Positions 1-64,000 of a stretch of DNA of 64,000 nt are shown one piece after another. The notes beneath the pieces are model-generated. The model ran no database searches and was not told the DNA's origin. It saw only the letters and a list, made by a program, of their open reading frames with translations. A program made the translations under genes and the position numbers. Position 1 is the first letter of the stretch; every line of letters begins with the position of its first letter. The stretch comes from Sedimentisphaerales bacterium (GTDB lineage Bacteria > Planctomycetota > Phycisphaerae > Sedimentisphaerales > Anaerobacaceae). Where the stretch lies: contig OY970194.1 in assembly GCA_963708075.1 (NCBI GenBank), positions 6,048,001 through 6,112,000 of the forward strand, in the 5' to 3' direction.

Positions 1-282
1 AATCTTGCTAATATCTTTCCAAGGCCGCCTACAAGATCAGCAGAGTGGTCTTGGGAGGGGGCGGCATGTAAGTTGGGGGTGACTCACGGAAATCACGAGA
101 AACAGGACAAGTACCTTGTTTGGATTGCCGAAGAGGGGATGGAACTATAAATCCGGACATAGAAGGACTATGTAAGCCGCACGGCAAGGGGCGGTGGTCA
201 AGGTATTTTTGTGAGGTGGAGCATGGTGGAGAAGGCTGGCAATCAGGTGACGCGAGCGGATGTGCACCTCTTTGAAGGTCGA

Positions 283-2028
283 ATGGCACGGGGGATCATG
301 GTGGGCAGGACAGATATTACTCGGATTATCGGAATATTGGCAATCACGCTGCTGACCGGCAGTTCTGCATTCGGTCAATTCGTGGTTCAACCGATGAAGC
401 TGCTCGTTCCGGCGCCTCCCGGCAGGCGAGCCCCGGTGCAGGTGATGGTGGAGAATACTACCCGTGACACGGTCCAGAGCGTGGACTTGCGTCTGGCGGA
501 TATCACCCAGGACGCGAACGGCGTGTGGCAGGCTATCGAGCCGGACGCCCAGGTGGTCACTCGCCCCGACGGCGCCCTCATTGTCAACGTAGGGACGGAG
601 AGTTACCCGAATCTCGTGGATATCTCAAAGCTGCGAAGCTGCCAGAGCTGGGTGCGTCTGACGCGGAATAAGGTGGAGATTCGGCCGCTGAACCGTGAGC
701 CGGTCCAGTTGATCATCGACGTGCCGGCCGGCACGCACGGGTACTACTGTGCCGCGTTGCTGGCCCAGGCCCAACTCGGACAACAGATGGTCGAAGGCTA
801 TATGTCGAACGTCGTGCTGGAGTTCGTGGTCCCGATCATCGTGCAGGTCCAGGGTCGGCTCGAGCGACAAAGCGTGCAACTGACCGACGTTGGCCTGGAG
901 TTCCGGCCGCAGGATGAGAGGATAGAGCCCGCCACGCTCGTGAGTCTATCCGTCAAGAATGACGGCGGAACCTACTCCATGCTCCGGGGTTATGCCCGTG
1001 TCTGGGGAAAGCTGGGAGGACATTGGCGCAAGATCGCCGATCGTGAGTTCTCCGGCGACATCAGCATCATCCCGGGCGCGGACTTTCGTATGAAGACGGA
1101 TGTCGGCTGTGCGCTGGGCGCCGGCGACTACAAAGTGGAGGGATACCTGTTTGTCGATGGTGCACAAGGTTCCGGCTTCTCCAAGGAATTGACCTTTGCC
1201 GGCGATCCTCGCGTGCGTGGGCCGGTCAAGGGGCTCGGGGCATTGGACCTCGATCCGATGGAAGTCATCCTGGATATCCGGCCCGGTCAGACGCGGTCAG
1301 CCACGCTTCTGGTGGCCAACGCGTACGAGGAACCCATCGATGTCACTGTAAACGTGAGCCTGCCGGATCAGATGGTGGACAAGGCCACAGATATCTTGCG
1401 GGGCGACCAATTCGATTGCACCAGTTGGCTGAAGGTCGAGCCCCGGACATTCAGGTTGGAAGGCAAGCAGCGTACGAACCTGAAGATCCTCGCCGAGATG
1501 CCGGCCGATGCCACGAACCCGAGCTACTATGCCATGATTCGGCTGCACGCCAGGCATGTGGCGGACGGGCAAGAGGCGGGGAGAACGGACAGCCGGATAT
1601 GCATCCAGAACAAGGATACGCCCGGCAACATTCGGATCGAGTCGTTCCCGCTGCGGCTGGCGGAGTTGACGCCGAGCCGGTATTCGGTGGTCGCTCAGTT
1701 CGGCAACTACGGCAGCACGCACGTGCAGCCGACCTGCCGCGCGTACCTGAGCGCCGTCCCCAGCAACGAAGTGGTCAAGAGATTCAATCTGAGCAATGAT
1801 GTCCTCTCGCAGGGCGGGCTCCTGCTGCCTTTGGAGACCCGCAACTTCAGAGGGGTCATGGATATCTCGGGGATGGCCCCCGGGACGTATCGTCTGACGA
1901 TCATGCTGACGCACGATAAGGCGCAGAGGGCCCTGAAGCAGATCATTCTGGACATCAAGGCCACAGCGGATCGTAAGACGGTCGAGACAACTGAGATTAC
2001 CGGTGCGCCGGTCCAGATAAAACTGTAG
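283..2028 (+). CDS. Secreted protein with two tandem pilus-chaperone-like (PapD/EcpB/WxL-interacting-like) two-Ig-domain modules
   Basis: Signal peptide (IIGILAITLLTGSSAFG). Internal duplication: VVQPMKL..PG..SCQSWV..N.GG..IIPG..GDY versus LDPMEV..PG..DCTSWL..NYGS..LLP..PGTY. Start uncertain (211/283/298). Confidence 0.55.
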   Translation: MARGIMVGRTDITRIIGILAITLLTGSSAFGQFVVQPMKLLVPAPPGRRAPVQVMVENTTRDTVQSVDLRLADITQDANGVWQAIEPDAQVVTRPDGALIVNVGTESYPNLVDISKLRSCQSWVRLTRNKVEIRPLNREPVQLIIDVPAGTHGYYCAALLAQAQLGQQMVEGYMSNVVLEFVVPIIVQVQGRLERQSVQLTDVGLEFRPQDERIEPATLVSLSVKNDGGTYSMLRGYARVWGKLGGHWRKIADREFSGDISIIPGADFRMKTDVGCALGAGDYKVEGYLFVDGAQGSGFSKELTFAGDPRVRGPVKGLGALDLDPMEVILDIRPGQTRSATLLVANAYEEPIDVTVNVSLPDQMVDKATDILRGDQFDCTSWLKVEPRTFRLEGKQRTNLKILAEMPADATNPSYYAMIRLHARHVADGQEAGRTDSRICIQNKDTPGNIRIESFPLRLAELTPSRYSVVAQFGNYGSTHVQPTCRAYLSAVPSNEVVKRFNLSNDVLSQGGLLLPLETRNFRGVMDISGMAPGTYRLTIMLTHDKAQRALKQIILDIKATADRKTVETTEITGAPVQIKL

Positions 2029-2132
2029 CATGCCGCGGGGTTGGCATTTGCTTAAAGCAAGGCGCGGGATTGCCGATATTCGAACTGGCCGTGGGATGGC
2101 GTAGTTACGGCTGCTGAAAGGGACGTTGACCT

Positions 2133-5100
2133 ATGGCGAAATATATCGGTAAAACATTATCGGGCGGGGTGATAGCTCTGTGCGTAATCCTCCTGTTGAC
2201 GCCAGAGAGCCACGGCGTCGGCGGAAAGGCCATAACGCGCATCATCTCCGGAAGCGTCGGTGAGGCCGGCGTGACCATGCAGGGCTTCCCTGTGAGTCCG
2301 GCCCCCGTGACGGACGACAACGGCGTGTACAGCGTCGCGGTCAAGTATGGCTGGAGCGGAACAGTCACACCCACCAAGCCGGGCTACACGTTCGAGCCGA
2401 AGCAGCGCGCCTATTCCAACGTCATTGAAGACAAGAGCGGGGACGATTACGTGGCGACCCTGCAGACATTCACCATCGCCGGCACGACGGAGAAGCCCAA
2501 CGTGAAACTGCGCGGCCTGCCCGATGACCCGAACAGCGATGCCGACGGTCGGTACAGCGTCAAGGTGCCCTTCGGCTGGAACGGCACCGTCATGCCCGAA
2601 CTGAAGGGGTTCCGTTTCGAGCCGCCTTCGAAGGACTATACCACAGTCAACGACAACAAGATGAGCGAAAACTATGCCGCTCGGATGCAGACCTTCGCGA
2701 TCGCCGGTTCCGTCGGCGCCGAAGGGGTCGTGATGAAGGGGTTCGCCACCGAGGTGAAGACGAACAAGGACGGGATCTATCGCGTGGAGGTACCCTTCGA
2801 GTGGAGCGGAAAAGTCGCGCCCGTCAAGGAAGGGCATGATTTCACGCCCGAGTTCCAGGAGTACTCGGCGGTGACGGACAACTACGAGAACCAGGACTAC
2901 GTGGCGCACGTGTTCACATTCGAGATCTCCGGCAGCGCGGGTATGGGCGGCGTGCTCATGGCGGGCCTGCCCGGCGAGCCGATGACTGACCTCGATGGTC
3001 GATTCACGGCGACCGTGGAATATGGGTGGTCTGGAAAGGTCACGCCGACGAAGGCGGGCTACAGTTTCAAGCCCTCCGTCATCGAGATTACAAAGATCAC
3101 GGAGAACAAGCCGAACCAGGACTGCGCGGCGTCCATCAATAAGTACAAGATCTCGGGAACGACGGGGATCGGCGGGGTGAAGCTGACCGGTCTGTCCGAG
3201 GAGGTAACCAGCGGGTCGACAGGCTCCTATACGGCGACGGTCGAGTACGGCTGGAATGGGACCGTCACACCCGAAAAGGAAGGGTACACCTTCGAGCCGC
3301 AGAGCCTGTTCCTTGGCCCCGTGGAGAAGGACCTGCCCAAGCAGGATTTCAAGTCCAAGGCTGTGACATCCACCCTCTCGGGCAACGTCGGTCTTGCCGG
3401 CGTGGAGATGAAGGGCCTGCCCGGCCGGATCATCTCCCAGCAGGACGGGTCCTACACCGTCGAGGTCCCCTTCAAGTGGGATGGAGTCGTCACCCCGATC
3501 AAAGAGGGGTACACGTTTGACCCGGCCAAGAAAGAGTATACCGATGTCGCGGAGTCCGCGACGGCCGAGGACTACACGCACATGGTCAAGCAATACACCA
3601 TCGTCGGCCGCACCACGACCGACAAGGGAGCTCCGATTGCCGACGTGTTCATCATGACCGACAAGCAGGGCGTCTCGGCGGTGAGCGGCTCCAACGGCGA
3701 GTTCACCTTAAGCGTGGACCACGGCTCGCAGATCAAGATCACGCCGACGAAAGACGGGTGCACCTTCGTCCCGCTTGTGAAGGCGGTCGGGCCCGTGACA
3801 CAGAACGTGGCTAACCAACTCTTCTCCGGCAAGGTGCGGATGGTCGCCATCACAGACAGTATCGTGGTGGATGACGAGCCGGTGCAGGGCGTCACAGTCA
3901 AAGACAAGGACGGTACCTACTCTGCCGTCACCAATGCCAAGGGTATCTACTCCATCCAGGTCCCCTATGGCTGGACCGGCGAGTTGTTCTGGACCAAGCC
4001 GGGATTCGAATTCGATCCCGCGAGCGAACTCCATCAGAACATTACGGAGAACATTGACAGGACGGGCACGCAACCGGTGGCCAAGCCGAGTACCGAGCCG
4101 GCCGTCAAACCAGCGGTAGGCACGCCGGAGCCGGTTGTCAAGCCGGCAGGGACCACTCCGGGGACGACCACGAAGCCGGCGTTGACTGTACAGGAAATAC
4201 TGCGGGGCCAGAGCCAGAAGCTGCCCGAGGCCACGACGACGGTGGCAAAGCCGCCGGAACCCGCTGTGGCAGTCGACCCGGAGAGGGCCCTCCTTATCAA
4301 GCTGCTTGAGGATTACAAACGCAAGACGGGCGCCGTAGTGGACGTGAATACTGCTCTCGGAACGGCGCCTGTGATTCAGCCTGGCAATGTTCAGAGCAAC
4401 TTGGGCCCGATCGTGAGCGGGACCTTCGCCGGCAGCGTGCGCGATGTGCTGAGGCAGGTCATGCAGCAGACCGGGGCAAAGGTGTACGCGGATGCCACGG
4501 TCAAGGCCGAGCAGATCCAGCCGGTGCCGATCCAGGGCATGCCCATGGCGTCGGCTCTGCCGCTGATCCTGAAAGGCACGACCTATCAGTTCCGCCACAT
4601 CGAAGCGCCGGAGGAAGCCTGGCAGGTCTTCCGTGCCATCAGCAACAACTTTGCGGACACCGATCTGCGGCAGGCATTGCAGGATATCGGCGCCATGGCG
4701 GGGGTGTCCATCATCCCGGATGAGACCGTGACCGGACGCGTTTGGGCGGACCTGCAGGGGGTTCCTCTGGAAGTTGCCCTGGAGACGATTCTGGCCGGTA
4801 CTCCGTACGTGGTCAAGAGCACGCCGAACTACTACCTCGTAGCCGACCGCAAGGTTGACGGCAGCGCCTTTGACAAGATCAGTGAGACCCGCCGTGTCCG
4901 GCTCAACTACATCTCGCCGAACTCGGCCCGGAGCCTTCTGTCCTCGGCATTCAGTGCGTATGTCCAGGCCGAAATGGATCCGAACAGCCATACCGTGACG
5001 GTTACTGCTCCCGCGGCGCTGGCGGAACGCATCGCGGGGGAAATCAAAGCGCTGGACATCCGGCCGCAGCACGTGCTTCTTGACGCACGCATTGTGGCGA

Positions 5101-5900
5101 TGGATCGAGGCGACCTGTTGAACATCGGCGTCGAGTGGGGCATGCCCACCGCACAGTTGGGATTCTACGGAAACTCTATTGAGCGCGGCACGCGGCCTAC
5201 CGGAGAAGCTGACCCGGCCGGCAGTTGGCCCTGGGGCGTCTCGGTGGGGCTGTCTTTTGACAACACCTTCACCAACTCTCTCAACGCCGCCCTCAACCTG
5301 CTCACGTCAAACAGCAAGGCTGACATCATCTCGAGCCCGCAAGTCGTGGCTCGGGACGGCGAACGGTCCAGGATCCAGGCCATCACGGAAGAGTATTACA
5401 TGATGACCGCCCCGGTCAACCAGAGCATGTTCTACACGCAGTCGCAGCTTGAGACGATCAAGTCCGGCACGACGCTCGAGATCACGCCGCTCATCGGGGA
5501 CAACAATGACATCCGATTGGACCTGGCCGTCGAGGTCAGCGACAGCATCCCGCGAGGCCGGGGCAGCGATCTGCCCGTGGTGACGCGGCGCACCGCCCAG
5601 AACTCCGTGGTGATCCGGGACGGCGGTACGGTGGCTTTGGCCGGGTTGACCGAGAACCGCACGAGGGACACGGAGAAGCGCGTTCCCTTCTTCAGCAATC
5701 TCCCGGGCATCGGTGGCCTGTTCCGCAACAACGAGACCGACAAAGCGATGCGTGAAATCGCCGTATTCGTCACGGTGCGCATCGTGCCGGAGCACGGCAT
5801 GATCGCCGGACCGCTCCCCACGATGGGTCAGAACGGCGGGGTCATGCCGTCGGCCGGCGATTCGTTCTCGCAGGAACTGAAGGACAGTCTGCAGCGATAA
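2133..5900 (+). CDS. Secretin (T2SS/T4P GspD/PilQ family) with eight N-terminal ~75-aa beta-sandwich repeats
   Basis: C-terminal secretin motifs (ADIISSPQVVARDGERS; GTTLEITPLI; VVIRDGGTVALAGL; VPFFSNLPGIGGLFR). STN/N-domain-like region (DTDLRQALQDI..LQGVPLEVALETIL). Eight repeats with consensus ISG..G..GV.M.G.P....TD.DG.Y...V.YGW.G.VTP.K.GY.F.P, then a Pro/Thr-rich linker. Confidence 0.9.
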   Translation: MAKYIGKTLSGGVIALCVILLLTPESHGVGGKAITRIISGSVGEAGVTMQGFPVSPAPVTDDNGVYSVAVKYGWSGTVTPTKPGYTFEPKQRAYSNVIEDKSGDDYVATLQTFTIAGTTEKPNVKLRGLPDDPNSDADGRYSVKVPFGWNGTVMPELKGFRFEPPSKDYTTVNDNKMSENYAARMQTFAIAGSVGAEGVVMKGFATEVKTNKDGIYRVEVPFEWSGKVAPVKEGHDFTPEFQEYSAVTDNYENQDYVAHVFTFEISGSAGMGGVLMAGLPGEPMTDLDGRFTATVEYGWSGKVTPTKAGYSFKPSVIEITKITENKPNQDCAASINKYKISGTTGIGGVKLTGLSEEVTSGSTGSYTATVEYGWNGTVTPEKEGYTFEPQSLFLGPVEKDLPKQDFKSKAVTSTLSGNVGLAGVEMKGLPGRIISQQDGSYTVEVPFKWDGVVTPIKEGYTFDPAKKEYTDVAESATAEDYTHMVKQYTIVGRTTTDKGAPIADVFIMTDKQGVSAVSGSNGEFTLSVDHGSQIKITPTKDGCTFVPLVKAVGPVTQNVANQLFSGKVRMVAITDSIVVDDEPVQGVTVKDKDGTYSAVTNAKGIYSIQVPYGWTGELFWTKPGFEFDPASELHQNITENIDRTGTQPVAKPSTEPAVKPAVGTPEPVVKPAGTTPGTTTKPALTVQEILRGQSQKLPEATTTVAKPPEPAVAVDPERALLIKLLEDYKRKTGAVVDVNTALGTAPVIQPGNVQSNLGPIVSGTFAGSVRDVLRQVMQQTGAKVYADATVKAEQIQPVPIQGMPMASALPLILKGTTYQFRHIEAPEEAWQVFRAISNNFADTDLRQALQDIGAMAGVSIIPDETVTGRVWADLQGVPLEVALETILAGTPYVVKSTPNYYLVADRKVDGSAFDKISETRRVRLNYISPNSARSLLSSAFSAYVQAEMDPNSHTVTVTAPAALAERIAGEIKALDIRPQHVLLDARIVAMDRGDLLNIGVEWGMPTAQLGFYGNSIERGTRPTGEADPAGSWPWGVSVGLSFDNTFTNSLNAALNLLTSNSKADIISSPQVVARDGERSRIQAITEEYYMMTAPVNQSMFYTQSQLETIKSGTTLEITPLIGDNNDIRLDLAVEVSDSIPRGRGSDLPVVTRRTAQNSVVIRDGGTVALAGLTENRTRDTEKRVPFFSNLPGIGGLFRNNETDKAMREIAVFVTVRIVPEHGMIAGPLPTMGQNGGVMPSAGDSFSQELKDSLQR

Positions 5901-5914
5901 TGAGATAGAGGATA

Positions 5915-6382
5915 GTGGAATGGTGGGCCATGCCTGCCGTACGAACAGTGAGGAGTATCGAACCCGTGCAAGCTGGACATAGACACATACTGATGCTGCT
6001 GCTGATCGTGCTGGCGCTGGAGGCGGTGGGCTGTAGCAATGGGCCCCAATGGCCGGCGTTAGGACAAAGAGAACAATCCAGGGACCTGCAGGTGCAACAG
6101 CGGGTCGGCGGGCAGGCAATCGATTTGAAGGCCGACGAGGTCGTCCGCATCATGCGCCGGATCGGGCTCATCGATGACCAGATTCTGACCCTCGGTCCGA
6201 CCCTGCGCGACGCGATGCGGGCCACCGGAGCTGCCGCGCTCGTGCGCAGCGGACGGCCGGAAGTCGTGTTCGCTGTCAGCGACGAGCATCTGTTCGTCCA
6301 GTCCCGGTCGCAGGGCAGCTTCATCTACGACCTGAAGGAGAAGCGGTTCATCCCTGTCCCGCCAATGCCTGCAGAGTACTGA
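5915..6382 (+). CDS. Hypothetical lipoprotein (possible pilotin-like partner of the secretin)
   Basis: Hydrophobic stretch LMLLLIVLALE followed by lipobox-like AVGC; starts 14 bp after the secretin; followed by a terminator. Confidence 0.55.
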   Translation: MEWWAMPAVRTVRSIEPVQAGHRHILMLLLIVLALEAVGCSNGPQWPALGQREQSRDLQVQQRVGGQAIDLKADEVVRIMRRIGLIDDQILTLGPTLRDAMRATGAAALVRSGRPEVVFAVSDEHLFVQSRSQGSFIYDLKEKRFIPVPPMPAEY

Positions 6383-6428
6383 TCGCAAACAGCTTCGTGC
6401 GGTGTGTCGCCCACACCGTTTTTGAACT

Positions 6429-6457
6429 GAAAGCACCCGGAGGAGGGTGCTTTTTTT
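6429..6457 (+). terminator. Rho-independent terminator of the secretin operon
   Basis: AAAGCACCC-GGAGGA-GGGTGCTTT followed by TTTT. Confidence 0.85.
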
Positions 6458-7376
6458 ATGGCTTGGCGTCGGGGGGCGTGGCGGGCGGTAGCGGCGATAG
6501 AAGCCAGTAGTGCGCGATCCATTCGAGATCGTGGATTTCCACGGTTCCGCTGCCGTCGAAGTCGGCGGCGGCACGCTGTGCGGCCTCGGCGCTGTTGGGG
6601 TCGTTGCGGCGCCACTGCCGGGCGAAGCGGGCGAAATCCTTGAAGTTGACGTACCGGTCGGCATTCAGATCCGCAATGTGCGGAGTGACCGTGAGCGTGA
6701 CGTCGAGCTGGATCCTGCCGACGCCGAGGGCGTCGTCTCCGCCGATCTCATACTGCCCTCGGCCGAGCGTGCCGAGATACACATAGACCGGCTTGCCGGC
6801 AAAGGCGGTGACCTGGCCGGAGCGGGAGGAAGGCCCGTACGGACCGTTGACATCGTACCCGCACTCCACGCGCTCGAAATAGGAGTCCGCCTCAAGCCGC
6901 CAGTAGTACTCGCCCGTCCAGGTGTCCTGTGGCCAGGTCGCCTCGAAACGCAGGCTGCAAGGCGTGCCGGGCGGGAACTCGTCGATGGTAACGAACCCCT
7001 CCACGATGCCCTGGGCCTCCTGGTAGAAATAGGTGAACAGGTCCGTGCCCACCTCCTCCCGGAAGGAACCGCCAAGGTCCGTCGTCAGCACGATCAGGTT
7101 CGGATCGGTCTTGGCCGACGCGGCGATATTGATATCGAGCTTGCCGCCATACGGGAACTCATGCCAATACGCGTCCGCGTAGCTGCGTTCGTCAGGCAAT
7201 TCCTGGGAATCCATAACCGGCCAAGCCCCGACGTCGCCGAAGGGACCGATCCAGCCTCCCTCGGCCAAGGCTTTCGCCGACGTGGCGTAATCCAGCGTTA
7301 TGGCGCTCAGGGAATGGACGATCATCATGGAACCTATGCAGGGCAGCAGGACAAGCAGCCATCTTCGAGTTGACAT
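6456..7376 (-). CDS. Secreted protein with C-terminal dockerin-like (paired EF-hand) module
   Basis: Signal peptide MSTRRWLLVLLPCIG.., GGAGG RBS; C-terminal ADLNADRYVNFKDFARFARQW...ADFDGSGTVEIHDLEWIAHYW. Confidence 0.75.
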   Translation of the reverse strand: MSTRRWLLVLLPCIGSMMIVHSLSAITLDYATSAKALAEGGWIGPFGDVGAWPVMDSQELPDERSYADAYWHEFPYGGKLDINIAASAKTDPNLIVLTTDLGGSFREEVGTDLFTYFYQEAQGIVEGFVTIDEFPPGTPCSLRFEATWPQDTWTGEYYWRLEADSYFERVECGYDVNGPYGPSSRSGQVTAFAGKPVYVYLGTLGRGQYEIGGDDALGVGRIQLDVTLTVTPHIADLNADRYVNFKDFARFARQWRRNDPNSAEAAQRAAADFDGSGTVEIHDLEWIAHYWLLSPLPPATPPDAKP

Positions 7377-7536
7377 ACTCCAACCTCCCGACCTATTTTC
7401 GCTCATATCCGCAGCGGCACAGACGCAAAATGGTGCGTCTCCACGGCCCGGTCGTGAATACAAGGTCCGCTAACCGCAGTATAGCTGTCGGACCTATCTG
7501 CAACAAGCCGAATCCTCTGGACTTTTGCCTTCGGCC

Positions 7537-7574
7537 TGGGCGCCATGCTTACGCGAGCGTAGACATGGCACCCA
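7537..7574. repeat. REP-like palindrome (GGGYGCCATGCTTACGC family)
   Basis: TGGGCGCCATGCTTACGC-GA-GCGTAGACATGGCACCCAG; related copy at 14420-14502. Confidence 0.7.
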
Positions 7575-7662
7575 GCCGCTGCCGCCGGGTGAACACATGG
7601 CTCAAAATCTTGCGTCTTTATGGCTGCCGGGCGCGGTATAATCCGGCCGGGCATGAAGATGA

Positions 7663-9732
<2,070 letters not shown>

Positions 9733-9733
9733 C

Positions 9734-10876
9734 GTGAACGCACAGGACGAGAAGTTCATGCGGGTGGCTCTAAGGCTGGCGGAAAAGGGGATTGGCCTGG
9801 TGGAGCCGAATCCGGCGGTCGGGTGTGTCATCACCAAGGCCGGCCAGGAGATCGGCAGGGGCTATCACAAGCGGTTCGGCGGGCCGCACGCGGAGGTCAA
9901 TGCTATCGAGAACTGCAAGGCCCTTGGCTTCAAGACCGAAGGCGCGACAATGTACGTGACACTCGAGCCGTGCTGCCACCAGGGCAAAACCGGGCCATGC
10001 ACGCAAGCGGTCATCGCTGCCGGAATCAAGCGGGTCATCGCTGCGACGTTGGACCCGTCCGCTCACGCGAGCGGCAAAGGGGTCGAGCAATTGCGGCGGG
10101 CGGGAATTGAAGTGGAGGTGGGGCTGTGTGAGCAGGAGGCGAAGCTCGTCAACGCGCCATTCTTCAAGTTTGTCACGACCGGCAAATGCTGGGTGATCCT
10201 CAAATGGGCGCAGAGCATCGACGGCAAGCTCGCCTTCGTGGACCAATCGCCGGAGAGACGCTGGATCACGAACGAGGCCAGCCGCAACGACGCGCACAAG
10301 CTGCGTCGCCGCGCTGGAGCCATCATCGTCGGTATCAAGACGGTGCTGGCTGATGACCCCATGTTGACGCCTCGGCCGAGCAAGGGCAAGAAGCCCCTGC
10401 GGGTCGTCCTCGACGACTCGCTCCAAGTCCCACTGACGTGCAGGCTCCTGCGAACCACGAAGACCAGCCCCGTTCTCATCTACACCCGCGAGGAAACGGC
10501 CAAGGCAGACCCGAAAGCCGTCGAGCGGATCACGAAGAAAGGTGCGGAAGTGCTCACCTGGCCGGATACCCCCAGTGGCTCCAACCTGCCTTTCCTGCTG
10601 GAGTCGCTGAGCAAGCAAGGGGTCGCCCAAGTGCTCGTGGAGGGCGGCCCGACAGTCCTGGCCTCCTTCCTGAAACAGGACTTGGCCGATGAGATGTGCG
10701 TATACATCTCGCCGAAGGTTCTCGGGGCCGCCGGCGCCGCCTCGATCAGCGAGCCGATGGCGGACCTGGTACAAGCGCTTCAATTGAGCCACGTCAGCAT
10801 CAAAGCCTTTGGCAAGGATACTCGCATCAGCGGCATGCCTGTCCCCATGTTCCCGCCTGCGCCGGCTGAGCCTTAG
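9734..10876 (+). CDS. ribD: Bifunctional riboflavin biosynthesis deaminase/reductase
   Basis: PNPAVG, HAE, TLEPCCH.GKT.PC, KWAQSIDG, VEGG; GTG start 1 bp after the ligA stop. Confidence 0.97.
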   Translation: MNAQDEKFMRVALRLAEKGIGLVEPNPAVGCVITKAGQEIGRGYHKRFGGPHAEVNAIENCKALGFKTEGATMYVTLEPCCHQGKTGPCTQAVIAAGIKRVIAATLDPSAHASGKGVEQLRRAGIEVEVGLCEQEAKLVNAPFFKFVTTGKCWVILKWAQSIDGKLAFVDQSPERRWITNEASRNDAHKLRRRAGAIIVGIKTVLADDPMLTPRPSKGKKPLRVVLDDSLQVPLTCRLLRTTKTSPVLIYTREETAKADPKAVERITKKGAEVLTWPDTPSGSNLPFLLESLSKQGVAQVLVEGGPTVLASFLKQDLADEMCVYISPKVLGAAGAASISEPMADLVQALQLSHVSIKAFGKDTRISGMPVPMFPPAPAEP

Positions 10877-10885
10877 CGGACGCCG

Positions 10886-10979
10886 TGGACTTTGTGGACT
10901 CTGTGGACAAAGTGGACGCAGCGAAGTCAGCAGGGTGTCCATCTCGTCCACATCGTCCACAAAGTCCATGTTGTCCACT
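10886..10979. repeat. Imperfect palindrome built of 9-nt tandem units (GTGGACnnn / nnnGTCCAC)
   Basis: GTGGACTTT GTGGACTCT GTGGACAAA GTGGAC...GTCCATCTC GTCCACATC GTCCACAAA GTCCATGTT GTCCAC. Confidence 0.8.
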
Positions 10980-11056
10980 CCTTTGCTCTGCTCCCTTCGG
11001 TCAGACCACAGGATGCGGCGCCATGCCTATTGCGGCAAATTCGCACGAGAATTTGT

Positions 11057-11085
11057 TTGACCGGCATGGCGGCTTACCGTATACT
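11057..11085 (+). promoter_or_regulatory. sigma70-type promoter
   Basis: TTGACC-N17-TATACT. Confidence 0.7.
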
Positions 11086-11090
11086 ATAGA

Positions 11091-11221
11091 TGTTGCGGGT
11101 GCATACGGAGATCTAAAGGTCTCGCAAGCGCAGCCGCGGTTTGGCGCACTGAGGCACATCGCGACAAGGAGACGGGCCTACAACTAGCTCAAACTATTCG
11201 AGCCCACGTCTCCTTTTTTTA
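11091..11221 (+). ncRNA. Candidate ~130-nt small RNA
   Basis: Lies between a near-consensus promoter and a terminator (AAGGAGACGGGC...GCCCACGTCTCC-T8). No credible ORF inside. dxs has a separate TACAAT -10 at 11345. Confidence 0.45.
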
Positions 11222-11386
11222 TGCGCTCGCCGCAGCCGTTCGGGCCGCAGCTCAGCAAGATGGACGGAGATGCGGTTTTTTCACGTCGTGGCCCATTTTT
11301 TCAATCAAAACTGTGATTTCCCTGCATGGATTCTGCGCTTCGGGTACAATACGGCGGCCCTTTGAATCATTGGGGATGGGTTTGAA

Positions 11387-13345
11387 ATGAGCAGCAAGTA
11401 TTTAGAGAAGATCAATGGCCCGGCGGACCTGAGAAATTTGCAGGTGGCCGAGCTTGCAGGGTTGGCCGAGGAGATTCGGCAGTTCATTCTCGGCTCGGTG
11501 AGTAAGACCGGCGGACACCTGTCGAGCAATCTCGGCGCGGTGGAGCTGACGCTTGCGCTGCACTATGTTTTCGATTTCAAGCAGGACAAGCTGCTGTGGG
11601 ACGTAGGCCACCAGTGCTACACCCACAAGATCGTCACCGGCCGCAAGGCCGGCTTCGATCTGTTGCGCCACGCGGGAGGTATCAGCGGCTTCCCAAACCC
11701 GGCTGAGAGCGAGTATGACCTCTTCACCGTGGGACATGCCGGCACCTCCATCGCCACTGCCATCGGAATGGCGCTGGCCGAGCAGTTGAAGGTGAAGAAG
11801 GATGAGGCCGAGGCCAAGACGCCCCGTCGCGAGGCCGACAAGCTCAGGCCGCCGGCGCCGAGGATTGTCGCCGTGGTTGGCGACGCCAGCATCGTCAACG
11901 GCATTTCCTTCGAGGCCCTGAACAACCTCGGGCTGATCAAGCGCCAGATGCTCATCGTGCTCAACGACAACAACATGGCCATCGACGCGACCGTCGGGGC
12001 GGTGGCCAAGTACTTCTCCAAGGTCCGGCTGAGCCACACGTACGAAGATCTGCGCTGGACGACTAAAACGATCCTCGAACACGTCCCCGGCATCGGCCGC
12101 AGCGTCGAGGACGCACTCGAAAAGATCAAGAAGAGCATCCGCATGGTCGTGGCGCCGAGCCAAATGTTCGAGAGCCTCAACGTGCCCTATTTCGGCCCGG
12201 TGGATGGCCACGACATCGAAGCGCTCGTGAAGTTGTTCAAGACGCTCGGTCAGGTGGACCACCCGGTCCTGCTGCACCTGTACACGAAGAAGGGCAAAGG
12301 CTTCAACCCCGCCGACAAAGGGCCGACGAGATTCCACTCCACGGGCCCGTTCAAGATGAATGGCGACACCGTGGAATCGCCGGTCGTGGAGCACCCGCAG
12401 ACCTACACGGATGCCTTTGGCGAATCGCTGACCGCATTGGCACAGCAGGATGAGCGGATCGTGGCCATCACATCGGCCATGTGCGACGGGACCGGCCTCG
12501 TGGAGTTCCGTGAGAAGTTCCCGGACCGCTTCTATGATGTGGGGATCGCCGAGAGTGCGGCGGTGGATATCGCCGCGGGCCTGGCCAAGAGCGGCATGAG
12601 GCCCTTCGTGTGCATCTATTCGACCTTCCTGCAGCGCAGCTTCGACCAGATCTTCCAGGAGGTGTCGCTGCAGAACCTCCCCGTGGTCTTTTGCGTGGAC
12701 CGGGCCGGCATGGTCGGCTGCGACGGAGCCACCCATCACGGCCTGATGGATATCGGCTACCTGCGGATGCTGCCCAACATGGTTCTCACGGCCCCGGCCG
12801 ACGCTGTCGAGATGAAGCAGGCGCTGCAATTCGCCCTGGGCCAGGGTCAGCCGGTCGTGATACGCTATCCGAAGGACCTTGTCCCCCTCAATGAGTCCTT
12901 GCACGCGGCGTCGGAAAAGCCCTTCGAGTTGGGCAAGAGCATCGTTGTGCGGCGGGGCCGCAGACCCTCGCTGGCCATCGTCTGCTACGGCAGCATTCTC
13001 ACCGAGGCCCTGAAGGCCGCCGAAATGCTCAGTTCCGAGAAAATCTCCGCAGAAGTGATTAATGCACGCTTTGCCGCGCCGCTGGATGAGCGGTTCATGA
13101 GCCTGCTATCGACGGGCAAGAGCCTGATTACGGTCGAGGACCACTATCTCTCGTGCGGATTCGGCTCGGCCGTGCTCGAGCTGGCGGCCACCCGCGGCTG
13201 CGACCTGGGCAGGATTCGCGTGCTCGGTGCACCAAAGTGCTTTATCGGGCATAATTCTCGAAGCGCTCAGCTTATCCAGGCCGGCATTAATGCCGATGAA
13301 ATAGCTAAAACGGCCAAGGAATTGACCGCGAAATCAAGACAATAG
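11387..13345 (+). CDS. dxs: 1-deoxy-D-xylulose-5-phosphate synthase
   Basis: GGHLSSNLG, WDVGHQCY.HK, GHAGTS, GPVDGHD, DVGIAE, YSTFLQR, DRAG, IRYP. Confidence 0.98.
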   Translation: MSSKYLEKINGPADLRNLQVAELAGLAEEIRQFILGSVSKTGGHLSSNLGAVELTLALHYVFDFKQDKLLWDVGHQCYTHKIVTGRKAGFDLLRHAGGISGFPNPAESEYDLFTVGHAGTSIATAIGMALAEQLKVKKDEAEAKTPRREADKLRPPAPRIVAVVGDASIVNGISFEALNNLGLIKRQMLIVLNDNNMAIDATVGAVAKYFSKVRLSHTYEDLRWTTKTILEHVPGIGRSVEDALEKIKKSIRMVVAPSQMFESLNVPYFGPVDGHDIEALVKLFKTLGQVDHPVLLHLYTKKGKGFNPADKGPTRFHSTGPFKMNGDTVESPVVEHPQTYTDAFGESLTALAQQDERIVAITSAMCDGTGLVEFREKFPDRFYDVGIAESAAVDIAAGLAKSGMRPFVCIYSTFLQRSFDQIFQEVSLQNLPVVFCVDRAGMVGCDGATHHGLMDIGYLRMLPNMVLTAPADAVEMKQALQFALGQGQPVVIRYPKDLVPLNESLHAASEKPFELGKSIVVRRGRRPSLAIVCYGSILTEALKAAEMLSSEKISAEVINARFAAPLDERFMSLLSTGKSLITVEDHYLSCGFGSAVLELAATRGCDLGRIRVLGAPKCFIGHNSRSAQLIQAGINADEIAKTAKELTAKSRQ

Positions 13346-13357
13346 GCTGAGAGAGCC

Positions 13358-14230
13358 ATGAGACAGGGCAAGTCTCGACCCAGACTGGTAATATTCGGCG
13401 ACCCGGCGCGAGGGCATGTCGCCGAGGCGATTGAGGAGTTCTCAAAGTTCCTCAAAGATAAGGCCGAGCTCGTCGCCATTTGCTATATCTGCGAATGTAC
13501 GGCCGAAGTGCTGCGGGAGATCGATTTTGCCGTGGTCCTCGGCGGCGACGGCAGCATCATCTCGGCCGCGAGGACCCTCAGCGAAGCCAAGGTCCCGGTC
13601 ATCGGCGTCAATATGGGCAAACTCGGTTTCCTGGCCGAGTTCAGCCCCGCGGAATTCAAGGACTGGTACCACGACATCATTTCAGGCAAGGCGCCGGTCG
13701 AGAAGCGGATGATGCTCGGCTGCCGGGTCTCGGAGGGACCCGAGGGCAGTCCGCAGCGGTTCTTCTCGAAGGCGATCAATGATGTCTATATCACGTCGGG
13801 GCCGCCCTATCGCGTGATCGAGCTGGATATCTGTGTGGACGGTCAGCACGTGGCCAGTTGCGTTGGCGACGGGCTGATCGTCGCAACGCCGACCGGCTCG
13901 ACCGCGTACAACTTGTCGGCCGGCGGACCGATTCTGGCCGGCTCGATGGAGGCGATGGTGATCACGCCGATCTGCCCCCACTCGCTGAGTTTCCGGCCGA
14001 TCGTGATCGATGCGGCCAGCGTTGTCCAGATCAGCGCCATGAGATTGAACGAGGGCACAAGCGTCTCAGTCGATGGCCAGGTCTCCACCGGCTTGTCCCT
14101 ACGGGATGTCGTCACTATCGCCAGGGAGAAGTGCAACTTTCTGATCGTGGATAATCCGACGCGAACGCGCTGGGATACGCTGGCGACGAAGCTGGGCTGG
14201 GCGAAAGGGCCCAAGTACGAGAGTGAATAA
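13358..14230 (+). CDS. nadK: NAD(+) kinase
   Basis: LGGDGS, GKLGFL, ND motif, GDGLIVATPTGSTAYNLSAGGP. Confidence 0.97.
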   Translation: MRQGKSRPRLVIFGDPARGHVAEAIEEFSKFLKDKAELVAICYICECTAEVLREIDFAVVLGGDGSIISAARTLSEAKVPVIGVNMGKLGFLAEFSPAEFKDWYHDIISGKAPVEKRMMLGCRVSEGPEGSPQRFFSKAINDVYITSGPPYRVIELDICVDGQHVASCVGDGLIVATPTGSTAYNLSAGGPILAGSMEAMVITPICPHSLSFRPIVIDAASVVQISAMRLNEGTSVSVDGQVSTGLSLRDVVTIAREKCNFLIVDNPTRTRWDTLATKLGWAKGPKYESE

Positions 14231-14366
14231 GCGGCCGCCGGATGGCGGCTGTGGCAGGATGCACGGCAGCAAAAGGATTGCGAACCCAAGGAGCAGTTGC
14301 CGGGTACTCTCTTCAGAGACACGGCAGAATGGGCTCTCGGAATAACGTGAGTACGGGAGTGATCGT

Positions 14367-16388
14367 ATGAGAGGTTCACAATCGACCGGATCGAGTCCTG
14401 TGCAAGTACAGATAGGGCTCTGGGTGCCATGCTTACGCTTGCGTAAGCATGTCTGCCTGTCGAGAGAAAGCATGTCCACGCAAGCGTGGACATGGCACCC
14501 AGCCATGGCGATCGCCGTGTGCCTGTCCCTTCTGCTGTTCGCAGGCGGCGCCTGGGCGTCCTACGGTACAAGTCCCGTCGGTTCGCCGACGCTGCCGCCG
14601 AGCAGCTACGAAGGGGGCCTCGTCGCAAATCCCAATCCGCTGGACAACAGCAGCAACTCAGTCATCACCGGCAACGTCCGGGGCGGAAAACATTTCCGGG
14701 GCCCGGTGCCCTATGACGCATCCACGAGTTTTCAGGCGCCGCTGGGCTCGACCCGGCTCGATTCGTTCCTGAGGTATTCGGCCGTGCCGGAGGAACTGGG
14801 CGGATATTCGCCCGGATACGACACGTTCTATTCCCCGACGGGGACGGCCTCGAAGATCCGGCCGGGACAGGGCGGCGTCTTTGCGCCGACGAGTCCGAGA
14901 GTGGCAGGGGGGATCGCGCAGTGGCGCTCCGACCAACCGCCGGATGTCGTGGATTTGGGCGATATCAGGCAGTCGTATACCTCCGTCGGCAAGGCGGCCA
15001 CCGCGACCGATGGCAGCCAGGAGTCCTGGCGAAGATATGGGAACTGGCCGCTGTCCAGAACGCCCGAACAGATGCAACAGGTCGTGTCCGACGAGTTTGG
15101 CCGGCTATTCGCCGATGACCCTGCGTCACAGCAGAGAGATCAACCCATAACATCCGAGGAATACCAGCTCCAGATGGAGCAATTCCGTCAGCAGCTCGAG
15201 AAGGTCACGGCCGATGCATCGAGGCTGGAGCAGTCCGTGAGGGTTGGTGACGCTCTGCCGAAAGACGCATCACAGCAGGCGCCGAGCGATCCTGTAGAAC
15301 TCACGGGTTTGCGCAAGGCTCTTGAAGGCGCGCCGGCGCCGTTGTCGCAGCCGCCGGACGCGGAACGCCGTAGCGACTCAGAATTAGTGTTGCTCAGGCC
15401 CGCGTCACTGATTCCGGGCACTCCGACAATCGATAGACAGGCGCAGACGCCTGATGCTGCCGACATCCCGGGTCTCATCGCGCCGCCCGCCGGTCCGAAG
15501 GGCAGCGCGACTACGGAGCCCCGAGGCTCGTCCCCCAGTCTGCAAACTGGTCCCGGGGGACTGGCCGCCGATGCGGCGACGCGGACAAATCGAATTGCCG
15601 AGCTGTTCCTGACGAGGGGGCAGGGCGGGACTGGACAGAGCCAGATGAACAGTGCCGGAGAGTTGCCTGCATTGCAGCGGATCAAGGAAACGGCCGGTGC
15701 ACTGGAGACGCCATCCGGTTCTATGTCGCGTGTGCCGACGAATGCGGCGGGCGATACGAGCCTGACGCCGGACCGCCTGGCATTGCTCATGGAGCAACTG
15801 CGCTCGACCTCGGGCGAGATGGACGCACTGGAAGGCGCCGATGCGAACAAGCCGGCGGCCGGCGAACTGAAGCCGTCGGATACACCGACCGACAATCAGA
15901 AGCACACAAAATACGAGGCACTCACGGCCGCCTCGCAGGAGAAGTTCGATCGCTATTTGAAGGCGGCCGAGCTGTACCTGCAGCAGGGCAGGTACTATCG
16001 CGCCGTCGAGTCATTCTCACTCGCCTCGCTCTACAATCCGAACGATCGGCGAGTGCACATCGGCAGGAGCCATGCGCTATTTGCCGCCGGCGAGTACGTC
16101 AGCAGCGCCACCTTCCTGGCGAAAGCGATCGAGACCGACCCGGGCCAGACCCTCACGAAGCTGGACCTGGTCAACGCGACCGGCGGTCCGGACCTGTTCC
16201 TGCGCCGCATCACCGATCTCGAGCAGTGTTCCGGCAAGACCGGCACGCCCGACCTGCAGCTCCTGCTTGCCTACATTTACTACCAGATGGACCGGCCGGA
16301 AGAGGCAAAGACAGCGATCGGCGCGGCCGAAAAAGGACTGAGCCACCTTCCTGCGGTCGACCTGCTCAAAGGCGCAATCACCAAGTGA
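14367..16388 (+). CDS. Secreted protein with long low-complexity region and C-terminal TPR repeats
   Basis: GGGAG RBS before ATG 14367; hydrophobic signal AIAVCLSLLLFAGGAWA; TPR-like AELYLQQGRYYRAVESF, LLAYIYYQMDRPEEAK. Alternative start 14505. Confidence 0.75.
   Translation: MRGSQSTGSSPVQVQIGLWVPCLRLRKHVCLSRESMSTQAWTWHPAMAIAVCLSLLLFAGGAWASYGTSPVGSPTLPPSSYEGGLVANPNPLDNSSNSVITGNVRGGKHFRGPVPYDASTSFQAPLGSTRLDSFLRYSAVPEELGGYSPGYDTFYSPTGTASKIRPGQGGVFAPTSPRVAGGIAQWRSDQPPDVVDLGDIRQSYTSVGKAATATDGSQESWRRYGNWPLSRTPEQMQQVVSDEFGRLFADDPASQQRDQPITSEEYQLQMEQFRQQLEKVTADASRLEQSVRVGDALPKDASQQAPSDPVELTGLRKALEGAPAPLSQPPDAERRSDSELVLLRPASLIPGTPTIDRQAQTPDAADIPGLIAPPAGPKGSATTEPRGSSPSLQTGPGGLAADAATRTNRIAELFLTRGQGGTGQSQMNSAGELPALQRIKETAGALETPSGSMSRVPTNAAGDTSLTPDRLALLMEQLRSTSGEMDALEGADANKPAAGELKPSDTPTDNQKHTKYEALTAASQEKFDRYLKAAELYLQQGRYYRAVESFSLASLYNPNDRRVHIGRSHALFAAGEYVSSATFLAKAIETDPGQTLTKLDLVNATGGPDLFLRRITDLEQCSGKTGTPDLQLLLAYIYYQMDRPEEAKTAIGAAEKGLSHLPAVDLLKGAITK
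14420..14502. repeat. REP-like double palindrome inside the 5' end of the TPR gene
   Basis: CTGGGTGCCATGCTTACGCTTGCGTAAGCATG...CATGTCCACGCAAGCGTGGACATGGCACCCAG. Confidence 0.8.
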
Positions 16389-16398
16389 CGCTCGGCGC

Positions 16399-16809
16399 TC
16401 AGCCGACGTATCGAACCACGTACAGCCAGTTCGCGGCAAACAGAACCGACAATATCACCCACACTGCTGCTCGTTCCGCACGGGTCAGGAGAAGGCGAGG
16501 ACTTCTTCCTGTCAGCGCCCGAAGGAGAATCACAGCACTGGCTGTCCCGAGAAATGAAAAGAGCAGCGGATTATAGAGCCACGCCTGGATGGGGTGCCCG
16601 TGCAGAAACGCCAGTGTCCCCCGCGTGAAGCCGCAGGAGGGGCATGGCCAGCCGGCGAGTCGCTTGAACAGGCAAAGCTGGACTGTCACGCCGGCATGCG
16701 AGGCAAGAAGCAGAACAACGCCTCCGAGCGCCAGCCAAAGCGCCGGCAGGACAATCGCCCACCACGGCCAGTCCGGCCACCGCTTGAGCTGGACCCATTC
16801 GATTTTCAT
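16399..16809 (-). CDS. DUF2752-like membrane protein
   Basis: CLFKRLAGWPCPSCGFTRG and A..YNPL motifs; three TM segments. Confidence 0.85.
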   Translation of the reverse strand: MKIEWVQLKRWPDWPWWAIVLPALWLALGGVVLLLASHAGVTVQLCLFKRLAGWPCPSCGFTRGTLAFLHGHPIQAWLYNPLLFSFLGTASAVILLRALTGRSPRLLLTRAERAAVWVILSVLFAANWLYVVRYVG

Positions 16810-16824
16810 GGCCCCGATAGCATC

Positions 16825-17160
16825 TCAAACCGAAACGGGCGCTCCAGCCCCGATGACTATCGAGGCGATCAGCAGGATCATGCATATGGCTAGGACCATC
16901 AGTGTGAGCACCACGCTGATGATACCGCAGATCTTTCCTGCCTGCGTGAGCCCCCGGCCGGAGGAGTCCATTCTGCCGGCGTTCATCTCCCGGAGATCGG
17001 AATTGGCCAGTACCCATGCTATGATGCCGGCGACAAAACAGGAGCAGAGCAGACTGATGATGCCGAGCACCAGGATCACGCCGCCGCGATGCGGCCTCAT
17101 CGGTTGTCCTACTGGATACGCCTGCACGGGTTGGACAGGAGGTTGGCCGCCGGTTGTCAT
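16825..17160 (-). CDS. DUF4190-like membrane protein
   Basis: PHRGGVILVLGIISL..GIIAWV..G.G...AGKICGII; GGAGG RBS. Confidence 0.8.
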   Translation of the reverse strand: MTTGGQPPVQPVQAYPVGQPMRPHRGGVILVLGIISLLCSCFVAGIIAWVLANSDLREMNAGRMDSSGRGLTQAGKICGIISVVLTLMVLAICMILLIASIVIGAGAPVSV

Positions 17161-17369
17161 TGTGCCTCCTTGCTCATCAGAAATCTCCACTTGTGGTTTT
17201 CATGCCGGTCTGCGGAAACCGCCGCAACGATCTCGCAGGTCAAGGCATACTGACATTCAAGCTACCGGATTATCTTCTTTGCGCCAAGCCGCAATTTGGA
17301 GATTGCTTGAGAAGGCCGCTGTGGTTTCGACGAGCCCCGAGTGTACTTGCCGTCCTTGCCTCAACCGGC

Positions 17370-17690
17370 TCAGGCTTTTCGGAAGACGGCGACGATGTTC
17401 TCCACTTCGACGACGAAGAGGCGGTTGTCGCCCTCGAAATCGACGGGAATGGCGCCTTTGGGGTTGAACAGGACCTTGTCGTACTTGCGCAGCGGAATCT
17501 CGGGCATGGTCTCGACCTCTGCCGAGACGGCTACGACGCGGCCGGTAATGGTGGGGATTTCAATGTTGTCGGGCAGCCGGATGCCGCCCTTGGTTTCTTT
17601 CTTGTCCTCGTCCTTGCGAATCAGGACACGCTTGCCTATGGGCTCCACCGTCTCGAACGATTCGGTTTCGACAGTCGGTTTCTTGTCCAT
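17370..17690 (-). CDS. groES: Co-chaperonin GroES family protein (no adjacent groEL)
   Basis: EPIGKRVLIR..ETKGGIRLPD..GRVVAV..DKVLF..ENIVAV. Confidence 0.85.
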   Translation of the reverse strand: MDKKPTVETESFETVEPIGKRVLIRKDEDKKETKGGIRLPDNIEIPTITGRVVAVSAEVETMPEIPLRKYDKVLFNPKGAIPVDFEGDNRLFVVEVENIVAVFRKA

Positions 17691-17762
17691 TTATGCTACC
17701 TTTGCACCTGACCAAGCTGTCATCTTCCAGCCATTATACATAGATTGTCCAGCTTGAAGGGG

Positions 17763-20132
17763 TCACTTCTTGGACGCTGCTGCCTTTTCGGGTTTGAACT
17801 GGGCGAGGATCTCCTTGGCCTGCTCGGGCGACTTCGGCGGCCACTGGCCCTCGGCCTGCATCTGCTTGAGCCGGTCGAGGCCCTTGATGCTGACGATGGT
17901 GCGGCAGCGGGGGAAGCGATTGCAGCCGAGGAACGGCCCGCGCTTGCTCTGGCGGACAACCAGTTCGCCCTGCTTGCAATTGTAGCATTTCACGCCCGTC
18001 GGCTCCGCCGGTGGCTTGGGCGGCAGGACGTTGCCCTGCTTATCCATCTTCTGCGTCGTCTTGCATTGCGGGTAATCGCTGCATCCGAGGAACGTGCCGA
18101 ATCGGCTCCGCTTGACGACCATGGGCTTTCCGCAGGCGGGGCACTTGTGCTCCGTGACCTGAGCCTGCACCATTTTGCCTTCCTTGTCACAGGGACAGGC
18201 GAATTTGCACTCGGGGTACGCGGAGCAGCTCAGGAATTTGCCATTCTTGCCGAACTTGTACAGGAGCTGCCGGCCGCAGTCCGGGCACGTGTACTCGCTG
18301 GGCGTGCTCTCGGCCTTGGCGTGCTTCATCTCCTTCTGGGCTGTCTCCAGGTTCTCCTTGAACGGCCCGTAAAAATCGCTCAGTACGCCCTGCCAGGCCA
18401 GGTGTTGTTCCTCGATCTTGTCGAGTTGCTCCTCCATGTGGCGCGTGAACGCGATGTCCATGATCCGCGGGAAGTACTCGTCGAGCTTGCTGGTGACGAC
18501 CTCGCCAAGGTCTGTGGCATAGAATTTCTTCTCTCGCTGCTCGACGTACCCGCGTTCCTGGATTGTGCTGATGATCGGCGCGTAAGTGCTGGGCCGGCCG
18601 ATGCCCTCCTTTTCGAGGGCCTTGATCAGCGAGGCTTCGGTGTACCGGGCCGGAGGCTTCGTGAAGTGTTGCTCGGGCCAGACGTCCACTGTCGCGAGCT
18701 TCTGTCCCACCTGGTTCGGCGGCAATTGCTGCTCGGCGGATGACGTCAGCCAGACCTTGTTGAACCCATCGAACACGAGCGTTCGGCCGGTCGCGCGGTA
18801 CATGGCCGGGCCGACCTTCGTAGGGGCGGTGATGCTCAGCGTGGTCACGTTCCACTTGGCCGACTCCATCTGGCATGCGACGAATCGGCGCCAGACGAGG
18901 TCGTAGAGCTTGAACTGCTCGTCGCTGAGGTGCTGTCGGATCTCGCTGGGCGTCAGATCGACGTCGGTCGGTCGGATTGCCTCGTGGGCCTGCTGGGCGG
19001 ACTTCTTCGATGCATAGACGTTGGGCTTCTCCGGCAGGTACTTGGGGCCGAACTGGTGCTCGATGTACTTGCGTGCCTCGCCGATCGCTTCGCCGGACAC
19101 GTGCGTGCTGTCCGTTCGCATGTAGGTGATCAGACCCAGCGAGCCCATCGACCCGAGATCGATGCCCTCGTAGAGCTGTTGGGCGACCGCCATCGTCCTC
19201 TTGGCACTGAAGCCAAGGCGGTTGGCCGCTGCCTGCTGCAGCGTGGAGGTGATGAACGGAGCCTGGGGATGGGTTACGGACTCCTTCGTCTCGATATCGG
19301 AGATTTTGAACTCGGCGTGCTCGAGCTCGCGGAAGACCGCTTCCGTCTCCTCCTTGGTGGACGCCTTGAACTTGTTGTCGCCGATCCTGTACAACTCCGC
19401 CTCGAAGGCGTTGTGCTCGGCGAGCCATTTGCCCTTCTCTTCAACCGTCGGGCCCTTGGCGTCGGGCGTCTTCGGCGTTACGAATTGGAGCCACTGGCCT
19501 CGGAAGTTGCTCTGCAGATCGGTCGTGAAGACGGCGGGGATCAGCCAGTACTCCTCGGCCTTGAAATCGTGAATCTCCCGCTCCCTTTGCACGATGATTT
19601 TGACGGCGACGGATTGGACTCGTCCGGCGGACAAGCCCCGCGTTACCTTTTTCCAGAGCAGGGGGCTGATCTCGTAGCCGACGATGCGGTCGAGGACTCT
19701 GCGTGCCTGCTGGGCCATGACCTTGTCCATATCAATCCGGCCCGGCTCCGAAAACGCCTGCTGGATCGCCGATTTCGTGATGGCGTTGAAGATCACCCGA
19801 TAGATGCGGTTCTCTGGAATCCCGAGGATTTGCGCAAGGTGCCAGGCGATGGCCTCGCCCTCGCGGTCAAGGTCTGTCGCCAGGTAGAGCTTGTCGCACT
19901 TCTTCGCCGCCGCTTTCAGTTGCGTGACGACGCGCTTCTTGCCCGGCATGATGTCGTACGTAGGCTCGAAATTGTTCTCGATGTCCACGTTGAGGCCCTT
20001 GGAGGGCAGATCGCGGACGTGCCCCATCGAGGCCTTGACGTCAAAATCCGGGCCCAGGTACCTGTTGATCGTCTTGGCCTTTGCGGGCGACTCGACGATA
20101 ACCAGCGATTTATGCGAATTTGAGCTTGCCAT
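17763..20132 (-). CDS. topA: DNA topoisomerase I with C-terminal Zn ribbons
   Basis: LVIVESPAKAKTI, ATDLDREGEAI, SAGRVQS, ITYMRTDS, AHEAIRPT, GIGRPSTY; three C4 Zn-ribbon repeats. Confidence 0.99.
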   Translation of the reverse strand: MASSNSHKSLVIVESPAKAKTINRYLGPDFDVKASMGHVRDLPSKGLNVDIENNFEPTYDIMPGKKRVVTQLKAAAKKCDKLYLATDLDREGEAIAWHLAQILGIPENRIYRVIFNAITKSAIQQAFSEPGRIDMDKVMAQQARRVLDRIVGYEISPLLWKKVTRGLSAGRVQSVAVKIIVQREREIHDFKAEEYWLIPAVFTTDLQSNFRGQWLQFVTPKTPDAKGPTVEEKGKWLAEHNAFEAELYRIGDNKFKASTKEETEAVFRELEHAEFKISDIETKESVTHPQAPFITSTLQQAAANRLGFSAKRTMAVAQQLYEGIDLGSMGSLGLITYMRTDSTHVSGEAIGEARKYIEHQFGPKYLPEKPNVYASKKSAQQAHEAIRPTDVDLTPSEIRQHLSDEQFKLYDLVWRRFVACQMESAKWNVTTLSITAPTKVGPAMYRATGRTLVFDGFNKVWLTSSAEQQLPPNQVGQKLATVDVWPEQHFTKPPARYTEASLIKALEKEGIGRPSTYAPIISTIQERGYVEQREKKFYATDLGEVVTSKLDEYFPRIMDIAFTRHMEEQLDKIEEQHLAWQGVLSDFYGPFKENLETAQKEMKHAKAESTPSEYTCPDCGRQLLYKFGKNGKFLSCSAYPECKFACPCDKEGKMVQAQVTEHKCPACGKPMVVKRSRFGTFLGCSDYPQCKTTQKMDKQGNVLPPKPPAEPTGVKCYNCKQGELVVRQSKRGPFLGCNRFPRCRTIVSIKGLDRLKQMQAEGQWPPKSPEQAKEILAQFKPEKAAASKK

Positions 20133-20316
20133 GCGCTATCATTCAATCCAGTGCCATCTGTAAAAGTGTCTGATAACAACCGCACCGCCGGGGGGAGAGT
20201 CCGCTATAAAACGGCCGACGCTGCTTTTCTACCGGCATTACCACGCGCAGGTTCGGCCCCGGCCCGAAGATTCCAACCCCTTATCGGCCGGTTCCCCGTC
20301 GGGATTTAGAAACGGA

Positions 20317-20345
20317 CACATACAGAGCCACCCGGAAGATGTCAA
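20317..20345 (-). promoter_or_regulatory. Putative sigma70 promoter of topA
   Basis: Minus strand TTGACA-N17-TATGTG, about 185 nt upstream of the start. Confidence 0.5.
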
Positions 20346-20367
20346 CAGAAAAAGAAGATGGGGGGAG

Positions 20368-20461
20368 GGGTGGCAGCGGCAAGCGCCAGCTTGCCGATGG
20401 CTCATGGATGCTGCGGAACGCCATCGGCAAGCTTCGCAGGCTGCGCTTGCCGCTGCCACCC
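20368..20461. repeat. Long REP-like hairpin
   Basis: GGGTGGCAGCGGCAAGCGC-CAGCTTGCCGATGGC...GCCATCGGCAAGCT...GCGCTTGCCGCTGCCACCC. Confidence 0.75.
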
Positions 20462-20547
20462 ATGATTTGCATGGAATCTTGTGATGTCGCCGCCTCGGGT
20501 TGCCGAACAACATCCATAGGGCAACGTACTAATAGCGGTGCCTACAA

Positions 20548-20589
20548 GGGCTGAGGTTAAAAGTCCTCCTGTCTCAGCCCATTTTTTTT
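20548..20589 (+). terminator. Terminator-like hairpin with CCUCC loop (copy 1)
   Basis: GGGCTGAG...TCCTCCT...CTCAGCCC-A-T8. Confidence 0.6.
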
Positions 20590-20752
20590 CGCCCCTTCCA
20601 AAACACCCTATGACTTGCAGGGGATTGCGCGAGGACACAGAGCCATTGACATCATCCGCAAGAGATTCTCCCAGAATTTTGTTTGTCCCGGTGAACTTCT
20701 TGTGGTATCCTCAGTAAATCGGAATGACTACTATTGAGATGCCAAGCATTAC

Positions 20753-20810
20753 ACAGGGCTGGGGTTATCTCGCTTTTCCTCTCCCTCCGCTCCTCAGCCC
20801 TGTTTTTTTT
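20753..20810 (+). terminator. Terminator-like hairpin with CU-rich loop (copy 2)
   Basis: ACAGGGCTGGGG...TTTTCCTCTCCCTCC...CCTCAGCCCTGT-T7. Confidence 0.6.
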
Positions 20811-20898
20811 CCTTCGTCCCACAAGGGCGCTTTATGTCATTGCGAGCGCAGCGAAGCAATTTCAGACGCATAGGACAAATAGGACCTATGTGGCGGGC

Positions 20899-21645
20899 TT
20901 ACTCTTCGTTATTGAGGAATTTGAGGAGTTCTTCGGGGATGTAGTCGTTGGCGAAGGCGAGGATGTCATTGATCTGGGCCTTGGTCAGGTCGGCGGGCAT
21001 CTGCTGGTTGTTGATATCGACGTTGACGATTACTCCATACTTGGTGTCATCCGGGGCGACAGGGGCTTCCTCCCGCCCGGAGCGCTGCAGGAAGGTTGGA
21101 CGCAGCTCGATGTTGACGTTTTTGCCATCGTTCGGTGCTTCGATCAGGATACGGATATTCGCCGCCTTCTGTCGCCAAAGATCGTACTTGAGCCCGCTGG
21201 CGATGACGTCGAGCGAATTGACGAACCCCGTGTCGAAGACGAACTCGTGGATGACACCGATCCGCGGCACGGTCCGCTCCGGGAATCTGGTCCGCAACTC
21301 ATCGTAGGCCTTGCGGAAGATCTTGTCCTTGTCGGAGATGTCCAGCTCATGCGGCCGGTCGATGTAAAGCCGCTCCGGGAACGTGAACACCGGGCCCCGG
21401 CCGGTCAGGATGAACGTGGGCAGCTCCACCCGCTTGGCGTTCGGCAGCAGGAACGTCCGCTGGATGCGCAGCTCCCGCGGGCCCGACAGCATCGTCTCAA
21501 AAGCGTCGGGGAACTGCTCGACCAGCCAGTTGGCGTAGTCCTGCAGCTTTGTGCGGTCCTGATCCGGCTGGATCGGCGGACGCACGTCCACCCCGTACTT
21601 CACGATATGCTGCGATATCTTCTCTTTGTCAAACTGATAGTTCAT
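20899..21645 (-). CDS. Hypothetical protein (possibly TIGR04255-like)
   Basis: 248-aa ORF with host-like codon usage; RIGVIHEF and VIVNVDINN strands resemble that family. Family assignment tentative. Confidence 0.7.
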   Translation of the reverse strand: MNYQFDKEKISQHIVKYGVDVRPPIQPDQDRTKLQDYANWLVEQFPDAFETMLSGPRELRIQRTFLLPNAKRVELPTFILTGRGPVFTFPERLYIDRPHELDISDKDKIFRKAYDELRTRFPERTVPRIGVIHEFVFDTGFVNSLDVIASGLKYDLWRQKAANIRILIEAPNDGKNVNIELRPTFLQRSGREEAPVAPDDTKYGVIVNVDINNQQMPADLTKAQINDILAFANDYIPEELLKFLNNEE

Positions 21646-21799
21646 TCTTTCCCTCGGCCGAACACACGAACCGGCTGAAGTCTACCCGGCCGGCCCCCGG
21701 AAGTCAAAGAAAAGCCTCGTGTCCAGTCTCGCTCGGGTGCGGTCGGCATTCGGTGGCGGATTTGGATTCCAGCCGACACAAGAGCGCAGCCCAGTCTTC

Positions 21800-22012
21800 T
21801 TTCGCCCCTACGGGGCTTTGAGATAGGATTGACTATCGGTACCCACCGTTGAAACGGTGGGCTAGTGTCGATCGCCCCCGTGGGGCGGACGGGCCGACGC
21901 AAGAGGACTGGAGCGAAGTCCAAGCCCGCAGGGCGATAGAGAATAGCCCAGCGATTGATCGCTGGGGAACCGGGGCCGAGGACAAAAGCCAGTCCCATAA
22001 GGGACGAAAGAG
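21800..22012. repeat. Composite REP-like element
   Basis: GCCCCTACGGGGC, CCCACCGTTGAAACGGTGGGCTA, TAGCCCAGCGATTGATCGCTGGG and GTCCCATAAGGGAC hairpins arranged as an inverted pair. Confidence 0.7.
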
Positions 22013-22071
22013 GCGCAGTCCGCACACGGCGGCTACACGCCGCCACCAAATTCCGACCACACCCGTTTCGC

Positions 22072-23631
22072 TCAATACCGTCGGGTACTGGTCTTCGTAT
22101 TCTGGGTGGCGTTGACGAAGAAGTAGCGCAGGGCGTCGATGGGATGATCGTAGATGCCGTCTTTGAAGGGCAGCTCGCCGGTGGCCGCCCCGGTGGCATC
22201 CGGGTAATGGTAGCATTGCAGCGCCTCGATCAAGCGGGGGCAGCGGGGAGAGATGACCAGTGTGCTCTTGCCTTCGCCGCAGCGGATGGCCCGGCGGATC
22301 AGCTCGATACCCTCAAGGATGCTGCTTCGGCGGTAACGCGTGGCGATCCCGAGGGTGCGCAGCTCGCGCACGGCACTCGTGCCGGTGACATCATTGGAGC
22401 CGGCGCCGGCGGGGTCGCAGAACGTGGCCGTGACCTGCTCCTCGGGGCAGGGCGTGCGGGCCTTGATCTGCTCGGTGTGGGCGTCGATTGTCGCCCGGCT
22501 GCGGACGTACTCGTCAATCACTCGCACGACGCCGTCGTGGTCCACCTGAATCCACAGGCACACGAAGGGGTTGATGAAGCCGAAGTCAAGCGTGCGATAG
22601 AGCGGCAGGTTCGGATCGTAATCGACCGGCCGGACGTGAATGGCCGGATCGAATTCGCTGAAGACCACGTTGTCCAGCGAGGGCTTGATGCAGAGCATCT
22701 CGGATTCCCAGCCGGCCCGGCTGCTGCGACGCATCTGCGTGATGCAATCGTCGATCTTCAGGTAGCCGCAGGCTGATCTCGCCCGGCCCTGGCAATCGCC
22801 CGACAGGGGACACTGCGAGCAGTTGCGGCCGATGCATTTCTCGATGGTCTCCCACAGGCACCACTTGAATACAGGCACGCCGCTGCTGGTGGCCGCCGAG
22901 ACTTCTCTCTGCATGATCCCGTACGGCCGGTGCATTGTGCTGATCAGCTCCATGGCTGCCGTGATGCGGTCCGTGCTCTGCGTGGTGAACTTGGCCGCGG
23001 CGAAAACATTGTCGTCGAACAGCTCGACCTCATCGCACCTCAGCTTCTGCACATGCTGGCCGCGCACGCTCGTCGCCGACTGCGTCAGAACCTCGACCCC
23101 CGAGCCATTGCCGAAGCGGCATTTGCCTTTGCGCACCGGCCCGGCCAGAGACTCCTCGAATCCGCTGCGGAGAAACCTCGTTAGATATTCATACATTCGT
23201 CCCGATTGCTCGCCGGAGCCGCCGAGGATGCGAATCTGGCAATCCGGCTTGAAGACCGCGTCCAGCAGCGTTGCCACCGCCGCCAGTTCCGTCTTGCCCC
23301 CGGCACGATTCGCCCAGACAATGGAATCGCCGGATTGATGATTGTTGATGGATGATGGATGATTGGAGGCGGAGGGCGGACAGTCTGAATCATCCTTCAT
23401 CAATAGTCCATCATCCATCGAAAAGCTGTGCCAGAGGTAATCCATCGGGCTGCTGTGTCCCGGGCAGATGCGCACGTCCGGCACATCGACGCCGAGAAAC
23501 ACCTTCACATAGTTCCTGAGGTCCTCCCGCGTCCCCGGCCGCATCCGCCGAAGCGCCGCGATCACGTCCGGCCTGTTTGCCACGTCACGATCAAGAGCTT
23601 GTTCCACCTGCAATGATGTCGTTTCTTTCAT
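22072..23631 (-). CDS. Phage-type terminase large subunit (isolated from the capsid cluster)
   Basis: Walker A WANRAGGKT, Walker B LRCDEVE, coupling motif ISTM, RNase-H-like nuclease TLDFG..P, DPAG, DHPIDALRY; GGAGG RBS. Confidence 0.9.
   Translation of the reverse strand: MKETTSLQVEQALDRDVANRPDVIAALRRMRPGTREDLRNYVKVFLGVDVPDVRICPGHSSPMDYLWHSFSMDDGLLMKDDSDCPPSASNHPSSINNHQSGDSIVWANRAGGKTELAAVATLLDAVFKPDCQIRILGGSGEQSGRMYEYLTRFLRSGFEESLAGPVRKGKCRFGNGSGVEVLTQSATSVRGQHVQKLRCDEVELFDDNVFAAAKFTTQSTDRITAAMELISTMHRPYGIMQREVSAATSSGVPVFKWCLWETIEKCIGRNCSQCPLSGDCQGRARSACGYLKIDDCITQMRRSSRAGWESEMLCIKPSLDNVVFSEFDPAIHVRPVDYDPNLPLYRTLDFGFINPFVCLWIQVDHDGVVRVIDEYVRSRATIDAHTEQIKARTPCPEEQVTATFCDPAGAGSNDVTGTSAVRELRTLGIATRYRRSSILEGIELIRRAIRCGEGKSTLVISPRCPRLIEALQCYHYPDATGAATGELPFKDGIYDHPIDALRYFFVNATQNTKTSTRRY
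23333..23419. repeat. Heptamer tandem-repeat palindrome inserted in-frame in the terminase gene
   Basis: GATTGAT GATTGTT GATGGAT GATGGAT GATTGG...ATCCTTC ATCAATA GTCCATC ATCCATC. Confidence 0.8.
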
Positions 23632-23726
23632 AGAGATGTCCTCCAAATCTGGTATCATGGTTCTTGGTCATTGTGATTGTCGAAAGACAGGGAATCAGGA
23701 AGGGCACACGCGTGACCGCTGACTAC

Positions 23727-23975
23727 ATGGATTTTCTCTCGTTGATGGTCCAAGTGTGGGGCGTGATCGCGGTGGTGGCGTTCACCTTCTTGTGCCGGCG
23801 CAAGAGATGGGCTCCTGCACTCGGGATCATCATCGGCTTCTTCGTTGATATTCTGGCACTGGGCGTCCTTACGGGTGGAGGCCCGGAGATGTGCTTTGGG
23901 TTTGTTCTATTTCCTCTTTGTGGCTGGCTCATTTCGCGAGCGACACTAGCAATCGCTGGCCCTCGCCGACAATAG
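23727..23975 (+). CDS. Small membrane protein
   Basis: Three hydrophobic segments; start uncertain. Confidence 0.5.
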   Translation: MDFLSLMVQVWGVIAVVAFTFLCRRKRWAPALGIIIGFFVDILALGVLTGGGPEMCFGFVLFPLCGWLISRATLAIAGPRRQ

Positions 23976-23994
23976 GGTATAACCACCTGCGTGC

Positions 23995-26900
23995 CTATCG
24001 GCCGGACTGGTGAACGCGGAAGTGGCTGGCGGTGGCGGGCTGTAAGTCGATGGAGATGCCCTCATGGAGTTGTCCACCGGTGTACATTTTCGGTGATTGA
24101 GACGTGGCCTCGTAAACCGGGTAATCCGTGTCGGCTTCTACGCTCCACCATTCGGGGAACTGGTTGATGCGCGGCCAGTCAACAGGCATGTGCAGGATTG
24201 TCTTGTGGCGGGGGACGTCGAAGATGAGTCTGCCCTGCCAGGGCTTGTCGGCCTTGAGGGCGATCCGGAGCACGTCGGCGGAGAGGTCCGCCCCGAATAT
24301 CACGTCCTTGCGCCAGGGTTGGATAGTGACGCCCTGGGTTTTCCAGAGGCAATACATGATCGTGGTTCGGGCGAAGTTGCCGTCGCCGTGCCAGCCCTCG
24401 ATGACGCCGTTGGCTTGCTGGATCTTCCACATCACCTGGATCTCGCTGTCGAGCCAGTCGGCCACGCCGGGCACGTCCTCGCGGTTCAGCAGGTTCAGAG
24501 CGCTCTCGATGGAATCGGCATATCCATCGGAGCTGGCGCCCTCCCACGGGTACGAGCGGTAATGCTCGCTAAGATTGGACATCGCCTTTCGTGTGGCTTG
24601 GCGATAGGCCTCTGTGCCGTCAATCAGAAAGACGGTGTAGAAGCCGTTGAAATCATAGCCCCAGGTGTCGGCGAGCCCCGTGTCGTGTTCGCCGGTCTGC
24701 GGGTTGACCCAGTTATAGAACAGGCCATGGTCATTACGTCCGACCTCCAGAATGCGGTCGAGCATCTCGTGCATCAGTTCTTCGTAAGCCTTCTTCTTGT
24801 CGGGCCGGGCAACGTGGACCGCCGCATACAACTCGCACAGGCCCGAGACGATCTCACAGCCGTGATCTCGCAGCCGCAACCGAGTCTCGTTGCGGGTCGG
24901 ATGGTGGTCGCCGAGCAGGTAGTAGTCGCCGAGGCGGATGGCCCAGTCCAGGTACTTCCTGTCGCCGGTCAGCCAATAGACGCGGCAGAGCGCCTGCAGA
25001 TTGTCGCCGTTGACTTCCTGGTTGGTCGAGACGATCTTGCCATAGGGTGTATCGACGAGCGCGTGTTTCCAGAGGTCGTCGAGCATCTGGATCATTCGCT
25101 GCGACCACGGGCTGGGGCCGAGCCATTCCGTCAGCGGCACGAGGCCGTCCTTGATGTACTCCGACGTGCCGAAGATGATCCGGCCCAGGTCCGGCTCGGC
25201 ATCGGCAAAGCCGCCTTTCGAGAAAGAGTACGTATCCGCCATTGAGTCGATGCGACTGGTGAGCTTCGTCTCCGCGCGGAGCATATCGAGCATGCGGCCG
25301 TCGAACATCGGCCGGTCCGTCAATGCCGCGGTCAGCACCATGAACGGGTAGTTGTCGGCGGCGCTGTCCTGCGCATTCCAGATGTCCTTGCTCTGAGTCA
25401 GGTTCCGCGGGATCAGGCCTGTCTTCGGGTCGGCGTGTTTGAGCCAGCCCTCGACAAATCGGTGACAACGGAGGAAACCCTCGTTCGCGAGCTTGCCGTT
25501 CTCCAGAGCCTTGCTGAAATCGTCGTTACGAGCTATCTTTCCGACGCCGATTGTCGCCAATTCCTTCAACTCCGCCAAGTGGCTCTCATAAACGCCGCGA
25601 GGGGTGGCGTTATGCTGTTTGCACAGGGAGGCGGCCATGCCGACGACCTCGCCCATCATGCCGCAGGTCCGCATCACGCGGACGGTGCCGAGGGCCACGT
25701 GCGTCACGCTGATGTCACGTCCGGCCATGAAGAGATTCTCGACGTTCCGCGAGTAGAAGCAGCGGTAGGGGATCGGATAGGGCCGGATCGCAGGTGTCTT
25801 GCAGATCGTCTTGAATTCCTGGCCGGGGAAGTACTTCGAGTTCGCCGGGTCCGGGTAGTGCAGGTCGATGGACCACGTGGTCGTGACGAATGCATCTGGA
25901 TATTCCCACTGCTTCTGGACGTCCTGCTGTGTCAGGATGATATCGCCGAGCAGCCGGCGGGACTCTCGCTTGCCCGCGACGTGGGCGACCCAGGACAGCT
26001 TGCGATTGGCGTATTTGGCTTTGTCCTTGCTGCAGTTCTTCAGGAACGCCCAGTTGCCGTAGATCGCGCGAAGCGAATGATCGCGGATCGACTCGATCTC
26101 TGTGATCTGGTCATTGTTGAGCCCGGCTTCCCAGTTCCAGTCGCCATGCGTGGTGCGCTCGCAGCTTTCCTCCGTGAATTGCAGCGCCCAGGGACATTCG
26201 AGGAAGGGGGCGGGCTCGTTCGTCTCGACGGCGTACCATTGGACTGAAGCGCCCATGGTCATTTTGTCGGGTGTTTCAGGAGCCATGGACTCGCCCGTCT
26301 GATCCCGGTTTTCCCGACCCATGCGATAGTCCGCGCCGGCCAGAAAGCCGATCGTGCCGTCGCCCGTGCAATCAGCGAACAGTGGCGCCGGGAAGCAAAG
26401 GTCCTTCGAGGTCTTGAGGTCCCTGGCGATCACGGCGGTGATACGATTGCCCTTCCTGTCCACCCGGTACGCGTGGGTATTGAGGAACAGGCGGACGTTG
26501 GGCTCCTCCTGCACAATACGGAGTTTCTTATCGTCGTTATAGAACGCGACCGGCCGGGCATTGCCCTGATTGCCGGGGTCGAGTTCCTTGACGACGTCGC
26601 CCAGGCGAGGATAGGGCGGCAGATTGATTCCGCCGTTCAGATGCACGCGGACATCCGAGCTGTTGTTGCCGCCGAGGACGGGCCGGTCCTGGATCAACGC
26701 CACCCTCAGCCCCAGGCGTGCGGCCGAGATCGCCGTGCAGGTCCCTGCCATGCCGCCGCCGACAACGACGAGGTCGAACTTCCCCGCATATTCCGGCCCT
26801 TCCGGCAGGCCCAGTGCCTTGTGCCGGAAGGTGGCCATCTCCTGTCCCTCGTTCGGCGGCACGAAATCCGCGTCACTCGCAAACAGGACAGCATCGCAGC

Positions 26901-27351
26901 GGCCCTCGAACCCGGTCAGATCGTGCAAAGCGATTTTCACCTTGTCGGTCTTGATCTCCACCATGCCGCCGTCCTGCCAGTGCCACGCAGCGCCTTCGAC
27001 GCCGAACGCGGCTTGCAGCGGCGTGCCGTCAATGAGCAGTTGGAATCTGCCCGGCGCGCCGGGGGCGTTCCATGTCGCGACCCAGTCGCGCGTGCGGACC
27101 CAGACACGGTACTTGCCGGTCTCCGGGAACGTGACGGCCGTGACGGCATCCTCGACCGGCACGCCAAAGCCGTGTGCCAGAAAGTACGCCGAGCCCATCT
27201 GGTCCATGGATTGCTGATTCACGACCCAGCCGCCAGCATCGTCAAAGGCCTCCGCCTCGATCAGGACGTGTTGACCCGCAACAGCTCCGGCACAACAGGC
27301 AAGGACCCAACACACAGCCGCAAGGGCATACGTTCGCTGGCGTACCATCAT
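23995..27351 (-). CDS. Secreted FAD-dependent oxidoreductase fused to a C-terminal (alpha/alpha)-toroid glycosidase-like domain
   Basis: Signal peptide; IEAEAF CBM-like N-terminus; DLVVVGGGMAG, GGNNSS, DCTGDG, RESRRL.G, RVMRTCG; second ~500-aa domain from about residue 615 (DSAADNYPF, GWHGDGNFART). Confidence 0.85.
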   Translation of the reverse strand: MMVRQRTYALAAVCWVLACCAGAVAGQHVLIEAEAFDDAGGWVVNQQSMDQMGSAYFLAHGFGVPVEDAVTAVTFPETGKYRVWVRTRDWVATWNAPGAPGRFQLLIDGTPLQAAFGVEGAAWHWQDGGMVEIKTDKVKIALHDLTGFEGRCDAVLFASDADFVPPNEGQEMATFRHKALGLPEGPEYAGKFDLVVVGGGMAGTCTAISAARLGLRVALIQDRPVLGGNNSSDVRVHLNGGINLPPYPRLGDVVKELDPGNQGNARPVAFYNDDKKLRIVQEEPNVRLFLNTHAYRVDRKGNRITAVIARDLKTSKDLCFPAPLFADCTGDGTIGFLAGADYRMGRENRDQTGESMAPETPDKMTMGASVQWYAVETNEPAPFLECPWALQFTEESCERTTHGDWNWEAGLNNDQITEIESIRDHSLRAIYGNWAFLKNCSKDKAKYANRKLSWVAHVAGKRESRRLLGDIILTQQDVQKQWEYPDAFVTTTWSIDLHYPDPANSKYFPGQEFKTICKTPAIRPYPIPYRCFYSRNVENLFMAGRDISVTHVALGTVRVMRTCGMMGEVVGMAASLCKQHNATPRGVYESHLAELKELATIGVGKIARNDDFSKALENGKLANEGFLRCHRFVEGWLKHADPKTGLIPRNLTQSKDIWNAQDSAADNYPFMVLTAALTDRPMFDGRMLDMLRAETKLTSRIDSMADTYSFSKGGFADAEPDLGRIIFGTSEYIKDGLVPLTEWLGPSPWSQRMIQMLDDLWKHALVDTPYGKIVSTNQEVNGDNLQALCRVYWLTGDRKYLDWAIRLGDYYLLGDHHPTRNETRLRLRDHGCEIVSGLCELYAAVHVARPDKKKAYEELMHEMLDRILEVGRNDHGLFYNWVNPQTGEHDTGLADTWGYDFNGFYTVFLIDGTEAYRQATRKAMSNLSEHYRSYPWEGASSDGYADSIESALNLLNREDVPGVADWLDSEIQVMWKIQQANGVIEGWHGDGNFARTTIMYCLWKTQGVTIQPWRKDVIFGADLSADVLRIALKADKPWQGRLIFDVPRHKTILHMPVDWPRINQFPEWWSVEADTDYPVYEATSQSPKMYTGGQLHEGISIDLQPATASHFRVHQSGR

Positions 27352-27386
27352 CGGCGCCTCCCCAGTGGGAATCGATTGTCACATGC

Positions 27387-27440
27387 AGGCAACCCCTGTG
27401 GTTGCCTCTTCGTCAGGGCAGGCACGGGGCTTGCCCCTAC
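27387..27440. repeat. GTAG-type REP doublet overlapping the rpiB stop
   Basis: Minus strand GTAGGGGCAAGCCCCGTGCCTGCCCT...AGGCAACCACAGGGGTTGCCT. Confidence 0.65.
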
Positions 27441-27904
27441 TTCTTCGGCGGGAAGGGCTGCATCGAGCAGTTGTCGAGCTCGGCGATCTTCTGGACGCGC
27501 CGGGCGTGGCGGCCTCCGTCGAAGGGCGTGGCGAGCCAGATATCGATCATTTCGAGGGCCAGGTCGAGAGAGACCGCGCGGGCTCCGATGGATATGGCGT
27601 TGGCATCGTTGTGGGCCCGGCTGAGCCTGGCCCCTTCTTTGGTCCAGCACACGGCACAGCGGATGCCGCGGACCTTGTTGGCCACGATCGTCTCCCCGTT
27701 GCCGCTGCCGCCCATCACGATTGCCCGGTCACACTCGCCCTTGGCGACGGCCAGGGCCGCCGGATAGATGAAATCCGGGTAATCGCACGCCTCGGCCGAG
27801 TAGGTCCCAAAGTCCGTGACCTCGTGGCCCTTCTTGGCGAGATACTGCTTGATCTTTTCCTTATACTCATACCCTGCGTGGTCTGTACCCAACGCGATCT
27901 TCAT
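27437..27904 (-). CDS. rpiB: Ribose-5-phosphate isomerase B
   Basis: DHAG, DYPD, GGSGNGE, ANKVRGIR, HNDAN, GGRH.RR. Confidence 0.97.
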   Translation of the reverse strand: MKIALGTDHAGYEYKEKIKQYLAKKGHEVTDFGTYSAEACDYPDFIYPAALAVAKGECDRAIVMGGSGNGETIVANKVRGIRCAVCWTKEGARLSRAHNDANAISIGARAVSLDLALEMIDIWLATPFDGGRHARRVQKIAELDNCSMQPFPPKK

Positions 27905-28062
27905 CGTTGCTCCTTCATTCTCAGCACATTCTCACGCTAAAAGCCCAATGTAACGGCCCGGACGACGGACTGCAACCGCAAACCTCGCCTCGAAAAGCCG
28001 CCAATGGGGCAAAAATCCCTTCCTTTCCGCGGGGATATGCCCGCGGAGTCTCGGGACAAGCG

Positions 28063-28091
28063 TTGACATTGAGGGACGGGTGACGTATATT
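28063..28091 (+). promoter_or_regulatory. sigma70-type promoter
   Basis: TTGACA-N17-TATATT, followed by an AAGGAG RBS. Confidence 0.75.
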
Positions 28092-28114
28092 ATAGGCGAA
28101 AGGAGCGGTGAGAA

Positions 28115-29662
28115 ATGGGAACGAAATCAGGTCACTATGCTGGTTTGTCGGCCACGGTTGCCCTTCTTGGTGCTGTTCTATTGCTTGGAGGCGTGCAGGC
28201 GGATTCCGTCTTCAGCCAAGCAGGTGGGACGGCGATAGTCGACGTATGCGAGCCGACCGCTCGCGCCGTGGACTTCAACGCGGATGCGACGGTCAACTTC
28301 CCGGATTTTGTTCGGCTGGCTCAGCACTGGCGAGATGTCAATGCCACAACTGATGTCGCCCCCTGGCCGGCAGGGGACGGCGTGGTGGATTTCAACGACC
28401 TGTCGGTCCTTACGCGGTTCTGGCTGCAGGATGCGGCACCCCCGATCTACATCACATGGCTGGGACATGCGAGCGTCCGAATTGCACAGAAGGATTTGGT
28501 GATCTATGTCGATCCGGTGGACATAACGACGTCGCCGAAGGATGCAACACTGATCCTCATAACGCACAGTCACGCCGATCACTACTCAGCCGCTGATATC
28601 AGCAGGGTAGCCGGGCCCACTACACAGATCATCGCACCGGTCGGCGTGGCTACGAACCATGCTCGCAGACAGTCCATCGCTCCGGGGCAGACCATTGAAC
28701 TGCCGAATGTCCGGATCATCGGGGTCGCCTCGTACAACATCAACAAGTCGAATCATCCCAAGGCCAACAACTGGGTCGGCTTCATCGTGCAACTTGGCTC
28801 CAAGCGCATCTACTGTGCCGGCGATACCGACCTGACGCCGGAGATGAAGGCCTTGACGGATATCGATGTCGCGTTCCTGCCCGCCGGTGGAACGTACACG
28901 ATGACAGCCGCAGAGGCCGCCGACGCCACGAAGTATTTCATGCCCCGCTTAGCGATCCCGTATCACTGGGGCCGCAGCGTCGGCACGCTCGCCGACGCAC
29001 AGTTGTTCGCGAAGAATGCTGCCTGCAACGCCAAGGTCATGACCAAGGGCGAAACGATCAGCTCCGACGATTGGAACAAGGATTTCTCGATGGCGGCGCA
29101 CTGGAAGCTGGACGAAGCCTCGGGCAACGTCGCGCGGGACAGCAATGGCAGCAACCATGCGACCCTCAACGGCGGGCCCGTCTGGAAGCCTGCCGATGGC
29201 AAGATCGACGGCGCGCTGGAACTCGACGGGGTCGACGATTACGTCAGCACGCCATTTGTCCTGAACCCCTCAGGCCAGGCCTTCAGCATCTTCGCCTGGA
29301 TCAGGGGCGGTGCTGCCGGGCAGGTAATCGTCTCCCAGCAGAACGTGGCAAACTGGCTGATGGCAGAGGCCTCGGACGGTGCCCTGTTGACGGAACTCAA
29401 TGGCGCCGGGCGCACCGGCAAGCCCTTGAAAACCGCTGTGGTCATTACGAACGGCGAATGGCATCGCATCGGCCTTACGTCGGACGGCACAACCCGGACT
29501 CTCTACGTCGATGATATCGAAGCCGCCAAGGACACACAACCCGGCTTGATCGGCTCGACCGCCGGCTTGTACATCGGCGCCGGCTGCACCCTCGCCCCCG
29601 GCACCTTCTGGTCCGGCCTGATCGACGACGTCCGCATCTCCAACCGGGCAGTCAAACCGTAA
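28115..29662 (+). CDS. Secreted dockerin-like + metallo-beta-lactamase-fold + LamG fusion protein
   Basis: DFNADATVNFPDF..GDGVVDFNDL; WLGHAS, THSHADH, AGDT, PYHW; AHWKLDE..LDGVDDY..GLIDDVRI. Confidence 0.85.
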   Translation: MGTKSGHYAGLSATVALLGAVLLLGGVQADSVFSQAGGTAIVDVCEPTARAVDFNADATVNFPDFVRLAQHWRDVNATTDVAPWPAGDGVVDFNDLSVLTRFWLQDAAPPIYITWLGHASVRIAQKDLVIYVDPVDITTSPKDATLILITHSHADHYSAADISRVAGPTTQIIAPVGVATNHARRQSIAPGQTIELPNVRIIGVASYNINKSNHPKANNWVGFIVQLGSKRIYCAGDTDLTPEMKALTDIDVAFLPAGGTYTMTAAEAADATKYFMPRLAIPYHWGRSVGTLADAQLFAKNAACNAKVMTKGETISSDDWNKDFSMAAHWKLDEASGNVARDSNGSNHATLNGGPVWKPADGKIDGALELDGVDDYVSTPFVLNPSGQAFSIFAWIRGGAAGQVIVSQQNVANWLMAEASDGALLTELNGAGRTGKPLKTAVVITNGEWHRIGLTSDGTTRTLYVDDIEAAKDTQPGLIGSTAGLYIGAGCTLAPGTFWSGLIDDVRISNRAVKP

Positions 29663-29692
29663 GCAAGCTGAAGGCGACCTGCACGTCTCCTG

Positions 29693-32600
29693 TTATCTTC
29701 GTTGGGATGCAGGAGATGCCGTTTCTCCAGTGGACTTGGGGGGCTGTCGGCGGGAGTCATCGGGCAATTGCAGGACGAACTCCTTGCCGGCGTCTTCTGC
29801 GCCGCCGACCTGGTAGGGCACATCGTCCTCGGCATAGATCGGTCCCCGTCTGTTGAAATCGGTCACACGGAACTTGCCTGCGGAGTGAGCCGGCAGGCTC
29901 ACTGTGACAGAGCCGGTGCCAAGCCTGGGATGTATCAACGTCCGCTGAAAACCGCTCTCGAAGATGCACGCGACGTACGCGTCCGGAGCGAGGTTGCCCT
30001 TGTTATCGACGACCTTCACGACGACTCGTACGCCGGGCGGGAACTTGACCCGGCCCAGATCCAGGACCTGGCCCTGTTTGAGCGTGACGGTCCCGAGATA
30101 GGCCGGAGCCAGAGTTAGTTCGCGAGAGGACATGGTCAATGTGAGCTTCGCGTCGGCCGGGACGTAGAGGCTCTGTGTGGCATTCGGCTGCAGACTCCGC
30201 GTGTAGAACAGGCTGATATCGGGGGTCCCCGGAGGTCTGGCCATGAAGTCGTCCTTCCAGGGCGGCTTGGCACCGGGCGGAGAGGTCCAGTCAAACCAGA
30301 CGTCCTGTATTCCGTTGCCATAGCCTGGGTCGGAGACGACCGGATGAATGAGCACCTTCGCGGCGGGGACCAGCTTCATCAGCGGTACGTTAGCCACGCC
30401 ATTCGCATCCGGCTCAAGCCATCGGCGCTCCCGCCCATCGAATCCGCGGCCTTCGGGAAACACAGTGAATTCAAGCGATTGTTCGAGGCCGAGGAAATCC
30501 GGTGCAACGGCCAGGAGCGAATTCCACGAAGATTCGAGGTTCTCGCTTCACAGGCAGCGTGAATCGCCCGTCTTCATCGCTTTGCGTCACATGAATGATC
30601 TTTTGCCAGGTATCCTCTCCCGGACGCGCAAAGATGCTCTTGATCGGCGCCAGCGCTGGGTGGGCCGGATCGATCCGCGGTCCCAGGGCACGTATGGCGG
30701 CCCACTGTTCGCTGGTCAGGCAGGCGGGGTCGTATTCCGGCGTCCCTTCCGCGCAAGATGACGACACTGGCAACGGGTTGACCGGTGATGGCATGGACGA
30801 CTCGTCCTGTGTATATGACATCGGCTTTCTCGATTCTGTTGGGGCGGAATGTGAACACTGTGGACGGATCGTTGACCTCCACCGGCTCGAAAGTGTAGAG
30901 CTTGCGATCCCATTCGGCCTCGGCGTAATATGTCCCCGCCATGAACTCCCGTTCCTCCGAGGGCTCATCATATGGGCGTACGCCCATCATAGTTCGACCG
31001 GGAGTTCTGATCTCAATCGTGACAGCCTTCAGCCGGTTCGGATCGGTCACTGGACCTTCTTCGTCATGGAAGATCATCGTGGGAAATTGGTGAGTCTTGT
31101 CCTCCGGCCGCAATAGCTTGATCGTTCCCACGTCTATGGCCCCATCGTGGCCGCGCCGCATGGGGAATGAGTCTATCCGACCTGTACGACCGTCGGACAC
31201 TGTTGCGCTGAAGTAGCTCATGTACGAACTCCAGCCGAGGCCCGATACGAAGGTGAATTGAAAGACCCCGTTGGCGTCGGTCACAATTGCTCGGTTAGAG
31301 TCCTGGTAGAGGAGTTGGGGCGATGCGGCGGCGGTCTCCCGGGCCGCCCAATCGCGTAACTGTCGCCACCAGTCGTTCGTCTGGGAAGGTGGGTCCGCTG
31401 GTGAGTAGGTGCGGTAGGTTTCGACGAAAACGCCGGGCATCGGCTCGCCTGTATGTCCGTCCACGACCCGCCCGCGATAGATGATTGGCTTGGGCGCCTT
31501 GACCACGATAGCTGTTGGGCTGTCGGTGGTCAGAACGACGTCGGCGAACTTGAAGTGTTCGCCCCATCGTGCGCTGGTGGCTTGCAGCACACCCTGGGGC
31601 AGGGCAACGCCGTCCTTCCACTGTTCGTATCTGAGTTGGCGCCACGGCCGATCATCTCGCATGAGAGTCAATCGGATGTTCTTGAGCTCGTCCAGGCTCG
31701 TGACCGGGCCTTCGGCGTACTCGAAGGAGAACGTGTGAAAGTACTCCTGTGCGTCCATGGCTGTCAGGACGACCGTTTGTTTCGTCCCTGCCTGAATGAC
31801 AATCGGTGTGTCCTTACCCGCCTGACGCAGGTTTGACGCCAGGGGCGGCTCGATCTCCAGGTAATACCGGGTGCCGGCCGGTGGCAAGCCCTGCAACTCA
31901 AGCTCTTCCGTCATCATCGGCGAGCAGATTGTAAACTGCCCATTGGCGTCGGTGACCACACGGCTGCGCAGAACTGAAGGATACACGTCGTTTCCGTCGG
32001 ACCAGATTAGTCTGGGGCATTCGATCAGCGCATCCGGGACGGGCTTGCCGTTATTGTCCACCACGTTCCCCTGCGCAAATAGTGAGAGTTTCTGGGAATT
32101 GCGTGGCGCCAGCGGAAGGACGTATATGCCTGATGGGTGATCGCCGTCCATGTACTCCACGATAGCGGCACCATAGTCAGGGTGCTCGATCTTGATGGTA
32201 AACGGTCTTCCCATCCGCCGCGGCGCTTGACCCTTGTCGTCCAAGGTGGCCTTGTATGGCATGATGGCGTGCTCGGCTTGAGCTTCGATGGACGCGCCTG
32301 CCATGGGCCGTCCAAACGCGTCGACAAACGTCCACGATGGCGCGTAATCATAGTAGTTCCCTATGAGACTCGTCAACGGATAGCCCTTCTGATCAAACCC
32401 ACTGTAGAGGATGAAGATGAACTGATTCAGAACCCTGGCGACCTCCTTGTCGGTCTGATCCTCACCCTGGATGAGAACGAATGCCGACTTGGATATGGTT
32501 GGATATGCGGACTTGAGAGCACCGAGTTGGAGAACTCCATCGGCTACCGGGATGCTCACTGCTGTGTATTGCTCCGAATCGCTCCACGAGTCCGGGTAAA

Positions 32601-32739
32601 GACGCCCCTGGACATTGTGGCCGTTGAGCGCGTCATACAAATGCTGCTGGGCCTCGTCCTCCGGCGTGGGAGTCTCTGCCTGCCCAAAGGCGAACGCGGC
32701 TTGAATGACAATGACCGGGATGCACAATAGTCGTCTCAT
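29693..32739 (-). CDS. Large secreted protein with carboxypeptidase-regulatory-like repeats; two apparent +1 frameshifts (~30745 and ~30541)
   Basis: Signal peptide; repeated G.VVD..G.P...V....TD.NG.F modules continue across three consecutive reading frames (32739-30750, 30750-30540, 30540-29693). Confidence 0.7.
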
Positions 32740-32835
32740 ACAGGTAGCCTCTCACAATATGGAAAACTGGTGCCACTGTATCAAGGATGCCTAAACCGGG
32801 CAAGTTCATACACGACACGATGTGTCAGAAGGCAT

Positions 32836-34365
32836 CTATTCGGCAGCGGCGGGGCCTTCGGGGCATGGGGCGGGCTTCGATGAGAGGGCCTCGCGAAGGT
32901 GGGAGTGGCGGTAGCCGTAGGCGGCGTACACGGTGAGGCCGACGACGAGCCAGAGGCCGAAGCGAATCCACGAGGTCCGTGGAAGGTAGGCGATCATGCC
33001 CACGCAGGACAGCGCTCCGAGGGTGGGGATCAGGACGGGACCGAACGGTACACGGAAGGGGCGCGGGCGGTCAGGGGCTTTGAAGCGCAGGATCGAGACG
33101 CCGATACAGACCAGCAGGAAGGCGGAGAGTGTTCCGATATTCGTGAGGTCCACCATCTCGTCGATGTTCGAGACGCCGGCCAGGACTCCCACGCCGACGC
33201 CCGTCAGGATCGTCGCGACGTGTGGCGTGCGGAATCGCGGATGGACGCGAGCCAGCGACGCAGGCAGCAAACCGTCACGAGCCATGGCCATGAAGATCCT
33301 TGCCTGGCCGAGTTGAAAGACCAGCAGTACGGCCGTATGTGCGACGACCGAGCCAAAGGCCACGAGACCAATGATCGTATCGGACCGGCCGACGTGACGC
33401 AAGGCCACCGTCAGTGGCTCCGCCTGCTCGGATGCGTTCAGACTCTGCAGGACTGAGAACGGCACGAGGCCTGTAAAGACGACCGCGACCACTACGTAGA
33501 TGAGCGTGCTGACCACCAGGGATCCGAGAATCCCGATGGGCAGATCTCGCCCGGGTCGGCGTGTTTCCTCGGCGCAAGTCGAGACCGCATCGAATCCGAT
33601 ATAGGCGAAGAAGATGATCGCCGCTGCTGCCGCGATGCCACCGAATCCGTTCGGTGCGAAGGGGTGCCAGTTCTCGGGTTTGATGAAGCGAATTCCGACA
33701 AAGCAGAAGAGCCCCAGCACCAGGAGCTTGATGATCACCATGACGGCGGTGGCCCGCGCGGACTCGCGCACGCCCCAGACCAGGAGCACGGACAGAACGG
33801 CCACGATGCCGATGGCCAGCAGGTTGAACACGATGGGCACGCCGAACACGTGCGGAGCGCCGGCGATGACGTCCGGCATCTTCTGGGCCGCCGTGCGATA
33901 ATCGACGGTCAGCCAGGCGGGCAGGTTCAGGCCGAAGCCCGATAGGAGCGTGTTGAAGTAGTTGGCCCAGGAGATCGCGACGGCGACGTTGCCGATGGCG
34001 TATTCAAGGATCAGGTCCCACCCGATGATCCACGCGATCAGCTCGCCGAGCGTGGCGTAGGTAAAGGTGTAGGCCGAGCCGGACACGGGGACCAGCGAGG
34101 CCAGCTCCGCATAGCACAGTCCTGTGAAGGCGCACACGATTGCCGTCAGGACGAATGAGAGGATCAGGGCGGGACCGGCGCCCTGGCGGACCGTATCGCC
34201 GGCCGCCGCTGTCCCGATTGTTGCGAAGATGCCTGCACCGATCGTGGCGCCGATGCCCAGCGCGATCAGATCGATAGGCCCGAGGACCCTTCGAAGCGAG
34301 TGCCGGCGCTCCTGAGTCTCGGCGATCAGCCTCTCGACGGGTTTCGTGAGGAACAGTGAAGCCAT
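32836..34365 (-). CDS. APC-family amino acid permease
   Basis: GIGATIGAGIF, GSAYTFTY, GW.LILEY, FFAYIGFD, RDGLLP; many TM helices. Confidence 0.95.
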   Translation of the reverse strand: MASLFLTKPVERLIAETQERRHSLRRVLGPIDLIALGIGATIGAGIFATIGTAAAGDTVRQGAGPALILSFVLTAIVCAFTGLCYAELASLVPVSGSAYTFTYATLGELIAWIIGWDLILEYAIGNVAVAISWANYFNTLLSGFGLNLPAWLTVDYRTAAQKMPDVIAGAPHVFGVPIVFNLLAIGIVAVLSVLLVWGVRESARATAVMVIIKLLVLGLFCFVGIRFIKPENWHPFAPNGFGGIAAAAAIIFFAYIGFDAVSTCAEETRRPGRDLPIGILGSLVVSTLIYVVVAVVFTGLVPFSVLQSLNASEQAEPLTVALRHVGRSDTIIGLVAFGSVVAHTAVLLVFQLGQARIFMAMARDGLLPASLARVHPRFRTPHVATILTGVGVGVLAGVSNIDEMVDLTNIGTLSAFLLVCIGVSILRFKAPDRPRPFRVPFGPVLIPTLGALSCVGMIAYLPRTSWIRFGLWLVVGLTVYAAYGYRHSHLREALSSKPAPCPEGPAAAE

Positions 34366-34425
34366 GGGGCACGAGGGTAGCTGTACCCGGTCCATGTGTC
34401 AAGCGTCAATGCCTCGCGTTCCTGG

Positions 34426-35835
34426 TCAGTGGGTCAGGGGCTTGTTGAGATCGACAGGATATTTCTGCCAGGGGACGGCGCCGGACTTTGTGATGTGGTT
34501 TTGCAGGGCTTTGAAGAGCTTGGCGTACATCGGGTGCTTGCTGTCGAGCGGCTTCTCCTCCTTTGGATCATCCTTGAGGTTGTAGAGTTCGAGCGGCTCG
34601 AAGGGGCTGTTTTGCAGGAGCTTGAAGTCGCCTTGCCGGGCGGCGTAGTAGGCCCGGCCGCCGTAGCGATTCCCGCCTTCGCGACGGACCCAGAACAGGA
34701 CGCGATCCTCCTCACGTTGATCGCTGCCCGTCAGAGTCGGCAGGATACTCCGGCCGTCGATCTCGTGCTCGATCTTGACGCCCGCGGCTTCGCAGATCGT
34801 GGGGAACAGGTCCATTGTCAGCGCGACACGGTCGCTGCGCGAGCCTGCCTTGATCCGGCCGGGCCAGACGGCGCACATTGGCTCGCGGATGCCGCCTTCG
34901 TACATGTCGCCCTTGCCCGCCCGCAACGGACCATTGCTCGCGCCGAGATTGATCTGGCCGCCATTGTCGGAGGTGAAGATCACGAACGTGTTGTCGGCCA
35001 AGCCGGCTTCCTTCAGCGTATCCACGACCTTGCCGATGCCGGCGTCGAGATGTTCGATCAAGGCCACGAGAGCAGATCGCTTGTCGCTGATCCCTTCTTC
35101 CCGCTGCTTGACGCGCTCGAGCCACTCCTGCGGCGGCTGGATCGGCGCGTGCGGAGCGTTATACGCCAGGTACAGAAAGAAGGGCTGCTTTTCGCGCGAC
35201 CGCTCACGGAGGTAGTCAACGGCCCACTGGGTGAACAGGTCCGTGGCGTGTCCCTCGGGGTCGATTTCCTTGTTGTCAAGGCGCATGTAGTTGAAGCCGT
35301 GGCGGCGATGGGTGTAATAGTCGTCCATCATGTCGCCGAGGAAGCCGTGGAAATGATCGAAGCCGCGTTCGTTGGGTATGTTCGGCGAGGCCAGACCCAG
35401 ATGCCATTTGCCGATGAGTGCCGTGTGATAGCCTGCCCGCTTGAGCAGTTGCGGCAGCAGAATCGCCTGCGGGAGCAGGTAGCCCCAGTTGTCGGCGATG
35501 TGCGTTCGGATCACACCCGGCACGCCGACGAGATCCGGGAACCGCCCGGTCAGCAGCGACGCCCGCGTCGGCGAGCACACAGGGCAGTTCGCATAGAAAC
35601 GCTCGAATCGCATCCCGGCCGCGATCAGCCCATCGATATTCGGCGTCTTCAAGTCTGTCGCCCCGTAGGCAGACAGATCGCCATATCCAAGATCGTCCGC
35701 GAGAATCACAACGACATTCGATTTGCTGCTCGCGTTCTGTCCCATCGCGGTCAGCCCGCGCGGCAGACTCATCACTGCCGCGCCGAGCCCGGCCATCTTG
35801 AGAAAATCGCGTCGTGTGCCGTCGAACCCAATCAT
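34426..35835 (-). CDS. Sulfatase (Cys-type), Tat-exported
   Basis: TRRDFLK Tat motif; ADDLGYGD, CSPTRASLLTGR, GKWHLG, SDNG. Confidence 0.95.
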   Translation of the reverse strand: MIGFDGTRRDFLKMAGLGAAVMSLPRGLTAMGQNASSKSNVVVILADDLGYGDLSAYGATDLKTPNIDGLIAAGMRFERFYANCPVCSPTRASLLTGRFPDLVGVPGVIRTHIADNWGYLLPQAILLPQLLKRAGYHTALIGKWHLGLASPNIPNERGFDHFHGFLGDMMDDYYTHRRHGFNYMRLDNKEIDPEGHATDLFTQWAVDYLRERSREKQPFFLYLAYNAPHAPIQPPQEWLERVKQREEGISDKRSALVALIEHLDAGIGKVVDTLKEAGLADNTFVIFTSDNGGQINLGASNGPLRAGKGDMYEGGIREPMCAVWPGRIKAGSRSDRVALTMDLFPTICEAAGVKIEHEIDGRSILPTLTGSDQREEDRVLFWVRREGGNRYGGRAYYAARQGDFKLLQNSPFEPLELYNLKDDPKEEKPLDSKHPMYAKLFKALQNHITKSGAVPWQKYPVDLNKPLTH

Positions 35836-38297
35836 GGTTCCCTCGCTTCGAGACTCATCGTCGTCGCCGCGACCTCATCGACAGCCTTTCGTGAGAGCGG
35901 AGCAGGGTGGAGTTTGCCCTGGCCCCAGAGTTCGTAGTTGCACAAGTGATATGGACTGTCCGGATGCTCCGACTGGCCGACGGGCAGGATGGACATCGAT
36001 TGGTCCACGTTGTCGAGCCGGACGTACTGGGTGTAGGACTGGGCCTTCTGCGAGAGGATCGTGCCGCCTTCGATGCACTGCAGGGCAGGCAGCGTGATAT
36101 CCCGCTGCTCGTCGAGCGAGCCAAAGCCGTCCAGCGTGGACATGTACTGCATCTTCGTCTCGATCAGTTCCTTCTTTGCCCGCTCATTCCACTGGTTCGG
36201 ATCGCTGCCGTAGGAGGCCGCGCCGTACCGCCACGCCGCTCGCACCATAAGGTTGACGTAGTCGGCCTCCTCGTCGGTCAGCGAGGCCTGTGGATTGGCC
36301 TTGATCCGCTCCCCGATCGTCTGGAGCATGCTGCACAGGCCGGAGAGACCGCCGCCGTATGTGAGCGCCGCGCTGAAGTTCTGCCGGAACGCCATCGGCA
36401 TCAGGTTGACGATCTCGGTTCCGGGAATCGACATCTCCAGCTTGCAGCCCTCGATCACCCAGGATTGGAGGTAGTCGAGCGCTTTGAGCGTGTCCTCTTC
36501 GAGCGGATACTTCTGGACGTCGCGGAGGTGGTAGCCGAGCTTGACAAGATCGCGCTTGATGGCGTTGACGGTATCGTAGTGGATGCTGAGCACATCCTCC
36601 GGCGTGAACTGCTCGACGGCCCGGACACGCTCCTTCAGTCGCCAGGAGCGGTCGGTGTCGCCGAGGCTGCCGGTCGAGATGCCCAGGGAGATCGGGTAGA
36701 ACGACGCGATGGGCCGATGGTTCGCGCTGACCAGCCAGCCCTGCTCCGGATTGATGACCTGGGGCAGCAGCTCGTCAGGCAAGATGCCTTGCCAGTCGTT
36801 GGCGCTGTCCCATCCTTCGTGGGTGGCCCGGTCGTCCAGCAGCGAATGGGCCGAGCGGACGGGCAGGGCGAGGATCGTCTTGAATCCGATGTTGCCCTTG
36901 CTGTCGCCGAAGACGCAATTCGCACTCGGGAAGCTCCAGCCGCCGAGCGCCTTTTGGAATTCGCGTGCATCGCCGGCCCGCATCATGTTCAGAATGCCTC
37001 GGAACGTATCGCGCTGGGGCTCGCAGATCGGGATGCGTTTCAGGGTCACTTCATCCCCGGGATGGACGCCTGTTGCGATGGATGTCACCACCGGGCCCAA
37101 AGAGGTCTGTCTGGCCGTCAGTGTCTGCGGCTGTGCATCTTTGACCTTGATGGTCTCTGTACGGACCTCCATATCGCGCCACTGCCCGTCGAGGAAATAC
37201 TGGTTGGGGTGGTTCGGGTCGGTCTTGAGGAGAAACAGGTCCGCCTGGTCGGCGCCGAGGGCGGTCAAACCCCAGGCGATGTTGGGCGTGAAGCCGATCA
37301 GGATGTTCGGACTGCCTGCGACACCGAGGCCGCGGGCGTTGAAGGTCTTGCCGGTGATGTGGAACTCGTACCAGAGCGAAGGATTACGCACGGGGGTCTG
37401 CGGATCGCTGATGAGCACCGTCGAGCCGGTCGTGGTCCTTTTGCCTCCGACGACCCAGGCATGGCTGAACCTCGGCCCCGGCCGCTGTGCGGCAGGCGTC
37501 ACATCCACCTTTCGTGTCACGCCGTGCGCAATCGCGTAATCCAGAACCTCCTGCACCCAGGCATCAGTGACATCACTGCGTTGGATCACCGATGCGTCGT
37601 CGCGTATCGGCATGCCCTGAGCGGCCCCGGCACTATCCGTCGGTGCGAACTGGCGGACCTGCCTGGCGCCTTCCTTGATCTGGTAGTAGGCCGTCATCTC
37701 GTTGAGACCATCGCCGGAGAAGAACAATCCAAGCCGCCACCACGAGGCGATGCAGTCGGTCGGCGTCCAAGACTCCGGCCGCAGGTCGTACTTGCCAAAG
37801 AGGTACAACAGGTCGTTCGGATGGCCGGCGATGTAGTCGTTGACGCCCCGGCAGTAGGCCTCCAGCAGTCCCCGCGTCTCAGGATCGAGCTGCCGGGCCG
37901 TTTCCTGGGCGGCTCGGTAATAGCCGATGGTCCGCATCTGAATGTCGCTGCGCAGGGCCGAGTTCTTACCCTGAGGCAGTTGGCGTGTGGCGCCGATCTT
38001 CACGTCGCCAATCACCTCCGCCAGCTTGCCCTGGATGATTCGCAGGTTGTAGTACATCTGAAAGGCCCGGTCCTCGGCCGTAGCGTAGCCGAGTCCGTAC
38101 AAGGCCCCGGCGTCACTCTTAGCAAAGACATGGGGTACACCCCATCGGTCCCGCAGCAACTCAATCTGCCCATAGTCGCCGGCCCCCGCCGAGCGAATAG
38201 ACCGAGGATGGTTCTCTTTGCCCTCCGCCATCCTGCATCCGGCGAAGATCAGCGTGAGGATCAGAAGATTGGTCAGGAACGCGGACGCCACTCTCAT
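35832..38297 (-). CDS. Penicillin acylase-family Ntn hydrolase (lipoprotein)
   Basis: IFAGC lipobox; RDRWGVPHV, GLGYATAEDR, SHAWVVGG (nucleophile Ser), SANHR, GQSEHP.SPY. Confidence 0.9.
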   Translation of the reverse strand: MRVASAFLTNLLILTLIFAGCRMAEGKENHPRSIRSAGAGDYGQIELLRDRWGVPHVFAKSDAGALYGLGYATAEDRAFQMYYNLRIIQGKLAEVIGDVKIGATRQLPQGKNSALRSDIQMRTIGYYRAAQETARQLDPETRGLLEAYCRGVNDYIAGHPNDLLYLFGKYDLRPESWTPTDCIASWWRLGLFFSGDGLNEMTAYYQIKEGARQVRQFAPTDSAGAAQGMPIRDDASVIQRSDVTDAWVQEVLDYAIAHGVTRKVDVTPAAQRPGPRFSHAWVVGGKRTTTGSTVLISDPQTPVRNPSLWYEFHITGKTFNARGLGVAGSPNILIGFTPNIAWGLTALGADQADLFLLKTDPNHPNQYFLDGQWRDMEVRTETIKVKDAQPQTLTARQTSLGPVVTSIATGVHPGDEVTLKRIPICEPQRDTFRGILNMMRAGDAREFQKALGGWSFPSANCVFGDSKGNIGFKTILALPVRSAHSLLDDRATHEGWDSANDWQGILPDELLPQVINPEQGWLVSANHRPIASFYPISLGISTGSLGDTDRSWRLKERVRAVEQFTPEDVLSIHYDTVNAIKRDLVKLGYHLRDVQKYPLEEDTLKALDYLQSWVIEGCKLEMSIPGTEIVNLMPMAFRQNFSAALTYGGGLSGLCSMLQTIGERIKANPQASLTDEEADYVNLMVRAAWRYGAASYGSDPNQWNERAKKELIETKMQYMSTLDGFGSLDEQRDITLPALQCIEGGTILSQKAQSYTQYVRLDNVDQSMSILPVGQSEHPDSPYHLCNYELWGQGKLHPAPLSRKAVDEVAATTMSLEAREP

Positions 38298-38312
38298 GCA
38301 AACCTCCTATTG

Positions 38313-39041
38313 CTATGAAATTGTGCTGTCACTCGACTTGGAGTCATCATTGTCTCGTTTGTCGTATCCTGCACCGGCGACGAGAACGACGTATTCGCCT
38401 TTTGGGTTCTCTTCGGTGCCGGCAAGGAGCTCGGAGAGCCGGCCGCGACGCACTGACTCATAGATCTTCGTCAGCTCCTTGGCGACGGCGGCGGGGCGGT
38501 CGCCGAAGACGGCCAGCGCATCTTCCAGCAGCCGTCGCACGCGGAAGGGGCTCTCGTAGTAGATGAGCGTGTAGGGGGAGTCCTTGTCGGCTTCGAGGAA
38601 GTGACGTCGCTGGCCGCCCTTGTGCGGCGGGAAACCCCTGAATGTGAAACTGTGCACCGGCAGGCCCGAGAGCACCAGGGCGGTCACGAACGCCGTCGGG
38701 CCGGGAATGGCCGTTACTTCGATGCCCGCTTCGATGGCTTGGCGCAGCAGCACGAAGCCGGGATCGGAGATGCCGGGCGTGCCTGCGCTGGTGACCACGG
38801 CCACCGACTTGCCTTCTTCGAGCAGGCGGATGATTCGCGGGGCCACCAGACGCTCTTTATGCTCGTAGTAGGCGATTTGCGGCTTTTGGATTTCGAAGTG
38901 CTTCAGCAGCAGCCCGGTCCTGCGCGTATCCTCGCTGACGACATAATCGGCCCGGCGCAGCGTCTCCAGCGCCCGCAGCGTGATGTCACTGAGGTTCCCT
39001 ATCGGCGTCGCCACGAAATACAATGTGCCGGTCTGCGCCAT
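38313..39041 (-). CDS. rsmI: 16S rRNA (cytidine1402-2'-O)-methyltransferase
   Basis: [47 protein letters not shown]. Confidence 0.96.
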
Positions 39042-39042
39042 C

Positions 39043-39792
39043 TCATGCCTCCATTTCGCCAAGCTCGTAGAGGATGAGGGCGCAGGCGACCGTTGCCGCG
39101 GTCTCCGTCCGCAGGATGCGCGGGCCCAGGCCGACCCGGACGGCGCCCTTTTCACAGGCCAGAGCCACTTCCTCCTCCGTGAAGCCGCCTTCCGGACCGA
39201 TCATGACGGCGACCGAGGCGGGGGAACGCGTGATATCCTTCAAGGCGTCTCGTAATGTCGCGGCTCCCTCGGATGGTGCGGCGATGATACAGCGGTCATA
39301 GTCCCGCAGGCGGAGGACCGCCTGATCGAATGGGATGAGCGGTTCGAGTTGTGGAATGTGGCCGCGATGAGACTGCTCTGCTGCTTCCATGAGAATCCGC
39401 TGCCAGCGATCCAGCTTGTTCTCCTCGATGGTCTTCGTCCGCACGAGGCTGCGTTCTGTCAGAACGGGCACGAATTGTGTTACGCCCAGCTCCGTGCCCT
39501 TTTGGAGCACCCACTCGAATTTTTCTCGTGCCAGCAGGCTCTGAAACAGGGTGAGTTCCGCCCTTGGCTCGCCGCGTGCGCGATGCCTGCTCGTCACTTG
39601 CCCGGTGGTTTCTTTCCGGTCGACTGTCGTCAGAGTCACGTCGTACTCGGTTCCGCTGTCATCGAGCACAACGATGGTGTCGCCCGGCCTGAGCCGTAGC
39701 ACGTGGCAGACCTGGTGCGACTGCTCGGGGCTCAACTGAACCCGGTCGCCTTCGATGTCCGACGCCGAAATGAAGAAATGATTCGCACTCAC
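39043..39792 (-). CDS. rsmE: 16S rRNA (uracil1498-N3)-methyltransferase
   Basis: [38 protein letters not shown]. Confidence 0.97.
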
Positions 39793-39799
39793 GGTTTTC

Positions 39800-39887
39800 T
39801 ATTTACGACTTACGATTTTCGATTTATGAATGGACCTTGCGGAATGCAGATCCGGCTCAATCATAAATCGTAAATGATAGATCGTAC
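39800..39887. repeat. Heptamer tandem-repeat palindrome (ATTTACG / CGTAAAT family)
   Basis: ATTTACG ACTTACG ATTTTCG ATTTATG...CATAAAT CGTAAAT GATAGAT. Confidence 0.8.
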
Positions 39888-39898
39888 AACATAATTCA

Positions 39899-40546
39899 AT
39901 GATTGACACCCTGTACGAAGACGACGATATCCTGGCGGTCAACAAGCCGGAAGGGCTGGTGGCGGTTCCGGAACGCCGGCGGCTGGACCAGTCGCTTTTT
40001 GAGATGCTCTGCGCCGAGCGGGGGGAGAAGCTCTACATCGTTCATCGCATCGACCGGGAAACCAGCGGCGTGATCGTCTTTGCCCGCAACGCAGAGGCCC
40101 ACCGGCAACTCAATCGCCAATTTGAAACCCGCTCGGTCGCAAAGGTGTACCTGGCCCTTGTTCACGGTGTTATTGGCGACGACCAGGGCGAGATTGATAA
40201 GCCGCTGCGGCAGTTCGGCTCCGGCCGGGTGGCTGTCGATGCCCAGCGCGGCAAGGCCAGCCTCACCGAGTTCCGCGTCCTGGAGCGATTGGAGGCGTTC
40301 ACGCTCGTTGATGTCCGCCCACACACCGGCCGCCGGCATCAAATCCGTGTGCACTTCTACAATATCGGCCACCCCATCGTCGGTGATCCCCTGTACGGTG
40401 ATAAAGCCATCCAGAGCCACTATCCGCGCCTCATGCTCCACGCCTGGCGCCTGACACTCGACCTATCCGCCGGCAAACGCATGACCGTTGAAGCTCCCGT
40501 CCCCAAATCCTTCAATCATGTTCTACAAACAGCCCCCAGAGAATAG
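39899..40546 (+). CDS. RluA-family pseudouridine synthase
   Basis: NKPEGL, HRIDRETSG, K.YLALV.G, TGRRHQIRVH, GDPLYG, LHA. Confidence 0.95.
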   Translation: MIDTLYEDDDILAVNKPEGLVAVPERRRLDQSLFEMLCAERGEKLYIVHRIDRETSGVIVFARNAEAHRQLNRQFETRSVAKVYLALVHGVIGDDQGEIDKPLRQFGSGRVAVDAQRGKASLTEFRVLERLEAFTLVDVRPHTGRRHQIRVHFYNIGHPIVGDPLYGDKAIQSHYPRLMLHAWRLTLDLSAGKRMTVEAPVPKSFNHVLQTAPRE

Positions 40547-40591
40547 ATCATTCGTATAGCGAGAGTGATCCGCCGCACAACAAACTGCTGC

Positions 40592-40620
40592 TTGACAAGG
40601 ATTTCGGAACAGCGTATATG
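40592..40620 (+). promoter_or_regulatory. sigma70-type promoter of efp
   Basis: TTGACA-N17-TATATG. Confidence 0.65.
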
Positions 40621-40764
40621 TATACGCCTGTCTATCCATTGTCGCATTGATGGTGTGGATGCGACATCTTTGTGCCGCGGTTGAGGATGGCCGCGGTTGT
40701 GCATGGCGGGAGCCGGCGTGTTGGGCACGTCGCCCCCGGATTGGAAGTCTGGGTTTGAGCTGAG

Positions 40765-41334
40765 GTGATTACTGTGAAAGCAAGTGAAATGCGGCCGGGG
40801 ATGGCCATTATCCTTGATGGTCAGTTGTGCATCTGCACGCAGGCGACCCACGTAACCCCTGGAAACCTCCGGGCGTTCGTGCAGGCGAAGCTGCGGCGTC
40901 TCTCCGATGGCATCATGATGGAGAAGCGTCTGCGATCCACGGAGGACGTGGAGGAGGCGTTCTTGGATAAGCGAGACATGGAGTATCTCTACTCGGACAA
41001 GAACTCGCACGTGTTCATGGACACCCAGACCTACGACCAGATAACGGTCTCCGAGGAACTGCTCGGCGATGCGATAAAGTACTTCAAGCCCAATACGCCC
41101 GTTACGGCCCTGCTGCACGAGGAGAGAATCGTCAGCATTGAGCTGCCCAAGGTTGTGGAGCTGGCGGTCACAGAGACCACGCCCCAGCCCAAGGGCGCCA
41201 CGGCCACGAACCAGATGAAAGACGCCACCCTGGAAACCGGCCTGCGGACCCGTGTGCCGCCGTTCATCGAGGTCGGCGAGGTCCTCCGCATCAACACCGA
41301 AGACGGCAGCTATCTCAGCCGAGCGAAGGGCTGA
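40765..41334 (+). CDS. efp: Elongation factor P
   Basis: HVTPGNLRAFVQAKL, MEYLY, FMD..TYDQ, K.ATLETG...VP.FI..GE. Confidence 0.96.
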   Translation: MITVKASEMRPGMAIILDGQLCICTQATHVTPGNLRAFVQAKLRRLSDGIMMEKRLRSTEDVEEAFLDKRDMEYLYSDKNSHVFMDTQTYDQITVSEELLGDAIKYFKPNTPVTALLHEERIVSIELPKVVELAVTETTPQPKGATATNQMKDATLETGLRTRVPPFIEVGEVLRINTEDGSYLSRAKG

Positions 41335-41382
41335 TGCTATCACCGACCATGGTTGCGGGCGATCATTTGGAGTTCTCTTGCT

Positions 41383-41808
41383 TCATGTTTGCCCGGCCAG
41401 GGCAGCCAGGAGGCGGCTGGCAGTCTCGGGGGACAGGTCGGCGGCGGGGGCGGAGGGCTCTGAAGCCGGTGGCGTGTCCGATGGTGTTTTGTGGCCTGCG
41501 GGATGCTGCATGGAGATGATGTCAAGGCAGGCTTTGCGAGCAGTCTCCTCCTTTTTTGATGCGATCAATTGGATCAGCTTGCGGGCAGCCTTGGGGGCGT
41601 TGCGGGCGAGGATTATGTGGCTTTGACGGTAGCCGCCGGCAATCCGCTGCTCGAATTGCCGGGTGAATCGCTCGTCCGTGAGCCATTTCTCATAGAGGAC
41701 GCTGGGCACATGGTGCTTCTTGAGCACGGTTTGCTCTGTACTCCTACCCGTGAACAAACCGTCAAGAACTGCGAGTTGTCGTTTGGTCAGTTTCGTCGAT
41801 TCAGGCAT
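41383..41808 (-). CDS. Putative terminase small subunit-like HTH protein
   Basis: N-terminal HTH (LTKRQ..LDGLF..V...LYEKWL.DERF), then helical A.RKL.QL...EETARKACLDII and an acidic/Pro tail, a layout common in TerS-like proteins. Confidence 0.55.
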   Translation of the reverse strand: MPESTKLTKRQLAVLDGLFTGRSTEQTVLKKHHVPSVLYEKWLTDERFTRQFEQRIAGGYRQSHIILARNAPKAARKLIQLIASKKEETARKACLDIISMQHPAGHKTPSDTPPASEPSAPAADLSPETASRLLAALAGQT

Positions 41809-41965
41809 GGTTTTACCCTCGTTCTGAATGGTTGGTTGATAGTTGCTGTAAGGACTTCGGAACGGTCTTTGAACATTGGCAAGCAGGTGTTACACTCGGC
41901 AAGAGATGCATTTTGTGCGGCGTCATGTGCGATAGTACGGCAGTAGTGAGCAGACTCACAGCCAT

Positions 41966-42280
41966 ATGAACCCCAAAGCGGCTGAAGCGTGGAATTTCGC
42001 CCTGGCGAAGATGGAGTCGGCCAGGCAGCTCATCGAGAGCGGACAGGACGAGCAGGCCAAGACGGAGATTGCCAAGGCGGTCTATGTCGGGGCCGGCGCC
42101 CTGTACTATCTGTTCGGCCCCGGTCAGGAGGAGCAGGTCGCCTACCAGGCAGCCCAGAGCTTCATCAAGGACATGGCGACTGAGGACGCCTCCGCCGCCG
42201 AGGCCTTCGACGCCGCCAGGAAGATCCTCACCTACATTGCTGCCATATCACCCCCCGAAGACAGACTCCCGGTACCGTGA
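41966..42280 (+). CDS. Small all-helical protein, HEPN-like
   Basis: A...MESARQLIESG....A....AKAV...A.AL and A.EA...A..I pattern; no RxxxxH motif. Confidence 0.5.
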   Translation: MNPKAAEAWNFALAKMESARQLIESGQDEQAKTEIAKAVYVGAGALYYLFGPGQEEQVAYQAAQSFIKDMATEDASAAEAFDAARKILTYIAAISPPEDRLPVP

Positions 42281-42428
42281 AGATCAGGAAGGGAGGAAGG
42301 TGAGAAGCCATTTCCCGCCTTCCACCGCGAATGTGAGAACGTTGGACGGGACGGAACGTATCCGAAGACGCAGGCTGCTGAGATGGCAACAACTGCATGG
42401 ATATCATCGAAAGATCTCAGGAGAAGCT

Positions 42429-43610
42429 ATGACGCACTACAATTACCTTATTGTTGGCGGTGGAATGACCGCTGATGCCGCCGTACAAGGAATCCGCGAG
42501 GTGGACCGCAACGGCGCCATTGGCTTGATCAGTGCCGAACATGACCCGCCGTACAATCGGCCGCCTTTAACAAAGGGCCTCTGGAAGGGCAAGCCTTTGG
42601 AGAGCATCTGGCGCCACACGGAAAACCACGATGTGGAGCTTCACCTGGGTTGTCGGGCTCAAACCCTCGATGTGCAGCGAAAGCAGATCACGGATGACAG
42701 GGACAGGACCTACACATTCGATAAGCTGCTTCTGGCGACGGGGGGCCGGCCGCGTCGTCTGCCCTTTGGCGAGGCGCTCATTATCTACTACCGCACGCTG
42801 GAGGATTTCCGGCGGCTTTCTGCGTCGGCGGAGCAGCGCCGGCGGTTTGCCGTGGTTGGCGGTGGATTCATTGGCTCGGAGATTGCCGCCGCCCTGGCCA
42901 TGAATGAGCGGGAAGTGACGATGATCTTTCCCGGCACCGGCATTTGCAGCCGCATGTTTCCCTTCGATCTCTCGGAATCCTTGAACGACTTCTATCGGGA
43001 AAAAGGGGTGGAGATATTGGTCGGGGAATCCATCGCGAACTTCGAAAGGCGCGGCGAGCAGTCTGTCCTCCGCACTTCGAGCAGAGAGATCGTCGTGGAC
43101 GGCATCGTGGCCGGCGTCGGCATTGAGCCGGACATTGACCTGGCGAGGCAGGCCGGACTGGAGTTGAGCGACGGCATTGTTGTAAACGAGCTTCTGCGGA
43201 CGAGCCACCCGGACATCTACTCCGCGGGCGATGTGGCCGCCTTCTATAACCCGGCGTTTGACAGGCGATTGCGCGTCGAGCACGAGGACAACGCCAACAC
43301 GATGGGCCGGTTGGCGGGCAGGAACATGGCAGGTGAATTGGAGCCCTATCGCCACCTGCCGTATTTCTACTCCGATCTTTTCGAGCTGGGATATGAAGCC
43401 GTTGGCGATCTGGACTCTCGTTTGGAAACTGTGGCTGACTGGGAGGAGCCGCATCGGAAGGGGGTGATCTACTACCTGCAACAGGGCCGGGTACGAGGGG
43501 TCTTGTTGTGGAATGTCTGGGGCCAGGTGGACGCTGCCCGCGAACTGATTGCCTCCCACCGGGAATTTCAGTCCGAGGACCTCAAGGGTCTCCTCCTGGC
43601 TGCGACATAA
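42429..43610 (+). CDS. FAD/NAD(P)-dependent oxidoreductase (ferredoxin reductase/AIF-like)
   Basis: YLIVGGGMTA, PYNRPPLTK, LLLATGG, VVGGGFIGSE, AGDVA, RVEH, PYFYSD. Confidence 0.93.
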   Translation: MTHYNYLIVGGGMTADAAVQGIREVDRNGAIGLISAEHDPPYNRPPLTKGLWKGKPLESIWRHTENHDVELHLGCRAQTLDVQRKQITDDRDRTYTFDKLLLATGGRPRRLPFGEALIIYYRTLEDFRRLSASAEQRRRFAVVGGGFIGSEIAAALAMNEREVTMIFPGTGICSRMFPFDLSESLNDFYREKGVEILVGESIANFERRGEQSVLRTSSREIVVDGIVAGVGIEPDIDLARQAGLELSDGIVVNELLRTSHPDIYSAGDVAAFYNPAFDRRLRVEHEDNANTMGRLAGRNMAGELEPYRHLPYFYSDLFELGYEAVGDLDSRLETVADWEEPHRKGVIYYLQQGRVRGVLLWNVWGQVDAARELIASHREFQSEDLKGLLLAAT

Positions 43611-43645
43611 GACCCGCGCAAAAACAAGTTGGGCCGGGGCGTTGT

Positions 43646-44158
43646 ATGATCGAATACAAGGTCGGCAGGGGCATGAGAATCCTTTTCGTAGGGATCAACC
43701 CGCATCCCGGCTCTTACCGGCGCCGCGTGCCTTTCTCCAATAACAAAACGTTCTGGTACCTGCTCAATCGCGCGGGGCTGCTGGATGAGGACGAGAGCGA
43801 GTTGCGGACAGACATCGGTCTGAAAGAAATGTATGACCGGCGATTGCTCCCGCGATACCGACTGGGTTTCATCAACCTGATCGACCGTCCGACAGCAAAG
43901 GTCACAGCACTCAGGAAGGGCGAGGAAGAGCCGGGCGTTCAAAGGCTGCTGAGAGATATTCGGGCCTATCGACCCTCCGTCGCATGTTTCATTGGCAAGG
44001 TCACTTACAGTGTTTTTCGGGGTAGCAGGAACTGCAATTACGGCTGGCAAGAGAACATCAATGGCACTCGAGTCTACGTGATGCATTTCCCTATCCGGGG
44101 GCCCGCTGTCATCAGAATCAAAGAACTCCAGGAGTTGAAGGAGGCCAGCCGGGTTTGA
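43646..44158 (+). CDS. mug: Mismatch-specific uracil/thymine DNA glycosylase
   Basis: ILFVGINP, N..FW.LL..AG, G..NL..RPT, FIGK. Confidence 0.85.
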   Translation: MIEYKVGRGMRILFVGINPHPGSYRRRVPFSNNKTFWYLLNRAGLLDEDESELRTDIGLKEMYDRRLLPRYRLGFINLIDRPTAKVTALRKGEEEPGVQRLLRDIRAYRPSVACFIGKVTYSVFRGSRNCNYGWQENINGTRVYVMHFPIRGPAVIRIKELQELKEASRV

Positions 44159-44234
44159 TGACATGCAGACCGTGAAAGAATTTTGATTTTCTTATCTACG
44201 TTTATCCGGGGGAAAACGCCGGCATACCCTTCTG

Positions 44235-44579
44235 ACCCTGCAGGCCAGGTTGGGCACGTCGGTGGAAATCGATGATGTGACGTACGCCGCTGATGAGGTA
44301 GGCGCGCTGGGAGGGGACGTAGATTTTCGCCCGGTGGCTCCATACATTGGAATCGGCTGGGGCAATCCTCTGGGGAGAACAGGTCGATGGGGGCTGGCTA
44401 CTGACCTCGGGGTCGCGTTCACGGGCTCGCCGGACATCGATCTATGCGCCAGCGGTCCGATTGGCGCCGATCCCACGTTCCAGGCGCGACTTGCCGAAGA
44501 AGAGAAAGACATACAGGATGATCTGGACATCTTCAAAATCTATCCCGTTCTGTCCATCAACCTTTACTACCGCTTTTAA
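44235..44579 (+). pseudogene. 3' remnant of an outer-membrane beta-barrel protein
   Basis: APYIGIGWGN, DLGVAFTGSP and C-terminal YPVLSINLYYRF; no signal peptide or plausible start upstream. Confidence 0.65.
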
Positions 44580-45010
44580 CCTTGTTGAGGACTCGGGCCG
44601 CACAAAACGGTATTTCCTCCTGCAGGGGCTTGTCTGAACCTCAGTTACCAGCCGCATCAATTGTGGCGAATTACCTAGTACTGCCCTGAGCATAGGATCG
44701 TACAACAATGGCGTTGTACGCAGCGTATCGCCTTTTGGAATGCGAAATGCCAGGGAGGATCGATGAGGCAGTTCATCTGGCGGTACAATGCGTGCCTTTT
44801 GCGCAGCAAGACGCTGAAAGGGCCGGCTGCCGCGAACGGCAGATGGGCAAACGATAAGCGCCGGAACCGGCGGCCGGCCTGATCGGCTGACCTTACTTGG
44901 GTCCACGCGGCCGGAAGGTCGCCCATTGTCTTCATGCGAATATACCGCACGAGAACGACTGTCCTGTCCGCCTTCATTGTGATTCTGGGTTCGACACTGG
45001 GAGATCATAA

Positions 45011-46981
45011 ATGCCGAGAGCGGGAGAAGCTCGAACGGGAGTGTTTCCGGAATATGCCGCGCGCAAGAGAAAGCTCTCGTTCGGCGCTGAGGTCATTCAC
45101 GGACAAATCAACTTTCGCGTCTGGGCACCGGATAAGAGCCGAGTGGATCTGGTTATTGAGCAGCCGGAGCAGGCGGTCATCTCAATGACTGGTGAGGCGG
45201 GGTTTCTCTCTGCTGCGATAGCCGACCCCGGCCAGCGCGTTCTCTATCGCTTTCGCATTGATGGCCGTGACGATCTTCTGCCCGACCCCGCGTCGCGGTT
45301 CCAACCCGAGGGACCGAACGGACCATCGCAGGTGATCGACCCCAGTCTTTTCGCCTGGACGGATCAGGGCTGGAGTGGGCCGCACCTCGAAGGGCAGATC
45401 ATCTACGAGATGCACATCGGGACGTTCACGCCTGAGGGAACCTGGGCCTCGGCCGCCCGGCAGTTGCCGGAGCTTGTCCAGGCCGGAGTCAGCCTGCTCG
45501 AGATGATGCCTGTGGCTGACTTTGCCGGCAGCCACGGGTGGGGGTACGATGGTGTCAATCTGTTTGCTCCCACGCGGCTATACGGCCGGCCGAACGACCT
45601 GAGAAGTTTCATAAATACCGCGCACGAGCTTGGGATCGCCGTCATCCTCGATGTCGTCTACAATCATCTGGGGCCTGACGGGAACTTTCTCAGGGCATTT
45701 GCGAGAGACTATTTCACAGACCGCTATGAGTGCGAGTGGGGCGACGCCGTGAATTTTGATGGTCTCGGCGCGCAGCCCGTTCGTGACTACTTCATCTCCA
45801 ACGCACGCTACTGGATCGAAGAGTTCCACTTCGACGGTTTTCGGATTGACGCCACTCAGCAGATCTTCGATGCGTCGCAGCCGAATATCATCGCCGAGAT
45901 CACAGACAGCGCCCGGCGGGCCGCGGGGAACCGCAATATTCTGATCGCCGCGGAGAACGAGCCACAGAGAGCGGACCTGCTCAAGAGCGTGAAGGATGGT
46001 GGTGCGGGTCTTGATGCCCTCTGGAATGACGATTTCCACCACGCGATTCATGTGGCCCTGACAGGCAGAAAGGAAGCCTACTACTCAGATTACTGCGGCT
46101 CACCCCAGGAGATCATCTCCACGGTGAAACACGGATTCCTTTACCAAGGCCAGCGCTCCAGATGGCAGAACAAGCCGCGGGGCAGTCCTTCGTTGGGAAT
46201 CGAGCATCCGAGGTTCATCTGTTACATCGACAATCACGACCAAGTCGCGAACTCCGCTTGGGGCAGCCGGACCGGGCAGATTACTTCGCCCGGCAGGCAT
46301 CGGGCAGCGACGGCGCTGCTCCTGCTCGGGCCATGGACGCCCTTCGTATTTCAGGGACAAGAATTCGCTGCATCCACGCCGTTCCTTTATTTTGCCGACC
46401 ACAATCATCAGACTTCCGGCATGGTAGCCAATGGGCGTAAGAGATTCCTCAGCCAGTTTCCCAGCTTTGCTGTCCCTGCCATGCAGGCGGCGCTTGCCGA
46501 GCCTTCCCAACGGGAGACATTTCTGCGGTCCATTCTGGATTTTCGCCAGCGAATGGAGAATTCCCGGTTCTACGATATGTTCAAGGACCTCGCACGGCTG
46601 AGACGGACGGACGAGGTATTCTCGCTGCAGGGCGAAGCGGGCCTTGATGGCGCTGTGCTGTCGGGTGCGGCGTTTGTGCTGCGGTTCTTCGGCCGTGGCA
46701 CGGACAGGCTCCTGTTTGTGAATCTCGGCATGGACCTGTTCTTCGGGCCGGCCCCCGAGCCGCTTCTGGCTCCGCCGCGCGAGCAACACTGGCGGATCCT
46801 GTTTTCGACCGAAGAGCCTTGCTACGGCGGCAGCGGCACCCCCGATCTGGAGCTCGATCAGGGCTGGCGCATCCCGGCTCAAGCCGCAATTGCTTTTGCA
46901 TCCGAGCCCGGCTCGCCGTCTGTCAAGCCGCTGCAACCGTACGTGCAAGCCGTGCAGGAAAAACCAAAAAAGACGCTATGA
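45011..46981 (+). CDS. treZ: Malto-oligosyltrehalose trehalohydrolase (GH13)
   Basis: FRVWAP, PDPASRFQPEG, YEMHIGTFT.EGT, WGYDGV, DVVYNH, FRIDAT, IAAEN, WNDDFHH, NHDQV.N. Confidence 0.93.
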   Translation: MPRAGEARTGVFPEYAARKRKLSFGAEVIHGQINFRVWAPDKSRVDLVIEQPEQAVISMTGEAGFLSAAIADPGQRVLYRFRIDGRDDLLPDPASRFQPEGPNGPSQVIDPSLFAWTDQGWSGPHLEGQIIYEMHIGTFTPEGTWASAARQLPELVQAGVSLLEMMPVADFAGSHGWGYDGVNLFAPTRLYGRPNDLRSFINTAHELGIAVILDVVYNHLGPDGNFLRAFARDYFTDRYECEWGDAVNFDGLGAQPVRDYFISNARYWIEEFHFDGFRIDATQQIFDASQPNIIAEITDSARRAAGNRNILIAAENEPQRADLLKSVKDGGAGLDALWNDDFHHAIHVALTGRKEAYYSDYCGSPQEIISTVKHGFLYQGQRSRWQNKPRGSPSLGIEHPRFICYIDNHDQVANSAWGSRTGQITSPGRHRAATALLLLGPWTPFVFQGQEFAASTPFLYFADHNHQTSGMVANGRKRFLSQFPSFAVPAMQAALAEPSQRETFLRSILDFRQRMENSRFYDMFKDLARLRRTDEVFSLQGEAGLDGAVLSGAAFVLRFFGRGTDRLLFVNLGMDLFFGPAPEPLLAPPREQHWRILFSTEEPCYGGSGTPDLELDQGWRIPAQAAIAFASEPGSPSVKPLQPYVQAVQEKPKKTL

Positions 46982-47020
46982 ACTTGTCAAAGAGCCGCGC
47001 AGTCAGGGCGGGGGACGGGC

Positions 47021-47089
47021 TGTAGGGTGGGGCTTGCCCCACCATGAACCCCGCGCCACAGGAGGCGGTGGGGCAGGCCCCACCGTGCA
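47021..47089. repeat. GTAG-type REP doublet (REPIN-like)
   Basis: TGTAGGGTGGGGCTTGCCCCACC...GGTGGGGCAGGCCCCACCGTGCA. Confidence 0.75.
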
Positions 47090-47124
47090 ACTACAACTGA
47101 GCCACCGGGCAGATTCAGTCCCGT

Positions 47125-47802
47125 TCATTCATCTGACTCCTGCCGCGTCAGGTCGATGAACAAGTGCGCCAGGCAAGTCAGAGCTTCAGCTCGGCGGGCG
47201 GCGCGTGTGTTCCCATTCCCCGAATTCACTGTCGGCGCAGCGGAACTGTCGCTTGGCGAAACCGGGTCAGCCGCCAGCAACAGGGCCTGCTCGATGGCAC
47301 TCTGCTGTGTCTCACTCACGAAGAACACCATGGGAACCGAGAATGGATTCGGGCTGTGTGGCGTCGTGCGTGGCAGCGGCTTGCGCCCCAGCAGCCGTTC
47401 GAGTTGGCCGCGAGTTTGCGGGAGCAGCTTGGCCAGATCAGGGATAGGGATGTGTCTGCGAAGCCGGCGGAGCAACCCGAGTTTCTTGTCGAGTGCATCC
47501 CGGCCGCCGAGCCGGTTGAGCGTGGCCAGCAGGACAGAAGTCTGCTCGTCATTGACGTCCCAGACCACCACATCGGCGGTTTTGCGGCCGAGCTCTTTGA
47601 GGGCGTCACGCCGGTGGTGGCCATTGATGATCTGAAAGTGGCCGTCTTTGCTGGGATGGGGCCGGACCACGAGGGGCTCGTACCGATCGGTTCGCCCGAT
47701 GTTGCGAACCAGCCTGGCGAAGTTCGCCCGACTCATCCAGTTGGGGTTATCGGGGTGCGGAACCAACTGTTCCAGCGGAATACGCCGAATCTTCGTACTC
47801 AT
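47125..47802 (-). CDS. ParB/Srx-like N-terminal domain protein (phage type)
   Basis: L.PHPDNPN, PLVVR, IINGHHRR.AL, LATLNRL.G; GGAGG RBS. Confidence 0.85.
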   Translation of the reverse strand: MSTKIRRIPLEQLVPHPDNPNWMSRANFARLVRNIGRTDRYEPLVVRPHPSKDGHFQIINGHHRRDALKELGRKTADVVVWDVNDEQTSVLLATLNRLGGRDALDKKLGLLRRLRRHIPIPDLAKLLPQTRGQLERLLGRKPLPRTTPHSPNPFSVPMVFFVSETQQSAIEQALLLAADPVSPSDSSAAPTVNSGNGNTRAARRAEALTCLAHLFIDLTRQESDE

Positions 47803-47822
47803 GTGTTCACCTCCAAATGTGC

Positions 47823-47982
47823 AATGTACGAATTACGATTCACGAATTATGATTTCGGAGTCGAGGCCGGGGGACGGGTAACGAGACAAGGTGTGTGTGG
47901 AGCGTGGGTTGTGGGAGTCCTTCCCTTGTTCCTCGATCCTCCGACCCGCCCCGCAAAATGGTAAATCATAGATCGTAAATCA
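47823..47982. repeat. Heptamer tandem-repeat palindrome
   Basis: ATGTACG AATTACG ATTCACG AATTATG...GGTAAAT CATAGAT CGTAAAT. Confidence 0.75.
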
Positions 47983-47986
47983 TCTT

Positions 47987-48727
47987 TCACGGCAGTGTGA
48001 CCTCCAGAGTGGGATGGAACCATATATGATAGGCGGGTCGCTCCGTGAGTTTGCTCAGGATGTAGCGCGTGCGTTCGATGCCGGGCAACATAGTCCGGCG
48101 CTTGCCGTGACTTTTCAGAAACCGCTGCACGCGGATTTCGGTGAAATCCGCCGCCGGCTCTGGCAATGCATCCAGCTTCCTCTGTACACTTTCCGGGTCG
48201 ATCAGCTCGTTTTCCTCGATGCCGATGACGCTCAGGGCCTCGATCAATGCGACCTGCTCAAGACGCAGTCTGGGCGCGAATGCCTTCATTCCCGCGTGTT
48301 CCAGAAACGGATTCACCAGGGGCATGACGCCGACCGCTTCAACGACGGGGACATCCATCCGGGGCATGGTCTCGCGGACGAGCCGGGTCGCCAGGCCTAT
48401 GCCCCGAAACCGCGGCTCGATGACAACTCGCGCGATGCAGCGGATGTTCCGGTTGATCAGGGCCAACTGGGTCTGGCGATCGAGGTCCTTGAAGATGTTG
48501 CCGGTGGCGACGTTGCGAAGCTCCACGCGGGGAACAGGCATCGTGTAGACAATCACCCCAACCGGTTTCCTGTGGAATGAGCCAATCGGCGCTGCCGGCC
48601 TCATGGTGAAGACCGCCTTCACGCTGATTGGCGAACCGCCCCGATAGTGATAACAGGCGAGTTGCCTGTAGTCGTCCAGATCGCCGGGGACGATCTCCAG
48701 CTTGTTGCTCAGCGAACACGTGTGCAT
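47987..48727 (-). CDS. GNAT-fold acetyltransferase-like protein (ABC-ATPase-associated type)
   Basis: YHYR, IARVVIEPRFRGIGLATRLV (acetyl-CoA binding motif), NPFLE.AGM. Confidence 0.8.
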   Translation of the reverse strand: MHTCSLSNKLEIVPGDLDDYRQLACYHYRGGSPISVKAVFTMRPAAPIGSFHRKPVGVIVYTMPVPRVELRNVATGNIFKDLDRQTQLALINRNIRCIARVVIEPRFRGIGLATRLVRETMPRMDVPVVEAVGVMPLVNPFLEHAGMKAFAPRLRLEQVALIEALSVIGIEENELIDPESVQRKLDALPEPAADFTEIRVQRFLKSHGKRRTMLPGIERTRYILSKLTERPAYHIWFHPTLEVTLP

Positions 48728-48737
48728 GGCGCACCTC

Positions 48738-48814
48738 ATTGATGATTGATAATGGATGATGGATGATTGGTCTTCCGCCGCCGAATCATCAATAATCAAT
48801 CATCCATAATCAAT
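48738..48814. repeat. Heptamer tandem-repeat palindrome (GATGGAT/GATTGAT subtype, same as in the terminase)
   Basis: GATTGAT AATGGAT GATGGAT GATTGG...ATCAATA ATCAATC ATCCATA ATCAAT. Confidence 0.8.
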
Positions 48815-49451
48815 GGTTTCTATAGATGACCTCGGCCGGGCCCGAGAAGTCCTTGATCACCAGAACGTCGGGGGCAAGGTCGATCAGGATGTCCTCGTGG
48901 CTCGACGCCAGGACGAACGTGGTGCCGGTCCGCTTGGCGAACTTGTGGACGTTGAACGCGACAGCGGCGGCGGTGACTCTGTCCAACTCGCCCGAGAACT
49001 CGTCGGCGAAGATGAATCGCCTGCGGCTGGCCATGGCCTGGGCCAGGCGGAACCGGTACTTCTGGCCGTCACTGAGGTTGCATGGCTTCTTGAGAAGAGA
49101 GAAGACTTCGCTCAGGCCCACCGCGCTGAGCAGCCGCAGGGAAGAGACGATTGTCCCCTCGAAGCAGTCGATCACGGCCCGGTCCCGGGGAAGGGCGATC
49201 TGCGCGAGATTGATGGATTCGCCGGCGGGAATCGCCTGTTCCAACTCGTGCAGGAGCACGCTCTTGCCCGCCCCTGACGGGCCCGTAATGAAGGCAATAT
49301 CCCCCGCACCAAGCTCCAGCCGGCACTGATGAGTCACGATCCTGTCCGCAAGCTTGTCGGCGGTCAGGCCGAACATACGGCACAGTTGCACCGCTCTATC
49401 CGTAAGCGGCCCCTCCCACGGAAAGCCTCTTGATAGATCATAGGTTGCCAT
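48810..49451 (-). CDS. Soluble ABC-type ATPase without permease
   Basis: Walker A GPSGAGKS, signature LSDGQKYRF, Walker B IFADEF, D-loop LD, H-loop SSH. Confidence 0.88.
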   Translation of the reverse strand: MATYDLSRGFPWEGPLTDRAVQLCRMFGLTADKLADRIVTHQCRLELGAGDIAFITGPSGAGKSVLLHELEQAIPAGESINLAQIALPRDRAVIDCFEGTIVSSLRLLSAVGLSEVFSLLKKPCNLSDGQKYRFRLAQAMASRRRFIFADEFSGELDRVTAAAVAFNVHKFAKRTGTTFVLASSHEDILIDLAPDVLVIKDFSGPAEVIYRNH

Positions 49452-49880
49452 TATGTATTCCCTCGCTTGATTGATGCTGCGTATACGCGTGCTCTGCGGA
49501 GAGTCGCTTTCACTCGATAAAGAGTAATCCCGCGATTCTGGCTGATGTGCGCTGCGGAAAGACCGCGGACGAAGAAGTCTTTGATCAGAGCCAACTCGCG
49601 ACCGGTGAAATCATCCCGGTTGCCCAGACAAATCTCATAGGTGTCATCCGCGAGTCGTCGTGCGATTCTGTGAATCCTGCGCCCGACATTCGATGGGCTC
49701 AGCCCCATCAGTCGCCCGATCTGACGAAGACTATTGCCCCGCTCCAGATACATCTCTATCAGGACGCGGTCTCTGCCTGCGAGCAGATGGGCCCGCATCC
49801 GAAGAATCTCGATGACACCACGGTTCTCCACCGTCTCGGTTGACGCAACGGCTGTCTCATAACCGTCCGCAGGTTCTCAT
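49451..49880 (-). CDS. Transcription regulator with two tandem sigma70-region-4-like HTHs; probable start at 49880 after correcting a +1 frameshift
   Basis: RDRVLIEMYL..G.SLRQIGRLMGLS.SNV.RRI and RELALI...F..GLSAAHIS...GIT.YRVK..L.RAR. ATG 49880 has a GGGAG RBS and joins the ORF if one A of GAGAACC is removed; otherwise the ORF starts at GTG 49831. Confidence 0.7.
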
Positions 49881-49939
49881 TCTCCCACTCCTGTCGGAAT
49901 CAATCCTATCTCGTGGTATGGTCACAATGCCATTGTCGT

Positions 49940-49967
49940 ATTTTATCTGTACGGGGCATCGCGTCAA
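49940..49967 (-). promoter_or_regulatory. sigma70-type promoter of the HTH-ATPase-GNAT-ParB operon, with a downstream inverted repeat
   Basis: Minus strand TTGACG-N16-TAAAAT; ACAATG-C-CATTGT palindrome at 49924-49936 over the predicted +1. Confidence 0.6.
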
Positions 49968-50220
49968 TTGTTTTGTTGTGTGTTTAGTAAAAAATCTTAT
50001 ATGGTACTGTAGTTGCAGACATTCTCCTTTTGCTAACATGCCTCCCCGACGCCACTTACGGAGAACCCTGATATCGTAAGCGCGCCTCGCATTTTTTTCA
50101 GAATTCATTCCTTTTTTCATGGACGGCATCATAAGCGGGGAAGAGGCGAGGCCGCCGGTGCGCGGGACGCGGGTCACCATATTCTGTCCCACGGGCCCCG
50201 CCCAGGTCTGACACCCCGCA

Positions 50221-50324
50221 ATGGACTGCTGGATGGACAACCTGGACGGCATGGACGATATGGGCACATGCAAGCCCAGGGACCGTCCATATCGTCCACT
50301 CTGTCCACACAGTCCGCCTCATCC
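50221..50324. repeat. 9-nt-unit imperfect palindrome (TGGAC/GTCCA family)
   Basis: ATGGACAAC CTGGACGGC ATGGACGAT...GTCCATATC GTCCACTCT GTCCACACA GTCC; same family as 10886-10979. Confidence 0.7.
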
Positions 50325-50558
50325 ATTCCCTCCCTCTCATCCCCCCCCGACTCTGCGGCTTTGCCACCCTGTCTCACTTTCGATCGATTTTCGCACGATT
50401 CGCGCCGGTTTAGAAGTAAAAACGGCCGATCCTTCATATTTTTTCTACTCCTTTGCCCACAAGGACTTGGGCGCCCCTCCGCTACTTCGGCCACCGGCTT
50501 TCTTCGACCAATTAGCGCACTTTCGTCCCATTGTGGAGGCAGACATAAATGCCTCGAG

Positions 50559-50659
50559 AATTACGATTTACGATTTAGGCCGGTGCCGAGACGGGCGTGC
50601 CGACCGGGATCCCTGGATCGCGAGTTCCTAAATCATAAATCGCAAATGGTAAATCGTAA
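50559..50659. repeat. Heptamer tandem-repeat palindrome before the portal gene
   Basis: AATTACG ATTTACG ATTTAGG...CCTAAAT CATAAAT CGCAAAT GGTAAAT CGTAAG. Confidence 0.8.
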
Positions 50660-50674
50660 GTGGAGCACAGCGAC

Positions 50675-52228
50675 ATGGGATTCAAGCTGGATATCTTCGG
50701 CGACGGGCAGCTCGATGCGGAGTACCTGGAGTGGCTGGTGGATGAGCAGTCGGCCGCGGTGGGGCGGCACTTCTCGCGGCTGTGGGACTACTACAGCAAC
50801 CCGATGGTGGAGGTGGCCGGGGGCAACGCGGCGGACCGCAAGATCAGCGAGTCGGGACACCCTTACGTCCAGGCCCAGGAGTACGGCTTGCCCTCGCGGA
50901 TCACCGGGCTGGTGCGTTCGCCGCAGACGGGGATGTTCGGATCCCAGGTGGTCCGCGATATTCAGCGGAAAGAGGTCGTCATCGAGAACGATATCGCCTG
51001 GCGCATCAATGCGCTGGCGGATTTCCTGTTCGGAAAACCGGTAAGTCTTGTCTCCAAAGCCGCCGATGGCCAAAAACGCAACGAAATCGAGGCGGTTATA
51101 AAGGCGGTCTTTGCGGCCAACGGCGGACTTGGCTTCTTTCAGGACATGGCAGTGCTCGGAAGCGTCTACGGGTTTGTCGATTGCTTCCTCCGCACAGGCG
51201 ACACGTGTTTCGCCCCTGCCTCACACGCTTCCTCCCTTCAGCAGCCTCCGTTCGACACCGTGCTGACCCTGGCACAGGCAATCGACCTGGAACTGATCGA
51301 GGCGCCGAGAGCACTGCCGGTCCTGGATGAAGACGACTACCGTGTCGTCCGTTACTACGTCCAGCATTTCCACCAGAAGAAGAACACCATTCACAGGAAG
51401 AATTCCTTCCTTTCGCGGATTCTTGGAGCGTCGGCATATCCGACGGACACCCGTCAGGTCGTCGCCGTGACGGAGATCACCTCGCCTGAGTACTGGCAGC
51501 GTTACGAGGACAAGGAACTCGTCGCGGAAGGGGAACTGCCGTGGGGCTTTTTGCCGGTGGTGCACGTCCAGAACATCGCGCAGCCGTACTACTATGAGGG
51601 CGTCAGCGATGTCGAGGCGCTGATCCCGCTGCAGGATGAACTCAACACGAGGCTCAGCGATCGTGCCAGCCGGGTTACCTTTCAATCATTCCGGATGTAC
51701 CTGGGCAAAGGCATTGAGGGCTTCGAAAATAAGCCGATCGCGCCGGGGCGAATGTGGTGCACGGATAATCCGGAGGCCTCCATTCAGGAGTTCGGCGGAG
51801 ATGCCTCGGCCCCGAGCGAGGAGCGGCATATCGCCGAAATTCGCGAGGCATTGGACAAGACCAGCGGCGTGACGCCGGCCGTCGCGGGCGTTCTCAAGGA
51901 CAAGCTCGGGAATCTCACCAGCGCGGTGGCGCTGCGCCTGACCTTCATGGGCATGCTCAGTAAGAACGAGCGCAAGCGGCATACCTACAGCGACGGCCTC
52001 AAGAAGATCTGCCGGATGGTCCTGGGTATCCTGGACACCGCGAACATCTATAAGACGACCCAGGCCGAGCGAGACATCGATGTGATCTTTCCAAGTCCGC
52101 TGCCGGAGAATCTGATGGAGAAGCTTCAGGAAGCGCAAATCAAGCGAGATCTCGGTGTCCCCGCTGAGCAGGTGCTCAGAGAATTGGGCTACGAAACCAC
52201 ACAAAGAAGTACGAAGCACGATCCGTGA
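50675..52228 (+). CDS. Phage portal protein (SPP1 gp6-like)
   Basis: N.IAW.I...ADFLFGKPV, PWGFLPVVH..N, GVSDVE.LI.LQDELN..LSD, SAVALRL, F..PLPEN..E. Confidence 0.9.
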   Translation: MGFKLDIFGDGQLDAEYLEWLVDEQSAAVGRHFSRLWDYYSNPMVEVAGGNAADRKISESGHPYVQAQEYGLPSRITGLVRSPQTGMFGSQVVRDIQRKEVVIENDIAWRINALADFLFGKPVSLVSKAADGQKRNEIEAVIKAVFAANGGLGFFQDMAVLGSVYGFVDCFLRTGDTCFAPASHASSLQQPPFDTVLTLAQAIDLELIEAPRALPVLDEDDYRVVRYYVQHFHQKKNTIHRKNSFLSRILGASAYPTDTRQVVAVTEITSPEYWQRYEDKELVAEGELPWGFLPVVHVQNIAQPYYYEGVSDVEALIPLQDELNTRLSDRASRVTFQSFRMYLGKGIEGFENKPIAPGRMWCTDNPEASIQEFGGDASAPSEERHIAEIREALDKTSGVTPAVAGVLKDKLGNLTSAVALRLTFMGMLSKNERKRHTYSDGLKKICRMVLGILDTANIYKTTQAERDIDVIFPSPLPENLMEKLQEAQIKRDLGVPAEQVLRELGYETTQRSTKHDP

Positions 52229-52288
52229 TTTACGAACTCAGTGCTGGCGCGAGCTAAATTGTAAATCATAAATCGCAATTCATAAATT
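52226..52288. repeat. Heptamer repeat element at the portal/scaffold junction
   Basis: GATTTACG...TGTAAAT CATAAAT CGCAATT CATAAAT abutting the GGAGAGG RBS. Confidence 0.7.
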
Positions 52289-52299
52289 GGAGAGGTGCT

Positions 52300-52830
52300 A
52301 TGGGTTCAAGTCGGACAGAAGAGAATCTGCTGGAAACAACGGAGGAGCAGGAGCTGGATGGCAATGATGCCGCGAAATTGGTCTCGGTGACCGAGTCGAT
52401 TCGTTACCGAAAGAGGGCGCAGAGCGCCGAGAAGAAGTCGGAGAGCCTGGCGGAGCAACTGACTGAGGCAAACCAGAAGATCGGCCGCCTGGAACAGGAC
52501 CTGACCGACCTTCAGACCGAGCAGAAACTGATACGCAAGCTTGCAGCGGCCGGCGCCGCGGACCTGGAGGCGGCCGTACTTGTGGCGAAGACAAGGATGG
52601 AGGGCAAGCCGGAAGCCGACATTGATGCGTGCATCGAGCAGTTGAGGAGGGAGAAGGCGTACCTGTTCGGTGGATCAATGGAGACATCACCACTCCGCAA
52701 AACGGCGGGCGCAAAGGATCGAGCCAGGCAGCCGCAGATGGCCCTGGAACAGGCTGCCAAGAAGGCAGCAAGGACCGGCAGCCGCGCGGACCTTCAGCAC
52801 TATCTGAAGTTGCGCAGGAACCTGTTGTGA
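52300..52830 (+). CDS. Capsid scaffolding protein
   Basis: Acidic N-terminus, coiled coil (ESIRYRKRAQ..), I..L..EK.YLF motif; lies between portal and capsid. Confidence 0.8.
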   Translation: MGSSRTEENLLETTEEQELDGNDAAKLVSVTESIRYRKRAQSAEKKSESLAEQLTEANQKIGRLEQDLTDLQTEQKLIRKLAAAGAADLEAAVLVAKTRMEGKPEADIDACIEQLRREKAYLFGGSMETSPLRKTAGAKDRARQPQMALEQAAKKAARTGSRADLQHYLKLRRNLL

Positions 52831-52899
52831 CGCCGGATCAGGACTTGAACAAATCGCATGTGTGACAAAGTAACTGAACCATTGCAAGGAGAAGAGAAT

Positions 52900-54054
52900 A
52901 TGCCATTTACGGGAAAAGCGACATACTCAGCGGGAACGACTCTGCCGGAATTGGCAGAGGATGTGTCGGATATGATCGCGATCATCTCGCCTGATGAGAC
53001 GCCTCTGTTGAACGCGCTGGGCGATCCTCTGCGCAAGGCGACCAGCACGCATCACGAGTGGTTGGAGGATGAGCTGCTCCCCAACAAAGATGCGATCAAC
53101 GATTCGACGTGGTCGAATCCTGCGTCAGACACGGACTTCGTTGTGGACCACGGCAGCCGGTTCCGTGTGGGCGATCAAATCCAGACCGAGGGCAGTGGAG
53201 AGCTGATGCTCGTGACGGCGGTCAGCACCAACACACTGACGGTCGTTCGCGGTTATGCGGGCACCACGCCGGAGAATTTGGCGGACAACCAGATCATCAA
53301 CATCCTCGGCAACGCGGCCCTGGAAGGCGCCGACAAGCCGAACGCACGGTTCACCAACCGGGTGCGGTGCGGCAACTACACGCAGATCTTCACGGCCACC
53401 GTCGAGGTTAGCGGCACCGACATGGCGGCCAGTCAACTGGGCCTCGCGGATGAACTGGATCTCCAGAAGCAGGAACGATTGCGTGAATTGATCCGTGACC
53501 TGGAGGGTACCATCATCAATGGCGGTCTGCCGGCAAGCGATCCACAGGGCAGCGGCACGGTGCGCAGGACGATGAAGGGCATCATCCGGCACCTTTCGAC
53601 GAACGCATTCAGCACCGGCGACAGCGGTCTTCCCGCCGGCAACGATCTGGATGAGGCCAAGGTCAACTATGTGCTGCGGAAGATCTGGGAGAATAGTAGC
53701 GGCAATGTGGACCTGATCGTCGTCGGAGGCTTTCAGAAGCGAAAGATCAACGCCTTCTGCTCGGACAGTCGAAGCTATGGGGCGACCGACACGACGTTCA
53801 CGGACATGGTGAGCATCTACGAGTCGGATTTTGGCGTCTGCCGGATTGTCACGACTCGGTGGCTGCCGCAGGATGTGGCACTGTTCCTGGATTCTTCGAG
53901 GATCAGCGTTCTGCCCATGGCGGGACGGAGTTTCTACTTCAAGCCGCTGGCCAGCGCCGGCGATTACGAGTGCGGCGAGCTCATCGGCGAGTACACGCTC
54001 GAACTCAAGAATGAGGCTGCTCACGGCTTGATCCGCAACCTGACCACAAGCTGA
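52900..54054 (+). CDS. Major capsid protein (HK97 fold, DUF5309/SU10-like) with an inserted beta domain
   Basis: EDVSD.I..ISP.ETP, HEWLEDEL, NYTQIF...VEVSGT, RDLE..II.G, R.MKGI, Y.SDFG, IGEYTLE.KNE.AHG; insertion F.VGD.I...GELMLVTAV..NTLTVVRGYAGTT. Confidence 0.9.
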   Translation: MPFTGKATYSAGTTLPELAEDVSDMIAIISPDETPLLNALGDPLRKATSTHHEWLEDELLPNKDAINDSTWSNPASDTDFVVDHGSRFRVGDQIQTEGSGELMLVTAVSTNTLTVVRGYAGTTPENLADNQIINILGNAALEGADKPNARFTNRVRCGNYTQIFTATVEVSGTDMAASQLGLADELDLQKQERLRELIRDLEGTIINGGLPASDPQGSGTVRRTMKGIIRHLSTNAFSTGDSGLPAGNDLDEAKVNYVLRKIWENSSGNVDLIVVGGFQKRKINAFCSDSRSYGATDTTFTDMVSIYESDFGVCRIVTTRWLPQDVALFLDSSRISVLPMAGRSFYFKPLASAGDYECGELIGEYTLELKNEAAHGLIRNLTTS

Positions 54055-54057
54055 TGT

Positions 54058-54121
54058 CGATTGCGGATTGATGATTTCGGATTGCGGATTGGATCGCAGG
54101 GAGTTTTCCAATCCGCAATCC
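54058..54121. repeat. Heptamer palindrome (GATTGCG subtype) after the capsid gene
   Basis: GATTGCG GATTGAT GATTTCG GATTGCG GATTGG...CCAATCCGCAATCC. Confidence 0.8.
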
Positions 54122-54142
54122 TGAGCGTGGAGATTGAAGACA

Positions 54143-54799
54143 ATGGTCAAGTTCTCAAGCGATGTGGACATTCTGAAGTATGAGCCGATTCTGTTCAGCG
54201 AACTGCATTTGCCGTGGCAGGTACTGGCGAGCGGGACCGGCGCGACCCTGGCTGGCACAACTCTGACGGTTTCAGATGCGAACTTCGAGAGTGCCGGTGT
54301 TTCCCTGGATGGTGTCGCCTATTTGCTCTCGACAGATGGATTGCTTGACGGCGCATATGAGATCGTGTCCGTGGATTCGGCGACACAACTGACTGTCTCA
54401 GTCCTCAGGTCAGACACTGCGAATACTCCAGTTGCCCCACCAGCCGCTGACGACGTCACCTATCGCATCAGCACGTTCGAGCCGCAGGCGGGTGAAGCGG
54501 CCTTCCAACTGACCGAGTACTTTGGCATCCGGCCGGGTGACGCGACGAGCACGATCACTGTTGATGACATCGTGGACACCGAGGGACTGCGAAGAGCCTC
54601 CGCCTTCCTGGTCATCGCCAGCGTCTACGCCATGTGGACCAGCCGGACCGATTGTGAGACGTTTTGGCGAAAGAGCTTGCATTACAGGCAGTTCTTCGAA
54701 AACGCCCGACAGCGATGTCATCTGAGTGTGGACCTTGGGTCCGACGGTGTGGCGGATATCACTCGCGTGGGCGGTGCGATCAGACTGGTGCGGGACTGA
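54143..54799 (+). CDS. Putative head-tail adaptor/virion protein
   Basis: Follows the capsid; FS.D.DI.KYEP N-terminus; helical C-terminus LRRAS...V...FWRKS.HYRQ.FE....D...DG..D......RL.R. Confidence 0.55.
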   Translation: MVKFSSDVDILKYEPILFSELHLPWQVLASGTGATLAGTTLTVSDANFESAGVSLDGVAYLLSTDGLLDGAYEIVSVDSATQLTVSVLRSDTANTPVAPPAADDVTYRISTFEPQAGEAAFQLTEYFGIRPGDATSTITVDDIVDTEGLRRASAFLVIASVYAMWTSRTDCETFWRKSLHYRQFFENARQRCHLSVDLGSDGVADITRVGGAIRLVRD

Positions 54800-54817
54800 G
54801 CGACAGGGGAGCGACCT

Positions 54818-55190
54818 ATGAATGTCACATTAGATGGCAGTGCGTTGTTCGATGATCAGGGGCTGCAGATGGAAGTCGGCAGCTACAGCAGGGCCTACGT
54901 CGAACGCGCTATCCGCGGTTCTCGACGGTATGCTGAGCATCGATCTGGGAGAACGAACACGAGAAATTCTTCAGCGAGGCACGCTCCGCGCTCCCAGTCG
55001 GGCGGCAATGCAGGCCAGGACCGATTCGATCTCAGCTTTCATCGATGGCGATACGCACACGCTGAGAACCGCTGACAGACAAGAGTATCACAATATCCGC
55101 ATGGACAGCTTCAAGCAAATCGATGAGAGTACCAGCGGGCCGGGAATCGCCATCGAGTACGAGATCGTGTACACACAACTGGGAGTGTAG
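54818..55190 (+). CDS. Virion-associated protein, ~123 aa after correcting a +1 frameshift at 54917-54923
   Basis: MNVTLDG...ERAIRG continues as LDGMLSIDLGERTREI..GTL in the next frame; weak resemblance to distal-tail proteins. Confidence 0.6.
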
Positions 55191-55195
55191 CGGCC

Positions 55196-55975
55196 ATGTC
55201 GTTTCTTCGTGATGGGATTGAGAATGTTCGGGTCTTCGCTCTGCCGGATGGTGTCCGGGCAGACGGCCGGAGTGTCGCTGTGTATGGGGCCGCATTGGTG
55301 GCCTGGCGTTCATCGCATGTGGGCATGTTCCACCATGTGTACCTGAACGGCCGCTTCGCGGGTGCCACACTCGACACGGAGCAACGGCGACTTGTGGTGC
55401 AGGTACCCGGCTCATTCCAATCGGCGATACGAGTGACGGTGATCGCGGTGTCGCCAGCGGATGCTCACGTGGATTGCGCCGCTGACATCGAGCAGGCCAC
55501 GGTGTGCAGCGGACGGGTCAGGCTGACGTTGCTGCGAAGTCAAACCCTGCCTCTCGGCGCAACAGCCAATATCTACCATGACAGCGGCACGGGACAGATC
55601 GACTATGCAGAGCCGGTGAATCTAGCGCCGATTCCGGTTTGGCCCTGCGTGCAAGACAAGGCGGGTTTCGGGATGGCGCAGTTCGCAACGGGTGATTTTG
55701 GCTACGATTCTGCGGCATCATTCGGCTTTGGGAGAGGCGCTCTGGGACATGGCCAGTTCGGCTTGGATGCCGACTCGTTCCAGTGGACAGGGCCAGCGCT
55801 GCCGCTTGGCAAATACCGGTTTGGCGTGAGGATCACCGATACGATCGGCAACGTGAGCCTCGCCAGTGAGACGGCGCAGGTCACCATCGCGCCTGCCGTT
55901 AAGCCTGCGGACGGTCTTAATGTCGCGGCATTTGACGAACAAACGAACGAACTCACACTGACGGTAACAGGCTAA
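55196..55975 (+). CDS. Virion-associated beta-rich (FN3-like) protein
   Basis: HVYLNG, NIY.D.GTG.IDY..P, G.FG repeats, GKYRFGV..D..GN.S. Confidence 0.6.
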   Translation: MSFLRDGIENVRVFALPDGVRADGRSVAVYGAALVAWRSSHVGMFHHVYLNGRFAGATLDTEQRRLVVQVPGSFQSAIRVTVIAVSPADAHVDCAADIEQATVCSGRVRLTLLRSQTLPLGATANIYHDSGTGQIDYAEPVNLAPIPVWPCVQDKAGFGMAQFATGDFGYDSAASFGFGRGALGHGQFGLDADSFQWTGPALPLGKYRFGVRITDTIGNVSLASETAQVTIAPAVKPADGLNVAAFDEQTNELTLTVTG

Positions 55976-56007
55976 GTCATGCCTATGACAGATGCCAGGA
56001 GAACACT

Positions 56008-56796
56008 ATGAGCGAAGTCTATCCTTCCGACAATGAATTATTGAATCTGCAGTCGGACGCGGAAACAGGCGTCGAGTATATCGCGACCGGCACGGCCCCG
56101 TACTACCTTCACTTTCGAAAGCTCCTTTACCGGCTGCTGCTGGGCATGCGCCGGGCGAACGACCTGAGGGTATATGACGAGGGCGGGCTGGACATCGGCG
56201 TCAAGGGGGGCAAGTTTTGGCTGGGCACGGACCTAGTCGAGTACGCCGGGTCCTCCGCCAACACGCTGGCCGATAACAAGCCGAACGTCTACATCTACCT
56301 TGATGCCGGGGGCGATCTCGTCACGAACGAATACGGTGGCTTCCCAAGTATGACGACCACACCCCACGTGCGTCTGGCGGTCGTGACCACTGCCGGCAAC
56401 GACATCAGCTCGATCATGGATTGCCGCGGTGGACACAACATTACAGTCCCGTACGCCGCTGGCGGCATCCACAAGTCCATCGAGGCGCACACCAGCAATG
56501 ACGTACTTGCCCCGGCCGAGTCGGGCAGTGTGCACACCAACCTCGGGGCCACCGGCGTTGTGATGCTTACGCTGCCGGCTTCGGCGCCACAGGGGACTGT
56601 CTTCACCCTCGCCGTGCAGGCGGCGTTCGAGTTACGGGTGGATCCTGGCACAGCTGCGATCCGCGACGACAGCGGCCAGACCCCTGACAAGTACAAGTCG
56701 GCCAGCGCCGTCGGCGCGTCTCTCACGCTCGTCGCCGACGCCAACGGTAACTGGGCAACGGTCGCTAAGAACGGAACGTGGACGCAGGAGAACTGA
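56008..56796 (+). CDS. Hypothetical virion protein
   Basis: AGGAG RBS; co-oriented in the virion operon; C-terminal TLPASA..G..F....GTWT beta-rich domain of the kind seen in phage decoration/fibre proteins. Confidence 0.6.
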   Translation: MSEVYPSDNELLNLQSDAETGVEYIATGTAPYYLHFRKLLYRLLLGMRRANDLRVYDEGGLDIGVKGGKFWLGTDLVEYAGSSANTLADNKPNVYIYLDAGGDLVTNEYGGFPSMTTTPHVRLAVVTTAGNDISSIMDCRGGHNITVPYAAGGIHKSIEAHTSNDVLAPAESGSVHTNLGATGVVMLTLPASAPQGTVFTLAVQAAFELRVDPGTAAIRDDSGQTPDKYKSASAVGASLTLVADANGNWATVAKNGTWTQEN

Positions 56797-56798
56797 CG

Positions 56799-56873
56799 GA
56801 TTTATGAATTATGATTTCCGATTTAGGGGTGGCGAGAACCCGAATTACAGTTCGCAATTCATAAATCGTAAAT
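56799..56873. repeat. Heptamer palindrome
   Basis: ATTTATG AATTATG ATTTCCG ATTTAGG...CGCAATT CATAAAT CGTAAAT abutting GGAGAG. Confidence 0.8.
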
Positions 56874-56885
56874 GGAGAGACACCG

Positions 56886-57344
56886 ATGTCGAATGAAATT
56901 CACGTGGATTACGGCTCCAGCAACGTCCTGTACGCCGTGATTCGCAACGATGCCGGCCAAGTCTGGCGTGTGGCCGGGCAGGCCTTTGAGAACTGGGGCG
57001 CGGATGGGCACACCGCCGATGATTATGACATCGCTTTGACGGACACCAGCGGCAGCCACTACGTCGGCAGCGTCGATGGGAACATCCCCAGTGGCTCCTA
57101 CTCCATCCAAGTGTTCTGCCGGCTCGGCGCTGCTCCGGCCGACACCGACCCGCTGGTGAGCAGTCGGCAGATCCTCTGGACCGGCACCGGGGAACTGACG
57201 GCCGCCAAGTTCCTCGTGAACCGGGCCGTCCAGGACAAAGTCACCGGTGACGTCGATTACTACGACGATGACAGCCAGACGATCCTGCTCACCCATACCA
57301 TGGGCGAAACCCAAGCGTACTTCACAAGGACACCAAACTCATGA
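56886..57344 (+). CDS. Hypothetical virion protein
   Basis: GGAGAG RBS; beta-rich; YYDDD..T.L C-terminus. Confidence 0.6.
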   Translation: MSNEIHVDYGSSNVLYAVIRNDAGQVWRVAGQAFENWGADGHTADDYDIALTDTSGSHYVGSVDGNIPSGSYSIQVFCRLGAAPADTDPLVSSRQILWTGTGELTAAKFLVNRAVQDKVTGDVDYYDDDSQTILLTHTMGETQAYFTRTPNS

Positions 57345-57424
57345 TCTGCGACTTACGAATTGCGAATTACGATTTCGCTCTCACCACGCCCAAGTCGCAA
57401 ATCGAGAATCGCAAATTGTAAATC
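57343..57424. repeat. Heptamer palindrome
   Basis: ATCTGCG ACTTACG AATTGCG AATTACG...CGCAAAT CGAGAAT CGCAAAT TGTAAAT. Confidence 0.8.
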
Positions 57425-57437
57425 CAATGGAGGACCT

Positions 57438-57837
57438 ATGTCTGGCTTTTCAGATTACTGGGAAAACCGGATTCTGAACCATCTGTTCTGCAAAGAGGCG
57501 TACGCCCCGCCAGCGTTGCTCTACGTGGCCCTGTCCACTGCTGATCCGGGCGACGACGGGACGGGTGCGGCAGAGCCCGCGGGCGGTTCTTACGCCCGCG
57601 TCGAGAACCTGCAATGCAAGCTGGGCCGGGGCCTCCGGCGGCGCGGTCTGCAACGCCGACGCCATCGAGTTTCCCCAGGCTTCCGGCGACTGGGGCACGA
57701 TCACCCACTTCGCTCTCTATGACGCTGCCACAGGCGGCCACCTGCTCGCCTGCGGGCCCCTGACCTGGCCCAGGACCGTCACCGCCGCCCATGCTATCCG
57801 CTTCGCCCCCGCCCACCTGACCGTGACGCTGGGTTGA
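57438..57837 (+). CDS. Phage tail-associated protein; +1 frameshift at 57603-57609
   Basis: MS.FSDY.EN.ILNH..LYVALST.DP..EP.GGSYARV continues as N..AIEFP.A.GDWGTITHFALYDAATGG.LL in the next frame, a pattern I recognise from phage tail-region proteins. Confidence 0.75.
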
Positions 57838-57845
57838 ACTGAAGA

Positions 57846-57929
57846 TAAAACGTCAAACATCGAAGATCAAAAGTAAGAAAGCATCGCCGAAGGCGATTCC
57901 GCAGCTTTGACTTTTGAGTTTCGATCTTG
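57846..57929. repeat. Heptamer palindrome (TCAAA/TTTGA subtype) with central hairpin
   Basis: CGTCAAA CATCGAA GATCAAA...ATCGCCGAAGGCGAT...TTTGACT TTTGAGT TTCGATC. Confidence 0.65.
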
Positions 57930-57944
57930 GAAACGGAGTTTCTG

Positions 57945-58358
57945 ATGGCCAGCTATCCGCAATACGACTACGATCCTTCGAGCACGAACCTGTATCGCAC
58001 GAACCTCTACTCCGGGGCCGACCCGGATGTCGGAAGTACACAGCAGTTCTGTGCCGACATCGACCTGACCCGGCTGCTCTTCGCCGTCTGCGAGCTGAAG
58101 TTCGACGCCAGCGGAGCCACCGACGACCTCAAGGTGAGTCTCTACCGCCGCATCGACGACTCCTGGGATGGCGACGAACTCGAGATCTTCGCCACCACCC
58201 TCGACAGTGACGGCTCCGAGGATCTCTGGTCCTTCGTCCTCGGGCCCGACTTTGGCCCGGGCCACTACCGATTCGGACTTAAAAGCACCGGCGCCACCGA
58301 TACTTTCGACGTCGACCTCGACACCCGCTTCGCACGATTCGAAATCGCCACGAGTTGA
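57945..58358 (+). CDS. Hypothetical acidic beta-sandwich virion protein
   Basis: GGAG RBS; co-oriented; ends 4 bp before the next gene. Confidence 0.6.
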   Translation: MASYPQYDYDPSSTNLYRTNLYSGADPDVGSTQQFCADIDLTRLLFAVCELKFDASGATDDLKVSLYRRIDDSWDGDELEIFATTLDSDGSEDLWSFVLGPDFGPGHYRFGLKSTGATDTFDVDLDTRFARFEIATS

Positions 58359-58362
58359 GACT

Positions 58363-59907
58363 ATGGCTACTAAGATCAAACCGTTGTTGGGCATTCTCGC
58401 GCGAGGTGGCCATCCCCTCGTTCGGGGTCTGGCGGGTGCATGGTTGTTCAACGAGGGGCGGGGGAACACGGCCTGGGACCTCAGCGGCAGCGGGCATCCG
58501 GGGACGCTGACGGGCATGGACCCGGCGAGCGACTGGGTCGCCGGGCCCCACGGGTACGCTCTGGACTTCGACGGGACCGATGACCGGGTGATTGTCGGCC
58601 CGGACGCAGGGATCAACCTCGGCACCGCCAACGCTTGCGTCATCCGATGCCGTATGAATTTGTTGAGTGCCTCGCGTATGCTCTTTGGGCACAAGGCGTG
58701 GAATAATGGCGGGTACTTCTTCACGCTTGCATCCGGGCTCCTCTATTATTGCGCGAATGGGTCCTACAAGGGCGTCTCGCATGGGATCATCGCAGGCGAC
58801 GAAGTATGGCTGGGGGTGTCACGGCAGGGGACGTTCGTGGCATTCTACAAGAACGGCGTGCCCCTCGGAGCGGTCCAAACGCTCGCCGCCAACAATGGCC
58901 TCTCTGTGAGTTCGATCGGAGCGTACCGCGATAGCGCGGCGGAGCTGGCGAACATGCGGTGTGACTACGTATACTGCTGGAACCGGGCGCTGTCGGCGGG
59001 GGAGATGGCGTGGCTATACCAGGACCCGTTCTGCTTCTTCCGGCGACCGAGCACGATCCCTCTCCTGGATTTCTCCGAAGGCACGATCCACGACGTCTCA
59101 GGCGCGGCCAGCGCGGCTTCTTCGGCAAGCGGGACCGCCACGGTGGTCCCGGGCGCTTGGCAGCCCACCGGCACACCCTGGCCGGAAGCCACGCTGGGCA
59201 TCGAGGCCTCCTGGCGGAAAGAGGCGATGCTCCATGGGATGACGGATGTCGCGGTGAAGCTCGGGATCGTTCTCACGCAGGGCTGGTTCTGGACGCGACG
59301 GTCAGGATGCTCGTTGCTATACGAACTGCAGGACGGGAAGGTTCATAAGCCCACCTTCCTCCTGCGTCGCGTGGCGCCGGTAGACGCCAGGCACATCGCC
59401 TTGTCTGCGTACCTGCCCCATGGGCCCGGCTCGAGTTGCTGCTATCTCCTCCGGCGGTTCAACAGTTGCGGGCACCAGGACCGAACGGTGGGAGCGGCGG
59501 TCCTCGTTCGCATGGCCCCAAACGGCCAACTGGCCCCACCTGCACCGAATCCCGTTTTCGGCCTGCAGGCCCGACAGACTGCCGGCGCCGTAGAGACGCA
59601 ACACCTTGTCTCTGTAGAGTGGTTCTACTGGCCTCTCGATCAGGCGGTGGTTCCGCGCGTGTTCAACGTGTACTGGGACGGCGGAACCGGCTGTCTTGAC
59701 CTTGTGAACCCTGTCGCGGTGGTGCCTTACGCGGGACGCAGGTTCTACCGGTGCCAAAGTGGGCCGGTGGAAGATGGCACGTATGTCTTCGCTGTGCAGG
59801 CTGAGAGTGTCACTGCGGTAGAGAGCCCGCCACGGAAATTCCAAATTCGGATTTCGACATTCGAAACTGGAGAGGAGCCGAGGATCCTCGACGTGGAAGC
59901 CATCTGA
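58363..59907 (+). CDS. LamG/concanavalin-like + FN3-like protein (putative receptor-binding or decoration protein)
   Basis: HPLVRGLAGAWLFNEG.G..AWDLSG, ALDFDG.DD, WNRALS..E...LY.DPF; C-terminal FNVYWD.GTG..D...P, GTYVFAVQA, similar to the 55196 gene. Confidence 0.75.
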   Translation: MATKIKPLLGILARGGHPLVRGLAGAWLFNEGRGNTAWDLSGSGHPGTLTGMDPASDWVAGPHGYALDFDGTDDRVIVGPDAGINLGTANACVIRCRMNLLSASRMLFGHKAWNNGGYFFTLASGLLYYCANGSYKGVSHGIIAGDEVWLGVSRQGTFVAFYKNGVPLGAVQTLAANNGLSVSSIGAYRDSAAELANMRCDYVYCWNRALSAGEMAWLYQDPFCFFRRPSTIPLLDFSEGTIHDVSGAASAASSASGTATVVPGAWQPTGTPWPEATLGIEASWRKEAMLHGMTDVAVKLGIVLTQGWFWTRRSGCSLLYELQDGKVHKPTFLLRRVAPVDARHIALSAYLPHGPGSSCCYLLRRFNSCGHQDRTVGAAVLVRMAPNGQLAPPAPNPVFGLQARQTAGAVETQHLVSVEWFYWPLDQAVVPRVFNVYWDGGTGCLDLVNPVAVVPYAGRRFYRCQSGPVEDGTYVFAVQAESVTAVESPPRKFQIRISTFETGEEPRILDVEAI

Positions 59908-59980
59908 TTTACGATTTATGATTTACGATTTTTGACTCACGCAAATCACGAATCGGAGATCGTAACTCGCAAATCGTACA
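59906..59980. repeat. Heptamer palindrome
   Basis: ATTTACG ATTTATG ATTTACG ATTTTTG...CGCAAAT CACGAAT CGGAGAT CGTAACT CGCAAAT CGTACAT. Confidence 0.8.
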
Positions 59981-59997
59981 TCAAAAGGGGAACGGGA

Positions 59998-61842
59998 ATG
60001 GGCAACACAGTCGACTTGTTTCAGCCGGAGCGTGTGAGCCTGGCTTTGCCGGCCGGTACGGTGGTCGTCTTCATCGACGGCGCGCTATGCGATGGTCTCG
60101 AGCCGGTGGAGATCGTCCGCGGAGGCTGGCCGGAATTCGGGCGTGCGAAACTGTTGTACAACCCGGCTACACGCCACGCCTCAGCGACACCAGGTGTTGT
60201 GTCCTTGTCAGAGGAGATTGAGGGCCACCTCGGCATGGGCAAGCACGTGAGCCTGCGGCAGCTTTTCAATGCCGCACCGCTGCAAACGGCCATGGATGAC
60301 CTTGTGCTCTTCGAGGGACAGATCGAAAGCATCGAAACCGCCATTGGCCCCGAAGGAGAGACTGTCGAGCTGACGGCCAGGGACTTCAGCGCTGTCCTCG
60401 AACACGTGACTGTGTATGGGCAGCATGTTGATGCATGCACTGGTGGCACCATCTTCCTGTCCGGCCTGGAGACGGCCTTCAACCCCGGCGGAAAGGGCAA
60501 TGCTGGGATGGAGCCGGCTGTAGCCAACGGGCAAACCTGCACGGTCTTCAGCGCAGAGGCCGCGGGAGCCAGAGCATGGCGATTGGCGGAGGTTATTGAG
60601 TACCTTCTGAAGGCGCACCTTCCTGCGGGGCGGCTGCACTGGCCTGGTATTGAGCAACTGCTTGCCCTGACAGAGGCTCGCGCAGCGCACGACTTGGACG
60701 TCACGGGCCTGAGCCTTCTCGAAGCCCTGCATCACTGCTGCGACTGGGCAGGTCTTCAGTTCCGGTTCGTACCGCGCTCGATCCAGACCGGGCCCCGCCA
60801 GGCAGTCGTCTTCTATCGGAACGGCCGGGGCCGCGTGATCGAACTGAATTGCCAGCCGGTGGGACAACCGTTGAGTCTGTCGCGGACCAGCATCGGTGCA
60901 CTGCATAGTCGGCGTGACGTCTATCCTCTCACGCATCGGTATATCGGCCAGGGCGATTTCAAGGTGTACGAGGCGACGTTCGAGCTCGTGAAGGCCTGGG
61001 ATCCCGCTCTGGAGGGCGTGAACTACTACACCTTCTGCCCATCAGCGAATCCGGAATTCCACAAGGTCAGGGATGTGTATCGCAGGTGGTGCCTTAATGA
61101 AGCGGGCGACTACTCCCGCGAACCCTATAGCCGTGGCCTACCCTGCGATCTCACGGGCATCTTTGAAGGCGGCAGCTATGTCCGTCGTCGCCGGAGATTC
61201 TGGCCGACCCTGAGTACGGACAGCCAAGGCAGGCCGCTGGGCTACTCACTGGAGGTTTCCTACGATGATGGTCTGAACTGGTGGCAGTATTTCCACGCCT
61301 TCAACAACCTGCTGGACGAATGTGGAATCTGGCTTTCCAACGACCAACTTGACGTGGATATATGGGTAGCCGTTCTGAAAGGGGTGTTGAGATTCCGGGT
61401 CACCGCCGCTGTCGTGAGCGACGAGCGGTTGACCTGCACGGTGGCGAATGGTCCGGTCGGTTCGACGGCCCCTGTAATCGACCACGTGCTCACGTTGCCC
61501 CGCCGGTTCCAGTATCGCAAGGTCTCGCCACACAGCGTGCTCGCCGGCACGGAGGGATTCGGCAAGCCCAATGAGGTTGATGACACAGCCGCCCTGTATG
61601 AGTTCGTCCGCCGGCACGCGTCGGCATCAGAGGCGATCATTGAAATAACTGACCTGCAAACACCCGCCCTCGCCTTGCACTTCGAGCCGGGCGATCGTGT
61701 GACCTCCGGCCCCGACAGTCGGGATCTGTTGAGCTGTCGGCGCGACAACCGGAGCCTCGTTTGGATAGATCATGTCCGCATGGATTTCAAGAGCCAATGC
61801 ACGCACCTGAGGCTCATCCGACAACGACCGTGGAGCGAATAG
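59998..61842 (+). CDS. Putative baseplate hub/Tal-like tail-tip protein
   Basis: LFEGQIE.I......ETVELTARD, L.VTGLSLLEAL...C..AG..F and C-terminal PGDRV motifs resemble gpD/Tal-like hubs. Confidence 0.55.
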   Translation: MGNTVDLFQPERVSLALPAGTVVVFIDGALCDGLEPVEIVRGGWPEFGRAKLLYNPATRHASATPGVVSLSEEIEGHLGMGKHVSLRQLFNAAPLQTAMDDLVLFEGQIESIETAIGPEGETVELTARDFSAVLEHVTVYGQHVDACTGGTIFLSGLETAFNPGGKGNAGMEPAVANGQTCTVFSAEAAGARAWRLAEVIEYLLKAHLPAGRLHWPGIEQLLALTEARAAHDLDVTGLSLLEALHHCCDWAGLQFRFVPRSIQTGPRQAVVFYRNGRGRVIELNCQPVGQPLSLSRTSIGALHSRRDVYPLTHRYIGQGDFKVYEATFELVKAWDPALEGVNYYTFCPSANPEFHKVRDVYRRWCLNEAGDYSREPYSRGLPCDLTGIFEGGSYVRRRRRFWPTLSTDSQGRPLGYSLEVSYDDGLNWWQYFHAFNNLLDECGIWLSNDQLDVDIWVAVLKGVLRFRVTAAVVSDERLTCTVANGPVGSTAPVIDHVLTLPRRFQYRKVSPHSVLAGTEGFGKPNEVDDTAALYEFVRRHASASEAIIEITDLQTPALALHFEPGDRVTSGPDSRDLLSCRRDNRSLVWIDHVRMDFKSQCTHLRLIRQRPWSE

Positions 61843-61910
61843 AGATTGTCCCGGCATGATGGGTGGGAGATCTGCCTGTTGGCCGACATCAGCCAGTAAT
61901 AAGGAGTCCC

Positions 61911-62243
61911 ATGGACAGCAGGAATGTCACAGATCAGCAGCAGCTTCTGGCCGAGCTGGCGCGGACCGGCTCAGAAAATCGGCAGGAGAGTGCCGTCGTC
62001 ATTTCGCCGGGAGCCAGAGTGGTCGGGTGGGCGGTCAAGGTAAAGAGCCACGTGGCGTACAACAGATACAAGGTGTGCGCCGTCGTCATAACCGTCCCCG
62101 GCTTGACGCCCATCGAGATCGGAGAACAAATGGAGGCGGTCAACCTCGCAGAGCCTTTCCTGAGTCAGGGCACTGTCGCCGCGGGCAAGTACGGCATCAT
62201 GTGTCGTGTGGGCGAGGTCAACGTCTTCTATGCCGTGCCGTAG
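61911..62243 (+). CDS. Hypothetical virion protein (possible spike/tip)
   Basis: AAGGAG RBS; beta-rich; directly after the hub-like gene. Confidence 0.55.
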   Translation: MDSRNVTDQQQLLAELARTGSENRQESAVVISPGARVVGWAVKVKSHVAYNRYKVCAVVITVPGLTPIEIGEQMEAVNLAEPFLSQGTVAAGKYGIMCRVGEVNVFYAVP

Positions 62244-62272
62244 CGCGCCGGCGGACTGAACAGGAGGCGATA

Positions 62273-62542
62273 GTGACTAAAGAAACAGCGACAGGCTGGC
62301 GATTTGACCGCCGGATCAATCTCTCGGTGCTGCTGCAACTCATGGTGCTCGTATCCCTGATCCTCGGAAGCTGGGTGAATCTGCAACGACAGCTCGACTT
62401 GCTCCAGCACGACGTCACCATACTGCTGCAAAGTCAGAAGGAGTTCCAGCAGAAGCTCGAATCACTATCTGAGCGAAGTCTGTCCTGTGAGTACCGCCTG
62501 CAAGCCCTGGAAAAGGAGACGGTAGACCACAGTCGCCTGTGA
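62273..62542 (+). CDS. Small TM + coiled-coil protein (holin-like)
   Basis: AGGAGG RBS, GTG start; GWRFDRRINLSVLLQLMVLVSLILGSW then a heptad coiled coil. Confidence 0.6.
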   Translation: MTKETATGWRFDRRINLSVLLQLMVLVSLILGSWVNLQRQLDLLQHDVTILLQSQKEFQQKLESLSERSLSCEYRLQALEKETVDHSRL

Positions 62543-62617
62543 AGTACCGTCAGCACAGGATGGATCGCGGATCCGTGAAGAGCATCCACTGATCGGGCGC
62601 GGCATGCGGCCTGAGTG

Positions 62618-63707
62618 TCACCAGATGAGACAGTTGCATTTGCGAGGATCACCCCGGCTTTTCAGATGATCCCAGACGTAGGGCGTTTCACGGCAGAGAC
62701 TGATAGATATGTGCTTGTTATGAGCGAGGATTGCATCGGTGAGGAGTCGATAGAACCCTATGCGTTGCTCAGGAGGATAGCGATACTTGCCGTCCGACGC
62801 TCTTTCCGTGAGAACCCATGCTTTGCAGTCGTGCGCCGCGATCACCGTAAGCCTGTCGGGCGAGTCTGAAGTGTCCGGGCAACAGCCGCAGCATGCCAAT
62901 CGTGATGTTCTCCGGTTCAAGGGCGGCAAGCGTTTCTCGAATCAATTCGGTGTAGTCGCGTTGCCAGTCAGAATAGAGGATGCCCGGATCGATACGCAGT
63001 CGGATGCGGTAGCCGTGTGCCTGGCACCGTCGCGCGGCGTGGATACGCTGCTCCAGACTCGCGGTACCCACTTCAAACGAGTCGATCATCGCCCGCGTAT
63101 TGAGGCTCCACGAGACCATGGTTTGGCTATTGGGCGTGAGACTCAGAAGGCCATCGACATTGGCGCTCTTAGTCAGCAGCATCAGATATCCGTTGGAGAG
63201 CCGGGAGAACAGCGGAACCAGTCGGGACGCCAACAAGCTGACATGGTCCAGGGCCAGACTGTCCAGCATCTCTCCCATGTTGAAGCTGATCGCATTCTGT
63301 GCACAAGCGGTCAGATCGCGAATCTCGTCGCACATTTTGCCGTAGTTGATGTTCAATTTGATGAAAGGAAGGTGATCCCGGTAGACATAAGCGAGATAGC
63401 AATAGGTACAATAATAAGGGCAGCCGTTCGAGATGGGCACGAGCTTGACATACGATGCACACCGCACGCTGCTGCCGAGACAGCCGTCAAAGTGGCGCAG
63501 GAACGAGGAGGCCTCGCCAATCATCAGGACTCTCTTGCCGGCGACTATGGCGGGCCTGGAGGGATGCTGCGGCAGAACCACGTCCCGCTGGCGGTCCACG
63601 ATCTGGACGTGTGCTTCCGGGAACATCCCGATGATGCGGGCAGCTTCCTTATGTCGCTGCAGCTTGCGCAACAAGTAGATGGTACTCGGTCTGAATGCCT
63701 GGGCCAT
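62618..63707 (-). CDS. Spore photoproduct lyase (SplB)-like radical SAM protein; +1 frameshift at 62810-62816
   Basis: GCPYYCTYCYL, GEMLDSL, LLTKS.NV, SWSLN, E.GTASL.QRI.AA; C-terminus DGKYRY..R..LC.E..CNC in the next frame. Confidence 0.85.
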
Positions 63708-63794
63708 ATCCACGGCAGTCTCCGTTTGTGAAATCCCTGAACGACCATTGTACGCGTGAATACGAAAAAACGCATGACAATCCAGGAGGCAATT

Positions 63795-64000
63795 ATGAAG
63801 ACACTCTTTGCAGGACGCACAGGCAGATTGGCCACCATGATCCTCATCAAGGTTCTGATGGTATCCTTCCCCACAGGCCTGCTCTGCGGCTGCGACAGCC
63901 TGCGGCTGGCGCCAAGCGAGCAGCAGAAACAGAACGCCTGGCTGCACAACCGCACGGCGACGGTTGCCGCGGAGACGGCGCGGGCGGAGCCGACCTCACA
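63795..64000 (+). CDS. Lipoprotein, 5' part only (runs off the window)
   Basis: AGGAGG RBS; MKTLFAGRTGRLATMILIKVLMVSFPTGLLCGC-DSLRLAPSEQQKQNAWLHNRT..; open to the window end. Confidence 0.65.
   Translation, partial: MKTLFAGRTGRLATMILIKVLMVSFPTGLLCGCDSLRLAPSEQQKQNAWLHNRTATVAAETARAEPTS

Follow-up and report, generated by a model that had tools for sequence, protein, structure and literature searches.

Introduction

To our knowledge few gene transfer agents (GTAs) of independent origin have been found, and the alphaproteobacterial one alone is both old and widespread. RcGTA (Rhodogtaviriformidae) is encoded at more than one locus and inherited vertically over a very deep clade, and its main cluster holds TerL and portal together. 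VSH-1/BhGTA (Brachyspira) and BaGTA (Bartonella) are limited to about a genus, and their loci are contiguous or amplified. PBSX is a phage that resides in the chromosome, does not propagate and packages host DNA. A literature search found no description of the system reported here, nor of any GTA in Planctomycetota.

The system lies in a stretch of 64,000 nucleotides (the window) of a 7.5-Mb Sedimentisphaerales genome, class Phycisphaerae, from sediment, labelled G000 in our comparisons. Its scattered, intact phage motor, head and short-tail genes probably encode an undescribed GTA-like particle. As far as genes alone can tell, it resembles RcGTA in its phage-derived head, packaging and tail genes, vertical descent, purifying selection, multi-locus layout and lack of integrase and replication genes. 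Unlike RcGTA, it is of independent origin, is split between TerL and portal, carries a ParB/ABC/GNAT module beside the terminase, has a short-looking tail and resides in Planctomycetota, and neither a prohead protease nor a tape-measure gene was found in it. Judged by domain content, the HK97-type capsid and prohead protease that characterise the RcGTA family are not found, the capsid matching only the SU10 type (SU10_MCP, PF17236). VSH-1/BhGTA and BaGTA resemble the present system in that tailed phages were domesticated independently to give particles owned by the host; however, the present system is class-wide and dispersed. PBSX differs in being one contiguous myovirus-like locus of a narrow Bacillus group that acts as a killing particle, whereas the short tail is the least conserved part of the present system.

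Layout of the locus

Four sets of phage-type genes are present: TerL, a TerS-like gene, an HTH/ABC/GNAT/ParB operon and a portal-to-lipoprotein operon (50660-64418) that crosses the window end. The initial annotation had placed four such sets over more than 40 kb, split by housekeeping genes, and all were located with slightly corrected boundaries. The TerS-like gene keeps its coordinates (41383-41808) and matches phrog_2538. TerL is present and intact as proposed, according to Pfam, PHROG and its invariant motifs, but extends over 22072-23658 and not 22072-23631. The gene content given for the two operons stands, with the end of the ParB/GNAT/ABC/HTH operon moved from 49880 to 49831 and the start of the portal-scaffold-capsid-adaptor-tip operon from 50675 to 50660. 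The named genes rpiB, rsmI, rsmE, efp and treZ all lie between the sets, three of them (rsmI, rsmE and treZ) as "-like" genes:

27437-27904, rpiB, host housekeeping gene
38313-39155, rsmI-like housekeeping gene
39043-39792, rsmE-like housekeeping gene
39899-40546, pseudouridine synthase, housekeeping gene
40765-41334, plus strand, efp, housekeeping gene
45011-46981, treZ-like amylase

No integrase, repressor or replication domain was detected by Pfam in the predicted proteins of the window and the 20 kb downstream, in agreement with the claim that the window holds no integrase or replication genes; a module of this kind just past 64000 had been a concern, and none appears by Pfam in those next 20 kb. 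Pfam and PHROG together found no domain for autonomous replication, integration or excision over the same range, in which several small ORFs have no family. The proposal that host-type repeats sit among the phage genes is only partly confirmed: the whole genome contains 124 sites of the heptad repeat (AAATCRT)n, seven of them intergenic at 47.8-59.9 kb, and the remaining two clusters with at least three sites are at ordinary host genes. GC3 is 0.74 in phage-type genes versus 0.79 in host genes, which, with the presence of host-wide repeats in the intergenic regions, speaks against a current phage.

Packaging genes

The packaging genes are the following:

22072-23658, minus strand, TerL, large terminase subunit (Pfam Terminase_6C, E 7e-6; four PHROG TerL families, best 6.9e-15)
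41383-41808, minus strand, TerS-like small terminase (phrog_2538 TerS, E 2.7e-7)
47125-47802, minus strand, ParB/sulfiredoxin-fold protein (Pfam ParB_N, 1e-6; 14 PHROG families)
47987-48799, minus strand, GNAT-like (acyltransferase-like) protein that partners the ABC ATPase (ESM Atlas; phrog_886)
48810-49451, minus strand, soluble ABC-type ATPase (Pfam ABC_tran; phrog_293, 4.9e-28)
49451-49831, minus strand, sigma-70 region-4 HTH protein (Pfam Sigma70_r4, 7.6e-9; TIGR02937, 5.7e-11, slightly below cut-off)

Both the ATPase and the nuclease motifs of TerL are intact. In an alignment of 17 sequences drawn from the order and the class, Walker A (R118, G120, K122, T123), Walker B (D209, E210), S240/T241, four cysteines and the nuclease residues D358, E383, D415, D504, H505 and D508 are invariant. 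Among nine aligned homologues of the TerS-like protein, six match phrog_2538 and five phrog_24579 TerS; the gene is directly upstream of TerL in five genomes (G033, G039, G025, G035, G032), and in G037 rpiB separates the two. The GHHR motif of the ParB_N protein is near-invariant, with G61 and R64 invariant and H62 and H63 nearly so (alignment A7), and in class-level relatives its gene is placed between GNAT and TerS/TerL. The closest ESM Atlas clusters of the GNAT-like protein are Planctomycetota GNAT families (scores 0.96), its PHROG label being "ABC"; at L187, L188 and L189 a single open frame covers both it and the ABC ATPase, in what looks like a fusion. Many NCBIfam ABC models match the ATPase, all under their cut-offs, and its gene and TerL are linked both within the class and in family f63. 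PADLOC models of known anti-phage defence systems gave no more than weak single-domain matches to the ABC/GNAT/ParB genes (mad3, 3.7e-13, ABC fold; MTase_II, 9e-7, ParB_N domain). The HTH gene is the first of the packaging operon, divergent from portal, and a homologue leads the equivalent operon in G031, G037, G010 and family f10.

A Klebsiella SSU5-like phage has the order ParB-ParB-ABC-x-GNAT-x-DNA-binding-terminase-portal-x-capsid, which favours a phage origin for the entire block. SSU5-like phage-plasmids share with the present system the same genes in nearly the same order upstream of the head genes (ParB, ABC ATPase, GNAT-like, the DNA-binding TerS, terminase, portal, x, capsid), including a weak GNAT-like homologue annotated as "ABC-type ATPase fused to acyltransferase". 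They differ in that this protein is only about 24% identical over half its length, and in being autonomous phages with contiguous genomes. A new element of our analysis is that the packaging half, ABC-GNAT-ParB-TerS-TerL, is co-inherited and has the gene order of SSU5-like phages.

Head, tail and candidate release genes

The head genes open the second operon:

50660-52228, plus strand, portal (Pfam SPP1_portal, 3.8e-16; phrog_64, 2.2e-22)
52300-52830, plus strand, scaffolding protein, between portal and capsid (Pfam Phage_scaffold, 9e-5, below cut-off)
52858-54054, plus strand, major capsid protein, SU10 type (Pfam SU10_MCP, 1.2e-87; phrog_1328, 2.4e-78)
54134-54799, plus strand, head-to-tail adaptor-like protein (AlphaFold model, pLDDT 93; VIA-align)

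The capsid protein aligns to positions 11-292 of the 292 of PF17236 with 294.6 bits (cut-off 24.1), which places it in that family. The scaffold gene is found in 79 of 80 related loci and the adaptor-like gene in every head locus down to class level; the adaptor model gives moderate VIA-align Z scores (7.6-8.3) with the Mu neck subunit, Moo19 tail chain B and the GP4 portal-tail complex (8jov). Downstream lie the tail and candidate release genes:

54834-55190, plus strand, small conserved neck/tail protein without family (71/80 loci)
55196-55975, plus strand, conserved tail protein without family (68/80 loci; profile matches in families f9 and f11)
56008-56796, plus strand, tail-fibre-like protein (profile of 16 homologues versus PDB 8kec "Long tail fiber", E 6e-6)
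56886-57344, plus strand, small conserved tail protein without family (57/80 loci)
57360-57722, plus strand, fibre-I-like protein, podophage GP4 gp80 family (Pfam Gp80, 1.3e-16; phrog_240)
58168-59907, plus strand, large fast-evolving tail protein, 579 aa (58/80 loci)
59932-61842, plus strand, tail hub/tip protein of gp27, Mu gp44, VgrG-like fold (AlphaFold model, pLDDT 81; Foldseek)
62270-62542 (start approximate, in ORF 61856-62542), plus strand, i-spanin-like small membrane-anchored coiled-coil protein
63774-64418 (63774-64000 inside the window), plus strand, o-/u-spanin-like lipoprotein (lipobox and C-terminal TM segment)

The first of these proteins has profile matches in families f9, f11 and f10, as well as in G084, a phage-like relative, and the tail-fibre-like gene occurs in 66 of 80 loci at a median identity of 73%. 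Foldseek returns 58 PDB matches with E <= 0.001 for the hub model, the top ones being baseplate hubs and tail tips (E to 1.9e-11). The 579-aa protein, which matched no Pfam or PHROG family, has a median identity of just 34.5% and a dN/dS of 0.32, the top of the set, and is a candidate receptor-binding part.

Two spanin-like genes appear to close the operon, as judged from topology and a single weak match (phrog_7686 "Rz-like spanin", E 0.03, for the i-spanin-like protein). Homologues of the latter (81-113 aa) carry one TM segment at the N terminus and, after it, a coiled-coil-like region, and the gene is kept as far as families f7, f4, f6 and f8. In G000 and in most of seven homologues the lipoprotein shows a lipobox as well as a hydrophobic segment around residues 115-155, and its gene is the final one of the head locus in G031, G037, G038 and G030. 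No endolysin, holin or prohead protease was identified, and no protease or tape-measure domain was found with Pfam or PHROG.

The position of the tail genes varies. The hub gene of the complete genome G038 is at a third (tail) locus, the head locus of G037 terminates at a host GH2 glycosidase, and tail-hub and fibre profiles gave no match in four of five complete genomes searched (G031, G037, G211, G179). Therefore some lineages may keep head and motor without a recognisable tail, which would be a poor fit to injection-based transfer. The same observation suggests a conserved core of head and motor, as expected if a domesticated particle served the host otherwise, either as a PBSX-type defective phage with particles that take up random DNA yet act in killing or competition, or as DNA export or storage capsids (e.g. 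matrix eDNA) without delivery. All the conservation evidence given below fits such a role equally well, nothing in the sequence separates it from a GTA, and the fast-evolving 579-aa protein would suit targeting or killing; however, killing particles normally need tails and the tail is least conserved here. Overall we regard this role as unlikely, though the least so of the alternatives to a GTA-like particle.

Distribution and dispersal

The initial annotation asked for single-copy conservation. TerL, portal and capsid are each matched once in G000, and most relatives likewise show a single full-length match; among 41 relatives covering eight families of the order, TerL is found in 39, portal in 37 and capsid in 34. 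In a sample of 401 genomes of the phylum, capsid and TerL each occur in 9 of 9 genomes of the order and 16 of 19 others of the class. At least 575 stretches of a species-genome collection encode capsid relatives. Full-length frames extend over the eight families of the order and three to four more of the class (f9, f10, f11; for capsid also f13), with capsid identities of 57-86%, comparable to those of TopA (62-82%). A second lineage (f63 and neighbours) has capsids about 50% identical and the same ABC-GNAT-TerL block.

Loss of the head locus does occur. It was not found in the TerL-bearing relatives G001, G015, G029 and G033; in G040 portal is reduced to an 84-residue remnant with a stop, and in G013 and G021, both low-completeness assemblies, capsid or portal frames are broken. 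Missing or fragmentary loci of this kind would be expected of an old prophage remnant in neutral decay, conserved merely by recent common ancestry. Against this stand the full-length frames across so many families, with the capsid as conserved as TopA, the invariant catalytic residues of TerL and the dN/dS values given below, and we consider decay the least credible of all the explanations.

TerL and portal are separated by 28.6 kb here, by 8-22 kb within the genus and by 979, 689 and 323 kb in three complete genomes, and the two genes are never adjacent in any genome where both could be placed. The whole set spans 42 kb here and 0.3-1 Mb in the three complete genomes. Both TerL and TerS positions vary among relatives, as the initial annotation had anticipated for a dispersed system. 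This unlinking of TerL, together with one class genome that has capsid without TerL (G408) and another with TerL without capsid (G041), might indicate that the capsid is reused as a protein compartment or other non-DNA structure while TerL persists in some unrelated function as nuclease or ATPase. However, portal, scaffold, adaptor, TerS and TerL are retained together, the ATPase and nuclease residues of TerL do not vary, the capsid and TerL trees have the same shape, and of the 28 genomes sampled from the order and class, 24 have both capsid and TerL, two have neither and two have only one of them. We hold this explanation to be very improbable.

Active temperate phages, or capsid-forming satellites, that repeatedly integrate into Phycisphaerae are less probable still. 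IMG/VR classes as viral three contigs with 64-84% capsid identity (all other matches are at most 36%), and phage-like relatives in other Planctomycetota have TerL at a distance of 3.8 kb from the capsid gene (G182). Here, however, there is one match per gene in G000, neither an integrase nor a replication domain was found in the window and the 20 kb downstream, TerL and portal stand 8 kb to about 1 Mb apart and have housekeeping genes between them, the trees follow taxonomy, and the closest capsid in 50,697 phage records is 31.6% identical. SU10/GP4-like short-tailed phages are alike in the SU10_MCP capsid match (1.2e-87), the GP4 gp80 fibre-I family (1.3e-16), the 8kec fibre profile and the resemblance of the adaptor to 8jov; they are unlike in capsid sequence, at no more than that identity, and beside them the present tip protein has the gp27/Mu gp44 hub fold.

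Descent and selection

Congruence with taxonomy was borne out by both trees. The capsid tree has support of 100 for the order and 95 for the class and, for 19 families, requires 20 label changes where 18 would be the minimum; shuffled labels average 31.9, and none of 200 shuffles came as low. The TerL tree needs 10 for 11 families, the minimum, each multi-row family forming one clade. Identity to G000 correlates with TopA identity (Pearson r = 0.78 for capsid, 0.84 for TerL and 0.95 for portal), although these correlations overstate the support because related genomes are non-independent. The median dN/dS of 15 genes lies between 0.095 (capsid) and 0.32, well below 1 as had been predicted, the values being rough since the pairs used have a dS of about 1.1-1.3, close to saturation. 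With these values of 0.1-0.3 and the invariant catalytic residues, we did not find the neutral decay that would have spoken against the initial annotation. These patterns indicate that the system is inherited vertically with the host lineage across class Phycisphaerae, and that its structural and packaging genes are under purifying selection.

Discussion

Breadth, trees, dN/dS and gene positions agree with the original idea of a domesticated, host-maintained, multi-locus phage machine, and that the system is domesticated and selectively maintained is very likely. Several marks of a GTA or viriform are found here: tailed-phage structural and packaging genes resident in the chromosome, inherited vertically in single copy under purifying selection, with no domains for autonomous replication, integration or excision detected in the window and the 20 kb downstream. 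We think it reasonably probable that these genes are the parts of one host-owned, phage-derived particle system, a viriform of the GTA kind. That it makes DNA-filled particles is likely, and that it delivers the packaged DNA to other cells, as a true GTA, has a little less than an even chance.

We propose that an ancestor of class Phycisphaerae acquired the late region of a phage, in the order ParB/ABC/GNAT/TerS/TerL/portal/scaffold/SU10-type capsid/adaptor/short tail with fibres and hub/spanin-like genes. Replication and lysogeny functions would have been lost after capture, and the block would have split between TerL and portal, with host genes then spreading in. A host signal, perhaps via the sigma-70 region-4 HTH protein, would lead a subpopulation to assemble procapsids on portal and scaffold, which TerS, TerL and the ParB/ABC/GNAT accessories would load by the headful, mostly with chromosomal DNA. 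The short tail would be finished by the adaptor, the fibres and the hub, and the spanin-like pair would aid release. With 42 kb between the genes here and as much as about 1 Mb in relatives, a particle would probably be unable to carry the whole set, and the system would therefore spread only with its host.

More tentatively, Phycisphaerae and probably the second Planctomycetota lineage may carry an ancient independent GTA, of an age comparable to RcGTA, that descends from a phage combining an SU10 capsid and a ParB/ABC/GNAT packaging module like that of SSU5. The recognisable tail would have moved or been lost in some families, whose cells may then shed tailless DNA-filled heads, a way of exporting or exchanging DNA for which no GTA is known. 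For the Phycisphaerae strain ZRK32, hexagonal particles without a tail have been reported (PMC10945688), and these may be related to such a release.

If the GTA reading is true, a second class-wide GTA would mean that phage particles can stay domesticated over long periods outside Alphaproteobacteria too. Natural experiments on the particle parts that are required would come from families in which the tail is at the head locus, lies at a third locus or was not found. Virus-prediction pipelines count such loci as viruses, as with the three IMG/VR contigs, and these can inflate prophage counts in sediment metagenomes. Planctomycetota have few genetic tools and their gene exchange is little understood; the system would offer a candidate route of DNA transfer in this phylum.

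Gene content and organisation

The window, positions 6,048,001-6,112,000, lies in a genome (G000; other G-numbers are relatives or sampled Planctomycetota genomes) that consists of one contig of 7.5 Mb. Family scans recovered the four gene sets on which the initial annotation had based its proposal of a system resembling a gene transfer agent (GTA):

22072-23658, minus strand: TerL
41383-41808, minus strand: TerS-like gene
47125-49831, minus strand: packaging operon with HTH (sigma-70 region 4), ABC ATPase, GNAT-like and ParB-fold genes
50660 onward, plus strand, divergent from the 47125-49831 operon: head operon with portal (50660), scaffold, SU10-type major capsid protein and about ten more genes

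The major capsid protein matches the SU10 type in Pfam with an E-value of 1.2e-87, and the head operon extends past the end of the window, its final gene occupying 63774-64418. The sets had been described as separated by housekeeping genes (rpiB, rsmI, rsmE, efp and treZ), and these genes are indeed seen there: the host genes between the sets include an FAD oxidoreductase, rpiB, a permease, a sulfatase, a penicillin amidase, rsmI, rsmE, a pseudouridine synthase, efp (40765-41334), a pyridine-nucleotide oxidoreductase, a UDG-like gene and a treZ-like amylase. Two minus-strand ORFs were discarded as over-long frames, one lying opposite efp (40516-41343) and the other (44442-45008) giving a junk-like translation without Pfam match.

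An integrase or replication module just beyond position 64000 had been named as evidence against a host-maintained system. Pfam searches of the 20 kb downstream found no integrase or replication gene there, the content being a peroxiredoxin, BlaR/BlaI-like genes, MsrAB, a histidine kinase and unknowns. In this downstream DNA (L001; L-numbers denote stretches around related loci) two genes of no family, L001:426-1160 and L001:1157-1762 (genome positions 6112426-6113762), lie 3' of the head operon, and their counterparts adjoin TerL in G010, G014, G004 and G016. Despite this neighbourhood in four relatives the first of them, coding for 244 aa, was left out of the system because it is multi-copy (up to 7 matches per genome in the genus) and, apart from weaker matches in 3 other families, mostly confined to one genus; it may belong to a mobile or regulatory family. 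A 488-aa GLUG-motif protein encoded 2.4 kb past the window end (L001:2396-3862) shows weak similarity to proteins encoded close to the loci of G031, G037 and G038.

TerL and the packaging block

The motifs of TerL are intact, comprising Walker A, Walker B, the coupling motif, a cluster of four cysteines and the full set of acidic nuclease residues, and they are invariant in 17/17 aligned sequences from the order Sedimentisphaerales, the class Phycisphaerae and one outgroup. Ahead of Walker A the protein also carries a conserved N-terminal extension, about 90 residues long, and the cysteine cluster is located between the ATPase and nuclease parts, where G000 and G010 carry a low-complexity insert. 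The TerS profile gave nothing below E 0.1 against the PDB; its gene is immediately upstream of TerL in five relatives.

The block that co-occurs with TerL has the order HTH-ABC-GNAT-(ParB)-TerS, seen in families belonging to the order, in f9, f10 and f11 of the class (f-numbers are bacterial family labels) and in f63. In f63 and its neighbours (L173-L177, L188, L189) an ABC-GNAT-TerL block was observed with ABC and GNAT on a single open frame, and the portal profile had no match within 10 kb of the capsid gene. The gene rpiB (window 27437-27904; L020:8619-9056; L017:14745-15173) separates TerS from TerL in G037 and is close to TerL in G031, G010 and G000; it is a host gene that sits inside the packaging operon.

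Alignment of the ParB-fold protein revealed a near-invariant GHHR motif, presumably indicating the nuclease/sulfiredoxin branch rather than a partition ParB, and PADLOC assigned no defence system to the ABC, GNAT and ParB genes. These genes are not a host add-on: SSU5-like phages, which the Phycisphaerae packaging module resembles, carry counterparts of them. In Klebsiella phage ST13-OXA48phi12.3 and SSU5 the order is ParB, ParB, ABC ATPase, x, 'ABC-type ATPase fused to acyltransferase', x, DNA-binding protein, terminase, portal, x, capsid; at sequence level the resemblance is slight, with about 24% for the GNAT-like protein over half its length. Our guess is that the ABC, GNAT and ParB proteins choose or cut the DNA substrate in packaging.

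Head and tail proteins without a family name

Several products of the head operon were assigned by profiles, structural models or topology:

54134-54799, plus strand: adaptor candidate, modelled from 26 homologues (pLDDT 93)
56008-56796, plus strand: fibre-like protein, profile match to 8kec 'long tail fiber' (E 6e-6)
57360-57722, plus strand: member of the GP4 gp80 fibre-I family
59932-61842, plus strand: predicted tail hub (model pLDDT 81)
61856-62542, plus strand, C-terminal part of the ORF: i-spanin-like candidate of about 85 residues, in which a single N-terminal membrane segment is followed by a coiled-coil-like stretch
63774-64418, plus strand: lipoprotein of about 190-214 residues, with a lipobox and a C-terminal membrane segment

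The profile of the adaptor candidate matched no PDB sequence and its model gave no Foldseek match in the PDB at E <= 0.001. VIA-align placed the model with the Mu neck subunit, Moo19, the GP4 portal-tail complex, VP1 and DEV at Z 6.3-8.3, and the structural model thus lends moderate support to a head-to-tail adaptor. The hub profile was likewise without match among PDB sequences, and 1/17 homologues matched PHROG, in a nameless family. The hub model had 58 Foldseek matches in the PDB at E <= 0.001, and its predicted fold is that of a baseplate hub of the gp27, Mu gp44, VgrG or Tal kind; this is the gene that had been called the 'tip'.

The C-terminal part of ORF 61856-62542 has a weak match to an 'Rz-like spanin' (E 0.03). 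The topology of the last two conserved genes of the head operon suggests an envelope-spanning pair, perhaps spanins. A radical SAM gene of the spore photoproduct lyase family (62769-63947, minus strand) lies antisense between them, and such a host gene has this position in 21/80 related loci as well. Genes for an endolysin, a holin, a prohead protease, a tail tube or a tape measure were not recognised in the gene set.

Repeats

The initial annotation had also pointed to palindromic repeats. The repeats located in the window are:

39800-39886, 47837-47991, 48788-48818, 50558-50658, 52261-52291, 54059-54081, 56799-56870, 57357-57379 and 59906-59978: heptad repeat (AAATCRT)n
7536-7578, 14420-14505 and 10875-10979: 43-nt palindromic repeat and GTGGAC-rich inverted repeat, in the housekeeping part of the window

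The AT-rich heptad repeat, found in either orientation, takes up many of the spaces between genes in the phage-derived operons; 7 of its 124 sites in the genome fall inside the 12 kb that make up the head locus. Its use as a regulon marker for further loci of the system was rejected, because the two other clusters of at least three sites are at host genes (a MacB/FtsX permease with a methyltransferase, and a pfkB kinase) and the repeat is absent from 14/15 relatives' loci checked, the lone site, in L019, being away from the system genes. It is a species-specific host repeat. The 43-nt palindrome, present in three copies of which two are adjacent and inverted, and the separate GTGGAC-rich inverted repeat are REP-like elements.

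Distribution, descent and selection

TerL, portal and capsid each have one match in G000. Within the order (41 genomes, 16 genera, 8 families) TerL was detected in 39/41, portal in 37/41 and capsid in 34/41 genomes, in agreement with the single-copy conservation expected of a host-maintained system. In an even sample of the phylum (401 genomes, 28 of them from the order and class) capsid and TerL were each found in 9/9 order genomes and 16/19 of the remaining class genomes; 24 of the 28 have both genes, 2 have just one of them (G408, G041) and 2 have neither (G282, G379). The large families f15 (0/24) and f16 (0/14) lack capsid and TerL. Relatives of the capsid are encoded by at least 575 stretches in the species-genome collection.

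Capsid identity to G000 declines stepwise with kinship, from 78-86% in the genus to 57-83% in the order's other families, 56-65% at class level and about 50% in f63. The capsid is as conserved as topoisomerase I, whose identity (TopA) is 77-82% in the genus and 62-69% in other families. Pearson coefficients with TopA identity are 0.78 for capsid (n=27), 0.84 for TerL (n=33) and 0.95 for portal (n=26), values that are descriptive only because related genomes are not independent.

The expected congruence with the species tree was borne out for capsid and TerL at the level of family labels. The capsid tree (39 rows, quick search) requires 20 family-label changes against a minimum of 18 and a shuffled mean of 31.9, with 0/200 shuffles as low, and gives support of 100 to the order, 95 to the class and 97 to the f63/f40/f96 group. 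In the TerL tree (21 rows) each family with at least two rows forms a clade, with 10 changes for 11 families. That the unlinked capsid and TerL share a taxonomy-shaped tree is as predicted by co-inheritance with the host.

The dN/dS ratios (Nei-Gojobori, pairs with dS 0.05-1.5 drawn from 80 related loci) are well below 1, as had been anticipated, with medians of 0.095 for capsid, 0.12 for portal, ABC ATPase and fibre-like protein, 0.15 for adaptor, 0.17 for scaffold and hub, 0.27 for the HTH protein and 0.32 for a variable 579-aa protein, all of them rough since median dS is about 1.1-1.3 and near saturation. Evidence against uniform upkeep comes from G001, G015, G029 and G033, where TerL is present and the head locus was undetected, and from G040, which retains a portal remnant only; G013 and G021 have broken frames, both in low-completeness assemblies.

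Dispersal of the loci

The predicted variability of TerL position was found: TerL-portal spacing differs by genome, and the two are never adjacent where both could be placed. The distance is 28.6 kb in G000, 8-22 kb in the genus, 979 kb, 689 kb and about 323 kb in the complete genomes G031, G037 and G038, and 62-128 kb in the complete or near-complete f10 genomes G106, G179 and G211. In L060 and L090, from the family of G000, the blocks abut in the order TerL, pseudouridine synthase, TerS, ParB, GNAT, ABC, HTH, with the portal next to HTH on the other strand; relative to this arrangement G000 has extra insertions of about 15 kb and 5 kb. The portal-to-lipoprotein order is retained in most of the 80 related loci, the per-gene counts ranging from 80 (capsid) down to 37, with contig ends cutting many.

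The class families f9 and f11 and the phage-like G084 likewise have the tail module (54834-61842) at the head locus, and the module is thus ancestral. The head locus lacks it in f8, f7, f4 and f6 and, within G000's own family, at L100 and L110. In G038 the hub is at a third locus 209 kb away (L193, G038:C1:4180001-4200000), directly before mraZ-rsmH and together with an adaptor-like gene and unknowns. Four further genes (sialyltransferase-like, nucleotide-sugar-transferase-like, methyltransferase and GT9), placed between this adaptor-like gene and the hub, hint at glycosylated tail parts. Tail searches in five complete genomes gave 0/5 and 1/5 with single sequences and 1/5 and 0/5 with profiles, the hub and fibre profiles having no match in G031, G037, G211 and G179. 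ORFs downstream of the adaptor in G211 (259 aa, 677 aa and others) had no PDB sequence match and may be diverged tail genes.

Distance from phages

The closest capsid among 50,697 phage records is 31.6% identical. In IMG/VR three contigs reach 64-84% capsid identity, and these are probably host contigs called viral; the remainder are at or below 36%. GC3 is 0.74 in the system genes versus 0.79 in neighbouring host genes. Capsids of about 48-52% identity, together with a TerL that has diverged, occur in a second Planctomycetota lineage (f63, f40, f96, f47). In family f54 (L183 = G182:C172; L184 = G084:C1) the capsid is about 30% and TerL 41-43% identical. In G182 TerL precedes the capsid gene by only 3.8 kb on the same strand, the ordinary phage arrangement, and in G084 adaptor, small tail genes and hub follow one another as in G000; both elements may be true prophages of the ancestral type.

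Discussion

Our literature search found no paper on a GTA or on conserved phage particle genes in Planctomycetota, and the GTAs of a Namib preprint are alphaproteobacterial. Hexagonal tailless particles released without lysis have been described in the Phycisphaerae strain ZRK32 and ascribed to a 21.9-kb extrachromosomal 'chronic phage'; that description mentions no capsid, portal or terminase genes (PMC10945688). The ZRK32 particles may be related to the present system. The structural module resembles SU10/GP4-like short-tailed phages. At the level of its genes the system is like RcGTA in its deep vertical inheritance, its several loci and its purifying selection, and unlike it in having a capsid of SU10 type and neither protease nor tape measure, so the two are not of the same family.

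The simplest and most likely reading is a host-owned particle, whose production, DNA content and delivery we infer. A procapsid would assemble on portal and scaffold and be filled by the headful through TerS and TerL, a short tail would be built with fibres and hub, and release would be aided by the spanin-like membrane pair. The apparent taillessness in some families is a real difficulty for injection. The sequence data match two other uses of such a particle equally well, namely killing, in the manner of PBSX, and the export of DNA without delivery. Because the genes extend over 42 kb in G000 and up to about 1 Mb elsewhere, the whole set presumably cannot travel in one particle. A host-owned particle unable to carry its own gene set, as these genomes predict for the Phycisphaerae, would by definition be a GTA-like viriform.
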